Shown piece by piece: positions 1 to 64,000 of a stretch of 64,000 nucleotides of DNA. The translations under genes and the position numbers were made by a program. The DNA is taken from positions 28,272,001 to 28,336,000 of the forward strand of contig NC_135250.1 of the NCBI RefSeq assembly GCF_964204865.1, in the 5' to 3' direction. The notes beneath the pieces are model-generated. The model made no database searches, had not been told where the DNA came from, and saw only the letters and a program-made list of their open reading frames with translations. The first letter of the stretch is position 1. Every line of letters starts with the position of its first letter. Origin of the DNA: Styela clava (taxonomy: Eukaryota).

Positions 1-142
1 AAACGATTCATAGGTTGAAATTTTTTAAGGATAAGAATGTAAGACATTTGTCGCTTTGTCATAATCACATTAGCCTAGTATAAGTTTGGTTTTTGCTAAC
101 ACTCATTTGCTAATACAAACAGAGAAAGGTGAATCCATAACC

Positions 143-579
143 CAGGGGTCGGCAACCTGTTGTCGCTCGCAGGCCAAAATTAAAGGTTGCAAGTCATTGG
201 CGGGCCGCACATATTTTTAGAAAGTTGAAAACCGAACGGATGATCGATGAATCACATTTTTTCACACAGATCAGTGGTTAAATTTTAAGCAGCGCCCAAA
301 GACTGAGCATTTGAATATTTTTTTGCGCCATTAAACCATTTGCACTTAGCATCAACTTTTCGGCGTTTTGTTGCCATTTGTCTAAATTATAATTAAATTA
401 TAGGCTCATTAAACGAGTAATTGTGACTTATATACTTGTAACGTTATAATATGATTTAGTCTACACGTAAGTTCTTTTGCGTAAAGAATATAATCGACAA
501 AACAGCCGTTTTGTTACTACAATTCAGTGAAGCGTCGCGGGCCGGATCCAGCCCGCGGGCCGCAGGTTGCTGATCCCTG
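143..579. mobile_element. Non-autonomous hAT (Charlie-like) MITE in an intron of meprin-like A
   Basis: TIRs CAGGGGTCGGCAACCT (143-158) and AGGTTGCTGATCCCTG (564-579); 8-bp TSD CCATAACC/TCATAACC; subterminal GCGGGCC motifs; related pieces at 43546-43645 and about 63355-63633. Confidence 0.85.
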
Positions 580-761
580 TCATAACCGAATCAAACCTAA
601 CATTTACATGTGGGACAATACCACCTTACATGGACGAATACCACCTGAAACATATACCAACATTACGTCGTACGATAGACCCAAAACCAAACATTTTTCC
701 TTTGAAAATCCCCAACAAAAATTGTCAGTTTTCTCAATTACAATCAAATTTCGAAACATAC

Positions 762-3700
762 TACAGCTTGAAATGCATATCCCGGAGTTCCAGTATACAT
801 GGTGTCACTAATAATGGCCTCGTTGACCCCATAAGTGTTAGCTTTCTCTGTGTAGTCGTTGACAGTAAAATAGGCAGTGTCACATTCTCTGTCTTGAACG
901 CTCACGTCATCAATGGCTATGACGTCACTCGGATATCCTCCTGTAAAATACATGTTTATTTTAGTCATAGATTATTTCATGAGACGATATCATATATTAC
1001 CAAAAAACAAGGCCTGTACTGTAACACTTGTACGGCTTACAGCATAGGTTCTCAGAGTGCTCAGAAGTGCTCTCAACGTGCAAAGTAAGAAAAACCTAGT
1101 GGGGCGAGCTATTTGTTTACTTATTGAAATACTGTCTTGGCTAATTTTGTAACTGACCAAAGAATCAACAACGGCATTGATAAAATTAGATAATGGTATA
1201 GTATCAAAATGTGACAACAAAGCGGTAATTCAAATATGGCATTATCTATAAGTTCCAGTAGATAACGCCATACTTCAATTTCTGCCATGTTGCCACATAA
1301 TCCGACACAACTTTAGTGATATGTTAGTCAAATGGCAAAATTTTCGCTTTAATATAATTTATCTGTAAAATTTAGATTTCTTTCTAGCTTGTATTAAATG
1401 AAAAGCAACGAATACATCAGAGTTATTGAATAAAGTATTTTCATTTACTCAGCAATACTAATCGGTAAGCAACAATGTTTTATTTTTTATTTTCATAAAT
1501 TTATTTTGGGGCTCCGTAAATAATAGTCAATCTGTTCACGGCCTCCATAACACCAAAAGTTTGAGAACCCTTAGCCCAGTGTACATAATTTAACCCTGGG
1601 CTAGGTAGCGTTTTTAAACGAACCTTTGATCACTCTACCATGGCGTGATCAATTAAGTAGTAAATGCTGAGCCGGAAAGATTAATGTTTATCTAAAATTG
1701 AATTGGGTGCTTGTACTTGTGAAACGAAATGTATATAAGAACGTGGTAAAAAATATTCTTTATTGGTCTGCTAAATTCTTCACTGCTGATCTCCTTTCCT
1801 AACCGCGTTGAGAGTTGATATACGTCTTGTATAAACGTATCAAGCACCGTTCTTTTAAATGTTTCCTTATCAGTTGCTGATTACAATTTGAAATTTTTTT
1901 AAATTTTTGCTTGAGTTATTATGAGGCCGTAATTTAAAGATTGCGGATTTGCACGCATTTATTCTCATTACCTCAGATAGGTTGCTAGGCAATTCCGAGT
2001 GAGAAGATACTGTTTCTTCAAAACTCAAAGGGCTGTTTGTACATATATCCTACTGCTTGTTATGGGATTGAAAAAAAATGATAAGAAGCATATCACTATC
2101 ATTCTCAAAGCATTACCTGTTTTTGCGTAGAACACAATCCTATAGCTGCTCTGAGCAGATATCGTCATTCTTTGCACATTCCACTCGTCACCGTATTGTC
2201 CTTGAAACGTTTGCAACGGTGAACCGTAAGAAGTAATTTCGCCGGTTACCGGATCCAAAGCAGCGATGTAAACCCTGAAAAAAATTGAAAATTCCAATAC
2301 CACATAAATCGAGCGTTTTACTTGCCATATTTTGCGCTCTTAAACTTGCCCACTTCGAAACCAGTTTTTCTCAATGTGATTTGTGAAATGGGCCTAAAAT
2401 TTTCATTGAGCCTATAGCAGTTGATTACTTACTGAAAAGGAAGTACTACGCCTGAGATTGATCCAAGAGTTGGAAGTTCAAGTCGACAAGTTGATAAATA
2501 GACGTAAGGATTAGTTTGGTCATTGACAATTTTACTGTAGGCTTCTGTTTTTATTTAAACAAGAAAACATTTTTTTATTAAAATAGAGTTTTAGTAGAGG
2601 TTTTTTGGTGTCTTGAATGTTTGTGACACGAAAAATGGGCCACAAGATAATAAATGACAGAAAAACTTATATTCTTTGCAATATTCTTCAAAAAGAAGAA
2701 GAAAGAGCATAACTGACTCAAAAAAGATGAATTTAAGAAGAAACTTTTAAATGGACACGACCCCCTTTTTTGGACACGAAATGAACCTACGAAACGTTTT
2801 ATTATTATAATATTGTATTATTATCATTCTTATTGTCTTCTTGTTGTTAGTAAAAATATACCTTCTATTATTAACTAAAGGGACCAATTGCTTGAAATTT
2901 TCAATGATTAAAGATTGCATTTTAATTTCAATAACTTTTATTTATTTCAAAACTTTCTGTAGACTATGGGATAACTTCTCGAAAATTAATACCGATTATT
3001 TGTAGAGGCTCTTCGACTTCTCTCGTGCTACTTAATTTCTTAATTCGCGAAAGTCGGAAGTTTTATGACGGTAAAGGCCTTGTCGAAGGTAAGGTAGACC
3101 ATTGCTCTACTTGGGGCTTCGCGTCCATATATTTGAGCATCGCACTCTTGAAAGTTCATCATAGTTATTTAAAGTATATTGCTGTTTCAAATGAACATAA
3201 AATTTGTACTCACGTCATAGCAGCTTGGCTAGAAGAACCCACATTCATGTAATACCAGAATTCCAGACACTGATGAGCGACGGTGCTTGTATAACGCATT
3301 GATTTGATTAATCCTGCTTGTCCTGGGAATCTGTTGCCAGTGTCCAAATACATAAAGCTGCCTGTCAAAGTTAATTTACCTTGTTAATCTTGTGCTTATA
3401 TCTGAATGCAAATATGTTCTCATAAATATGTATGGAATATTTCATGGTACTGGACGCGAAGTGTATATATGGATCGTTTTTATGAATTGTCGTTGTTGGG
3501 GTCGTTGTCGCTGTAGTAGTTTGAAACCAGCTTGTGCTATACCACAGTGAAAACAGTCAGTTTAAAATTTTGACAACCGAACCGAATTTATTTTTTTAGT
3601 TTTCTTCAAATTTCATATGAGTTCCAAGGGGATCAAATTTTTATTTCAACTTTTATTCTCTTCAATTTTTTTTATACCTATAGAGCACACTTCAGTGCAT

Positions 3701-6700
3701 ATGACATCAGATCAAATTCTGTTCAGCTTCTTATAACGTTCTATTTTTGTGATATGTGAATTTGAATATATTGACAATTTGTTGTTTAGGGTAATCCTTA
3801 GGCCTATGCCGTCGTATTTATTTGGTATACGCATGAATCGTGAAGTAAAGTTACTTCACCGTGATTTTGTACTTTGTTAAAATAAATACGAATACGAATG
3901 TGAGACTTGATATTACCTTTTATCCCTAACCATGCCGTCTAAATCTAGAGCAAACAATACACATATAGGCCCACGGAATAGTTGAAGTCTTCTATGATTA
4001 AAAGTTGACCCACCTTCTCCTTCTATGCCGAGCGTTGCATCGAATGTGGGCAAATATCGAGTTGTAGCTCCTGAAGTATCCGATGTCGCCAGATCATGTT
4101 TCAACCATTTGGCGTCGCTTTGCAAACCCTGTTGTGAAAATCCGCCAATATTTTGTTCATCGAAGTTCACATGATTGCTGACTCTTAAGGTGTCGCCTAA
4201 ATATAATTGGAAAAATGGGTACCCGTTGTCGCCCAAATAGTGTATGCAAGTTAATAGGTGAACATTGTTTGTATAATTCAATCAATAATTCAATAAGAAA
4301 TATATGATTCAGCTGTGACCAAAGTACTACGCTACTTTCAAGGTATTATAATAATAATAAAAAACCAGAATCAATGTCCACACAAAACTTTCTGTACCAG
4401 TCAAAGACTAAGAAAGCTAATTTTGACGCGGTTTTTGTGCAAGTTGCAAAATGCGATCAAATGTATGCAGTTCTGGTGACAACATTGAAATTTTCATTTT
4501 AATTATTATTCATTGTTTATTTAGAATTGAACATTTTGATAATGAAGTCTCCAGATAAATTTGTTACTCAAATGAAAAAGCCTTTACTCACTGCAGTCAT
4601 ACATTCTGTTAATTTTCGTTATGTCACCAGGACTGAAGGTGCTGCGTTGACCAATGACGTCTTCAAATGTTGGATCTCGCGTTTGAATTGTTGTATTTCC
4701 ATCGATTCTGTAAGTGAGAGTTTGTAAATATTACGATTCTACTAAGAGAGATACTTTTCATTTAAAAAGAAACAAAAGCATAGCTAATAGGCCTTTTACC
4801 GTAACTTGGATTTTAAATTAATAATCAATGATTAATGACGTGACATTGATTTAGTATGTTACATGCAAGATGCATATGTTCATTTCTAATTCTTGAAATT
4901 AATATGAAAAGCGTGTCATGATAACAGTAAGAGGACAAAGCTCAAATATGAAAGTGGCAGACCAAAAGTCGCGCACCGATAACAGTAGGCCTTGGCAAAG
5001 CAATGACTTTGCGAAATATAAGGGCGAATAAGAATGGCATAATAGTGTTGCCATATTCATAGAAAAGTTCTACCGTGAATTAAAAAAAAACGTTGGTCAA
5101 AATTTCGGCATTCTGAACATCGAAAAGAGATTAGTCGCAACATAAAGCTAATTAAAAAAAAAAAAAGTTCAACGCATAAAGTTTTGGCAAGCTATCAGAA
5201 TTGCCGTTCTATGTGATTGTATTGTAGATCGCAATTTTCTCTACTTGTCTTGTGTATTCTAAACTTTTATTATACCATGAAATATTCAAAATAAATTATT
5301 TATTTAATTACTCACGTGAATGCGGTCTTGCTGTAGTGCATGACGGAGTTAAAATCGTAAGGCACTCTTCTGTCATCTGTTTCATTGAACGGGTAGTTAT
5401 TGAAGTTGTGTTCACGACCTAGATTGAAACAAGAGTTTGGTCAATTATTTGAGTATAAAAAAGAATCAATATCAATCAAGATCATTTCTTTAATTTACGG
5501 AGTATATCTGGCGGGTTTCTGTGGCGGAGTGCCTACATCTTGTTTTACGTTTCTCGTTTTATATTAGATTAATATGCAACCAAGTAGCCAAAAAACGTGA
5601 CACGAGGAATAGACAGTTCATCACAATGTAGCCACAAAATATATTTTGGATGGCGCGCAGAAAATCCGAAAATGTCAGACGTGTACCGTATATCCGAATA
5701 TTGGCCATGCTTACTCCGAGACTTTATGCTCCCCAGTTTTTCGTTCATAGTGAGGATGGAGTATTAGATATTTTGCTATTGACAATGAAACTGTTTGTAA
5801 ATCATAAAATGTTTTAAATATTTGACTGACCGCCTGCACTTGTATATACGCCACTATCTGGATATTTGAACACAATTATATTTTGATAACTAGCAAAATG
5901 TAGGAAATAGTGCATGGGAGCCGTGAAAATGTATTACCATCATTTAGGAAGAAAAAAGTGGTGGTTAGGTTTGAATTTTACTGAATATTACCTTCCCCAA
6001 CATAGTCCCATACGATTTCAACATAATCATCTCTATCTGCCCTCGATTGCTCGTGCCATATTCCTAGTGCATGCATAATCTCGTGCTCAATCGTAGCCAT
6101 CTTTTCACATCCTCGTCCGATAGAAATGTTCTGAGATCCTCCATTCATTCCGACGTAGGACCAACATCTATATCACAAAATGAAAAATAATCAATGTAAT
6201 AATACAAATAATAAATATTTTACAAGTGGTGTCACGCAACATGGAGAGAGTAGAAGGCGAGGGAGTATAAGTAGGTGACGAAGAAAACTATTTTTAGCAT
6301 ATAACAACAATCACGCCAACAATAGCAACAACAACAGTTTAGCTAAGCAATACGTGTCCCGAAGCATAACTTCAACACTCAATTAATGAGATTAGGTCCA
6401 CGCTTCTCAAACAAATAAGCGGATAACTATTCCCATATTCGACCTAGACTGCTAACCGGACGAGAGACCGTAAGAAGTCCCATCACTTTCTTCTCCCCAA
6501 GATAAATATTAAAATTCCTATTCCATTACCCTGATAATGTTGTAAATTGAATGAAGTTTTCCTCGTCGGTTCTTTCAGGCAATGACAAACATGTTCGCAG
6601 TTCATATTCTCTCCTGGTTTCGTCGATCGCTGCTTTTGCCTGTAAAACACAAGAAATATATGTGAATATTGAATATTACAAATAAAATGTAGAAAAAAGT

Positions 6701-9637
6701 GAGCGGCCGTCTATCAATATAACGATTATATATAATAAAATAAAGAGGTGAGGAAATAGAAATCCTGGTACTGGCAACAGTATGTAATTCATTTTTATAT
6801 GAATGACGCGTATCTGTGTTGACCAGGTTTATTATGATGGGTTCCCAGGAGGCCTCGGAACGAGTTTCCGGAGTTCACAAAAAAGATCCATTTGTACCAT
6901 TCGGAATGACTACATTCATTTGAAGTTGATTGACTGCAATTAGTTCAATTTACTTACTACACTGAATTTATTTTTTTGGTTTCGATCGTTGGCTTATCAT
7001 TTTTAAAATATTTATATATTTTTTATGGAAAAGTAAGGGGCCATAAATGTTAATTGTTTCAAGTTTGGAGAGGGAGAACACGGATCATGAAATTTTGAGA
7101 AGCACATGAAAATAAACTTTTGAAGCTTATCACTTTCTTCGTGGAATTCAGTGCAAGTACTTATAACTACCATGAATCATACGTTATTTTACAGTTCGTT
7201 TAAATGCAATCAAAATTTCGTAACTTCCATGCAAACAAAAGATACGAGTCGCAATCTGTTTGCATGACCTCGCTTTGGGTGGCTGTAAACAAGCGCTTAC
7301 GCATGAACAAAACAAATAATCTGTATGTCATGTCAGTTGTGCGTGCCACTGTTGTTACTTATGTCAACTTTAGAAAAAATACTAAATTTTCACCAATACC
7401 GATCGGTTTCTACTCAGTATAGGGGAGACCTGAGACAGACTCAAGTCACAAATTATCAAAGTCTTGAAGTCACTCGAGTCATCTACATATAATTACTCAA
7501 AATAGTACTAAACTAACCGCCAATGAGATTTACCTAATTAATAACTTGATTTACCTCATTGATGACTTCAGACAGATGGCATTTATTTCGATTTTTAATT
7601 TCTAATTTCTCTGACGTATTGTTACATTGTTTTATATTGAAATAAAAATGTATGTTAAAAACGTATATTTCCAACATAAAGCAACATGTAACGAGTATCG
7701 GAAACACTTAAATGCGTTAGAACTAAACAAGGTCTAAACAGTCGTGAGAATCAGGTGGTAGGGAACCCGTTATTTGAAGTGTCGTGATAATAAGCTAACT
7801 TGTAATTGTTTTTGTTTTAAACCTTGGACGACTGCAGAAAATGGGTTAATTGCATCACAGCTGACGGATATTGTTATATTTGGCAATTTGGGAGAAAAAT
7901 GCATTAGATTTAAGTAAAGAACGTCATATTACTTTATATTAAGCAGCGACATACATATATTTTCTGAAATGATGGAATCCTCGATGATGAATAAGATACA
8001 AAAGAAAACCTTTACTTATACAATTCTGAATCACACCATTGATTACGAGTCCCTAATCTAGAAGTTATCTACTCGTATAACTGAATGTATACCTTGCTTA
8101 TATAGTAAAGTTCTGCATAAGAAAACATACCAATAAACTAATGGTGCCATCGTATATAACTGGTATTTCTTTCGGCCACAGATATTCTTCGTATGTTGGA
8201 CTCAACAATGTATTACGTTGTTTCAGTTGCATGATATCGCCTTCTTGTAAGCTAAGATCTGAAATAAAAAATTGAAGTTTATATATAATAAATTATGTGA
8301 ATTCTTTTTTAGAAAATGGGAATTAACATTGTATTTTATTGGGAACAGATGATGATTGTAAATTTTCCCAATTTTTTTCATAAAGTTTTAGTCAATATTC
8401 AAATAAAATAGCAAAAGTTGAAACTAGGTGATAGATTGAAATTTCCATTGAAACAGTCGAAAAAAATGCTTTTTGTAATTTGCACTAGAACTTAAAATGC
8501 TTTTCTGACCGTGTTGACATGTACTGTTAAAATTTATGTTACGAGATCAAATTAAATAAGATTAAATCATGATTCTCATTAATAGAATGTTTTTTTAACA
8601 AGAAAATTGAATACAAAAAGATAACGCGCTCTCTCTGAAAAGCAAATAAGGTACGGACTAGCGAGTTCATATAATCAGATAATCAATAATGTATTGAATT
8701 TCATATAATTGACAGGGTATGTCGACTGAAAACCTTTTTAAAGGGACAATTTTAAAACATTTTGTCAATGTAAAAGATTCAATGCAGTCAATTCGAACAC
8801 ATTGTTTCCCACTTTAAGGATGTGTTTTAATTCAATATCGCCTATCAGTGAATTTGCTCTGGCAATTGAAATGATCATAAAACAATTCCAAAGAAATCCG
8901 TTTACTGATATAATTCTATAAAGACATAAACATGCCACTATTATTTTTTACCTTTGTTTATGTCTGTTATTTCAGCTTGTTCATCGAGATAAAAAGCCTT
9001 CGGTTCTGTTGAAGTGTCTTTGCGCACTGTAATATAAGAGAGTGATATTATATAAAGGGAAACTTTCATATCTCCTATTATGGGCTTTCATTTTTTATTT
9101 GGTCAACGCGTCATCTGCAAGTTCATTGGCTTATTTTATCATTTAATATAATATACTATGAACCTTACATGTTTTTCTCACTCGCGCAATAGGACCTTTT
9201 TGGTCGAGGCCCATCAAGCCGGCTCTTGGAATTCCCGCCTGTAGAAAAAATAAAAAATAAAAAAATATTAAAAAACTCCAAAATTAAAAAACAAAGTAAT
9301 CTAGAAACTTGTTTGGACCTTCAATTAAAAATACAATAAGAGTTTGAAATAAAACAACAAGTTAAAGTAATTTTAGTTTTATTGCTAGCTTTCTAACCCA
9401 TCTTGAGTAATTTTATTTTATTTTCACTATCTTTGACAGCATGTGTTATTTGTTTTCATAAACCTTACGACTAATTATTACATTTTGAACAAAACTGTTT
9501 TTAGATATAACAAGACTCAGTAAGTAGAAGTACGTACATGAGAATTATTTTTTTTATTTGCAAGAAATCATAATAAAGCGACCTACCTGAGATAAAGCCA
9601 GCATCGCTGCTAAATAGGTGAATATTCTGACATCCAT
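762..9637 (-). CDS. Meprin-like astacin metalloprotease, copy A (3' part lies outside the window)
   Basis: Exons (minus strand, 5' to 3'): 9637-9587, 9238-9169, 9026-8952, 8258-8131, 6639-6530, 6167-5992, 5418-5316, 4707-4592, 4196-4014, 3361-3214, 2274-2117, 940-762. All introns GT-AG, frame continuous for 499 aa. Signal [18 protein letters not shown]; pro-region LQEGDI; activation site R|NTLL; zinc motif [19 protein letters not shown]; Met-turn SVMHY; MAM domain (FMYLDT...QCLEF...IAIDDV); start of MATH (GYAFQ). Confidence 0.93.
6380..6500. repeat. Fragment of a dispersed repeat, possibly SINE-like
   Basis: Motif GCTAACCGGACGAGAGACCGT resembles GGTAACCGCACGAGATGCCGT at about 16504-16525 and the reverse-complement copy at about 18843-18867. 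Boundaries and class are uncertain. Confidence 0.4.
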
Positions 9638-10228
9638 TCTGTCAGAAATATCCCGGGTGTTTATGTAAGCTAATTTTTTTCGGAAAATAATTTTTTTTTC
9701 TAGAACCAAATACAAATATTAGATTTGTTGAACAACAATGTTCGGAAAAAGGCTGAACAAAGTAATACACCTGGTACATATTACACACGAGCTGAATGTT
9801 CAGAGAAAAATCGGGTATCATGTGAAAAAAATACTTGTTTCTTTCTATTTTCCAACTAGAAAGTTTAGATGAAAACTGATCTTTAAAACCCACTGACAAT
9901 TGTGGAGAAACTGGAAAATTTGCAAAATAAGAAATAATATATTTGAGTGAATATTCCATGTTAACTGTTTATTTCGAATGATAGAGTAATCAGGTAATTT
10001 AAAAAGCCTGCCTGTTTTCAGGTATCCATGTGTTGACTAGTATGAAAATCTCAGTCCAAACCCCTACTGTGATGACTTGAAGTCATGATATCACCAGCTA
10101 GTATTCAACAAAGCTAGTGTAACTCATGTGTATATGGTGGTTATAAGAAAATATCCATCTATGATTGCGTGCAGTCAATATTACTTCCTAATTTCACCTA
10201 TCCTTAGTTTTGCAACTATATTTCTGAA

Positions 10229-10733
10229 CAGTGGCGTAGCAAGACTCTCGTGGGCCTCCTCGCAAAATTATTTCATGGAAACGACCCTAAAAACCCTCGG
10301 ACATAAGCTAAAACAACGCTCTTTTATTTCGTCAAAAAGCATAACATGTCGCTATAAAAAGGCAATGGTAACATAAAATTTTCCGTTTATCTTGGTTACT
10401 TTAGTTTTTTTCATACGTGCTTCTTCTTCAGTCCTTTTTTTGCGTTTCTGTGCGCCACTGAGAGGTTTTGCTTTCGACATCATTCTGACAGCCTTCGTAA
10501 TTTTGCCGGTGCGATCAAAGCACAAGACATCCAAAATCCACGACTCCCTGGCATTGTTACGTAACAAAACGATTTGAACAGAACTAACATCAACGTTAGA
10601 TGTTCATTACTGGTTTTGCAATGCAACTTTTGATTTTGCGACTTACATTTCTAAATTCTAACCGCTTGGGCCCCTTTGCGCTGTGGGCCCTCCCGCGACC
10701 GCGGGGGTTGCGGGGGTGTATGCTACGCCACTG
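10229..10733 (-). mobile_element. Internally deleted hAT (Tip100-like) element
   Basis: Perfect 13-bp TIR CAGTGGCGTAGCA/TGCTACGCCACTG and perfect 8-bp TSD TTTCTGAA (10221-10228, 10734-10741). The minus strand encodes MSKAKPLSGAQKRKKRTEEE, resembling the basic N-terminus of Tip100/ZMYM1-type hAT transposases. Confidence 0.9.
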
Positions 10734-13126
10734 TTTCTGAAGATAAAAATCAACAAAACCATAAACTAAATTTATTGAAATCATTTCATTTCCTACCGTT
10801 TTACTTATCTAGGTAACTCATCATACTTCGAATTGAAACGACCGTTGTTGTTCTTTAATTTGAATAATTTTAGGGACTGCACTACGCACCACTACCGAAA
10901 TTAAGAGATCACGACTATCTGAAATTACTTTCGAGAACGGTCAATCTGATTTATACCAAATCAGAAATAGAAACTAAGATAAGCTCCGCTAACACAAGAG
11001 TCTCAACTTATAGTTACAGGTAAAACCTCAAATTGCGATTGTTTCCTAATCGAGAGAAATACAAATATTCAGCTATGAGATCAAGCAAACCAATACATAA
11101 ATTTTAATACAGAAGTTTTGTCTATAAGTGGTCCTCTCTCAGAAAGAACTTAAAATTCTTTCAGAGTCGATCAAGCATGTATGCATAAAAAAATCTTATA
11201 TTAATATATGTTGTGTTATCATGATCTTATTCAAATACGGTCTATTATACACTGATATTTGGTGCCCCATGTATAATCAAAGATTGTTAAGTCAAAAACC
11301 ACGAGACTGTCATAGAAGACTCCGCTTTTGTTTATCAACTGATTAACTTAATATATTACAAAACAAATATTTGTAGAGTATGGTATGTGCTGACAAAGAT
11401 CAGCTTGATGAACATTTACAACACAAATATATCCAATTTGAAATTGTTGTAGAAGAGATTTTACTAACATACCATGAAATAGAACCAAGCGCTTCAATTT
11501 CTTTCTTAGTTGCACCTTTAGTCCTAATAAAGCTTGGTTTTGTTAATATAGAAACATTAAATGCTATTAAAATAGTACAACATGAAATTTGTGGCTACCT
11601 CAAACATGACTGTATTACTCAGTATTACTGTATTATTAAGTAAAGCAACTTAGGTTTTTCACTAATTTGCAATTTGCATTGTATTACACATTTATCACAT
11701 GTTCTAGTTTAATAATTTTTTATGTATTCGACCGTGCGTGTATTCTTTATTTTTCGTGTGCATAGGTGTTGTTGGGTGATAGTTATCAAAAGTATTTTCA
11801 TTGAAAGCCCAAGATATTTTTAACAACCCAGTTAACCTTGAACAGCATTCTAAAACTTACAATTTAATTTAAAAAAAATTTGAAATTTTTTCACATTCAC
11901 GAGTTTTTATCTAAATCTCGAAAGAATAACCAGGAGCCAGGAGGATATATATACCGGACAATATAAGTTCGAGTAAAAGCTTGGACCTTCACGATGCAGA
12001 ACATTGGTTAAATAATCGTTGTTTACTTTGTTAACACGACCACAACACTGTTTAGAGAACCGCAAATTTACCATATTTTCGACGAAATCAAGTTCTAAAG
12101 CGGACAAATGTCTAACCTTACTATATTATTAACGAGCTTATACATCCCAACAAAACTAAAAGTTAAATCTTGAAAATCAATTTTAATGCTAATTATAGTG
12201 TTAATGTTAAATTCCTAACAGTATGATTATTGGAACATTGATGAAGTCGCAAATCAATTTTGATAGCATTTTTAATAAAAGTTTGCCCTATACAAGTATA
12301 TTGTTTTATTGAAAAATGATTAATTGCTCCAACAACTGTTTGTGGACATTACGCATGCAATTTTTAAAGCTGGTCGAAGTCTACATCGTAAAATAATGCG
12401 CTGATAACATTTAAAACCTTGTTCATTGCGATACAGGCTAATACGTGGTTAATTCACTTTGTTCTACGTTATGCTATATCCATATGCGGCTTCGTTCAGG
12501 AGAATTTAGAAACATGAGAAATTCAAGAGTTTATAGAAAGAGAATTGCATAAGTTATTTATTTTATCATTTGTGAAATAACAATTGATTTTAAATAGTTT
12601 AGGAAAACTTCGATCTCGAATATAAGCATACGTTTTGATTTTATATTATCTGTAAAAATAAGAAATATTTAACTTAGGAAAACGTTATAAGAAGAGTTTA
12701 GATATTCATAAATCCATGGATTAGAGTTTCATTTCGTTCCTATAGGTAATAAATAACCTATAGCAAAGAGAATTTGCAGTCCATCTCGAAATTTGTTCTA
12801 GATTTCTAACATACCGTACTTTTTGGAGTGCCTTCTCCAACTTTTTGAAGAGTAGGGCGTTGTGGTTGAGAGCTAACGACTCGAACTTAATGCAAACTTA
12901 TGAAAAAAATGAAATATTTTGTTTTGTGTTAAGGTATATAACATTTTCAGAGCTACTCTTTTTCACGTTTGATTTTAACCCTTACATATTCGAATAGCAG
13001 TATACTTTATATTTAGCAAGGTCACTTACGTAAAGATATTTTTTTGTAGCATAAACCATTTAAAAAAAAATTAATTTGTTTTGTGTCAGATAATAAAGCT
13101 AATTTCTACTGCCATTCACCTTCGTG

Positions 13127-16100
13127 ATGAGGTTTATTATTCTATTGTTGTTGACGTTCATCATCGGGGTGAGTTAAATATCTATCTTATTTTGCTGTAT
13201 ATATGAAAAGTACCTATTTGTTACCTAATACCTAAAAGTTAGTTAAAAGTTATGTTGTCTCTAGATATGTTTCCCCGATCTGGGTTTAGGTTCTTGGGTA
13301 TCAACACGTTCTGTGTAATTTATAGTATAGGCATAGGGTGTGAATGTTCAACTTTGTTTGAAACATTTTTCGTATTGACTATTTCAACAAATGCAGCGAT
13401 TGTTTATCTCACCCATAATAATAATCTGATTCATGAAAAAATCTACGATTTAGTGTTTATTTTAGAAATGCATAAAGCTTTCCATAGAAATTGAGTTAAT
13501 TTTGACACTGAGTATTTAGCACTAAGGCAAATTACCATTAGTGAAAATTTCCTTTAGTGACCGATTACTATTATTCTTTTCATATGAATTTACTTGATAT
13601 TGGTGATTGTTCATCAAATTGCCTTCGCAAAAATTTGAAATGAATTTTGTTGTATTTAACATATTAAAAAATATTATTTTTAGGCGAATTGCAAATATAT
13701 TGCTTCTGCTGGGGAAAAAAAAAGTTATGCAGAGCAAGGGGTGCAAAATGAATACACAAGTAAGTAATGTATTACCAGTACAGAAGTAAAAGCATAGTAT
13801 TTGTTAAAAAGTATCATATCACGAAACCAGACACTAATAAAAAGGTTATTTGGACCTGCACGAATGCTAACAGTGCGGCCGCCTGCAAACCAACCAGTAA
13901 GTGCGTATTGACGAATACCGATTGAATTACCTTTGCGAGTAAAATAAAAATTCCATTCTTTATGCTCCTTCATCAGCTGAAGGCAGCGATGAATGTAACT
14001 AATTATGGCGTTACGTTTTTGAAAGTATTCTCTCCTAACAAGACTTTGTTCAAGCAAATATTAAATTTTTCGATCTGCTCTGTGCAGTATAGAACCCATG
14101 TGTATGGTACATTTTACTGGAATCCCACCTTTTTTTTTAGACAAACATGATCAGGGTACGCGTCCTCCACAGAAGCGCTTGTGATTTGAAAAAAAAATTT
14201 TAGGTGGTATATCCGACGTAGTTATAACTCGCTATCGTTGTTATGAACATTTGCGCTAATGGATCCATATGCGTATAATGCAAATGTTGGGGAACAATAT
14301 TTGTGCTAGTACGCAGCGAGACTTTCGGGTGAAATGTAACAAATATATTATACCTTGTTCATTTTTAGTTGAAAAACAAACAGAAAAATTGTCAACAATT
14401 GACGTTGGTGTTCACCCAGGAATTCTTAAAGTGAATGAAGGTTTGCTTTTTTACGTATCATTGTAATCTTTTTGAAAAACTAAAATTTGAATAAATGGCA
14501 TTTTTCAAAGTTATTATAGTTGTTAAGCACTTCGCTTGAGTATAGCACATTGTGCTTGATTGTTAAATTAATATGATAGTATTATTCAGAAAAGGGCGAA
14601 ATAAAGAGTTTTTTTTAATCAAAAAATGAAACGATTTTGAAGATTTCAATAGCATTTGTATTTTTGAAATTTCAGTGAAGCGCGACTCGAAGCTGCTTCA
14701 AAATGAGACCATATCAAAATTTTAAAATTTTTATTAACGTCTTTCCGTATGTTATTGTTCAAATCGTTTGTAAATGTTCAAAGGAATTAGTTATTAATTT
14801 TACTCATTTATACAATGTTGAAAAGTGCTAATAAAGGAAGAATAACTTAACTTGTTGAATTCTCTTCCATCATCATTAATTTACAGATTACTCTTGAAGT
14901 TGTTTTTTTTGAGTTCTGTTCATGACAAACTTAAAACTAAGTATGTTAGTTATAGCGGGTACTTGTAACTCTACTATCAGTCTCAGTTAGCTATTTTTCG
15001 TTGAGTTCGCCAGCGTTAGTTTTGAGAGAACTTGCACAAAATATTCCAACTATCCTGTCTGATTTTTACAGAATCAGGAGTCCTCGATGGACTTTTAGAA
15101 GGCGACATTATCAAACCAAAGAAAGAAACACGCAACACGATACTAGACGAATTTACTGAATTGTTCTGGCCAACTAAATTCATTCCAGTGGCATTTGCAA
15201 ACGGAACTAACTTATTTGTAAGATTTTAGGAATATTTTGCATTCCAAAACACAAAGTTTAAATCCACAAAGGAAAAGCTACTCATTTGTTTTAGTTGATA
15301 AAGAGCTCTAGTGGTTGGAGCTTTTCATCCATTCTTCGTCGTTTTTTTATGACATTTTTTTGAAATATTTTGAAACATAGGATTTCCTCGTTTTCAAAAA
15401 ACGTTATGTTTTATGTGATGTTCTTTCTTCACTTTTGTTGAATGCAAATCTTGATCATTAGTTTCTACGGAACATGATTGTGGCGTTGTGGATAATTTAC
15501 CATTTCCTCGAAAAAAAGTTTGTCACAATCTGACGATTCCAATTGTATAAAAATTTCAGCTTCAACTTTAGATCCAAAATTCGATAAAATCAATTTTTAA
15601 TAACAAAATGTTAGTGTAAGACACCAGACTTTTCAATTGAGTTGCTTGGTAAATTTTAACACATTCTTCACTATCAAAAATCTGAAATCTCACTGCAACT
15701 TCAATTCCTAATTTCGACTCCATCTCCGACACCGGATTTTGAAAAGTCGACTCCGGCTCCGATTCCAGTGAAAACAGTCCAAAGGTCGGAGATCTCGTAC
15801 GGTTTCGAAAAGACCAATTACTTGGCACCTCGATATGTCTATACCCAAATAATTTTGCTTAGCCCATACTATGCTACAAAATTTCCTGTCGTATGTTTCT
15901 CTTCCAAAATACATTAAATCTCACATTAATCAAATTTAAGTATTTATTTGATTTTGATTATTATGTTAATTCAATTTTCTATTAAAGATTGATGTCATTT
16001 TTATATATTTCATCACAATCTTTTGTTTTCAGGGAAGAGCAGCGATTGACGAAGCCAGAAGAGAATACGAATTGAGAACATGTCTGAGTTTTCCTGCAAG

Positions 16101-19100
16101 AACCAATGAGACAAACTATATAACGTTTCGACGTTTAAATGGGTACGTTTGTGACCATTTTATACCACCTTTCCTACACTTTAACCTTTTTAACAATCAA
16201 ATCTTTGTCTAAGCTTCCACTAAGGGTAAAAAGGTTACTATTTACGGATGAACCAGAATATTTCAGGTCAAGCACTGCCTACTGAATTCATCACACTCGG
16301 GGATAAGTTTAACGATATTTTTTTGTTTTGCACAAGGCTCTGATCTAGAGCTAACTTACCTACTGTTATGTTATATATAGGGTGTCCTCGCCATCGTAGG
16401 ATGGTTCACGTATCCGCTGATTAGTTATGGCTTCCTCCACCATCAAGTCCATGCTTACGAAAACAAAAAACTGGCTAACTAATTCCATATCCAAACATCG
16501 ACAGGTAACCGCACGAGATGCCGTAGTTCACCTTAAGCCAGTTTGTTGGCGCTCCAGAATCGGAATAAAATTATAGCCTAACCCTAACCTGGTACACACA
16601 CTACGGGAGTACCGTTTCATCGGCTTTCACTTTCCCCGTGATAAATTCGTAAATCATATCCTATCCTATATATATTTAATAGGCGATTTAACTTCGTGGT
16701 AATGTAGTTTGTCAACCAATAAACCAAGACCAGAAAAGATAATGCATTTGTGTGTCATTATATTTGCGTTCTTTATACAGGTGCTTCTCGAGCATTGGAA
16801 TGCAAGGAGGCGGTCAGGTAATTTCAATTGGAGATAGATGCGAAGAAATGTACACAGTGCAACATGAGATGATGCATGCGATTGGAATTTGGCATGAACA
16901 ATCACGAGCCGATAGGGACGAATATGTACAGATTATGTGGGGAGACATCACCCCCAGTAAGTAAACAAAAGAGCAATGCTCAAATATTTTGACACGGAGT
17001 CCGAAACGAATTGTTATCAAAATGTTTACAGTACAGACAGACAGTTAACATAAATCAAAATTACTCATACTGGCAGACCACCGGATCGCTGAAATGCAAT
17101 CGAGGAACTGCCACAGGGTGCGCAATTTTTAATTTTGATGACGTAATCATCCTAAACTAAAAAATAAAAACGAATTCCAGAGATCCCACAGAATTTATAT
17201 AATCATTAGATTTCTAGCGGCGACAAAATTCCTTGTCTAAAAATGTTAAAATATCATAAATAAGGTAGAAACCTGCTAGACCACTTATGCCTTCAACAGA
17301 AACTTCATATGACGTTTAATGACTGTAGCACATGGGTAAAGTGCACCGCCGCTGACGACTCGCATTACATTTAGCGTTTCTAATGTTATGTATTAGAGCT
17401 ATGAAGCGTGTTTTATGTAAACGTATCTAACGTAGTAACACACATACTTTTTATAAAATGAGGGAATCAGTTCTTGGTGATTCCTATACCCACAACTGCT
17501 AAAGAGGCCAATTATTTTGCAGATACTGTAAACAACTTCAACAATTATGACTACACTGAAATCGACAATAGGAGAATCGCATATGATTTTGATTCTGTGA
17601 TGCATTATGGAAAAACAGCGTTCACGTAAGTTTAAAAGATAGCAATTAATCTAAGTAATAGTTTTTAATAGTAAATATCTTGAAAATATGTTTTGATTTA
17701 ATATATTAAAACTGACCAGTAACGAAACATTTTACGTATTTGCCTATAATAAAGTGAAAGAAAGGGTTGTTGCGCAAACGTATCAATGTTATTTAAAAAT
17801 TTCCTATCAGATCGAAGTTGATGATTATGTAGTTACAACATGTGGTTAACTAAAGACATCGCCAAAACTAAAAGTTTTGAAAATATTTGCTTGCATCATA
17901 CTCGACAAGATTGCGACTTTATTTTCATACCCTTAGTCTATGTGGCTAATTAAGGATGGCATCGAAATTTATGGGTTATGATATATTTGATCATATCTTA
18001 TCAATGCAGAATTCAGAATTAATAAGAATTGCGACGTTATTTCTATTTCAGCAAAAACGGCAACAACACGATTCGAACACGTGATCCAAAATTCCAAGAT
18101 GTGATTGGTCAACAAAGCACATTCAGTCCCGGTGACGTCATCAAGATCAACCGAATGTACGACTGCAGTAAGTATCACGATTAACAGAAAAACAGAAAAA
18201 ATAAGCAGGAAGCAACTCAAATAAATATCAGAATGTTACCTCTGGGACCTTAGTATGTAAAAATATGTATAAAATTGTTTGTCTAAACCGACATCAATAA
18301 CTCATAAGGTCGAGCAACGACGGACATGCTTAATGTGATAAAAAAGTGTTATGAATGAAAATAAAGTAGCCAACTTTTCAGTGAAATCGGACTCAATATA
18401 ACTCAGAGTCCATTTATAAATTTTTTCTTTATAAATGATGAAATTCTGCAAATTCTGTCTATTTATGAATAAACTTGTACAATAAATATTCGTTTTATTT
18501 TTAGGTGATACAGTACGAATTACGAACAGTGTTAATTTCGAAGAAACAAACGCCGGTGGTTACGCAATGGAAGACAGCGACACCATGTGGCTGAGACATA
18601 ACATCGCCACTTCAGACGCCTCTGGTCCAACAACCAAATATCTCCCAAAGTTTGATTCGTCATTTGGTCAAGAAGGCACCGGTAAATATAATATTAGGAA
18701 TTTGGTAATATATTTATTTTGAACATTTTGGCAATATTTAGATTTAATTACTTACAGTTAAAACAAATACCAGCATAAAATCGTACTGTTGCATTCGGGC
18801 ATATACTCCTTATACTCATCAGCATACACCACATTATTCTTGTGACGCCTCTCGTCCGGTTACTAGTTCATGTCGAATATAGAGTCACTTAACAAGATAA
18901 TCGTTTCGTGCCTTAACCTTCGGACAGCTCAAATCCCTGACCATTTTATGGGTATTTTTAAACTTATTTTTTTTGTCAACCATTAAGCCCTAAATCTTAA
19001 CTCATGGCTTTTTGAAAGCGTCTGCTAGAGTTCTATTCAGCAATATATCTTTAAAACACACTCATCGAAAAAAAATTTTTGCAAAAAAATTTCATAAATT

Positions 19101-22100
19101 TCTAAAAAAAAATTGAACTTTGAGATATTCTGTGTACAGTAGAGGGTTAATAATTAATTCCTAATTAATTAATTTTTTCTTCAACGTTTTCGTCAAGTTT
19201 TTCCTAACATAACAATACCAAAACGACTATTATAGCATAAATGGTTATTACTCTGAAATTCACAATTGTATTTACAGTATTGTCAAGTTCAAGGTCAAAT
19301 TACCGATATTGATGACGTCACAGCTCTTATTATTACTGCAAAGACCACCCCCAATGCAAAAAAATTAAATTTTTTCGACGGAAATGCGCGTAGAACGACG
19401 TAAACAATCCCATACGCACATTTACGCGTTAAAATTACCATTAAATTTACGTTTTTTTTACATACAAAAAATCTCCATACCTCTGCCAACTATGGAGCAG
19501 TCAAAATCATATTTATCAAAACAACACAGCGCCAGGGATGGTCAGGGATAGTTAGTATGACTGAAAATACATGCTAAAACAATAATAAGTCGTTATAAAG
19601 GAGTATTTCCTGTCTGAGCTGAGTCGACATTTTCAGACGTCTGACAGGCAATTTTGAAATCCACGCTATTTATACGATTCGCACTTTGCGTCACGGCTGG
19701 AAGGTTGTATCGCTTCTCTCATACCAGGGCATTACGTCAATAAACAGCTAAGAGCGATAGTAACAGTAGGTTACCATGCGCTAGCCTTAATAGCGTTGAA
19801 AAGCCCATATGGGCTTACCGGCTGTGGGAGGGTTTTAATGGGCATGCATAAAATCTGTAAATTTAACTTTATCAATATATAGTTAAAGGTATAGTTGAAG
19901 GAATTAGTATTTGAGATTAGAATTGCATTTCAGGGTAAATTTAAGGTAGAATGTCTTTTATAAACGGAAACATTTTCCTATTTGCAGGCAGTTTTATGTA
20001 CTTGGATACGTCTTCGAAGTTTCCAGGCCTCACGGGACAAATGAAGTCCATGCGCTACGCAACAACAGTAGCTCGCCAATGTCTGGAGTTCTCACATTAC
20101 ATCAACTTGAACGATGAAAGCGGTGCATCTATGGCGTAAGTATATATCGGGGTAAACTAAAAGAAGCTCAGTTAAAAATGACCGTTTTAAATTGCTTCAC
20201 GGCTGAGCTTATATGTAATGACGAGCATGCATCTTACTTTTTGAGATAATTATTCTGATAAACCCGTTGTTAAAATTCGGTATTTTTCTAAAACTTGGCT
20301 TGGTAAATCCTGCAAACACAACAGACAAATTTTAAATTTTCGTTCTACAACATATACTTAGTCATGATAGCTTTGAAAAACTCCTCTTTAATATTTAACC
20401 TTTCTTCTCCTCAGGCTATATTTGGCATCGATAGATCCTATAACTGGCGAAATAACATCTTACGGTGATCCGTTGAAGACATTTGGCGGCAAATACCTCG
20501 GTACTCATGAATCAGAATGGAATGTGGAACGAATGACAATTTCAGCACCTGAAGTGTTCAGATTGGTATTCTGGGCAAAAACAGGTAATACTCGATAAAG
20601 TTTGGAGATTGTTTCTAAGAACTGCTCCATTCTCTTAAACTTTGTGTTAGTGGGTTCCTAATGCACCGACTGCGAAAATCGAAAATTAGATTTCTTCAGA
20701 CAAGCAGCCAACAGTTATTGTATACTTATTTAAACAACCGAATATAATATTTTCACAGTAAATATTCTTTTTGTTAAATATTTTTTCAAAGCTTAGCATA
20801 AATCGACTATTTAAATGTAGACTGATAAACATAGAAAGTTACCCTAATTTCTCACTGTATTGAGATCAGACATCATCATTTATTATAAGGCGCTTTATCA
20901 CTTCCACTCTAAACAAATCGTGAAAATTTGACCTCTTTGATCCCCTTGAGAGCTTTGCCTTCTGCCTCGGAATAACATCTCCAGGGAAAACAGAATTTCA
21001 CTCCTGACTCTGAGATTTTTGAAAATACGATTCCGGCTCGGACTCCAGCAAAATCATGAGAACTTGACATCACTAGTCCCCACATTTAAAAATGCAAATA
21101 TTATCCGGTATAAATCGGCACAGTATTTATTGGCCTTTTAAACTTTCTTTTTATGATAAATATTAAAAAAAACAAGTCCTTGAATTTTATCTACATTTAA
21201 TATTTTCACTACAGGAGGGTATTACACTGACATCATCGCCATTGATGACGTAAGCATCGTTGACAAAGAATGCGACTCTTCTTATTTTATGATTCCTCAA
21301 TATTCAAGGCTGCTCGAATCGTATTCAGTCGACGAATATTCAGCGAGTCACATTATGTATACAGGAAATCCTGGATACGCATTTCAACTTCTGGTAAAAT
21401 GCATTTGATGAAATATTTAAATATACAGGGTGACCAAGAGAACACAGAACATACATTTCTTCCTCAATTCAACAAAAACCTTGAACTTCTGTTTAAATAT
21501 GATTGCACTACAAAGTTTCAGTAGTGTAAGACAAGTTGCAGAAAATTTATATTCTTTTCAGTATAGGTTCCAAATAACTTAGTTTCCGTTTTTGGGTCAC
21601 CCAGTGATATTGGCAAGGAAATTTAGTTATTGAAGGCTTTTTTAATAACAGAAAAATATTTAAACTAAATTTGAAAAAAAAACATTCAAGGTTTTTGAAT
21701 ATATCATAATGGAAAATAAAAATATTTTTATACAATGAATTAAAGTAAATAAATAGAAAATATTTAAATGTAGTGAATTTCGATATTAAATATTTATCGC
21801 AATGGTGAACAATCAAAAACGGACGATTCGCATTGTTTGTATAGCCGTTATAAAAATATAAAAAAAATTAAGTGAATGTGACTATATTTACTAATAATTG
21901 TACAGTTTCAACCTCATTTCTGAAACTTTTAGATCTACCCCAACGGTCAACAATCAGCAATCGATGAAGGATACGAAGACTACATGGCAATCTATTTCCG
22001 TCTTGTGGGTGGGAAATATGACAATGAGTTAGAATGGCCATTTGACAAGCAATTTGTCCGAATTGTGGTGACAGACCAGGGACCAAATCCATTGACTAGA

Positions 22101-24356
22101 ATGAACTATTACCTCAACTTCCTGACGGATGCTACATCACTTGATTTTGCTGCTTTCAGAAAGCCGGGTGGCTTAGGAGTAAGTTGAAATGCACAATCTT
22201 TGAATTACGTTGTGATGATCAAATTAAACACGTTAATTTTTCATATACAATCGGTATTTATATATTTTTAAACAAGGCAGACGTGACACGAAGAACATAC
22301 AAATAAAGATTGAAAATGCTTTCAAAAGCGTTAATAGGAAATAATCGTTTTGAAAAATCTTTGCACAAAAATGTAGGAAATATAGAAGCATGTTTAAATA
22401 GAATCTGCTTTACAAGCAACCCCCACTTCGTAAAATCCTAATTTTGGACAGAAAAAATGTTTCTGGTTCGTTAATGCCTATCCAATATACTACAACATAC
22501 GGGTAGAGTGGGATAAACTTTTTTACCAGATTCATATATTTAATTCCGTCATGTAAAATTAATATGCGTTGTGAAAATAATAAAAAAACAAATACAAGTA
22601 TAAAAAATTATGCGGGATCATTGCAGCTGATAAAATCAATGTAACTAACTTTTTTACTAATTTATTTCAGTCATTTAATAATCCTGTTGGATACAGTCAC
22701 TACATATCGAATACAAGACTAACAACAAGTGTTGGAAGAAGATATCTCAAACATGACGTACTATATCTCTCTGTACAAGTTACCGGTATGTATAAAAGAA
22801 CTATGGTATAAAATATGGGCAATTTTATTAATTGGACTGAGGGTGGCCAAGGTTTTTAAACCTGGGGTCAAAATATTTGCCGATATAGACTGGCGGGCAA
22901 TGTAAGAGTGACGTAAAGTTCACATTTTATTACCAATATTTATTTTGTTACAAAAGTAAAACTTAAAAACAATATGTTCCGCGCCAAGACTGAATTTAAT
23001 CGCAATCCCTGCAAATTCCATGAGCTATTTCTGGCTAGGGGCCGACGAGCGGGAGTTTGCTTGCGCCAGGACAAGAAAATGGACTTGATGACGTCATTAT
23101 TTATGACGTAAATTTAGTTATGTATATTTTATATATATTGTAAGATTACTATTCTTTTTACATTTATGATGGATTTTTTTTATTAACTATCCCTGACTTG
23201 GAATAAATGTATAGTAAATATCATAATGTATCGTATAAATAACAAGTAAGCCCATGAGGCAATATCATATAAGGGAGTATTTTTTCTATATTCCATTCAT
23301 ATCAAAAAGTACACTATAACCCTTATCCTTATTTTTTACAGATATGCGTCCATTTGAAAATGGAAGCAACGAGATTTCGGCTCAACTTCGTAATCCCGTT
23401 ATCAGAAACGCCCGTGACCTTCAACCTCTCCTGACCCCGGAAGTCTACGAAACTTCCGATCAGGAACCCATGGAGAAGGAATCGGACGCAGAAAATTTCA
23501 TGGAAGAAACCAACAACAACAACAACAACGATGGAATGATCACAGTCAAAACCACTGTTATCATTGTTGTAACATTATCGTCCATGATATTCTTATTCAT
23601 GGCTTTCCTCATTTGCGCCGTGGCGTCCTCCAATAGCAATAAAATGAAACAGGTTCCGACTGTTCAAAATAATATCAGGTAAATTGTTTTTGAAAAATAA
23701 ATATGATTAGGACATTGTTTTTAAATAATCTTATTTTCAAAAAAAAATATCAGGAATTTTAAAATTTTTGAAATAATATCGAATAACACATTTGCTGACC
23801 TTTGGAAATTTCTTGAATTAGATAGATCAATTGGTCTTATTCACGAAATTTTCTAATGACAGAAAGAATTTAAACTGTTGACCTATATGCGCTAAAACTG
23901 CTCTCTCCCAAAATTGCTTTTGCCATCCGTTGTACACAACTGTTTGTGAGATGCAACACTACATGCAAAGAACATTTTCACTATTTTTTTTCCAAATACA
24001 ATATTTATGTGAAATTTACCACCTAATATATGTGTTTCTGATTACATTTGGGGTTCGCAAATGGTTGATCGGCCTTTGCATGAAATTACGTCTTTTTCAC
24101 TTTAAAGCAGTGGTTCTCAAAGGAGACTTGAAAATTTTTAAAAAGGGGCGCGGTTTAAAAAGTTTGAGAACAACCGCTTTAGAGTAAGTTTACGTGACCC
24201 TGGTATGGGCAAGATTTCTTGAAAATGCAATTTAATCGAGTTGACCGTCATTATAATACCGACAGTATTAAACTAAATATTTTTATGTTTATTTTCAGTC
24301 ATGAAGCAAGATACGTGATCAATCATTCTTATGGATACGGAGATGAAGAAATATAA
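13127..24356 (+). CDS. Meprin-like astacin metalloprotease, copy B (type I membrane protein, 756 aa)
   Basis: 16 exons: 13127-13168, 13684-13759, 14369-14440, 15072-15217, 16033-16142, 16781-16956, 17523-17625, 18052-18167, 18505-18681, 19988-20135, 20415-20584, 21215-21393, 21933-22178, 22671-22785, 23342-23678, 24299-24356. All GT-AG, 2271 nt with no internal stop. Signal MRFIILLLLTFIIGANC; LLEGDI; R|NTIL; [19 protein letters not shown]; SVMHY; MAM; MATH (YMAIYFRLVGGKYDNELEWPF); TM VIIVVTLSSMIFLFMAFLICAVA. Intron phases match copy A over the 12 shared exons. Confidence 0.94.
16385..16612. repeat. Dispersed repeat fragment plus a short relative of the hairpin MITE
   Basis: Shares the AACCG(G/C)ACGAGA motif with about 6453 and 18850; 16548-16613 has GGCGCTCC...GGAGTACC ends and the ACCCTAACCTGGTACACA core seen at 24972 and 41697. 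Confidence 0.5.
24108..24176. mobile_element. Minimal 69-bp hAT MITE
   Basis: TIR CAGTGGTTCTCAAA / TTTGAGAACAACCG; TSD CTTTAAAG/CTTTAGAG. Similar solo ends (AAAAGTTTGAGAACCC) at about 1556 and about 29737. Confidence 0.7.
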
Positions 24357-24474
24357 AGAAACTACTAAACCTAATTCTTCTTAATTTTTCAAATTATCGT
24401 ACAATTGAAATTCATTTTTTGTCCTAAATGTGGTGTCACTATCAGATATACAAACAAATAGATCTTAGAATAGA

Positions 24475-24490
24475 AATAAATATAAATAAA
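24475..24490 (+). terminator. Probable polyadenylation signals of meprin-like B
   Basis: Two AATAAA hexamers about 120-130 nt after the TAA stop, followed by a T-rich tract. Confidence 0.5.
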
Positions 24491-24971
24491 ATTTGTAATG
24501 CTGAATTATTACTCAATTCTGTTTTTTAAATGATTTTTTGTATATAATTCTCATAGCCATGATAGCCAAACAGCAAATTCTATGATATATTATATATTAC
24601 GAACACTGGTTCTAACGAACAATTCAACATTGAAACATTCCAATACAAGTTATACTACTGTTATACTTTTTCCACAAAATTAAAAAAAAATTATTAAAGG
24701 AGGCAGCGAATGGTAAACTCATCAAGTCGTTTGGAAACAATAGTCGTTATTCAGATTTCAGAAATATGGTTGATTAATCTTATTTAATCCTAGATTGAAT
24801 TGCCCAGTGTGTAATTCACATGCGTAACCTAAATTAGGGCAATAAGAAGTCATAGTTAATAAAATTGATGACAATTTTCAAATTATGTTATTGTGTTCGC
24901 AACAATCTGAAATTACAGATAAGTTATCACTCTATCAAGTTAAACAGAAGATCTGAGACGAACAAAAACCT

Positions 24972-25080
24972 GTACTCCTGAAATATGCGCACCAAGATGT
25001 CGCATAACCTGAACCCTAACCTGGTACACAACCTGAGTTCAGGTTGTGCGTCATCTTGGTGCAAATACTTCAGGAAGTCC
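24972..25080. mobile_element. About 110-bp hairpin MITE with 9-bp TSD (Mutator-like), copy 1
   Basis: Long inverted arms GTACTCCTGAAATATGCGCACCAAGATG.../...CATCTTGGTGCAAATACTTCAGGAAGTCC; TSD CAAAAACCT on both sides. Confidence 0.8.
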
Positions 25081-26135
25081 CAAAAACCTTTACTATATAA
25101 TATCAACTGAAATAAAAACTTACGATTTGATCTGCAGTTATTGTGAACAACTTTTCAGTACTTGAAGATAAAACGATGTGGCGGAAAGGCTACTACTTTC
25201 ATTTTTTTTTTCGAGTGTCAACCAGGAACGAACCCAGATGGACAGATGCTTTTTTGCGGATCGCGCTCCATTTTGAACGTAAAAAAACATCATTCTAGAT
25301 CAATCATAGCTTTTTTAGGTAGCTGGAACGCTTTGTTTACTCTCAAGACTATGAAAAACTCAATCTTTGGCCTCGACCGTACCCGATGGTTATTACGATC
25401 TTATTTGTCAATTAGAAAGTTCAGACCCCCTGTTTATTAGGTTTTAAATTGAAATTCCCCAACCGGGGCTGTTTGGGGTGGGACTGAACAAATTAGGTAT
25501 TTTTATGCATAATTAGAGAGGGATAAACATTTCCAAATTAAAAAAAAGATATAGATTGGAAAATATATATATATATATGAATCCAATCACTTTATATATC
25601 ATTTTATGATACAACTTTACATTGAAATACGTACAAAGCATAGTTAAACATTCACGCAATATAATATACGATTCTGATTTTGAGCAATAAAAGGAAGTAT
25701 GACATTTTCGGTAGCAAAATAGCACTATTCGAGTATTAGCCCAGTGACCTCGTATCAAATTGCGTTGGAGTTGAAACTAATTAGGCAATCCGCTGACACA
25801 AATTTGCCTCATGAAATTACTCATACATTGTTGAATATAGCCACAAAATTTATGTAATTTTTATATCAATCAAGGTCTAATGTAACTTGTGCCGTGATGA
25901 GAACAGTATTTTCTCCACATGTATGCGTATAAAGTCGACTGTAGTAACCAGATATTCATTTTAACGGCCATTGGAAATATTTACTGACACAAACTCTACC
26001 AACTATTTTTTCCATAATTTTTAAATGTATTGGCGTAGCGCACTCTGTTATAATATTCACCTTTAGGTACTTGTTGAGTATGCGCAACCCGCACTTTAGT
26101 GTAAAGATTTCTGGGGAATGGAGCAGGAAGGTATA

Positions 26136-29100
26136 ATGGCGAAAATCTGCTTTGTAGCAGTAATTTTGCTTGCCGCGACAACATCTGTTAAGGGTAAGTA
26201 CCTCTTGGCTAAATATTTACACCAATATGGTTTTGAATCAAGAATCAAAAACAATGTAATGTGTAGTAATAAAGTATCAACTGCGCATTCTTGTTGGCAT
26301 TTTTGTGCCTCAATTCAAAGATATTATTGAAATAGATTATCGTGTGAAATGAGGCGAAAAATCACCGTTATGTAATAGCGTGGCTAATATTGTGATTATT
26401 ACAGTTATCAAGCAATAAAAAACCAAATATTTTCATGCTGATAGCATAAAAAAATATTTCAAAATTCAAAAATACGTTAAAAATAGGCCCTCTCACTTTG
26501 TTATTTATTGTGCCTCTAAAAATATAAATGCATGTATTTTCTATATACAAAGCTCAAGCAACAGAAAATAATGAACAATGCACTGGTGAAAGCCATGAAA
26601 TAACTTTTGAGGTATGATCTCATTTGCAATATACTTGTTCAAACAAATGCTAAATCTACAGCTACATACATTCCAATGGCAGATAAACATATTCTTCCAA
26701 ATATTAGCTCAAAGCAAGGACACGAACCACCTCAGAAGCAAAGGAGAAATGTTAGGGCGACTACTGATTTACTGCCTAGAGCTTAGATCAACCTTGTATT
26801 AAAACAATATTTATAATTTTTTCAGGCATACAACGAAGAAGGTGAGTAAACCTCTCATATTCTAAAACTAATATTCTAAAACACATGAAGGGGCATCGAA
26901 TTTTTAGGCTTGTTCTGTTAATTACTACACTGAATGTTTTTCATTTTACTCACAAAAAAAGGCTTACAAATAATGGATTAGCACTCCATTGTCATAATAC
27001 GTTGTTTGATTGTATAGTGTGTGGTATTGTATACTTGATTGTATTGTACTAACTGTATTAGCAGTTAAGGTTTGGGAATAGGGAGCCAAATCAAATGTGG
27101 ATTCAGAGTCCGCAGTCAAAACTTAGTGTGAGAGAGTCTAGAGTCGAGAGCATAGATTGAAAGTGAAATGATGAAAACTCAAAGTACGAGCCCAGAATCC
27201 AATCTTGTAGTTTGAGACCCGAGTCAAAATTTGGAGTGGAATGTCTGAAGTCGAATCCTGGATTAGGCGCCTTGAGTCGAATCTTAGATTAGGCGTCTAG
27301 AGTCGAATCTTAGATTAGGCGTCTAGAGTCGAAACCTTAAGTGAACGTCAGGAGTCGAAAAATGTTATCCGGAACCGGAAAGATTTATAATGTCCTGAAG
27401 TAAAATCATACTTTTGTCAAATATACTGCTCTTGTTGAAAAATTCAACAAAATGAATCTCGGAATAAATATGAAATTATTTTAACAGTTACAATAGGTCA
27501 AAGTAAATTTATGGTTTTTCACAACATCTTACAATAACTAAAAATAATATGTAATTAATAGTTATTATTTATGTTATGTTCAGAATTGAGAAAAAAGCTT
27601 GAAGACATCTTTACACCAATTTTAATCAACAACCCAAATGCTGAATTGTCAATTTCTTCGGGATTTGATCGAAATGGTGCAAATAATCCCTCAGTTAGTT
27701 TTTCTACAGAAAACGAAGCAACCGATATCGCTACAACTGACCCGATAACTACCGAGAACCAGGAAAGCCCCTCTGACTTTTCGAATGCAACTAGTGCAAA
27801 CACAAGTCTCGCCACCGCCACAGTCGACCCTTCAACTGTAATTGGCGAGGATACCCTATCAACAGCAGATTTACCAGGTAAGATATTCATAAAAATAAAT
27901 CGGGTTAGTCGAAACTCCATCTTTAATGACGTTAGCAAATCTAGTTACGCTTGTAACAAAACTTGTATTAAGATATATACCCCCCTTCTTTCTATTTTAC
28001 AATTTTACAAATATCATGCTCATTCAAAGAAAGCCCCGTACGCGCAACCGCAGATACATGTATATTCTTTTCCAAAAAAGACCGTAATGGCTTCGGCTCA
28101 AAATTCCTCACCCAATTTATTGTACCCCGGGTTAGGTTGGGAGGAATGCTGCAGTAAAAATTGTTCCTGAATAAATATATAAAAACAAGAACTCAAAGAT
28201 ACTTAAAGAGATATTATTTTTAAAGAATAGCCCCCCCCCCCCCCCTTGTCGCTTCGGTTCAAAATTTCCAGCATAATTTGTGTTACCCTGGGTTAGGTTG
28301 GGAGCTTTGTTGCAATTAAACTGTTTCCGGTTGAATATACAAATCTTTATAAATTTATGACAAGTAACGTCGCTATTTTCTACCTAAGCCTACAAATATA
28401 CTGACAGAAGATACTTGCGATCACTAATGCACTACATACTATATGTACAAATTATATTTTATTTTGTGGAGTACTGAAAAGTGGGTGTTGACACAAGACT
28501 TGGAAAAGTTTAATCTACCGTGTCTGGAAAACCAGCTAGGTCAATATAATTATACAAAACGGTTGTTGTTGTTGTTAAAAAGTTAAAAGGTACTATAAAG
28601 AACCAAGGTACCAAATTCAGAAATAATAGGTTGTATATTTCAGTCTGGCAGGACTGACCATTTTTTTTCATATATGCCTTTTAGAAGCATGCGGTGGTGT
28701 CATATACAACCAAACCTGCTATGAAGCAATTATTCGTGACCGGAGCGTCTATTATCCAAGTGGAGCCAAATCGGCGTGCAAAGCTAAGGGATGGGAGATA
28801 GCTGATATTTATGATGCCTCACATTACGATATTATTGTGAATTACATACTGGAAGAGATTTTGGTTCCCCCTTTTTTTACAAAAATCTACCTGTGGACCG
28901 GGATGACATATAAAGTAAGCTATTTGTATTTATTTTTACTTTTGCTATACCCTCGTATTGAGTTGGGCCATGCTGCAACCAATCGCTTGGGTAAGCTATA
29001 GCCATTATTATTGGGTAATACCATAGAATAGAATACTATTCTAAAAAAACATAAAATACGTGGTAAACTGTCAACTATAAATAAATTGGAGTCGTATTTT

Positions 29101-30136
29101 GCGATTTTGGGAATTGTCAAACTTGATTTGATTTTTTGCACTCGAGATTATTTTTAAGCAAGATATCGCCGTTTGAAAAATCACAAGGTTTGGGCAAACG
29201 ATTGAAATTTATTTCATTGCATGCGGCTCCGTCGGTAGTTTCAGAATGAAAAAAAAAGTACATCGCGCGCACAATTGACTGTGTTTCGATTTCGCAGTTA
29301 CTACAATGAATAACCCAAGAAAACCTAACATAACACCAAATTTTGTGATAAAAGCGTTTTTAATCTGACGTGAGTCTGCTGAAACCCAACTTATGATGTG
29401 ATCTACCATTTCAAGTTATAATATTTTAGAATGCCGTTTTTCAATCAATAAATTTGAGCTGCGGATTTACAAGATTGCTGATTTAAAAGATTCGACCCCT
29501 AATTTATCAAAATGTTTGTCAAGTGTCAAATTTACAGTTTTAGTATATATATAGTATCTTTGAAATTTAGATTTATTTATGACTTGTATTACCTCTATTA
29601 AAAAGGTTAAGCATTTAAATTAAGTAAAAAATTTTACCTTACCCCAAAATGTTAATTAATCGGAAAGTAACAATTTTAACATTTTTTGAGGCGTTCCGTG
29701 AATAATAATCAACCTTTTCAAGGGCTCCGCAACACCAAAAGTTTGAGAACCCCTGCCCTATATAACTATCAAGCTTTATATTTTATAAGAACTATTACAC
29801 TTGTTATTCAACATTATTTAATATAAATAGGGTAAGTTTTGTTACCTAGGAGACCAACATTCTTCTGCAGAAATGGAATGTGCTCTATTTACGATCTAAT
29901 CTGCATATTACTTATAGTGCTCAATTACTTATATTTAGGAAAATCAAGTCGTGCTTTCTACAGGTCGAAATATCACCCTACCGGATCGAGTATGGTGCTC
30001 GGATTGTCCTCATAAAAATGACGCTTCATTTTTTCACATACGAATTTGGGTTGATTACAGCCCGGTAATAGCATTTGGAGGTCTTCAAAACTGGCGGGAT
30101 GTCCGTATTCGCGGAGTTCTTTGTCGAATACCCTGA
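26136..30136 (+). CDS. L1: secreted protein with mucin-like stalk and C-type-lectin-like domain (about 284 aa)
   Basis: Exons 26136-26193, 26553-26611, 26826-26841, 27584-27877, 28685-28914, 29939-30136; open frame (an alternative in-frame ATG lies at 26118). Signal MAKICFVAVILLAATTSVKA; S/T-rich stalk; CGGVIYNQTCY...SAC...LWTGM...GVLC pattern of a CTLD-like fold. Confidence 0.85.
27080..27360. repeat. Degenerate GAGTCG-motif tandem repeat in L1 intron 3
   Basis: Roughly 26-bp period, clearest as GAGTCGAATCTTAGATTAGGCGTCTA at about 27248-27332. Related CGACTCC runs at 15715-15770 and 21000-21050. Confidence 0.7.
28088..28340. repeat. Two-copy diverged direct repeat, about 160-bp period, with a poly-C tract
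   Basis: GCTTCGG(C/T)TCAAAATT...ACCC(C/T)GGGTTAGGTTGGGAG at about 28090 and 28251; C-run at 28231-28245. Confidence 0.6.
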
Positions 30137-31821
30137 GTTACCATCTAGCTACACTTGAACTTCTCCCGAAGCCTATAAAAGAGTTGATATAAACTAATTT
30201 CCTCATTTACCTTTTGTTATTGATTTGATATCGAAAACGTAAAAAACAAATCAATGAATGTACATGTAAGCAATCACACCTGTTTTGATTCAGCAAATAG
30301 TTAAAATCCGTGGTGGTTACCTAATAGATCACTAAACCAATTTTTTTCAATAAATTGGCTTCAATTAACTTATTTCTATCTAAACACAATAATTTTTTAT
30401 TGGTTCCAATTTTAAAAAAGCAACAGCTTGATACTCTTTGTATGTATGAATTAAATTTCTGTTAATTTATTCTGTTTTTATTTATGACTTGACTTATTTT
30501 TTTGCTTGTTTAATATTCTTTACCGTCACTTCTCATATAGTGATATCTAGTGTATATCGTGTTAATTGTGCAACTCCAAGTTTGCTATTCTGCACAATCA
30601 AATTCAAGAATATTTTCAATTTAATAGTAATAATTACCATTTTATTACCGGTTAACAAGTGAAAATATAGTAAATCTCAATGTTTATCAATCATTCCTTA
30701 AAACCTTTGTTCAGGCTGAATAAAAAAAATATTCCATATTTTACCGGTTTTAATTTTGCAAAACCAAAGAGATTATTTCATACAATGTGAATGAGATAAT
30801 TGTATTTTGGAATTTTATAATTTTATATAGTTTTTTGTTTTCCTATTATCTTTTGAGTTGCACAGACTGCAATAAACTTGTAAATATTTAAAAGGTGGGA
30901 ATACTTTAAATGTTAATGTGTTTTCATAGAAAGTATTTCAAAGAAAGGTCACTGGAACGCGCATAAAAGTAAAAGAAACTCATTTTGTTCGACCCTATCA
31001 ACTTGGTCTTCTTCAAGTACCAAGTCAGTTCGTATTTATTGATGTGTAATTCTGCGCTTTAATTCTTCATAGTATCAGGAGCTCATGACGCTCTGGTGGT
31101 GGTCTGTAACTTTGCACAGAGATTAGTCTCCTTTCTGAGTGATGGGCGTGAGCAAATTCTTTATATATTAATAAAGAAAATAGCGTGAAATTAAATAATA
31201 GTAAATATTAGACATAGTTTAATAAAAAACAAATGATCTTGTTTATTAGTAATCAAACTGACAAAACAATTGATAGAACGTTAATCCATTAGAATAGGTA
31301 TCGTCATATTTTGAAACTAAGACAAAGGCGTTTGAATGCAGAAACATCAATTTCCATATTAAATAAACATCTTTTATTTTGCTCGCTTTTATATTGATAT
31401 ATGTAGCAAACCAAACGCAATACTTATTTTTTAATTTTATTTATATTTAGTAATTTTATTTTTGTTTGTGCTTTTTTACCTTGAAGGCATGGCATTATGA
31501 ACGAATAAAGAAGGGCTTAATTAAAGTAGTGCTTATCTAATGTTGTCGGTTTTACTATTCCACGAGATCAGCCTACGTTATTCGAATGCTCTTTACTTGT
31601 GCAGAATTAGAGTAAAATATAAATAGTTCATATAATAGTTCAAATTACAATACCCATGAAGTGAATTTGAAAATACTGTATATAGTATAACGAAGTCGTT
31701 CTTAGACTTTCATGATCAATCGCCTATTCACAAAGTCTTTCACAAAGACTATGACTTGTGACCTTTCGCCATTTATTAAAAATAACTAGTTTTAGTTTTA
31801 ACAAGTTTTTATCAATTAAAC

Positions 31822-32710
31822 CAAGGTGGTCCAAACAGCGGCCTGCTGACACATTCCGTGCGCCCGCAGAACAATTTTAACGTGCACTAATAAACCATTG
31901 GCAGATATTTGTATTTATTAGCAGAACAATTTTGATTTATTTTTAAACTATTCCAACTGGTAATAGTCCTTTTCTTAATCCCGATGTCGGAACTAATGTT
32001 TGTTAAAATCACGGAATTTCATTGTTGTATCTACACACGTCAAAACGGTGGGTATATGGGGATGATGTCCTGTGATTGGTAAAAGGAGAATGAATTGTTT
32101 TGTGCAGACAGGACCAAGCCGATGAGATGAGCTCGCGTCAAGTACCTCCTCATTTGAAGAGACGTTTTGTGCCTTTATTTTAGTCAGAAAACTCCTATAT
32201 TTTCAAGCATTTGCCATGTGACAGCAATGACGAACCGCAGGGCTGACTTAGCGCAGTGCGATCCAGTTTTTATTTATATCTGGGTCCGAGGTCGACGGAC
32301 TTGGTTGTTTTTTGACGTAGGCCTGCTGCTCACGCTACAAGTAATAAATTCATCATACAATGAGTGTATGAAAAAAGTGATTAAAGTGAACGTATTTTCT
32401 TACCCACAACAACGTTACACCACAGTGTCTGGTGTGTTTCCAAGTAATATCTGTCACGGAAGAATATAATTTTGAGCGACATCACCAAACCAAACACGAG
32501 AAAAGATCCCCAAAAAACCATGTTTTTTTTTCAGGAAGCAATTCTAAAATAACGAAAGGCTTTATATATTTACCTTGAAAAACTGATTAGAACAACAAAC
32601 TTAAATGTTTTTAAATGTTTTGATCACTTTTGGGTTTTTCCGACTGAGGCCCGCGAGACCGCCTCAAAAGTTTTTGCGGCCCTTCAACCTCGCAACCTTG
32701 GACCACCCTG
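31822..32710. mobile_element. Non-autonomous hAT element, about 890 bp
   Basis: TIR CAAGGTGGTCCAA / TTGGACCACCCTG, subterminal GCGGCC/GGCCCGC motifs, decayed TSD AATTAAAC/TGTTGAAC. Confidence 0.7.
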
Positions 32711-35242
32711 TGTTGAACTATATTCGTTTTAATAATGTAACGATATAAAACTGAAGAAATTAAATACATTACAATTAAAAACTAAACTTTTCACAGTTAA
32801 ATTATTTTAAATCAATATTGTCATCGCTTATGAAAAACTTTTGCCCGCGTCCCCCGGAGAATGCTCCATGGCACAATGGGAGGCAATGAGCCTAGTTTGG
32901 GAAACTCTGGTTTATGCAAGCTGAATGTTGGAATTAACGATTAAAATGTTAAATGAGTTCATCACGCTTCAATTGCGTTAATATTAGAAATAACTAAGAT
33001 TGAAAACATATTTGAATGCAGTACTGCATTTGGTATAATGTAACAAAGATAAGACCTTAATTTAATAATACAAAATTTTGTAATATTTATAAAAACGCAA
33101 CATAGAAATTTGACAAGAATAGTGACTGGCCCAGTGGTGGTCGGAATTCTAGAACGGGTTCTATTTTGTATCGACACTAACAACAGGTTCTCGCATTTCC
33201 GAAAAAATATATGTTTTTTACTATGCGAGCTTCTTCAACATGACACGCGTATCATAAATCTAATATATAAAACTCTGCATAGAACGCCAGTTGTCATCTG
33301 CGGTGCACAGGGGGATCCGCTAGCTGTTACGGTCTAACTTGGCAATTATAAATTTCGGACCTTCCCCCCTTGAAAATTTCTGGCTACTCCTCTGGCGGTG
33401 CATGTAACCTTTTTTGGCTCCAACCTTTATAAACTGTAACAAAATAGACAAAAAAAGATTCGCAGATTATCACACCATTTTCACGAACTTCCTAAATTGC
33501 AACACTGGTCTAATAACATCGGGAATTGTGATTAAAGTTTCATTTAACCAGCTATTGATGTAAGATGGAATACTGAACGTCATCACCTCTGGTTGCTGGT
33601 ATTTAAGTATACTCATTAACTATTGCAAAAGCAGAGTAATTATAAGTAGACCCGCGATATAAGTGTTGGAAGCGATCAAGACGTGTTGAAAGCTGAACTT
33701 GAGATTTCCATAGTATAGAAAATGTTGACGATTTTAAAACATGTATAGTGAATATTTGCAGCATTTTGATCGACACGAAGTGAATCGTTTTGCTAAATTT
33801 TTGTTGTTGTTGTTGTTGTGAGAATAACCTTTCTCCGTCAATATTGCCCCGTCAACTTCAAAATTGTAGTACTTAAAGAGGGATGAATCTGCCAAAATCT
33901 ACGTATATACGCATTAAAAGTTACATGATGCGAGTTAGTTCACTACATTATATTGTATATTCGCGCATCGAATTTAAATAGGAAGTTCAATGCTTTCTCA
34001 TGCGAGATGGCGAGTATAATACTCTTTGTGAGTTTTTATATCTAATTTATTTTTTTAATATCTTTTAAAAGGTACAGTCTGATATAGTGGCATAGTAGAA
34101 TTAATGTGGGAATTGGGTCATTGTCGCCAAAATCTGAAATTTATAAATTGCGCATTCAACTCATACAAATATAATAACGCATTATAATAGCAAAAAAACA
34201 GCGAGTCTCATGCTAAATGAATGGGGGTTTTGTTAGCGTTTATATTACACCTAACCGAAATCGACCTGCTATTGAAAGGTACATGTCGTTGAATTCAAAA
34301 ATACTTTTCATTATTATTCTTGTTGTTATGACTGTTGTTTTTTAAATATTTCACATTTCCCCTGGAACATGATGGTTCACCCAAAAATATAGTGTTTTAT
34401 ATTAATTACAGTAGAACATATTTTCATTCCGCTAAGCCTTTTCACCGATCTTTTCAGCAAAATTCTCACTTCATCGATATCGACGTGCGGCCTACGTGTC
34501 TTTATATTTGAGTTTTATTCTCCTATTGATTACATAAACATTTCCTTTGGCATCCATGATTTAGCACATTTTATAGCTCATTATATAACTTGTAGTTTAT
34601 GACTATCATAGCCGAAGATCATTTCAAAATGTTTTTAATATTTTACTCATGCCTATGCGTTTACACGTTTACTCTGTGAATTCACACCTGGTCAACCCCA
34701 AGGGATTTTTGGAATGTGGTAATTAGTGAGTTCAATCGAATGCAAGTTACATAGTTTGAGTGTGTATAAAGGCCACTTCCGCTTGCATTCGGGTGTCAAA
34801 TTTTAATTGAATTTCGGTTCATCTCATTAGTGGAATTTTAATCATAGAATTACTCACAAAATGCAAAAAACTCAGAAAACTAGTAACAGATAGCTCGCTT
34901 TCTTGGACAATATTTTAAGAAGATGACACGCGATACAATCCATCCATACAGGCACTCTTATACGCTTATGTAAAACATGGGTCTAGTACAGTAAACAGTG
35001 TAGACATGACTCTTGTTATTTACTTTATGTTTTATTACCTTGTGATTCATTTAATTATGTGTAGTATTTTTAGCAGCAACCTACTTTAGAATTATACAAC
35101 GGTTGACAGTCAAAACAGTAGAGATGAACCTGTATAGCAGTGGATTGCTAATCTAACAAACCGGGATAGCTGGTAGCATCTAAGTACCAGCACAAAGCAT
35201 AATAGTGTGTTGCAATTCCTAGTTGAAAGTCTCAATACGAAG

Positions 35243-38128
35243 ATGAGATTGATCTTTCCTATTTGGCTTGCACTACTAGCACTAGTCATTGGTAAGTGAA
35301 TATGTTTACTTGCTTATAATATGTAGAAGCATGTAGGATTGTTATCAAGACTTTCGAAACAAAAATGCTCATTTTATATTGCGGGTTAGTCATTTTATTC
35401 CTAATATCGATATTTTCTCGCACATCTTGCTTAAAAACAACTTTCTTAACAAATTGGAGTTAATGTTAGATAAATATTTTAAAAATAATCTAATTTATGA
35501 ACAACAAGGATTATAAAACAAATTTTTCTCATATGGCGTTGAAAATATCAATTTTGTTAATTAAACACGAAGTGGAATTAATGTTTTCGTTATTACTTGA
35601 AATTTCGATTTGTTGAAAATTGTTGTTGTCGATAGAAGACTATTATTTATTAAAAAAAATTCTGTGGGCTTCATGGAATTCCTCTTGCTCTGAATATTTG
35701 TGTGATTATGTCATCAAGATCTATAATTGTCCGACTGTGTGACTGATTCGCAATTGCATTTTAGCAATTTGGAGGTCAACGGAGTGGAGAGTTGTTTGAT
35801 AAAAAAAGAATAAGGGTATCGGTGCTGTAGAAGATTTTGTGATAATTCTTTGATTTGGTCTTAGCGTTCATATATTTGAGCATTAATCTCTTGTTTTCTT
35901 AATTAAGAATGCACGACGGTGGAAATATATTGATATTACATCATGTCAATCTTACATATATTTTTTTATAATTATAGCTGAACCTACTCCAGATGAAGAA
36001 AAATGCGATATAGAAACAACTCATGAAAAAATTATTGAGGCAAGTCGAATATATATTACATCAAGTTGAAACCATAGGCTAACATCACAGATATAAACAA
36101 ATTTTTTTCTGGTTTACTTTGCATGATCAAATTTGGTAAAAATAAATCTAAATCTGAAAATATCCTAAAACAATAAAACTATTATCTATATTTCTGAGAT
36201 TTTATTTATAAGCAAGCATTTGTAATGTTTTTCTCAAATATTATGATTTGTGCAATCAATTTTATGGTAAATTTCTTAAATTTCAAGTTAATCTTAACTT
36301 AAAGATTTATTTTGTCTTTTCAGGGCTTCGGTGGAGAAGGTAAATGCACTTTAAAGTTATAAAAGTTTAGAGTATCTGAAATAGCTCAAACCACTGAATA
36401 CCTTATAAAATTCAAAAATTATTAAATAATTTATACAATATAGATAGTAACAGTGAGGATGCAATAGGCCATGGGGACAGAAAGAGTACATCTTCTACGT
36501 TGTCGTATCACGTATTGGAATATTTATTTATCTATTTATCTTACCCAGGGTTGTATGGATTGATTGAAAAGATCATAGATGCACATATTTTTTTGTAAAC
36601 CTTAATGGCAACCTGTAAACCTGAATAAGATGCATTGGCTGGCTGCACATCCGCTTTAACTCAAATTTGCAACTATCGTTTAGTGGGAATTGCTTTGAAT
36701 CAAGTAAACGCGCATTCAATATGAGGTAAAGAGGACATGAGTTAGACAATAATAAAAACAAATCAACGATTATTTTGCTAATGCGCGACAATGTATATTT
36801 TTCAAATATGGAATATTATAGTTCAAAATTCATTTAATAAAACTTTCAGCATAGTTATACTGTAAATGTAAGTCTTCTTTTTTTGTTCACTTTAAGAACT
36901 TCGAAATAAGTTGGAAGAAATCTTGACTCCAATTTTGATGAACAATCCGAATGCTGAATTGAAAATTTCGACTTTTATCGACGACGAATACATCACCCAG
37001 CCAACTGAGATTTTTCCTATTCGGTCAAGTAAAACCGTCCCTAGCAAGACATTGAGTGAATCTACAACAAAGCATCCTACCACACCACCTGAAATCACAG
37101 ATAGAACTACTGACCCAACAGGAGAGACAATGAATCCTACTTCACCTGGTAAACAAATAACTAAATCACAACTAAATTGGGTAGCTAATGATGAATCGGA
37201 TAGATTTTTGTAATAGTAGCTACAGAACTAAAAGTGGGTTCACGTACAGAGCCCTATAAAAGTTCTAAATACCTTAAATTACATACTTAATGAAACGCAG
37301 GTTACGTTTGATAATAATGTTATTATGATTACCTAGCTAAAATAATTTAACAATATAAATGATGACAATATTGATCTTTTCGACTTTTTTTAGATAACTG
37401 CAATTTGATCTATGAGAATAGCTGCCTCCATGTAATTGTTGTTAATAATGAAATAAATTTCGACATGGCCACGCAGCAATGCACAGCCAATGGTATGAAA
37501 TTGGGGAATATCTACGATACTGCTCACTTCAACTCGGTTGTAAACTACTTTCGTACGAACTTCTTGACTGGCATTACATATAATTACATTGACATTTGGA
37601 CTGGAATGACTATCAATAATGCAAGTATTTTATTGGGTATTCAAAAAAAGTTGCAAGGAATAATAAAAATAAATTATAGTTACAAACAAGCGCGGATAGC
37701 TAAAAATCAAAGTAATCCACAAATTTTAGGTAAAAGCCGGTAGATACCATAATTTACACGTCAATTTAATTATTTCGGGAAAAAATGGCTGGGGAAAGGG
37801 TGTGAGTAAAACAAATCAGCTAAGCTGTACTAATTAAGTTTAAATAAATAAAAATTTCAATTTCGTAGCTAAAATATCGGAAATAAATTTATTCGTCTAA
37901 TTGATCATTATTTTATTGAAGGTTAGCGGAAGAAAAATTATTCTCACAACCGGAAAAGAAATTGGACTTCCACATTGGCTTGAAAATCCGTCCGCGGCTT
38001 CGACATACAAAAATATAGCACTCCGAATTAATAAAAATGCTGGATCTACAAATAGTGGCATTTTCAACAAACCTCCAAGTGGATTACTAAGCGGGGCGCT
38101 TTGTGAAAAGCCGAAAGATCTTTTTTGA
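35243..38128 (+). CDS. L2: secreted mucin-stalk C-type-lectin-like protein (about 270 aa)
   Basis: Exons 35243-35291, 35978-36039 (GC donor), 36324-36339, 36897-37148, 37394-37620 (GC donor), 37922-38128. Signal MRLIFPIWLALLALVIA; ELRNKLEEILTPILMNNPNAEL is paralogous to L1; IWTGM; GALC. Confidence 0.82.
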
Positions 38129-39993
38129 AAAACCTTGCTCGTGTTTAAACATCAATGCTGCTTACAGAAAAATAGATGTCAATAGATCTATGTCTAGATT
38201 TCTATCGAATATTTTTTAAAAATAAATTTTAATTTTTCTCGCTCATTTTTTCTGAAAACTATATAATTTATTTGTTCATTCTTAAGTTGCTATCTATAAT
38301 AAAGATAATAGTTTTTATGTTAGTTCGTTAAATTCTATTTTAACACTATATTTATTTCCTGGGTCAACGACACACAACTGACTGTTGAATAATAATCAGC
38401 AAAACATTTTAATGTGAACGATATAAAGCAATCATACTTTATAATTTTTTGAAGTTTCGATTCCGGGCCCTATCTATGTGATATGGGGAAGTAAATATCT
38501 TCTTCCTAAGACCCGTTAATCTCGAAGAGATATCGATATTGATTCATTTCTATTTTATACGCGACATACACACGCTTTCCGCTATGTAAAAGTCCCTGTG
38601 CAAAAAGCTACATATATCTCAAAATAAATGTTGTTTGGAAAGACCAGAATGTTTCAGGATACAAGACTTCCTACTTTCCTTTTATATGTTGGTGTAAATT
38701 GATCTACATTTCGATTTTTTTTATATTTTGATTAGTATGTTATTGTTAGACGGTTTTTATTTATGTCAAGAGGTGTTACATGCTTGAAAGAGCACCATGG
38801 TTTACAATCGGGCCGTTGTTGAAATTGGTTGACTGGTTGAAATCCACCGCGCTATTTTTTGGATGCATACCATACCTGTGAAAGAAATCTTTTTATCTTA
38901 TACTTCAAAATGTTTTGTTTGAATTTTCTAATGAATTAATAAAACTGAACAAAAACTGTATTAAAGCAGTCTGTTTTTCCAAATCATGCCGGATAGGCCT
39001 AAAGAAATTTAAAAAAAGGGAAAAAAGTCAAAATCATGTTTTCTTTCATTTTCAAATTTGTATGCGACCAATTAAACATCAAAAATAATAGAGAAATGCT
39101 TTACGCTAGGTTTGAATCACCCTGTGAGCACTTTTTCGTGTGATACATTTTCACTCAGAACAAGGCTATTTACAATCATCCAATTATATGTTAATTGTTA
39201 CCAATTCATTAGTTAATTTTTACCTTGCTCAACGCAAGGCCAAGCGCAGTCACCTAGAATGATATAAGCCACATTTAACACAAGTTGGAGCGTAATTAAG
39301 CCAAACAAACATTTGAAGCGTGGTTGAATTGGAATTATGACATATATTAGTGGTAAAAATTTGCAATTGGTGTCAAATCATTTTAAAAATTTATAGTTTT
39401 TCAATCTGCTTTTCCACGGTATTTTGAGGATAATAATTTTCACTTTTTGCCTAAAAATCATCAATGGATTTGTGTACTAGAGCTAGTTGCGTAAAGGCAA
39501 TATAGCATTATGAAAAGGATCGTCAGATGACCCGTTTTGCCTACGGACGTTATCGCTCATTAAAATGCACCACACAAGGAAGTCACTGACAATATTACTC
39601 ATATGATCATGTATAGACCATGCTTACTCGTGTATAATAAAAGTAGTGTCTGAGCCCGTATCTCATCTGCGTTCAAGTAAGATTGATATGTGTTATTCAC
39701 CGAATGAATAAGACATCTTAAATCGAGCATAGTCAAGATGAAACGCTGTTTTTATTATGATTTAAATAATTACAAATTTTATTCTGCCCACGCATGAGTG
39801 ATAGAATTATAATAAACATTATAGTTGCGTTGTTATGCTGCCGTGAAAAGGTTTCAATATATGAAAATTTGTGACGTAATATGACTCTTTTAAACGTGTG
39901 GAAACTTTTAATAAATTATTTGTTCTGTGGGCTTGATAGCTTATATAGGTAGATGTAATTGTGAAGTGGCATACAAAAAAGTCTAATAGAAAA

Positions 39994-42900
39994 ATGGCAA
40001 GTGTTTATTTTATCTTTTTGTTTTTGTTAGCTGGATCGACTTCAGGTAAGTTCCGCACCTCTGTTTTGGTGTAATTCCACTTTTTCGAATTTAATAAAAA
40101 ACTCATCAGTGACTTCCTTATGTGATGCATTTTAATGAGCTTCTGGTCTGTGGTCAAAACGGTTAATCTGACGATAATTTTCATAATGCTTTATTGCCTT
40201 TACGCAACTAGCTCTAGTACACAAATCCATTGATGCTATTAGACAAGAGGTGACAATTTTTGTTCCTAAAATACCGAAGAAAAGCAGATGGTAACCCGTT
40301 TCAAATACTTTACAAATCATATTCAAAAATGTGTTATGAATAGTGTAATGTGTAGTTACATTCCTTCAAATTATAAAACCGTGATTTTTCTTTAAAAATA
40401 TTAATAAAATGATTGAAATAGTTTCCTTAATTCAAATCATTGTCTAGCCTTGTTGAAAAAGTTTTGCAAAACGACATCGATCAAATAAATAAGTACAAAG
40501 GGGATTTCATGTATAAAGTTGGAATATATATGTATCACGACAATCTTCTTACACTTTTTTTTAGTCGCAACCAGCTTAGTTGAAACATGTGATGGACAAA
40601 TTACAAATGTTGATATTTCAGTAAGTATTAGTAAATAAAGTTCATTGTTTGCGTATAGAAATGATTGTTATGTAAGGTCCCTATACTAATAATCAAACGT
40701 AAAAATGATTCAGATTATGAGGAGCCGCATAGTAAACAATTATAATATGATTCATTTAATTTGTCATGATAAGCTTGTCGAGACTATTTTCTGAGAAAAC
40801 TGTTACCATTTATTCTCGGTACGTTTACTTAAATATATTTGTGTCAACATAAACATATTGCACGCCATTTTGCTACTGAAGGCTACTTAAGCGCTCATCG
40901 CCTTGCTTCTGTTAAATTTGTATGAATATAATTTCAAAAATCTAATTTCTTTGTTTTAGTTTGAAAGCGAAGAAGGTAAGCTCAACCTATTTTTATTGCT
41001 TAAATATTCTGGTATATATATAAAGTAGTGGGATTTAGAGGGCTTGCACAGTTCGCGCAAACCCAGTCTTGGAATGTCGTGATAATCAAGGAACCCGTCC
41101 TTGATTTTTTTGTTTTGTACGTTTGATTACTGCACAATATTGGACAAACTTCATATTTGGCGTTTCTATAGTTTGCTATTAGATCCAGGTAAAGAGTGTC
41201 GTGATAATGCATCTTACACAGTGGCATACATATATTCTGAAATGAGGGAATCTGTTGTTGATGAGTTCGATACAATAGAGAACTAGTTCCAAAATTTAAA
41301 TCCCACCACACATTAAACACACATTAATCGTATTCTGTGGATAGTTGGCCTATGTTCACAATTTATCTCTCAGTTCTGGGTAATTCTGGGTTCGCTCGTG
41401 ACTTAGTTTTCAGTGCACTGCTGAGTCTTTTAGCAATTTTACAGCTCCATTATAAGTCGGACTTCAATTGTTCCCTGTATTACGTCAAACATTGTTTTTC
41501 GGTATCTATGCTAAGGACGTATCTCTGTATACTTAGTATTTCCTGGTGTTTCAGGGCAGGCTTGTGACTTTACTTTGAAGCTTTCTTCTATTGAGTAATG
41601 AGCATATACGTAAATTTACCTCGAAATTCGCAGACTTAATAAGTGAACGCATGCCCATGACAAATTTTCATAAAAAGTTTACATAGATATTTTTCTGTAC
41701 TCCTGAAGTATGCGCACCAAGATGTCGCATAACTGAACCCTAACCTGGTACACAACCTGAATTCAGGTTGTGCGCCATCTTGGTGCGCATACTTCAGGAG
41801 TTCCTATTTTTCATTGTCTTTATTTTTTTAATTTTATTTTTTCAGATTTAAGAAATCAACTGACAGAGCACTTCATTTCACTTCTGACTAGGAATCCAAG
41901 ATTATTACATAGTGAAGTAACAATTCAGACAGAACTGGCACACATTCTAGGAAATACTGAATCCAAAACAGAAAGTCCACATAACTCTACAACTGGTAAT
42001 TTGACAACGACACCAAAACACGTCGGATCCACTGGAAAAGTAGAGACTGCAGATTCCTCTAAAATCTTACCGACCTCTGACAAACTTACAGTTTCACCTT
42101 TATTCTCTGCTGTAGATGATACAGAAACCAAATTTGTGACCTCTGGCGTAACTTCCAACTTCGAAACATCGACGTACTTCACCACCACAAGTGTAGCTTT
42201 GACTACTTTGTCAGGTATTTTAAGCACTTAACTATCATGAGAGGTTACGTAATTTAACTTCTTATTTCTTTTCCTTTCTTTTCACTGGTGGATTCGTATG
42301 CATGCAATGCAATAGTGCTGTAGCAAGAATATTGGCGCATACTGATCGAATTATTTTTGTGTATTTCTGCGTAACTTCAATGAAAATGTAGTAAATGAAA
42401 ACAATCCAATGAATATTCCGATCCTTCCAAAATGAGTAATTTCTAATATCAGTTGATACTTTTATACAACATTATTTTAATCAAAATTCGTTAATGACTG
42501 TCACATGACAAAATATATGAAGTAACTAACAGATAAGTCAGTCTTTAACAATAGTTTTGTTTACCAAATAAATGTTGTATTCTGCTAGCGTTTTTATTTC
42601 AACCATTGTGCTGATGATCTCGTATACCGTAATTTAATAATTCTGTAGCAAGAAAAGTTTATATATTAAAAGTTAAAGATTATAATATTCTAGGACAACA
42701 TATCTAATCTGTGGCGTTTGGAATTTGAAATCGAGATGTGAGACCTGCGTTCGCAAGACAGTTAAATCTAACTCTTTCACCACGAAGCTATCGCGACCAC
42801 AACTTTTCTAATATTTGGATCATTAAATCTAAATATTCACCAATAGCTTATGAGGTATATTAATGAATACTATAAATATGTAACTATGAAATTAACAGAA

Positions 42901-44079
42901 TGCGATTTCACTTTCGATGGAAAATGCTTCAAGATAGTCAACCCGGAACCGAATTATAAATCAAACTTTGACAAAGCGAAAAGTTTATGTAAATCATGTT
43001 CCATGTCCATGGGAAATATCTACAGCCTTGAACATTACAACAAAATTCAGAAATACATAAGAGATTATATTTTGAACTCCGGATCAATCGGAAACCTATT
43101 TCTGTGGACGGGAATGCGATACAGGGTTAGTAGTTACAATTCAGTATTTTTTCCAAAATGCATAGAGATATAATTTACAGGTATATGTTCGATGATCTGT
43201 AATGTGAAGTATTGTATTGCGTTAATTTTGACATCGAAATTCAATTTGAAAGAGGCCTTTCCTATGAGGTATTCATAATGTTTGGAGGTGGAAATATTGA
43301 CTGGAATATAATAACAAAACAGCTGTTTTGGCGAATAAATTCTTTACGTAAGAGAATTTAATTGTGAGACACGTGTAGACAAAAGTGTATTATAATCTAA
43401 CAAGTATAAAATTCTCGGTCATTGAGCCTGTATTTTAATTATAACAAATGGCAGATTGTATTTTTTGAGATGCAATTCAATGAGGAAATAAATCTATATT
43501 CTATTCGTGAGATGTATCACTGTTGATTTTCATTATAGAAGGTATCATCTGTTCGGTTTTCAAGTTTCTAAAAATTTGTGCGGCCCGGCAATGACTTGCA
43601 TCCTTTAATTTTGGCCCGCGAACGACAAAAGGTTGCCGACACCTGGTCTAATGGTTCCACTATACATACGATTAGTTAGAATATATGTTTGTCATCTGCG
43701 TTCAACAAATGATATTTGTCAACAGTCAATTTGCTGCTTGCTCTGATCCCTATTCTGTGCGTAGATGTGTGTGCAAGTGCATTGTCCCATAACCAGAAAG
43801 TAGTCTGAAAAACTGAGCTATAAATGCGATTCATATTAATATTTGTTCATTTCAATATCTCAGAACAAAGAAATACTTCAGACATCTGGGACAAAAAGCA
43901 AATTGTCAAATTGGCATATAAACTGGCCCAATACAGAAAAACATTACGAAAATATTGTGATCTGTGTGGACAGGAATGCAAATGAGGAAAAACAAGGGAT
44001 TTTGAACTACTTGCCGACTAAAACTTCTGTTAATGGAGCACTATGCGAACGGTCCATGGTCGGAGATGATGTCGAATGA
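39994..44079 (+). CDS. L3: secreted mucin-stalk C-type-lectin-like protein (about 311 aa)
   Basis: Exons 39994-40045, 40565-40620, 40960-40975, 41846-42214, 42899-43125, 43864-44079; all GT-AG, open frame. Signal MASVYFIFLFLLAGSTS; CDFTFDGKCF...LWTGM...QGILNY...GALC. Confidence 0.86.
41697..41804. mobile_element. Hairpin MITE with 9-bp TSD, copy 2
   Basis: Near-perfect inverted arms CTCCTGAAGTATGCGCACCAAGATG / CATCTTGGTGCGCATACTTCAGGAG; TSD TATTTTTCT/TATTTTTCA; ends about 40 nt before the L3 exon 4 acceptor. Confidence 0.82.
43546..43645 (-). mobile_element. Terminal fragment of the same hAT MITE family as 143-579
   Basis: The reverse complement CAGGTGTCGGCAACCTTTTGTCGTTCGCGGGCCAAAATTAAAGGATGCAAGTCATTG matches positions 143-200. 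Confidence 0.8.
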
Positions 44080-45767
44080 AAAACTTAAAAACATTTGATA
44101 CGAACTATAGTAAGCACTCTAACAATAACTTCGAAAAACACTATATGGTGGATTTACAATATACTTCTTAAAGACGACGATTAACTTTAAGCTAAGGTCA
44201 ATAGTGATTATAAGTACATCATGAACGAATGATTTATTGCAGAAAACCATTCCCACTGTTGTATCTACAAATTACCGCTAGATGCTATTTAAGATGTCAT
44301 TTTCATCCACTTTGCGTTGAGGGAATTCCTGAAGGACGCCCTTCGAATGGTGGAGGTGGTCTTGCTAGCATGTCTATCGCTGCATAAACTCTAACAATCT
44401 TTTTCATATATATATTGTGCGTGCTTTCTTTATTTTATGGACGGTAAATAAACACTATGCCACTGTGCCCGAATCGCACAGGAGTTCAATCAATTTTCTA
44501 TGATTTGACGATATTAAGATATTCTGTTTTTTTTTCTTTTTTTTTAAATTCAATTTTCTTAATGGTATAAGAGGCAGGCAAAAAGTTTTAAATGTAACAT
44601 AAAAAGTGCGAGATGTCGGGATGTGAGATTTTTTATTTTAAATATGCATACATTCTTTTTTCATACCAGATTAAATTTTGTGTGAATCATAATAAAAAAT
44701 AGAAAACTTATTTTTTGTATTAGTAGTTATACAGTTCAGATATCCCGTGGTCTATATTATTGGGGAAGGCAGTACTATCAGATACGAAGTGGAGTTGTTT
44801 ATCATTTGCTGGAATGTTTTTTTATTGGTATCAATATTTTCTTCTGTCTTTTCCTTATGGAACTGGCCCAAATTGCTTTCGAATAATCTATTCAGTTAGC
44901 TCATTTGTGCCCTATAATAATATGATACTGCCTCCACGTACACACAAAATATATGTTTATTTGAAACATGATAAAACGTAGTTTGCAGTTATTTTTTTCT
45001 TAAAACAACCAAGGAAAGAGCTGCATGAAACAGGAGCAATAATCGCATGCCACTCGCTAACCGCGGGTTGGCCAGCCATGTTCTAGAGTTATCGGGTTGT
45101 GATAATGTAGCGAGTTTTTTTGTATGTGTATGCTTATCGGGTTCAGGTAATCTGGACCTTGTTTCGGCCATACTTAAAACAAAAATGTGTTGAGAACTTC
45201 ATCTATAATTAAACTAAGGAATCTTTAGTTTATTAATTTTACGAGAAATGAAACAATATCACCTGCTTAAGCGAATGATTCTCCTCTACATTGTAAAATG
45301 TTTAAAAGATCTAACATACGAAGAGGAAAAATAACTTGTAAATTGAATATTTAAAACAATCTAATAAAATCTAGTTTTCTGATTTGCTTAGAATTGTGAA
45401 AATGGCCTTTTGATGCCTGCTCATCGAATATTTTAATTTCGTTATAACGTTTCAAAGCGGATGGAGACGGGGCCCGATTCGAAGAATATGATAGTAGTGT
45501 TGTTTTACCCAACTATTACATAATTACACGTAGTTGCAATATTTATTTTGGACACGATTCATCCATAATCCAATCCATTCTTCTTCTTATCGTTACAGAG
45601 CATCGGAGGAAATAGTTGGCAAAAACAGAATAATTAGCCACCGATTACATTCACGTTTTTATCGGTATTCATTTCATTGAAAATGTAAAGTAATATATGT
45701 AATTAATAAATTTTGCATAAAGGTAGTATTATATACATTAGATATATTTAACCTGGCAGATAACAGT

Positions 45768-46115
45768 GACGCATTCATATATTCAAAATAAATCTTTTAG
45801 TGTAAAATGTCAACCTATTAACATTAGTTAAATTTTGGGCACCACATAATGAAACTACCATTGATTCATTGTTTGTATACGCATTTCATTGGTCAAATTA
45901 GGCCATGCATATATTATTGAAAGGTCACAATATTTGTAGTAATATTACCTCTGGCTTCAATGTGGTGCAAATGAAAACACACATAGGCATTTAGTTCAAT
46001 GAACACTCTGACGCATCCTGTCGCTTAATAGTTCTGATAGGTACGATAAAAAGACATTTGTGCATTGTGTTCTACTTTGTCAGTACAGCATTGGAGGCAT
46101 CACGCTACAAACAAA
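45768..46115 (+). promoter_or_regulatory. Conserved upstream (promoter/5'UTR) block of L4
   Basis: Lies directly before the L4 ATG; close homologs at 52732-53060 (before L5) and gene-less copies at about 51255-51600 and 62051-62400. Regulatory function is inferred from position only. Confidence 0.5.
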
Positions 46116-46152
46116 AGATTTAGGTTGTACTTTCAGGCCAGAAAGAGTAAAA

Positions 46153-49100
46153 ATGGAAACAACCTTCTTTCTTTTTGTATTATTTCTATTCAATTGGAAA
46201 TGTTTGGGTGAGTTACAAGATGAAATTAGCATATTTGTATGACAATTATTTGGGTCGGTGTTGAAGCGTGAAAGCGACGTCATATAACGAAGTACACGCA
46301 ATCGTTTTTGCAATCGTTGAGTAATTGAATCAAAATCTATATTATATTTTATGAAATTAGGTAATAGATCTTTTTTTCGCATTAGGATAATTGCGCTATA
46401 CGTTATTATATTATATTATACGTTATTGTCTGGTGGTTAACGAGTCTGCTGCAGATTGTATATTAAATAGTTCATACAAATGACATCTTATATGGGGAAG
46501 ATATGAACTTAAAGATATCATATTGAATTTTCAAGTAGCTAGTACAATCTATAGGTGATAAAATTGTTGACGTTTTAGAGTGTACTCATAAAATTACTTT
46601 TTGTTGACAAATTATTACTATAGTTACAGCCGCAACCAATTCAGATGAGTCATGCGATGGGCATAGTGCAGCGTTTGAAATTGTGGTAAATACTTATATT
46701 TAATTTGCTAAACTAAAACAAACTAACTTCAAATATTAAAAATTGGAAACACAGAAAACTACAAAAAATGAATTAAAAACTCTAGAACATAGATGTCCAA
46801 CCTGCGGCCCGCGGGAGCAAAGTTGTTGAAAGCATTTAAAGAGAGTTTCGATTAATTGCAAAATTCGACGGTCTCTTTAAAATTTTGTATGCCTCCCGTT
46901 GACATTCGGGTAGAAGAGGCCCCAGAATATACGCAAAGAAGATAGAAAACTTATACTCTACAGTGAGTGTATCAATAATAATGAGACAAATGGTAATGCG
47001 TATTGCAGCGGCAATGGAAACAACGTATATGTGCAAATCTTTCTTTTCGAAATTGAAAGTTATGAAATCGGAGCATAGGAGTAAGCTGTCGAACGACAAC
47101 TTGACAAGCTAGTTAGTTACGTTGTGAGGTACCAAAGCCCAAAGCTAGCCGTTAATATTGGACAGTTGAGCAATAACATTCAAAAGCAAGTTTTGCACTA
47201 GTTGAAAAAAAAAAGAATTGCTGACTTCGTGTTGTCCGGGTGCAAGTTGTGAAAGGGTGAAATCCGCAAAAGAATCCAGGCGTTTGATTTAGCGACGCTC
47301 AAATTCTAACGTAAATCGGCACTGGGCTGGTATTCTAGTTGGGTAAAAACGTTTGTGCTCCTGAAGTATCCGTATAAAGATGGCGCACAACCTGAACATA
47401 GTATGTGTACCAGGTTATAGTTCAGGTTGTGCGTCATCTTCGTATAAAAATACTTCCGGAGCGCCAAAACGTTTGCGGCCCGCAATGAATTTCTTCATGT
47501 GAAAGTGGCCCGCGACACTAACAAGGTTGGACATGCCTGCTCTAGACAATTAAAATTACTTGAATATTACAATATATAAATATTTACAGCTGCTCTATCC
47601 GAACATAACTTCGTACTGGCAAATTGGCTAATGTAATATGTTTTAGGTACTTCAACGATTTATCATCATTAAATATTTAAAAACTTTTATTTTCAGTCTG
47701 AAAGTGAACATGGTGAGATTTGACTCTATGATAAATGCTCAATAAACCGCTCAAAGATAAATAAAACAGTGAAAAATTTTGATATTTAGCTCGGTATGGT
47801 ACTTTCCTATTTTTTTTTCATTACAATTCACACACACTTCAACATAAAGTATTTAAAACTAACATTTATTTATTTGGAGGATTGTAAATTGAGTCAATGA
47901 GAGATATGTATAAAGTGATCACCAAATCAGGAGTTGTAAGCTGTTAATACAATGTGATCTTGAATTTAATTTGTTGTCTGTCACCTTAGCTTTATCTCTG
48001 CTAAAATAAATATGAAGAAGTTCTAATTCTATTTCTTATTCTCGCACTTACTTCTTTGAAAATTTAAAAATCTAAATCACTATTACTGTGTTTTCAGATT
48101 TGAAAAGGCAACTGGAGGAAAAGTTCACGTCACTTTTGAGGAAGTATCCAAACTTGTTTCAAAGTGAAGTCAACATTCAAGCAACATTAAGAAACCCACA
48201 TGCGACAAAGACATCTTTCACAACATTACCAAATTTTTCAACAAATGCTTCATTCAATGCGACAAACAAACGACCCTGCCAATCTACCGCAAATACTCAC
48301 TCTATTAAACCTTTAACTGAAGCCTACAACAAAACAACCTCCAGTGTTACGACTTTCCCTATAACAACTAGAAACTTTATCTCCACTGCTGCATCAACTA
48401 TGGAAACACTAACTGATTCAACCGAAACCACAGTTATTCTCACAACTTTACCAGGTTAGCTATTCTATGCATTGTGTTTGTTATGTAACTCACCTTTGCA
48501 GGCTGAAGTTGTATGTAATATGCACCATGCCTTTGCTCTATATGAGATTTGTGTTTACAGAAACTAATGCGATTTAAAAAAAAAACTTCTTCTTTCGTTT
48601 GGCAGACAGTATTAAATTGTATTTCCTCATATTTGATTTAAGATATATGTGGAGCCATATACAACAACACTTGCTACATTGCGATCCTTAGGCTTGGAGA
48701 CTTCCAAAAGGCTGTGGAGTTATGCCAAGCTGAAAATTGGACTATGGCAAACATCTACAGTGCTGATCACTATGACATGATTGTCAACTACATACGACAA
48801 ACAATTTTGCCTTTTTGGAATATGGAGTATATTTACTTGTGGACAGGAATGGAATATAAAGTAAGTGAACTTTTTTTACTTTGTGATAGAATTTACTCGA
48901 TATAAAAACAGGAGGAGAAAATCCGTTTTGGGTATTTGTATTGACTAAATATTGAATCAAAAATGTTAATTTATGCAATGGGAAATTATATTCTATTTGA
49001 AACTTGTTAAATGCGATAAACTAAAAATAAGCTAGTCAAGGTGTACTAATTTAAAGCCTAATAACTTTGTTCCATTACGACTATTCGTATCATGCGTAAT

Positions 49101-49604
49101 ATACATATAATTGGATATAATGATAAAATAAAGTTCGACTAATTGTCATTAAGAAAACAACGCAAAAAATATAGCAATTATCTCATTATGCCAATTTTAT
49201 CTTGTTAGTCAAAAATCTGTAATTTGAGCTACTTTCATTTCACCCACATAGTAATAATTTTGCCAATCTACATAATATAATTAGTGCATTTAAAATATTG
49301 CAAAACAGTAAATTTCCCGTATAAATTATTGCTTTCCTTGATTTATGTGAATATGTGAAAATTCAAATAAGAAGTTTGAAAACCTCTTCTTTGTTGTTTT
49401 TTACAGAACAATCAAGTGTATCTTGATTCTGGCGAGACAATTTCTTTACCTGCTGAAATATGGTACCCTTCTTTTCCTCAAGACACTGCTTTAAGCTCGC
49501 ACATAGTTATTCGCATTGTATCAGATTCAGATTCGATTAGACAGGGACTTATGAACTATGAAGCTTCTCAACCCTGGTACGGGGCTTTGTGTGTAATGCC
49601 TTGA
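46153..49604 (+). CDS. L4: secreted mucin-stalk C-type-lectin-like protein (about 299 aa)
   Basis: Exons 46153-46207, 46630-46685, 47697-47712, 48098-48454, 48643-48860, 49407-49604; all GT-AG, open frame. Signal METTFFLFVLFLFNWKCLA; CGAIYNNTCY...LWTGMEYK...WYPSFP...QGLMNY...GALC. Confidence 0.88.
46788..47539 (+). mobile_element. Deleted hAT (Charlie/SPIN-like) element in L4 intron 2, with a transposase C-terminal remnant
   Basis: TIR CATAGATGTCCAACCT / AGGTTGGACATGCCTG; TSD CTCTAGAA/CTCTAGAC; about 47013-47109 translates as METTYMCKSFFSKLKVMKSEHRSKLSNDNL, the hAT dimerisation-domain motif. Absent at the paralogous site in L5. Confidence 0.9.
47355..47465. mobile_element. Hairpin MITE with 9-bp TSD, copy 3, nested inside the hAT element
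   Basis: GTGCTCCTGAAGTAT...ATACTTCCGGAGCGCC with TSD AAAACGTTT on both sides; loop is in the opposite orientation to copies 1 and 2. Confidence 0.8.
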
Positions 49605-50369
49605 AAGGTTTATTCTACATTCCACAAACTGCTAAGAGCTCATGTGTTAACACAACAATCCGTTTTGATATACTGTCTATGCATATTTAATGCTGCATTT
49701 TAACTCAAATGTATTTCTGTGAGATTGTCAGACTTCTTCAGACAATTAGACTTCAAAAATGACAAGAAATTCACAATCCTGTAGTTTAAATGTAGAGATA
49801 AATAAACTTGAAATTAAAATCTTAAAGAGATTGTATACAATTTGGATATAATATTGTTAACAACCACATGATAAAGACAAACCTCTAAATCTTTAAAGGC
49901 ATTCATATTTAATTTTTTAGTATGCATATCTTATATTATTCGGTACTTTTAGTTTAGTTTCTGTTGGTGGAATCGTCTAAAAATGATTGTACTTATGTCG
50001 ACGAGCATACGTAGTGAGATTTGAGGATTCCAGTTATGAATCCAAAGTATTATTCAAATGCAATAAATATATTTTTTGAATTTATAAAATTTCTAATGTT
50101 AATTTTTACTTTTTATGGTTGCTTCAGATAAACTTTTAATTTAAATGATGTATGTGAACTTGCATGAAATCGAACACTCTTAAATTATTAATTTTTGTTA
50201 AAAAGTCGGAGCGCAAATAAATTTCATCGAAACGTTCTGTACTTGGAATTGTAACTTATATAAACTTAAGATATGGTTGTAATGATTTTACAGAAATAAT
50301 AAACGTAAAAATATTAACAAATGTTAATGAAAAACGACTAATTACTGAGAGAATAATTTTACGGTAATT

Positions 50370-52400
50370 TGGAGCTTTTAGGGCTTAACAAACTTAATCT
50401 TAGCAACCAATCAGAAAACACATTTGTCTCAAATAAAACTATTAATACTATGAATTCTGACTGTGCCCATGCTCATTATATGTTTTGATCTAGAAATCAA
50501 ATGACCCACATAGCTCTGAACACCGACAAAAAATTCGAAAATTCCAACTACTGAATGCTGAATTTTATAACGAATTATTTGTAATAATAAAAAAGTATTG
50601 CTTCAAAAAGTATTGCTAAAAACATTTTAAAAGTTAATGGTATTTTTTACTGCTATTAGTTTCACTCTTTTCTTCTTTTGTTTTTAATTGCACTTTCTAC
50701 CATTTTGTTCAAATAGCTTTTCAGTTATTTCCTATACGTATTCTATGTATGTAAAGCAAAACTTAAATGAAGACTCGTTTCAATTTTGAAATTCAACCTG
50801 TCATTATGTGGCGTTTGGTGAATTTATGTTTGAGTTTTCTATTTGTAGCTAATGAGGTTTAGGTAATTTGGACATTGCCTCCATCATACTTGTACAGAAT
50901 TGTGTTGAGTGCATCATTTAAATTTGGTCATTAAAAATATTAGGTTATTGATTTAATGGGGAACTTAACTATACCAATGTTACTGCTTAGGCAAATAGTT
51001 CCTCCACATTGTATACATTTTAAAAGATGTAATAAACGGAGGGAAAAATAAAGTGCAATATTAAAAATTAAATATTCGAGGAAAATTAAGTTTACTGTAA
51101 TTACTGTAATAAAGAAAATAACCTTGTAATGACTGCTCATTGAATATTTCGATTTTGATATTCAACTAATGGTAACAGGACCCGAATCAAAGTTCTGATA
51201 AATATAGTAATACAATTACTCTGGATATTGTTAACCAAACTGGTAACATTTAAAGCATTCCTATATTTAAAATAAATGTTTTTAGTGTCAAATGTCAACC
51301 GGTTGACTTCGGAAACATTAAACGTTGTGCACCACTTGAGGAAATTACTATTGATGCACTGATTGCATACAAATTTTCTTGATCAGGTTAGGCCATGCAT
51401 TTACTAATAAAAGTTCACTATATTTATCTTAAAATTATCCCCGGCTTTAATGTGACAAATGAAACCACTCACATAGGCATTTAGTTCGAAGAATCCTTTG
51501 ACTCATCTTGTCGCCTAATAGTTCTGATAGGTATGATAAAAAGTCATTTGTGCATTGGTTTCTACTTTGTCAGTACATCCTGGGACATCACGCAGCGAAC
51601 GAGAAGTGTATAGCGTTTTTTACATTTGTTTTGTGACAAATTGATCGTACCTATAAGATTGTAGGATTAACAAACAGACTCACACTTCAAGCAAGTATTC
51701 AAAAACAACTTTGTTTCAAATAAATATACCAACATCATCAACTCTGTTTGTGCACGTGGTTTTTATGTTCCTTTGAGATTATACTGTTTTGACTTAGAAA
51801 TTGAATGGCTGTCATGTCTTTGAACACTGAAATAAAAGTCAAAAATTCAAATTATTGACTGCTAAATTTTACAACAAATTATTCGTAATAATGAAAAATT
51901 ATTGCTTATTTTTTTCACAAGGTAATAATATTTTTACTGCTATCATTTTTACTCTTTTCATCTTTTGTTTAGAATTGCACTTTCTACACTTCTGTTTACA
52001 TGTCTATTCAAATATTTCCTTTGTTCTATATTTGAAAAACAAATATATTCCTAAATCAAGACTCGTTTGACTTTTAGAATTCAACATTGGTGTAACAGTT
52101 GTGGTGACATTTTAATAGGTCCTGGAGTACGGTTTTTTTTATGTTTAGGGTGCTAGCATATATTGATCTGTGTTGAGAGAATAATAAAATACACAGTTTT
52201 TTGCATGAGTCTACCTGAGTCTCGTCTCAGCATGCAACAAAAGGTATAAGAAGTTATAATGTAGCGTTTGGTAATTTTGAGTTTTCTATTTGTAAGCTAA
52301 TGAGGTTTAGGTAAACTGGACATTGCTTCTATCATACTTGTACAAAAATCTGTTGAGTGCATCATTTAAATTTGGTCATGAAAATTATTAGGTTATTAAT
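50370..52400 (+). repeat. Local segmental duplications of L4/L5 intergenic DNA
   Basis: Blocks such as GAGTTTTCTATTTGTA(A)GCTAATGAGG...TGGACATT recur at about 50830, 52280 and 61695; TTTTGA(T)C(T)TAGAAAT recurs at about 50484, 51787 and 62565. Confidence 0.75.
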
Positions 52401-53097
52401 TTCATGAGAAAAAAAACTCGAAGCGGATGGAAACAAAGCCCGATTCAATGGTTTTTGTAGCGGTATAGTTTTATCCAGCTATTACATAATTACACGTAAA
52501 TGCAACATTTCATTTGCATATTATTCATCCATAATCCAATCCATTCTTCTTCTAATCGTTACAGACAATCGGAGGAAAAAGTTTGCAAAAACAGGATAAT
52601 TAGCCACCGATTACATTCACGATTTTATCGATATTCATTTCATTGAAAATGTAAAGTAATAGATGTAATTAATTAATTTTGCATAAATGTAGTATTATAT
52701 ACATAAGATATATTTAACCTGGCAGATAACAGTGACGCATTCATATATTCAAAATAAAATCTTTTAGTGTAAAATGTCAACCTATTAACATTAGTTAAAT
52801 TTTGGGCACCACATAATGAAACTACCATTGATTCATTGCTTGTATACGCATTCCATAGGTCAAATTAGGCCATATATGTACTATTAAAAGTCACAATATT
52901 CGTAGTAATATTATCCCTGGCTTTAATGCGGTGCAAATGATAACACACACATAGGCATTTAGTTCGATGAAAACTCTGACGTATCCAGTCGCTTAATGGG
53001 CATTTGTGCATTGGGTTCTACTTATTCAGTACAGCATTAGGGCATCACGCTACAAACGACATATTTAGGCCGTATTTTTAAGCCAGGAATAGTAGAA

Positions 53098-56000
53098 ATG
53101 GGTACAACCTTCACCATTTTTGTACTGTTTCTATTTCATTGGACATATTTGGGTGAGTTACAAAATTATAATTTGAACCGCTAATGAAATTAGCATATTT
53201 GCATGAAAATTATCTTTCAAGTTTTAAAATGTAGGCAAGATCCAATTGAATGCCAATTTTGAGTTGATCAAAATTCCGGATATTAATATAAATCCAATGT
53301 CTGTTAGTTATGTTATTATTGGTTCCTCTTGTTATCGTGGCAATTTGAATGGCGAACAGCTAAAAGGAAGGTGTTTATAAACAAAATAGCCATGTTCATA
53401 TTAGAAGCTGTTTATCGAAAACTTTGTGCGGAGTTGAGGCGTGGAAAACATCATGTAACCGAATACAAATAATCGTTTTTAGGATTGAGTAATTTAATTA
53501 AAACATATATTTTATTTTATAACATTTTAGGTATTAATTTTTGTTGGCACCATCGTCTTAAGGTTAATGTGCTGCAGATTTTATATTAAATATATTTTTT
53601 GTTTAAATGAAATTAAATCGTATGTGGCGAAAGAATGCACTTAAAGATATAATATTGAATTTCTAGTTGCTACTACAATCAATACGTAATAAAATTGTTT
53701 ACGTTATATAGTGTACTTATAAAACTACTTTTCGTTGACAAATTATTACTGTATTCACAGCCGCAAACCAGTTGGATGAGTCATGTGACGGGCAAAGTGC
53801 AGAGTTCGAAATTGTGGTGAATACTTATATTTAATTTATTTAACATCAAAATTGGAGCAATAAACTAAAACAAACTAAGTTCAAATATAGAAGAGTGAAA
53901 TAAAATTCGTTACACACAGAAAACTATAAAAAATGAATTAAAACCTCTAGAGTCTAGACAAATAAAATTGCTTGGTTATTACAATATATAAGAATTTAGA
54001 GCTGGTCTCTCCGAACATAACTTCCTTCAGGCGATTTGGCTAATGTTCTATGTTTTAGGTACTTCAAAGATTCATCAACATTAAATATTAAAAACCTTTT
54101 ATTTTCAGTTTAAAAGCGAACATGGTGAGATATTCTATTATAACTAATGTTTTCTGCTCAAAGATATATAAAACATTAAAAAAACTGTGATAATCATCTC
54201 GGTATGGTACTTTTCTGATTTTATTTTTTATTTCAGTCCACCCATAAACAACCACAACATAATTTATTTTAAAACTAACATTTATACAATTGGAGAATTT
54301 AAAATTGAGACAATGAAAGATATGTATAAAGTGTTTGATAAGTGTAAGGAACACACTTGTTGTAGCACCGCTGGTTAACATATGTAGCGGGATTTAATGG
54401 TGTTTGTGTGTTTGATAATTGTTAAAATATGTCTTCCTTATATCTACGTACATATTATAATACAGTGAATGATAAACATAACTATCCAGGCCTGAGCATT
54501 TAAATCTTAGTAACTATTCCCTTACAAAATCAGGAGTTGTAATCTGTGGATATTATGCGATAATGAATTTAATTTGTTGTCTGTCATTTTAGCTTAACCT
54601 CTGCTAAAATAAATTTGAAGAATTTCCAATTGTATTTCTTATTATCGCACGTTTTCTTTAGAAATTTAAAATTTGAACATATAAATTAGAATATTTGTGT
54701 TTTCAGATTTGAGAAGGCAACTGGAAAAAAATCCACGTCACTTTTGGCGAAGCATCCGGACTTGTTAAAAAGTGAAGTCAACATACAAGCAACATTAAAA
54801 AAAAAACATGCGACAAAGAAATCTGTCAAAACATTTCCAAAATTTTCAACAAACACTATATTCGAAGCGACAACCAAGCGCCCCCGTCAATCCACTACAA
54901 ATACTCACCTTACTAAACCTCCAACTAAAACCTACAACAAAACAACCACTCATCCATTCAAAGCGACTTACAACAAATCAACCTCCGCTCCATTCAAAGT
55001 GACCTACAACAAAACAACCTCTGCTCCATTAGAAGCGAACTACAATAAAACAACCACTGCTTCATTCAAAGCGACTTACAACAAAACAACCTCTGCTCCA
55101 TTCAAAGCGACCTACAACAAAACAACCTCTGCTCCATTCAAAGCGACTTACAACAAATCAACCTCCGCTCCATTCAAAGCGACTTACAACAAAACAACCT
55201 CTGCTCCATTAGAAGCGAACTACAATAAAACAACCACTGCTTCATTCAAAGCGACTTACAACAAAACAACCTCTGCCCCATTCAAAGCGACCTACAACAA
55301 AACAACCTCTGCTCCATTCAAAGCGACTTACAACAAATCAACCTCCGCTCCATTCAAAGCGACTTACAACAAAACAACCTCTGCTCCATTAGAAGCGAAC
55401 TACAATAAAACAACCACTGCTTCATTCAAAGCGACTTACAACAAAACAACCTCTGCTCCATTCAAAGCGACCTACAACAAAACAACCTTGCTCCATTCAA
55501 AGCGACTTACAACAAATCAACCTCCGCTCCATTCAAAGCGACTTACAACAAAACAACCTCTGCTCCATTAGAAGCGAACTACAATAAAACAACCTCTGCT
55601 CCATTCAAAGCGACTTACAACAAAACAACCTCTGCTCCATTAGAAGCGATCAACAATAAATCAACCTCCGCTCCATTCAAAGCGACTTACAACAAAACAA
55701 CCTCTGCTCCATTAGAAGCAAACTATAATAAATCAACCTCCGCTCCATTCAAAGCGACTTACAACAAAACAACCTCTGCTCCATTCAAAGCGACCTACAA
55801 CAAAACAACCTCTGCTCCATTCAAAGCGACTTACAACAAATCAACCTCCGCTCCATTCAAAGCGACTTACAACAAAACAACCTCTGCTCCATTAGAAGCG
55901 ACTTATAACAAAACAACCTCTGTTCCATTCAAAGCGTCCTACAACAAAACAACCTCTGCTCCATTCAAAGCGTCCTACAACAAAACAACCTCTGCTCCAT

Positions 56001-59000
56001 TAGAAGCGAACTACAATAAAACAACCACTGCTTCATTCAAAGCGACTTACAACAAAACAACCTCTGCTCCATTCAAAGCGACCTACAACAAAACAACCTC
56101 TGCTCCATTAGAAGCGAACTACAATAAAACAACCACTGCTTCATTCAAAGCGACTTACAACAAAACAACCTCTGCTCCATTCAAAGCGACCTACAACAAA
56201 ACAACCTCTGCTCCATTAGAAGCGAACTACAATAAAACAACCACTGCTTCATTCAAAGCGACCTACAACAAAACAACCTCTGCTCCATTCAAAGCGACCT
56301 ACAACAAAACAACCTCTGCTCCATTAGAAGCGAACTACAATAAAACAACCACTGCTTCATTCAAAGCGACTTACAACAAAACAACCACTGCTTCATTCAA
56401 AGCGACTTACAACAAAACAACCTCTGCTCCATTCAAAGCGACCTACAACAAAACAACCTCGGCTCCATTAGAAGCGAACTACAATAAAACAACCACTGCT
56501 TCATTCAAAGCGACTTACAACAAAACAACTCTGCTCCATTCAAAGCGACCTACAACAAAACAACCTCTGCTCCATTAGAAGCGAACTACAATAAAACAAC
56601 CACTGCTTCATTCAAAGCGACTTACAACGAAACAACCTCTGCTCCATTCAAAGCGACCTACAACAAAACAACCTCTGCTCCATTAGAAGCGAACTACAAT
56701 AAAACAACCACTGCTTCATTCAAAGCGACTTACAACAAAACAACCTCTGCTCCATTCAAAGCGACCTACAACAAAACAACCTCTGCTCCATTAGAAGCGA
56801 ACTACAATAAAACAACCACTCATCCATTCAAAGCGACGTACAATAAATCAACCTCTGCTCCATTCAAAGCGACTTACAACAAAACAACCTCTGCTCCATT
56901 AGAAGCGATCTACAATAAATCAACCTCCGCTCCATTCAAAGCGACTTACAACAAAACAACCTCTGCTCCATTCAAAGCGACCTACAACAAATCAACCTCC
57001 GCTCCATTCAAAGCGACTTACAACAAAACAACCTCTGCTCCATTCAAAGCGACCTACAACAAAACAACCTCTGCTCCATTAGAAGCGACTTATAACAAAA
57101 CAACCTCTGTTCCATTCAAAGCGACCTACAACAAAACAACCTCTGCTCCATTCAAAGCGACTTACAACAAAACAACCTCTGCTCCATTAGAAGCGAACTA
57201 CAATAAAACAACCACTGCTTCATTCAAAGCGACTTACAACAAAACAACCTCTGCTCCATTCAAAGCGACCTACAACAAAACAACCTCTGCTCCATTAGAA
57301 GCGAACTACAATAAAACAACCACTGCTTCATTCAAAGCGACTTACAACAAAACAACCTCTGCTCCATTCAAAGCGACCTACAACAAAACAACCTCTGCTC
57401 CATTAGAAGCGAACTACAATAAAACAACCACTGCTTCATTCAAAGCGACCTACAACAAAACAACCTCTGCTCCATTAGAAGCGAACTACAATAAAACAAC
57501 CACTGCTTCATTCAAAGCGACTTACAACAAAACAACCTCTGCTCCATTCAAAGCGACCTACAACAAAACAACCTCTGCTCCATTAGAAGCGAACTACAAT
57601 AAAACAACCACTGCTTCATTCAAAGCGACTTACAACAAAACAACCACTGCTTCATTCAAAGCGACTTACAACAAAACAACCTCTGCTCCATTCAAAGCGA
57701 CCTACAACAAAACAACCTCGGCTCCATTAGAAGCGAACTACAATAAAACAACCACTGCTTCATTCAAAGCGACTTACAACAAAACAACTCTGCTCCATTC
57801 AAAGCGACCTACAACAAAACAACCTCTTCTCCATTAGAAGCGAACTACAATAAAACAACCACTGCTTCATTCAAAGCGACTTACAACGAAACAACCTCTG
57901 CTCCATTCAAAGCGACCTACAACAAAACAACCTCTGCTCCATTAGAAGCGAACTACAATAAAACAACCACTGCTTCATTCAAAGCGACTTACAACAAAAC
58001 AACCTCTGCTCCATTCAAAGCGACCTACAACAAAACAACCTCTGCTCCATTAGAAGCGAACTACAATAAAACAACCACTGCTTCATTCAAAGCGACTTAC
58101 AACAAAACAACCTCTGCTCCCTTTAAAGCGACCTACAACAAAACAACCTCTGCTCCATTCAAAGCGACTTACAACAAAACAACCTCAGCTCCATTAGAAG
58201 CGAACTACAATAAAACAACCACTGCTTCATTCAAAGCGACTTACAACAAAACAACCTCTGCTCCCTTTAAAGCGACCTACAACAAAACAACCTCTGCTCC
58301 ATTAGAAGCGAACTACAATAAAACAACCACTGCTTCATTCAAAGCGACTTACAACAAAACAACCTCTGCTCCCTTTAAAGCGACCTACAACAAAACAACC
58401 TCTGCTCCATTAGAAGCGAACTACAATAAAACAACCACTGCTTCATTCAAAGCGACTTACAACAAAACAACCTCTGCTCCCTTTAAAGCGACTTACAACA
58501 AAACAACCTCTGCTCCATTAGAAGCGAACTACAATAAAACAACCACTGCTTCATTCAAAGCGACTTACAACAAAACAACCTCTGCTCCATTCAAAGCGAC
58601 CTACAACAAAACAACCTCTGCTCCATTAGAAGCGAACTACAATAAAACAACCACTGCTTCATTCAAAGCGACTTACAACAAAACAACCTCTGCTCCCTTT
58701 AAAGCGACCTACAACAAAACAACCTCTGCTCCATTCAAAGCGACTTACAACAAAACAACCTCTGCTCCATTAGAAGCGAACTACAATAAAACAACCACTG
58801 CTTCATTCAAAGCGACTTACAACAAAACAACCTCTGCTCCCTTTAAAGCGACCTACAACAAAACAACCTCTGCTCCATTCAAAGCGACTTACAACAAAAC
58901 AACCTCTGCTCCATTAGAAGCGAACTACAATAAAACAACCACTGCTTCATTCAAAGCGACTTACAACAAAACAACCTCTGCTCCATTCAAAGCGACCTAC

Positions 59001-60813
59001 AACAAAACAACCTCTGCTCCATTAGAAGCGAACTACAATAAAACAACCACTGCTTCATTCAAAGCGACTTACAACAAAACAACCTCTGCTCCCTTTAAAG
59101 CGACCTACAACAAAACAACCACTGCTCCATTCAAAGCGGCATACAACAAAACAACCTATGCTCTATTCAAAGCGACCTTAAACAAATCAACCTCCGCTCC
59201 ATTCAAAGCGAACTACAACAAAACAACCCCCGCCCCATTCAAAGCGAACTATAACAAATCAACCTCCGCTCCATTCAAAGCGACTTACAACAAATCAACC
59301 ACCGCTCCATTCAAAGCGACCTACAACCAAACAACCATTGCCACATTCAAAGCGACCTACAACCAAACAACCTCTGCTCCATTCAAAGCGACCTACAACA
59401 AAACAATCTCTGCTCCATTCAAATCGACCTACAACAAAACAACCTCTGCTCCATTCAAAGCGACAACCAAGCTACCCCGTCAATCCACTGCAAATACTCA
59501 CTCTACTAAACCTTCAACTAAAGCCTACAACGAAACAACCTCTGGCGTTATGACTTTCCCTATAACAACTGGATATATTATTGACACGACCACTGCATCC
59601 ATGGGAACATCGACTATGGAAACATAACCAGATTCAACCGAAACCACAGTTAACCTTACAACTTTATCAGGTTAGCAATGTCATTCATTGTGCTTGTTTT
59701 AAATCTCACCTTTGCAGGCTGAAGTTGTATGTAATATGTACCACGCCTTTGCTCTATATGAGATTCGTTTTTACAGATAATAATCAGATTTAAAACAAAA
59801 ACTTGGTCTTCTTCGTTTGGCAGACCGTACCTAAATGTATTTCATCATATTTTATTTAAGATGAATGTGAAGTCATATACAACAACACATGCTACAGTGC
59901 GATCGTTAAACTCGGAGACTTTCAAAAGGCCGTGGAGTTATGTCAAGTTGAAAATTGGACTATGGCAAACATCTACAGTGCTGATCACTACGACATGATT
60001 GTCAGTTACATACGACAAACAATTTTGTCTCCTCAGAAAATGGACTATATTTATTTGTGGACAGGAATGAAATATGAGGCAAGAGAATATTCTACTACGT
60101 GATTTATTTAAGTTTTTTAAAATTGGATGAGAAAATCCATTTTGGGTATTTGTATTGATCAAATATTGAATCGAAAATGTTATCAATGCAATGGAAAATT
60201 ATATTCTATTTAAAAATTGTTAAAATGCATGGAACTAACAATTTAGCTAATTGAACTAATTCAAACTATGTTTCATTACGAGTATTCGTATCATGTGTCA
60301 TATACACGCAATTGGATATATTGCAAAAAAAATTTGACTAATTGCCATAAATAAAAATTGACGCAAATAATATAGCAGTTAGCGCATTATGCCCATATTA
60401 GTATTATTTAAAATTATGTAATTGAAGCGTAATCGACTCCACCCAGATAGTAATTATTTTTCCAATCTATTTTATTTGTCATATAAATGGTATTTCCAAA
60501 ATATTCCAAAACAGTCAATTTCTCGTATAAATTATTGTTTCTCTTGATTTTATTGGATATATGTGAAAAATCACATGATGAGTTTCAAAATCTCCCCTTT
60601 TCATTGTTTTTACAGGACAATCAGGTGTTTCTTGATTCTCGCGAGACAATTTCGATACCTGCTGTACTATGGTACCCTGGTTTTCCCCGAGACACTGATT
60701 TAAGGTTACACATAGTTATCCGCGTTGAATCAGATTCATCCTCGACTACACAAGGACTTATGAACTATGAAGCTTCTCAATCGTGGTACGGGTCTCTGTG
60801 TGCAATGTCTTGA
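53098..60813 (+). pseudogene. L5: recent duplicate of L4 with a hugely expanded, disrupted stalk exon (pseudogene, null allele, or gene rescued by exon skipping)
   Basis: Exons 53098-53152, 53761-53816, 54109-54124, 54707-59670, 59861-60078 (GC donor), 60616-60813. Exons 1-3, 5 and 6 are open and the same length as in L4. Exon 4 has a -1 shift in an A7 run (54725-54731), single-base deletions at about 55488, 56530 and 57789, and an in-frame TAA at 59625-59627. Confidence 0.75.
54933..59465 (+). repeat. Coding-type minisatellite, 126 x 36 bp, unit FKATYNKTTSAP (variants LEANYNKTTTAS etc.)
   Basis: First TACAACAAA at 54933, last at 59430: 4497 nt plus 3 deleted bases = 125 x 36. Lies inside exon 4 of L5; higher-order periods of 3, 4, 5 and about 33-35 units are visible. 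Confidence 0.97.
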
Positions 60814-63016
60814 AAGGATTATTCTACATTCCACAGACTGCAAAAAGCTCTTGTGCAACTCACAACATTCTATTTCGATATACTGTTTAAACATATATAA
60901 TTATAGACTGCTGCATACTAACACTAAGGTATTTCTGTTAAGTTGTCTGACTTTCTCAAACAAGTAGATTTAAAAAATGATAAGAAGCGAACAATCTTGT
61001 ACTTTAAATATGGATTTAAAATAAAATTTCTGAAATTAAAATCTCAAAGTGATAGTATACATATATAATAGTGTTAATATCAACCACATGATTGAGATAA
61101 ATCTGTATCTTTAGCGGTATTGACCTATTTAGTTTGAATATCTTGTGGTATCCTGTACTCTTAGTTTAGTATACGCTGTGGTTGGAACCACCTAAAAACT
61201 GTTGTACATATGCTGATGAACATCCTTCGTATTAAGACTTTCAATATAAGGATTCCAAATACGAATTCAAAGTATTTTTTGCAATTACCATAATTTTTTA
61301 ATAATTTTAAACTTTTCATCTTTTGTTTAGAATTGCACTTTCTACACTATGGTTTACATAACTTTTCGATCGTTTCCTTTATGTGTTCTATATTTGTAAA
61401 CCAAATATAAACTTAAATCAAGTCTCGTTTCAATTTTAGAATTAAACATTGGTGTAAAAGTTGTGGGTATTTTTAAAAAGTCGTGGAGTACCTAATTCAG
61501 TTTGATCTTTAAGACTTTTTAAGTCATTTTTCGACAACGTTTTTTTAAATTTTACGTGCAAGGTGCTGCAATTGTCTGTGTTAAGATGAATTTATTAAAA
61601 GATACAGATTTTGCGCGAGTCTACCTGCGTACCGTCTCAACATGCTTTTATAGGTATGAGATGTGATAAAGTAGAGTTTGGTAAGATTATGTTTGAGTTT
61701 TCTATTTGTAAGCTAATGAGGTTTTGGTAATTTGGACATTTCTCTGATCATACTTGTACAAACTGTGTTCTGTGCAAAATTGAAATTTGGTTATGAAAAT
61801 TATTAGGTTATCAATTTCACGAGAAACGTAACTATATCCATGTTCCTGCTTAGTCAAATAGTTCCTTCATATTGTATAAATTTTCAAAAGATGTAATAAA
61901 CGGAGAGAAAAATAAAGTGCAGTATTAAAAATTGAATATTCAAAAGAACTCGGTTTTTCATTCGTTGGCTAATTTCTGATTTATTTGAAATGGTGAAAAT
62001 AGCCTCCTGGTGATGACTGCTCATCGAATCATCAATCTAACGGGTAAAATTGACGCATTCACATATTCAGAATAAATGCTTTTAGTGTCAAATGTCAACC
62101 TGTTATCTTCGGAAACATTAAATTTTGTGCACCACATGAGGAAATTACTATTCATGCATTGATTGCATACACATTTTCTTGATCACGTTAGGCCATGCAT
62201 TTACTATTAAAAGTTAACAATATTTATCGTAATATTATCCCTGGCTTTAATGTGGAACAAATAAAACCACACACATAGGCATTTAGTTCAAAGAACTCTC
62301 TGACGCATTCTGTCGCTTAATAATTCTAATAGGTATGAAAAAAGGGTTCTTTGGTACATACTTTGTCAATACAGCATTGCGAAATCACGCTGCAAACGAC
62401 AAACATAGACCGATTTTCACAAATGTTTTTAGACAAATTGACCGTACTTTAAAGATTGTAGGGTTAACAAACAGACTTAATCTTTAAGCAAACATTCAAA
62501 AACACCTTTGTTCAGATAGGTATATCAACACCATGAATTCTGACTGTGCCTTGAGATTATACTGTTTTGACTTAGAAATCAAATGGCCACCATAGTTATG
62601 AACACTCCAACTATTTACTGCTAAATTTTAGAACAGATTATCTGTAATAATGAAAAAGTATTGCCTTCTTTTTTTTAATTGAAAGGTAGTGGTATTTTTA
62701 CTGTTATCATTTTTACTCTTTGCTTCTTTTGTTATTAACTGCCCTTTTTACACTTTTGTTTACATAGATTTTCCATTATTTCCTTGTAAAACAAATTAAA
62801 TCAACTTAATAAACTTAATAATCCTAAATCAAGAATGCCTCAATTGTGAAGTTAATCATTGATAAATTGTTGTGATTACCCTTTTAATAAGTCGTGGGGT
62901 AACTAATTCAGTTTTTTCGTCAAGGAAAGATAAATTTTTGACATTGTTTTTTTCAAGTTTTACCTGTAGGGTGCCAGCACATATTGGTTCATGTTTGGAT
63001 GAATTCAATACACATT

Positions 63017-63633
63017 TTACACATGTTGTTGCATCGCGCTTGATTGCTTTTCAACATCAGGCGGCACACTGGATGAAGCCAATATTAGATAATGTTCTAA
63101 GTACGCATCCCTCATCCGAGTTCCCAGATTGTTCTTAGTAAAATTCATTTTCGAATATAATTGTTCGGTACTTCCAAACATCGATGTGACATTTCGCATC
63201 AATGGTAAAATTTGGATAGAGATTTCCTTCAAGAAGATACAAAAATCAGGCAATGATATATTTCTAGAATAAAATATAGATTATATTTCCTCCTTGCATT
63301 GCATCTCAAGAAACTCTATTCCAATCTTTTTTGGGCCATCAAAACCTATGCACTCATCATTAACTTTTTTGCGTGTTGCTATTTCTGTAGTTATAATTAA
63401 TTTTTAGGCTCGTTAAACGAGTAGCTAGCTGTTCACTAAATTGTTAGATTATAATATAATTTAATCTACACATCCACAATCTTACGATTACTTCTGTTAC
63501 GTAAAGAATATAATCAATTTCTCGAGCGTGGAATATTAAATTAATTCATCGTCAAAACCGTCGTTTTGTCGCTGTAAATCAGTGAAGCGTTGCGGATTAC
63601 GTTATCCCGCGGGCCGTAGGTTGCCGACCTCTG
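63017..63633 (-). mobile_element. Decayed hAT (Charlie/GTF2IRD2-like) element with a transposase C-terminal remnant
   Basis: Minus-strand ORF 63017-63253 contains MFGSTEQLYSKMNFTKNNLGTRMRDAYLEHYLILASSSVPPDVEK, the hAT dimerisation motif; terminus AGGTTGCCGACCTCTG ends at 63633 and is followed by CTCTAGAG; 63385-63633 aligns with about 385-579. Confidence 0.82.
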
Positions 63634-64000
63634 CTCTAGAGGTATAGGTTGCGATAATGTAGCATTTGGTAAATTGATGTTTGAGTTTAATATGTGTAGG
63701 CTCATTGGGTTTAGGGAATCCGAACCTTTTTCAATCATACTTCAATAATACAAAAATATGTTCGGTACTGCATTCAAATTTAGTTATGGAAATCTTTAGT
63801 TTATTAATTTCATGAGAAATGAAATAACGGGGAAAAAAATTAAGTGCACTATCAGAAATTGAATATTTAAAATAATCTAGTTTTTTATTAATTGACTACA
63901 TTCTGATTCATTTGTGATGGAGAAAATAGCCTTGTAATAATTCGTTTTGATATTACGTTTTGATATCGTATGGAAACATGACCCGATTCAAATATTCTGG

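What the first reader, a model, noticed from the sequence alone, without database searches (positions are those of the whole stretch)
26136..60813. Five-gene tandem family of secreted single-Cys / mucin-stalk / Ca-independent lectin-fold proteins, invisible in the ORF track
Seen: five genes share a six-exon plan with intron phases 1,0,1,1,0. Each encodes a signal peptide, one conserved Cys (EQCTGE, EKCDIE, ETCDGQ, ESCDGH, ESCDGQ), a predicted amphipathic helix (ELRKKLEDIFTPILINNP / DLKRQLEEKFTSLLRKYP), a non-conserved S/T stalk, and a CTLD-like domain with WTGM in place of WIGL. Established: Ca2+-dependent C-type lectins carry EPN/QPD and WND motifs plus an inner disulfide; none is present here. 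Inference: a collectin-like design (N-terminal Cys oligomer, stalk, head) with a glycosylated stalk instead of collagen, diversified for recognition or for mucus/extracellular matrix structure. I do not recognise it as a named family.
Basis: partly seen in the sequence, partly recalled or inferred. Interest (0 to 1): 0.75.

Follow-up and report, generated by a model that had tools for sequence, protein, structure and literature searches.

The report
Variable-headed lectin-fold sea-squirt protein repertoire
A sea squirt carries a tandem cluster of genes for likely secreted proteins that join a conserved, unnamed front module and a flexible stalk to a head predicted to fold like a C-type lectin but lacking the usual calcium and sugar motifs; the head differs sharply between gene copies and between likely alleles, so they probably act as a diversifying set of recognition proteins, though no ligand has been tested.

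Summary
The cluster is real. g1-g4 are open six-exon genes (phases 1,0,1,1,0). g1-g3 equal RefSeq 'uncharacterized' Styela clava proteins, and spliced contigs support introns of g1 and g3. g5 has four frameshifts as assembled; a sixth gene lies just past the window. The head models as a C-type lectin fold (CTLD) without EPN/QPD, WND or the inner disulfide. It is not a five-gene oddity: at least 150 head exons exist in this genome, relatives occur in Ciona and Clavelina, and 35 of 147 relatives carry a short collagen. The front is a small strand-helix-strand module of no assigned fold, found in about 40 loci; its Cys is not invariant. New here: fronts stay 92-96% identical while heads fall to 43-59%; sister clusters show positively selected head sites plus head swapping; and g1 has likely alleles only 64% identical in the head, against 100% for g2. 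Best reading: a secreted, calcium-independent recognition repertoire under diversifying selection. Ligand and oligomer state are untested. The scan noted a related CTLD receptor family 2.9 Mb upstream, not these genes.

The parts
26136..30136 (+). g1, six exons: 26136-26193, 26553-26611, 26826-26841, 27584-27877, 28685-28914, 29939-30136; 284 aa; highly polymorphic locus (RefSeq LOC120334972; RefSeq start at 26118)
   Evidence: spliced joints and divergent types; allele comparison
35243..38128 (+). g2, six exons: 35243-35291, 35978-36039, 36324-36339, 36897-37148, 37394-37620, 37922-38128; 270 aa; two GC donors (RefSeq LOC120334948)
   Evidence: model and fold search
39994..44079 (+). g3, six exons: 39994-40045, 40565-40620, 40960-40975, 41846-42214, 42899-43125, 43864-44079; 311 aa (RefSeq LOC144425732)
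   Evidence: contigs of X7 and X11 jump 43124 to 43863
46153..49604 (+). g4, six exons: 46153-46207, 46630-46685, 47697-47712, 48098-48454, 48643-48860, 49407-49604; 299 aa, open; only a 104-aa RefSeq fragment found (LOC144425838)
53098..60813 (+). g5, recent duplicate of g4, broken as assembled by four frameshifts in exon 4; exons 53098-53152, 53761-53816, 54109-54124, 54707-59670, 59861-60078, 60616-60813
54930..59464 (+). 126 x 36-bp tandem array inside g5 exon 4; the 12-residue unit carries an N-glycosylation sequon; 31-33% Ser+Thr
26553..27670 (+). Front module of g1 (exon 2, micro-exon 3, first ~29 codons of exon 4): Cys, strand, helix, strand; no assigned fold
28685..30136 (+). Head of g1 (exons 5-6): long-form CTLD with four conserved Cys, WTGM in place of WIGL and an intron directly after that motif

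Best explanation
These genes encode likely secreted proteins with a conserved front module, a Ser/Thr-rich stalk of variable length and a head predicted to have the C-type lectin fold without calcium/sugar motifs, and they probably work as a diversifying repertoire of recognition molecules. Shown: gene structure, splicing of some introns, motif loss, conserved fronts with divergent heads, excess amino-acid change at head loop sites in two sister clusters, and very divergent g1 types. Inferred: the front module is the constant part (oligomer or docking site for a host partner), the glycosylated stalk is a spacer, and the head loops bind varied non-self ligands (microbial surfaces or proteins) without calcium. 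Variety arises from tandem duplication and loss, swapping of head exons at the phase-1 intron before the head, positive selection on loops, and retention of old alleles.
For: Fold: g2 head pLDDT mostly above 85; all listed Foldseek rows are CTLDs, best E 2e-7; a 107-sequence profile hits only CTLD proteins among the 60 of 106 PDB rows shown. Constant front, variable head: four relatives have fronts 92-96% identical and heads 43-59%. dN/dS of the front 0.17-0.32, exon 5 0.45-0.81, exon 6 0.91-1.08 in the C18 and C10 sister clusters. Site tests M1a vs M2a: 2dL 13.1 and 13.4 (C18 exons 5, 6), 41.9 and 22.8 (C10), selected class omega 2.7-5.8; the largest of 52 null simulations, half of them two-tree mosaics, was 6.3. 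g1: RefSeq's earlier protein for the same gene id is 93% identical over residues 1-72 but 64% in the head, with no closer match in this assembly; g2 is 269/270 identical between annotations. DNA run X1 holds both g1 types at depths of about 7-13 each against 20-23 in shared flanks, and X7 and X11 hold spliced divergent types. The columns that differ between g1 types are the ones that vary among 18 sister genes (p=2e-5). Head swapping: front-module proteins need 11 label changes on the head tree, at least 2 forced by strong branches; P0104's head sits in a 99% clade of other architectures.
Against: No ligand, tissue or induction data. Selection was tested on 20 sister loci, not on the window genes, with my own approximate code (scaled FastTree branches, automatic alignments; misalignment, pseudogenes and complex recombination can inflate it). 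The C10 front also gave a weak signal (2dL 6.8, p=0.033). Head dS is 2-3.6 times front dS, so part of the contrast is swapping or homogenisation rather than selection. Whole-exon omega intervals include 1. The listed g1 exon-5 variants change 7 codons non-synonymously and 3 synonymously, about what neutrality gives (truncated list). The g1/g4-type column test was not significant for g4 vs g5 (p=0.06). The two g1 types could be haplotype-specific paralogues rather than alleles. g2 and g6 show no such polymorphism between the two annotations.
Confidence: 0.57

Rival explanations
1. Structural glycoproteins of the mucus net or tunic: the stalk gives hydration and length, the lectin-fold head and front module cross-link matrix, as non-sugar-binding CTLD matrix proteins do (recalled: lithostathine, sea-urchin spicule proteins).
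For: Ser/Thr-rich stalks of variable length; the g5 array would add about 1,500 residues with a sequon in nearly every unit; no calcium motif; no membrane anchor.
Against: A structural partner should hold the head constant, yet the head is the fastest part and the front the slowest. Some members have almost no stalk (P0004, P0009). The one truly mucin-sized member is frameshifted.
Confidence: 0.17
2. Ordinary birth-and-death family: heads drift under relaxed constraint and are shuffled by unequal crossing-over, while gene conversion keeps fronts alike; no adaptive diversification.
For: Exon-6 omega close to 1 and head dS higher than front dS; g5 broken; scattered head tree; an earlier unchecked note on a related receptor family reported loop swapping without detectable selection.
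Against: Site tests reject M1a in 4 of 4 head exon sets, above all 52 nulls. In three close C18 pairs pS is alike in front and head (0.10-0.20) while head pN (0.21-0.27) exceeds pS. Core Cys, Trp and Gly stay fixed.
Confidence: 0.16
3. Self/non-self or gamete recognition proteins whose deep alleles are kept by balancing selection, like ascidian allorecognition and self-sterility genes (recalled: Botryllus fester/BHF, Ciona Themis).
For: At least three very divergent g1 types across three runs, far above the 1.72% genome heterozygosity reported in PMC7540406.
Against: Only g1 of the three genes compared between annotations shows it; dozens of paralogues suit a repertoire better than one allelic locus; no membrane anchor; no gonad or egg-coat expression data.
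Confidence: 0.1

Closest known systems
Collectins (CTLD group III: MBL, SP-A/SP-D, CL-K1; tunicate collectin-like proteins; the 'collectin' and 25 'MBL' genes reported as expanded in S. clava, PMC7540406)
   Same: Signal peptide, N-terminal Cys, extended spacer, C-terminal CTLD; sister proteins with the same head do carry short collagen (35 of 147).
   Different: Window genes have no collagen and no helix adjoining the head; no EPN/WND or inner disulfide; a folded front module instead of a short Cys segment.
Tetranectin group (CTLD group IX)
   Same: Secreted, long-form CTLD with an N-terminal helix; tetranectin is the top Foldseek row (E 2.3e-7, 20% identity, close to many other CTLDs).
   Different: The helix is separated from the head by a 55-94 residue stalk and packs in a strand-helix-strand module; the inner disulfide and calcium sites of tetranectin (recalled) are missing.
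Non-calcium CTLDs that bind proteins (CD69, NKR-P1, CLEC9A, LOX-1; Ciona CiCD94-1, described in PMC5465252 as lacking carbohydrate binding)
   Same: CTLD fold without the calcium/sugar site; all four vertebrate examples appear in the fold search.
   Different: Those are type II membrane receptors (recalled; stated for CD94 in PMC5465252); these are soluble with a unique front module.
Diversified invertebrate recognition families (recalled: amphioxus/Ciona VCBPs, snail FREPs, sea-urchin SpTransformer, nematode and oyster CTLD expansions)
   Same: Tandem arrays, birth and death, constant plus variable parts, deep alleles.
   Different: Different domains and front module; function of those has been assayed, of these not.

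Membership tests
CTLD superfamily | C-type lectin fold | tested here: met
   AlphaFold2 model of g2 and Foldseek; profile search of PDB; 48 of 139 relatives hit Pfam Lectin_C at E<=0.001, though 0 of 6 window-type proteins do
CTLD superfamily | Outer disulfide Cys pair, long-form N-terminal Cys pair and WIGL-type motif | tested here: met
   Four Cys and WTGM invariant in g1-g5; 104 of 139 relatives' heads have exactly four Cys; bonding itself inferred
Ca2+-dependent C-type lectin (carbohydrate-recognition domain) | EPN/QPD in the long loop and WND on strand beta-4 | tested here: not met
   Absent at those places in g1-g4; among 139 relatives' heads 0 EPN, 0 QPD, 1 WND in the C-terminal part
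Ca2+-dependent C-type lectin (carbohydrate-recognition domain) | Inner disulfide | tested here: not met
   Exon 6 has one invariant Cys only; extra Cys in g1 and g3 are not conserved
Ca2+-dependent C-type lectin (carbohydrate-recognition domain) | Calcium-dependent sugar binding | not testable with these tools
   Needs a binding assay
Collectins (group III) | Collagen Gly-X-Y region | tested here: not met
   None in g1-g4; present in 35 of 147 relatives, none of them among the 11 with the front module
Collectins (group III) | Helical coiled-coil neck directly before the head | tested here: not met
   Residues 72-126 before the g2 head are Ser/Thr/Pro-rich and modelled without structure
Collectins (group III) | N-terminal Cys for inter-chain bonds | tested here: inconclusive
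   One Cys in g1-g6, but Tyr in 5 of 15 aligned family members; bonding partner unknown
Collectins (group III) | Trimer and higher oligomers | not testable with these tools
   Needs non-reducing gels, cross-linking or SEC-MALS
Tetranectin group (IX) | Trimerising helix adjoining a three-disulfide CTLD (recalled definition) | tested here: not met
   Helix at residues 41-58, head from 129; two disulfide pairs only
Gel-forming or membrane mucins | Long Ser/Thr repeat region with vWD/CysD or SEA plus membrane anchor (recalled definition) | tested here: not met
   No such Pfam domain, no anchor; a long repeat only in frameshifted g5
Any solved fold, for the front module | Clear structural match | tested here: inconclusive
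   Model of relative P0157 gives beta-beta-alpha-beta-beta at pLDDT 68-79; best Foldseek E 0.039, best VIA Z 6.0 at rmsd 4.7 over 103 residues

The most novel reading that the evidence does not exclude
Styela has evolved an antibody-like germline repertoire of about 40 secreted proteins in which an undescribed constant front domain recruits one host effector, while swappable, positively selected, calcium-free lectin-fold heads, with alleles as divergent as paralogues, recognise many different non-self ligands.
Probability: 0.25. Interest if true: 0.78.

Novelty: new variant of a known kind. Interest (0 to 1): 0.5.

Why it matters
Tunicates are the closest invertebrate relatives of vertebrates and have no adaptive immunity, so how they diversify soluble recognition is an open question. 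This family is hidden from Pfam-based counts (0 of 6 window-type proteins and only 48 of 139 relatives hit Lectin_C), so ascidian lectin repertoires are probably undercounted. It offers a directly testable constant/variable design: one small new domain, heads with mapped variable loops, and one locus with two very different versions in a single DNA run. If the heads prove to be matrix binders or drifting copies, it is an ordinary CTLD expansion, which is common in invertebrates.

Tried and rejected
Pfam on single exons and whole proteins: no hit above cut-off. Word-based protein searches found only 2-4 close Styela proteins; the full HMMER search was needed. ESM Atlas: head 0.95 to Lectin_C clusters; front module no usable hit. 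Complex prediction of three copies of the g2 front module gave no verdict (score 0.02, alignment not used), which is no evidence either way. Fold searches for the front module gave no clear match; this does not show the fold is new. The run search listed no RNA holder; RNA status of X7, X8, X9 and X11 is the tool's guess. Raw reads of X6 were too thin (about 1-2x) to genotype g1. g2, g5 and g6 splicing was not tested on reads; g4 has only one 138-base piece ending at the exon 5 donor. Dropped rows: g6 exon 6 and g6 exons 2 and 6 were read out of frame and ignored. The head tree is the quick version, unrooted, 141 columns, 74 of 142 forks open; no clade test was run. The g3 variant list (10 non-synonymous, 1 synonymous codon) is truncated and by my hand estimate not significant against neutrality (about p=0.2). 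Literature: eight searches listed no paper describing this subfamily, the front module or its polymorphism; subscription journals are mostly not covered, and I did not read the supplements of PMC7540406, whose Table S8 may count sister genes as 'collectin'.
Full report
Observation. With exon borders read from the sequence, g1-g4 give open proteins with intron phases 1,0,1,1,0 and a 16-nt third exon. g1, g2 and g3 are identical to RefSeq 'uncharacterized' proteins of Styela clava. For g4 I found only a 104-aa RefSeq fragment. Contigs of two runs guessed to be RNA (X7, X11) join g1 exon 1 to 2 and exon 2 to 4 with the micro-exon's letters between, and skip the last intron of g3. So the genes are real and at least two are spliced as modelled.

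Corrections. g5 is not intact as assembled. Its exon 4 holds a 126-copy 36-bp array and four frameshifts, one in an A run before the array and three single-base deletions inside it. I could not tell pseudogene from assembly error. A sixth gene follows about 2-5 kb past the window end (RefSeq LOC120334969). Its front is close to g4's (pN 0.07) while its exon 5 is not (pN 0.49).

The head. The g2 model has a confident head (residues 129-264) with the CTLD order of strands and two helices. All listed Foldseek rows are CTLDs, as are the 60 shown of 106 PDB matches to a 107-sequence profile. Four Cys and WTGM are invariant in g1-g5. The intron directly after that motif matches a position described for soluble fish CTLD genes (PMC514892, passages seen). 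EPN/QPD, WND and the inner disulfide are missing in the window genes and nearly throughout the family: 0, 0 and 1 of 139 heads. From established CTLD knowledge, canonical calcium-dependent sugar binding is therefore unlikely; this is an inference.

The wider family. One head exon matched 150 of 150 scored candidates (470 found) on 15 contigs of this genome. The representative search gave 297 clusters at E<=0.001. Of 20 looked up, 14 are S. clava, 1 Clavelina, 1 Ciona and 4 unnamed. Among 147 relatives, 35 have a collagen-like run and 11 the window's front module; some have sushi repeats. The published S. clava genome paper reports expanded 'collectin' and 25 MBL genes (PMC7540406, passages seen); whether these include the collagen-bearing sisters I could not check.

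The front module. It is more than a Cys and a helix. In longer members it models as strand-strand-helix-strand-strand at pLDDT 68-79; window genes lack the first strand. No fold match is clear. The Cys is Tyr in 5 of 15 aligned members, so a disulfide is not essential to the module. Counting distinct places plus g1-g6 gives about 40 loci on seven contigs. Every named protein carrying it is S. clava, within the reach of these searches.

Constant front, variable head. Four relatives have fronts 92-96% identical and heads 43-59% identical. I fetched 20 of about 34 non-window loci and recovered front and exon 5 for 20 and exon 6 for 18. dN/dS was 0.17-0.32 for the front, 0.45-0.81 for exon 5 and 0.91-1.08 for exon 6. 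My own M1a/M2a site test favoured a positively selected class in all four head exon sets (2dL 13.1, 13.4, 41.9, 22.8), not in the C18 front (0.3) and weakly in the C10 front (6.8). None of 52 simulated nulls, half of them mosaics of two trees, exceeded 6.3. Against a pure selection story, head dS is 2-3.6 times front dS, and front-module proteins are scattered on the head tree (11 changes, at least 2 forced). Heads are therefore also swapped, or fronts homogenised. An earlier unchecked note on a related receptor family 2.9 Mb upstream reported loop swapping without selection; it prompted the mosaic control.

Deep variation at g1. The protein filed under g1's gene id in the earlier RefSeq annotation is 93% identical to g1 over residues 1-72, nearly lacks the stalk, and is 64% identical in the head. 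This assembly has no closer match to it than g1. By contrast g2 is 269/270 identical and g6 exons 4-5 185/186 between annotations. Run X1 holds contigs identical to the window and contigs of the other type, each at about half the flank depth; the listed exon 4 changes give the earlier protein's residues; X7 has that type spliced and X11 has further types. X1 may be the assembly's own source, so it is not independent of the window type. The simplest reading is old alleles, far above the 1.72% heterozygosity reported for the species; haplotype-specific paralogues remain possible. The positions that differ between the two g1 types are those that vary among sister genes (p=2e-5): the first hairpin, the loop after helix 2, the long loop and the last hairpin, several of which form the binding face of known CTLDs (recalled). 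The listed g1 variants show no clear excess of non-synonymous change (7:3).

Mechanism. Most likely (0.57) these are secreted, calcium-independent recognition proteins: a constant front that oligomerises or docks to a host partner, a glycosylated spacer, and a variable head. Structure and evolution are shown; secretion, glycosylation, ligand and effector link are inferred. Rivals are matrix or mucus structure (0.17), drift with swapping (0.16) and allo- or gamete recognition (0.10).

Comparison and verdict. The head is a member of the CTLD superfamily. The proteins are not collectins, tetranectins or canonical C-type lectins by the features tested, though they resemble collectins in layout. 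Eight literature searches listed no description of this subfamily; I saw passages of PMC5465252, PMC7540406 and PMC514892 and only listings for the rest. Lineage-specific, diversifying CTLD expansions are a known kind of thing in invertebrates, so this is a new variant of a known kind. The undescribed front domain, the constant/variable pattern and the deep g1 types raise it above routine. Interest 0.5.

Noticed in passing
window about 15000-24360 (+) and 494-4281 (-): Two similar multi-exon genes upstream: exon translations show an astacin-type HEXXH zinc motif and what look like MAM and MATH domains and a membrane helix, i.e. meprin-like proteases in opposite orientation (family label recalled, not searched).
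   Followed up: no
window 36039/36040, 37620/37621, 60078/60079: Three GC-AG introns among the 25 introns of g1-g5; two are in g2, and RefSeq's g2 protein uses both.
   Followed up: partly
window 41700-41800, 47377-47440, 43500-43645, 29030-29760: Short high-copy repeats (probably miniature transposons) in introns; they attract thousands-fold contig depth.
   Followed up: no
G000:C18:16032000-16081000: At least eight head-exon copies about 7 kb apart with the same or nearly the same score, a very recent tandem amplification of one family gene, with a like copy at C1:25784107.
   Followed up: no
L018 (G000:C8:4107581-4108791) versus P0009: A second front-module locus where exon 5 is 92% but exon 6 only 66% identical to the earlier RefSeq protein; allele or neighbouring paralogue not resolved.
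   Followed up: partly
window 30054-30070, g1 exon 6: The window's g1 type has a Cys-x-x-Cys pair in the long loop that the other g1 type lacks; it could form an allele-specific disulfide.
   Followed up: no
window 44990-46150, 50500-53090, 61200-62900: Long upstream non-coding stretches look duplicated among g4, g5 and g6 by eye, fitting recent tandem duplication.
   Followed up: no

What the first reader, a model, noticed from the sequence alone, without database searches (positions are those of the whole stretch)
54933..59465. A 126-unit N-glycan bottlebrush repeat: one N-x-S/T sequon every 12 residues
Seen: essentially every unit has a sequon (NKT, NKS, NET, NQT, nearly always preceded by Tyr) plus several Thr/Ser and periodic Phe/Tyr/Lys, and unit variants keep the sequon. 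In frame this would be about 1500 aa, against a stalk exon of about 119 aa in sister gene L4. Established: classical mucin PTS repeats are O-glycan scaffolds and rarely carry an N-sequon in every unit. Inference: a recently evolved mucin-like polymer with N- plus O-glycans, tipped with a lectin fold.
Basis: partly seen in the sequence, partly recalled or inferred. Interest (0 to 1): 0.75.

Follow-up and report, generated by a model that had tools for sequence, protein, structure and literature searches.

The report
Broken sequon-repeat array in lectin-like gene
A very young 126-copy repeat sits inside one exon of a secreted lectin-like gene of the sea squirt Styela clava and would carry one N-glycan site per 12 residues, but in the assembled copy its reading frame is broken several times, so a glycan "bottlebrush" protein remains only a possibility for other copies of the gene.

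Summary
The array is real. It has 126 head-to-tail 36-nt units at 54930-59464. All 126 units carry N-x-S/T when each is read in its local T-Y-N-K-T-T-S-A-P-F-K-A frame. It lies in exon 4 of L5, the fifth gene of a tandem cluster of secreted C-type-lectin-like genes in Styela clava.

It is not one 1500-aa reading frame in this assembly:
- One base is missing from an A-run near the exon start, which gives a stop at 54766-54768, before the array.
- Three units are 35 nt long.
- A TAA follows the array.
- The exon is 4964 nt, which leaves 2 mod 3.

Reads confirm the TAA and show it is polymorphic: other haplotypes have TCA. An RNA-type run splices the two lectin exons and holds the terminal array units.

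Variants among units show no synonymous bias, but none destroys a sequon (0 of 38, p about 0.008). No related repeat exists elsewhere in the genome or among 1.84 billion protein representatives.

Verdict: a young, locus-private coding minisatellite in a transcribed gene whose assembled allele is a null. The bottlebrush reading is open only for other alleles.

An earlier first-reader note on this same stretch (s1-809967) had already listed the lesions.

The parts
53098..53152 (+). L5 exon 1: ATG and signal-peptide-like start (MGTTFTIFVLFLFHWTYL), GTGAGT donor, phase 1
   Evidence: Homology to the N-terminus of Styela clava XP_039258422 (P0053/P0149) and to L4 at 46153
53761..53816 (+). L5 exon 2 (AANQLDESCDGQSAEFEIV), intact
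   Evidence: tblastn of P0149 and reading of the splice sites
54109..54124 (+). L5 16-nt micro-exon 3 (FKSEH plus 1 base), which sets phase 1 for exon 4
   Evidence: Located by homology to the L6 micro-exon (FESKV plus G) that the annotated protein requires. The same micro-exon is present in L4
54707..59670 (+). L5 exon 4, the stalk exon holding the array: 4964 nt (2 mod 3), phase 1 at both ends
   Evidence: Alignment to the L4 stalk exon; length
54725..54731 (+). A7 run with one base fewer than the L4 homologue; shifts the frame entered from exon 3
   Evidence: alignment (gap at this run); translation. Not checked against reads
54766..54768 (+). First in-frame stop (TAA) of the assembled allele when read from the canonical ATG, 162 nt before the array
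   Evidence: (frame 54700...RSIRTC*), with the phase
54861..54947 (+). Left copy of an 87-nt 'long unit' (FEATTKRPRQSTTNTHLTKPPTKTYNKTT)
   Evidence: 89.7% identical to the right copy. L4 has a single copy, 80.5% identical to this one
54930..59464 (+). 36-nt x 126 tandem array. The dominant higher-order period is 108 nt (3 units); 180-nt and 144-nt blocks occur near the ends
55470..55504 (+). Unit 16, 35 nt (one C missing from the Ser codon)
   Evidence: Not checked against reads
56513..56547 (+). Unit 45, 35 nt (CC to C in the second Thr codon after the sequon)
57772..57806 (+). Unit 80, 35 nt, the same variant as unit 45
56264..56820 (+). 557-nt block repeated at 57523-58079 with at most 1 mismatch; it carries the unit-45/80 deletion together with three other rare unit variants
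   Evidence: offset 1259; unit strings
59454..59540 (+). Right copy of the 87-nt long unit (FKATTKLPRQSTANTHSTKPSTKAYNETT)
59625..59627 (+). TAA stop after the array; polymorphic, 59626 A/C (TAA or TCA = Ser)
   Evidence: The reference allele is in one X1 contig with 0 differences (depth 640). The C allele is in one X1 contig (460 of 1100 depth) and in 5 of 5 X9 reads. L4 has CTA here
59863..60078 (+). L5 exon 5, first half of the C-type-lectin-like domain; open, followed by a GC donor where L4 has GT
   Evidence: RNA-type contig X5 record 14 joins 60076/60614, with 3 letters fitting either side, which is the 60078|60616 junction
60616..60813 (+). L5 exon 6, second half of the domain plus the stop codon; open

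Best explanation
The array is a very young, locus-private coding minisatellite in exon 4 of L5. L5 is the fifth gene of a tandem cluster of secreted C-type-lectin-like genes in Styela clava and a recent duplicate of L4.

Origin (shown from the sequence): an 87-nt piece of the Ser/Thr-rich stalk, which already ended in Y-N-K-T-T, was duplicated. A 36-nt derivative, the long unit minus its inner 60 nt, then amplified to 126 copies by unequal exchange or slippage. This left 3-, 4- and 5-unit higher-order blocks and one 557-nt internal duplication. One sequon per unit is inherited from that seed.

State of the assembled allele: L5 is transcribed and spliced, and array sequence is present in RNA-type contigs. 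But this allele is a null. Read from its ATG it stops 20 codons into exon 4. The array frame is broken by two independent one-base deletions, one of them later copied by the 557-nt duplication. A derived, read-confirmed nonsense codon precedes the lectin exons. No glycan bottlebrush can be made from this allele.

Inferred, not shown: the array currently evolves as a neutral minisatellite in one non-functional haplotype of a highly redundant gene family.
For: - Array and sequons.
- Gene model by homology to the annotated neighbour L6, which is 99-100% identical per exon to XP_039258422.
- Lesions. Exon length 4964 = 2 mod 3.
- The unit-45 and unit-80 deletion lies in a 557-nt block duplicated with at most 1 mismatch, next to rare variants I, J and L. 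It is therefore one event that predates a duplication, not two random errors.
- The TAA is real and polymorphic.
- One search found no indel between assembly and reads over 59103-61400. X1 had depth in all 30 bins, X9 in 11 of 30.
- The only indel variants among units are 1-nt deletions, 2 of 40 distinct variants. There is no excess of synonymous variants (12 of 38, p = 0.18), and the other two frames look the same.
- Long-unit origin.
- The repeat is found only at this locus: all 19 matches fall inside window 54930-59544.
- No protein with this repeat exists in the word search or among 1.84 billion representatives. The best identity on the array part was 46%, to unrelated low-complexity repeats.
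- Redundancy: at least 150 scored paralogous exon-5 matches out of 516 candidates, 4 of the 150 with stops.
Against: - All four frame-breaking changes are 1-nt deletions, and one sits in a 7-A homopolymer. That is the usual shape of long-read assembly errors. I could not lay reads on them, because the one read-laying run went to the 3' side.
- Earlier unchecked notes report lone frameshifts in otherwise intact genes of this assembly.
- The other five exons of L5 are intact. dN/dS against L4 is 0.44.
- The nonsense codon is absent from at least two other haplotypes.
- 0 of 38 unit variants destroys a sequon, against about 4.6 expected (p = 0.008), and Thr to Ser is the only change seen at the third sequon position.
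- Only the sequon frame is open in every unit type.
- RNA-type contigs cover unique terminal units at a depth (5.7) like that of the lectin exons (7.6).
Confidence: 0.58

Rival explanations
1. Functional bottlebrush allele. In other haplotypes, or in this one if the 1-nt deletions are assembly errors, exon 4 is an open frame of about 1650 codons. L5 would then be secreted as an extended stalk with about 126 N-glycans plus O-glycans, carrying a C-type-lectin-like head.
For: - TCA replaces TAA in 5 of 5 X9 reads and in one X1 contig.
- There is a spliced RNA contig, and array units are present in the RNA-type run.
- The signal peptide and exons 1-3, 5 and 6 are intact.
- dN/dS is 0.44.
- 0 of 38 unit variants kills a sequon (p = 0.008).
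- The sequon frame alone is open in all unit types.
- The stalks of paralogs L1, L3 and L4 also carry sequons, 2 to 5 each, though L2 has none.
- 12-aa units with one sequon each exist in two annotated proteins from other animals.
Against: - The frame is broken at four places in the only full-length sequence available.
- The unit-45/80 deletion was copied by a later duplication, so it is unlikely to be a random error.
- There is no synonymous bias.
- The low variability of the sequon core also covers three synonymous third positions (columns 12, 15, 18). Homogenisation rather than selection could explain it.
- No annotated or predicted protein anywhere holds the repeat.
- The array is younger than typical haplotype divergence: 0.2% between block copies against 1.72% heterozygosity (PMC7540406, passages). 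Other haplotypes may not have a large array at all.
Confidence: 0.3
2. Exon skipping. Exon 4 is symmetric (phase 1 to phase 1). Transcripts that skip it would encode a short, stalk-less secreted lectin-like protein, and the array would be effectively intronic, neutral DNA.
For: - All lesions lie in exon 4, and the other five exons are intact.
- The phases are confirmed through the 16-nt micro-exon.
- Exons 5 and 6 are spliced in RNA.
Against: - RNA-type contigs hold unique terminal array units (59182-59282, 0 differences, depth 5.7) at about the depth of exon 5/6 (7.6). Introns 59671-59862 and 60079-60615 have depth 0. Exon 4 sequence is therefore at mature-RNA level.
- No exon 3 to exon 5 joint could be looked for, because the stretch laid did not reach exon 3.
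- With two flank lesions in about 430 nt and none in 483 nt of other exons, the clustering of lesions is not significant.
Confidence: 0.1
3. Assembly artefact. The array length or its internal duplications were produced by the assembler from a much shorter repeat.
For: The sequenced individual is heterozygous here (two alleles in X1), and heterozygous tandem arrays are hard to assemble.
Against: - The array has an ordered, non-random variant structure with graded, divergent terminal units.
- Word depth over the array's end in X1 is 100 or more times that of the flanks: 38340-66061 against about 360-590. That fits many copies.
- Terminal units occur in three independent runs.
Confidence: 0.02

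Closest known systems
Mucin-type PTS/VNTR exons (for example the MUC1 60-nt VNTR; recalled, no call)
   Same: One very large exon is made of head-to-tail coding repeats rich in Thr, Ser and Pro (S+T 32.7%, Pro 6.3%). It is recent, has higher-order variant structure, and is expected to vary in length.
   Different: Each unit carries an N-x-S/T sequon, is Lys-rich (14%) and holds aromatic residues. S+T content is lower than in classical PTS domains. The frame is broken in the allele at hand, and O-glycosylation is untested.
Osmia bicornis 'mucin-2-like' XP_029035888 (P0022) and Elysia crispata fibrinogen-domain protein KAK3727137 (P0003)
   Same: Both have 12-residue tandem units with exactly one sequon per unit (PPEVTTNGTTGA and EAIYNLTDTVSN; my visual count from the sequences is about 17 and about 24 units). 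They turned up as look-alikes. The design is therefore not unique to this locus.
   Different: They are not homologous: 46% and 39% identity over low-complexity sequence. The host proteins differ and the arrays are far shorter. Both are predictions without glycan data.
DC-SIGN / L-SIGN neck repeats (recalled, no call)
   Same: A C-terminal C-type lectin domain is held on a stalk of tandem repeats encoded by a single exon, and the copy number is polymorphic.
   Different: Those necks are 23-residue helical repeats that oligomerise a type II membrane receptor, with fewer than 10 copies. Here the protein has a signal peptide, and the units contain Pro and no heptad pattern. The likely form is an extended glycosylated rod, with 126 copies.
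Frameshifted coding VNTRs such as the CEL exon 11 VNTR (PMC5352176 and PMC5844766; only the search listing and the start of each abstract were seen)
   Same: One-base deletions inside a coding VNTR throw the rest of the repeat into another frame.
   Different: Those are disease alleles of an essential, otherwise conserved gene. Here the gene is one of at least 150 paralogs, and the allele carries several lesions.
Styela clava LOC120334969 (XP_039258422; L6, the next gene in the cluster)
   Same: It has the same six-exon plan, signal peptide, 16-nt micro-exon, Ser/Thr-rich stalk exon and two-exon lectin-like domain. It is 70% identical to the L5 post-array tail.
   Different: Its stalk exon is about 116 codons with no repeat, and at the seed position it reads KAYKQTNSS instead of YNKTT.

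Membership tests
C-type lectin-like domain (Pfam PF00059 Lectin_C) | Match to the Pfam model at or above the gathering score (22.6 bits) | tested here: not met
Tested exon by exon. L5 exon 5 gave no Lectin_C hit, and L4 exon 5 gave 13.6 bits, E = 0.12. The full-length paralog P0053 gave 18.1 bits, E = 0.0045.
C-type lectin-like domain (Pfam PF00059 Lectin_C) | CTLD fold | tested here: inconclusive
   For paralog P0053 residues 155-294, ESM Atlas features score 0.94 to Lectin_C clusters (28 of 30 hits in one family set), and the Atlas model aligns at TM 0.74 to a CD209-like cluster. PDB sequence search gave 0 hits at E up to 1. L5 exon 5 aligns to P0149 (the longer NCBI version of P0053) at E = 4e-7.
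C-type lectin-like domain (Pfam PF00059 Lectin_C) | Ca2+/sugar-binding EPN or QPD motif plus WND motif (motifs recalled) | tested here: not met
   Read by eye in the L5 exon 6 translation. The aligned places read FPR and NYE. Carbohydrate binding is therefore not supported by sequence.
Mucin-like PTS tandem-repeat domain | Long tandem array of Pro/Thr/Ser-rich units in one exon of a secreted protein | tested here: met
   126 units; S+T 32.7%, Pro 6.3%. Signal-peptide-like exon 1.
Mucin-like PTS tandem-repeat domain | Array is an open reading frame continuous with the rest of the protein | tested here: not met
   Stop at 54766-54768 before the array, three 35-nt units, a TAA at 59625-59627, and an exon length of 2 mod 3. 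This holds for the assembled allele only.
Mucin-like PTS tandem-repeat domain | Dense glycosylation of the repeats | not testable with these tools
   Needs glycoproteomics.
Coding minisatellite / VNTR | Unit of 10-100 nt in head-to-tail copies, with interspersed variant units and higher-order blocks | tested here: met
Coding minisatellite / VNTR | Copy number varies among individuals | not tested
Polymorphic pseudogene (null allele segregating with a possibly intact one) | A disabling change confirmed in reads, with a non-disabled allele at the same site in the population | tested here: met
   59626 A (TAA) is in one X1 contig with 0 differences. C (TCA) is in another X1 contig and in 5 of 5 X9 reads.
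Polymorphic pseudogene (null allele segregating with a possibly intact one) | The other allele is open over the whole gene | not tested
   No full-length sequence of another haplotype was reachable. G000 holds no second copy.

The most novel reading that the evidence does not exclude
Some Styela clava haplotypes carry an open exon 4. L5 is then secreted as a protein of roughly 1700 residues whose stalk bears one N-glycan every 12 residues, more than 100 in a row, plus O-glycans, with a lectin-like head. That would be a mucin analogue built on N-glycans, born within the species' own polymorphism timescale and segregating alongside null alleles.
Probability: 0.3. Interest if true: 0.6.

Novelty: new member of a known kind. 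Interest (0 to 1): 0.3.

Why it matters
As it stands, this shows how a pre-existing glycosylation motif in a stalk exon can be amplified more than a hundredfold within a species. It also shows that such an array keeps rearranging after its frame is lost.

If an open allele exists, it would be a rare natural case of a polymer dominated by N-glycans. It would also offer a system where birth, expansion and loss of a mucin-like domain can be compared between haplotypes of one population.

For genome annotation, a striking periodic protein motif in a raw frame does not by itself mean that a protein is made.

Tried and rejected
- Pfam on single exons gave only sub-threshold Lectin_C. PDB sequence search of paralog P0053 gave nothing at E up to 1.
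- The word-index protein search with the 611-aa open piece (57792-59624) scored 8000 candidates, none at E up to 0.001. That search only sees proteins of 336-1069 aa.
- The exhaustive HMMER search gave 148 hits at E up to 0.001. All were low-complexity look-alikes of at most 46% identity, except P0053, which matches only the non-repeat tail.
- A repeat family or transposon origin is rejected. All 19 own-genome matches fall inside the array, and the minus strand has 93-105 stops per frame.
- I looked for an alternative acceptor or start that would enter the array frame directly. That frame is open only from 54690 and has no ATG. The 16-nt micro-exon fixes phase 1, so this idea is rejected.
- Literature searches found no paper on this gene, on Styela lectin stalk repeats, or on an N-sequon-per-unit animal mucin. 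I searched 'tandem repeat / N-glycosylation / mucin-like / C-type lectin / stalk', 'N-glycosylation site / each repeat / tandem repeats / mucin', and 'Styela / C-type lectin / tandem repeat'. Only listings and the starts of abstracts were seen. Supplements were closed and not consulted.
- PMC7540406 (passages) describes a 340-Mb, 210-scaffold PacBio RS II assembly. G000 has 376.8 Mb in 380 contigs and is therefore another assembly. I could not establish its sequencing technology.
- The spliced (joined) L5 model was never built or searched; exons were handled separately, and the dN/dS counts were summed per exon.


Full report
WHAT IS THERE

Tandem Repeats Finder reports a single array in 50000-64000. 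It spans 54930-59464, with period 36, 126.1 copies and 86% matches. My parse gives 126 units: 37 distinct at DNA level and 27 distinct as peptides.

Each unit, read in its local frame, is T-Y-N-K-T-T-S-A-P-F-K-A or a close variant.
- 126 of 126 units hold N-x-S/T (NKT 109, NKS 13, NET 2, NQT 2).
- In 124 of 126 units Tyr precedes the Asn.
- S+T is 32.7%, Pro 6.3% and Lys 14.2%.

Three unit types make up most of the array: TYNKTTSAPFKA (33 units), TYNKTTSAPLEA (32) and NYNKTTTASFKA (27). They are arranged mainly as a 108-nt three-unit super-repeat, the best self-match offset at 87.5% identity. Five-unit blocks occur at the 5' end, four-unit blocks near the 3' end, and the last ten units are divergent.

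The minus strand is closed, with 93-105 stops per frame. The repeat occurs nowhere else in the 377-Mb genome: all 19 matches fall inside window 54930-59544.

THE GENE AROUND IT

The window holds five tandem paralogs, L1 to L5, each with a Ser/Thr-rich stalk exon followed by two exons of a lectin-like domain. L4 and L5 are collinear at 76-84% DNA identity, introns included.

The exhaustive protein search returned one true relative, P0053. This is XP_039258422, an 'uncharacterized protein' of Styela clava. Its exons lie just beyond the window's end, at G000:C1:28338937-28341208, and match at 99-100%. The genome is therefore Styela clava, and that gene is L6 of the same cluster.

Mapping P0149 (the longer NCBI version of the same protein) on L6 and transferring by homology gives the L5 model:
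- exon 1, 53098-53152: signal-peptide-like start
- exon 2, 53761-53816
- exon 3, 54109-54124: a 16-nt micro-exon
- exon 4, 54707-59670: the stalk exon with the array, phase 1 at both ends
- exon 5, 59863-60078
- exon 6, 60616-60813

Support for a lectin fold is indirect.
- Pfam Lectin_C is below its cut-off, both exon by exon and for P0053, which scores 18.1 bits against 22.6.
- The ESM Atlas puts the C-terminal 140 residues of P0053 with Lectin_C clusters (features 0.94; structure TM 0.74 to a CD209-like cluster).
- The recalled EPN/QPD and WND sugar-binding motifs are not visible in L5 exon 6.
- The family is very large: at least 150 scored exon-5 matches out of 516 candidates, 4 of the 150 with stops.

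THE FRAME IS BROKEN IN THE ASSEMBLED ALLELE

Relative to L4, one base is missing from the A-run 54725-54731. With phase 1 fixed by the micro-exon, the frame from the ATG reads D-L-R-R-Q-L-E-K-N-P... and stops at 54766-54768, which is 162 nt before the array.

Inside the array, units 16, 45 and 80 are 35 nt long. The sequon frame therefore passes through all three absolute frames. Wherever it leaves a frame, that frame meets a stop within a few units.

Units 45 and 80 carry the same deletion. Both lie in a 557-nt block (56264-56820 and 57523-58079) that is duplicated with at most one mismatch and also carries three other rare variants. The deletion is thus one event that a later duplication copied, which is hard to explain as random sequencing error.

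After the array, TAA at 59625-59627 stands where L4 has CTA. The exon is 4964 nt, which is 2 mod 3. Exons 1, 2, 3, 5 and 6 are open, and dN/dS against L4 over exons 2, 5 and 6 is 0.44.

- Run X5 is RNA-type. One of its contigs joins 60076/60614, with 3 letters fitting either side. That is the exon 5 to exon 6 junction and uses the GC donor that L5 has where L4 has GT.
- X5 also holds five short contigs on the terminal array units (59182-59459). One has 0 differences over 101 nt of unique units at depth 5.7. Exons 5 and 6 have depth 7.6, and both introns have depth 0.
- L5 is therefore transcribed, and exon 4 sequence sits at mature-RNA level. X5 has no contig on 59488-59933, and the tool warns that such holes prove nothing.
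- The TAA is real: one X1 contig matches it with 0 differences at depth 640. It is also polymorphic: 59626 A>C (TCA, Ser) appears in another X1 contig (460 of 1100 depth) and in 5 of 5 X9 reads.
- X9 differs from both X1 alleles at 59673, so at least three haplotypes were seen.
- L6 has Ser at this position, so TAA is probably the derived state.
- No indel between assembly and reads was reported in the 2.3 kb laid.

WHERE THE UNIT CAME FROM

An 87-nt 'long unit' flanks the array on both sides, at 54861-54947 and 59454-59540. The two copies are 89.7% identical, and L4 has one copy. The 36-nt unit equals the start of the long unit (F-K-A-T) joined to its end (Y-N-K-T-T), with the inner 60 nt missing. 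The sequon was already present in the seed (AYNKTT in L4). One sequon per unit is therefore a by-product of what was amplified.

IS THERE CODING CONSTRAINT?

Among 38 distinct substitution variants, 12 are synonymous in the sequon frame, against 26 of 108 possible changes (p = 0.18). The other two frames give 13 and 9 (p = 0.24 and 0.26), so there is no frame-specific bias.

However, 0 of 38 variants destroys a sequon, where about 4.6 would be expected (13 of 108 possible changes do so; p = 0.008). The only change at the Thr of the sequon is to Ser. This is suggestive, but it is a post-hoc test. The same 12-nt core is also invariant at three synonymous third positions (columns 12, 15, 18), so homogenisation could explain it. 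The two indel variants are both 1-nt deletions.

COMPARISON WITH WHAT IS KNOWN

No protein with this repeat exists in the word-index search or among 1.84 billion representatives. The array is therefore private to this locus and was not annotated as protein.

The design itself is not unique. A bee 'mucin-2-like' protein has PPEVTTNGTTGA repeats (about 17 by my visual count), and a sea-slug fibrinogen-domain protein has EAIYNLTDTVSN repeats (about 24).

The closest kinds are mucin-type VNTR exons, lectin neck repeats of the DC-SIGN type (recalled), and frameshifted coding VNTRs such as CEL (listing only).

VERDICT

The best reading (0.58) is a very young coding minisatellite in a transcribed member of a huge lectin-like family, seen here in a null allele.

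The bottlebrush protein remains possible for other haplotypes, or if the 1-nt deletions are assembly errors (0.30). Exon skipping (0.10) is not favoured by the RNA depths.

The sequencing technology of this assembly is unknown to me. The 2020 assembly described in PMC7540406 (passages) is a different one. Earlier scan notes mention lone frameshifts in other genes of this assembly. These are unchecked leads that keep the assembly-error rival alive.

Noticed in passing
window 54109-54124 (L5), about 47696-47711 (L4), L011:4403-4418 (L6): A conserved 16-nt micro-exon (four or five codons plus one base) lies between exon 2 and the stalk exon of these lectin-like genes. The annotated L6 protein requires it, and it sets the phase of the stalk exon.
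   Followed up: yes
window 60079-60080: L5 has a GC donor after exon 5 where L4 has GT. An RNA-type contig shows that this GC-AG intron is spliced.
   Followed up: yes
G000:C1:28338937-28341208 (just past the window end; L009-L011): A sixth gene of the cluster, L6, is the annotated Styela clava LOC120334969 (XP_039258422). The two NCBI versions differ by a 36-residue N-terminal extension that falls in a dispersed repeat.
   Followed up: partly
window 45452-46249, 51198-51593, 52418-53213, 62045-62397: A dispersed repeat of 77-84% identity overlaps the 5' ends of L4 and L5. It contains the MVKSHLCIGFYFVSTAL-like open stretch used as a start in the newer NCBI model of L6.
   Followed up: no
window 744-968 (-) and 16752-16964 (+): An ORF resembling a MAM domain and an ORF with an astacin-type zinc motif (HEMMHAIGIWHE) lie upstream of the lectin cluster. 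Both domain names are recalled and were not tested.
   Followed up: no
window 23344-23682 (+): A 112-aa ORF has an acidic, Asn-rich head and one strong hydrophobic segment (VIIVVTLSSMIFLFMAFLICAVA), about 2.4 kb upstream of the L1 signal-peptide exon at 26118. Its relation to L1 is unknown.
   Followed up: no
P0003 (Elysia crispata KAK3727137) and P0022 (Osmia bicornis XP_029035888): These are two unrelated predicted proteins with 12-residue tandem units that each hold one N-x-T sequon. The Elysia repeat appears to have grown out of the WLGNE...LT segment inside a fibrinogen-related domain.
   Followed up: partly
window 59572-59734 and 60485-60516: At least three haplotypes were seen in public runs: the reference, the second X1 allele and X9. 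There are 7 or more single-base differences in about 1 kb. One of them, 59673 T>G, makes the exon 4 donor GTGAG.
   Followed up: partly
G000, many contigs (for example C18:16032066-16080960): The exon-5 type of this lectin-like domain has at least 150 scored copies in the genome. They include a run of near-identical copies spaced about 7 kb apart on C18.
   Followed up: no
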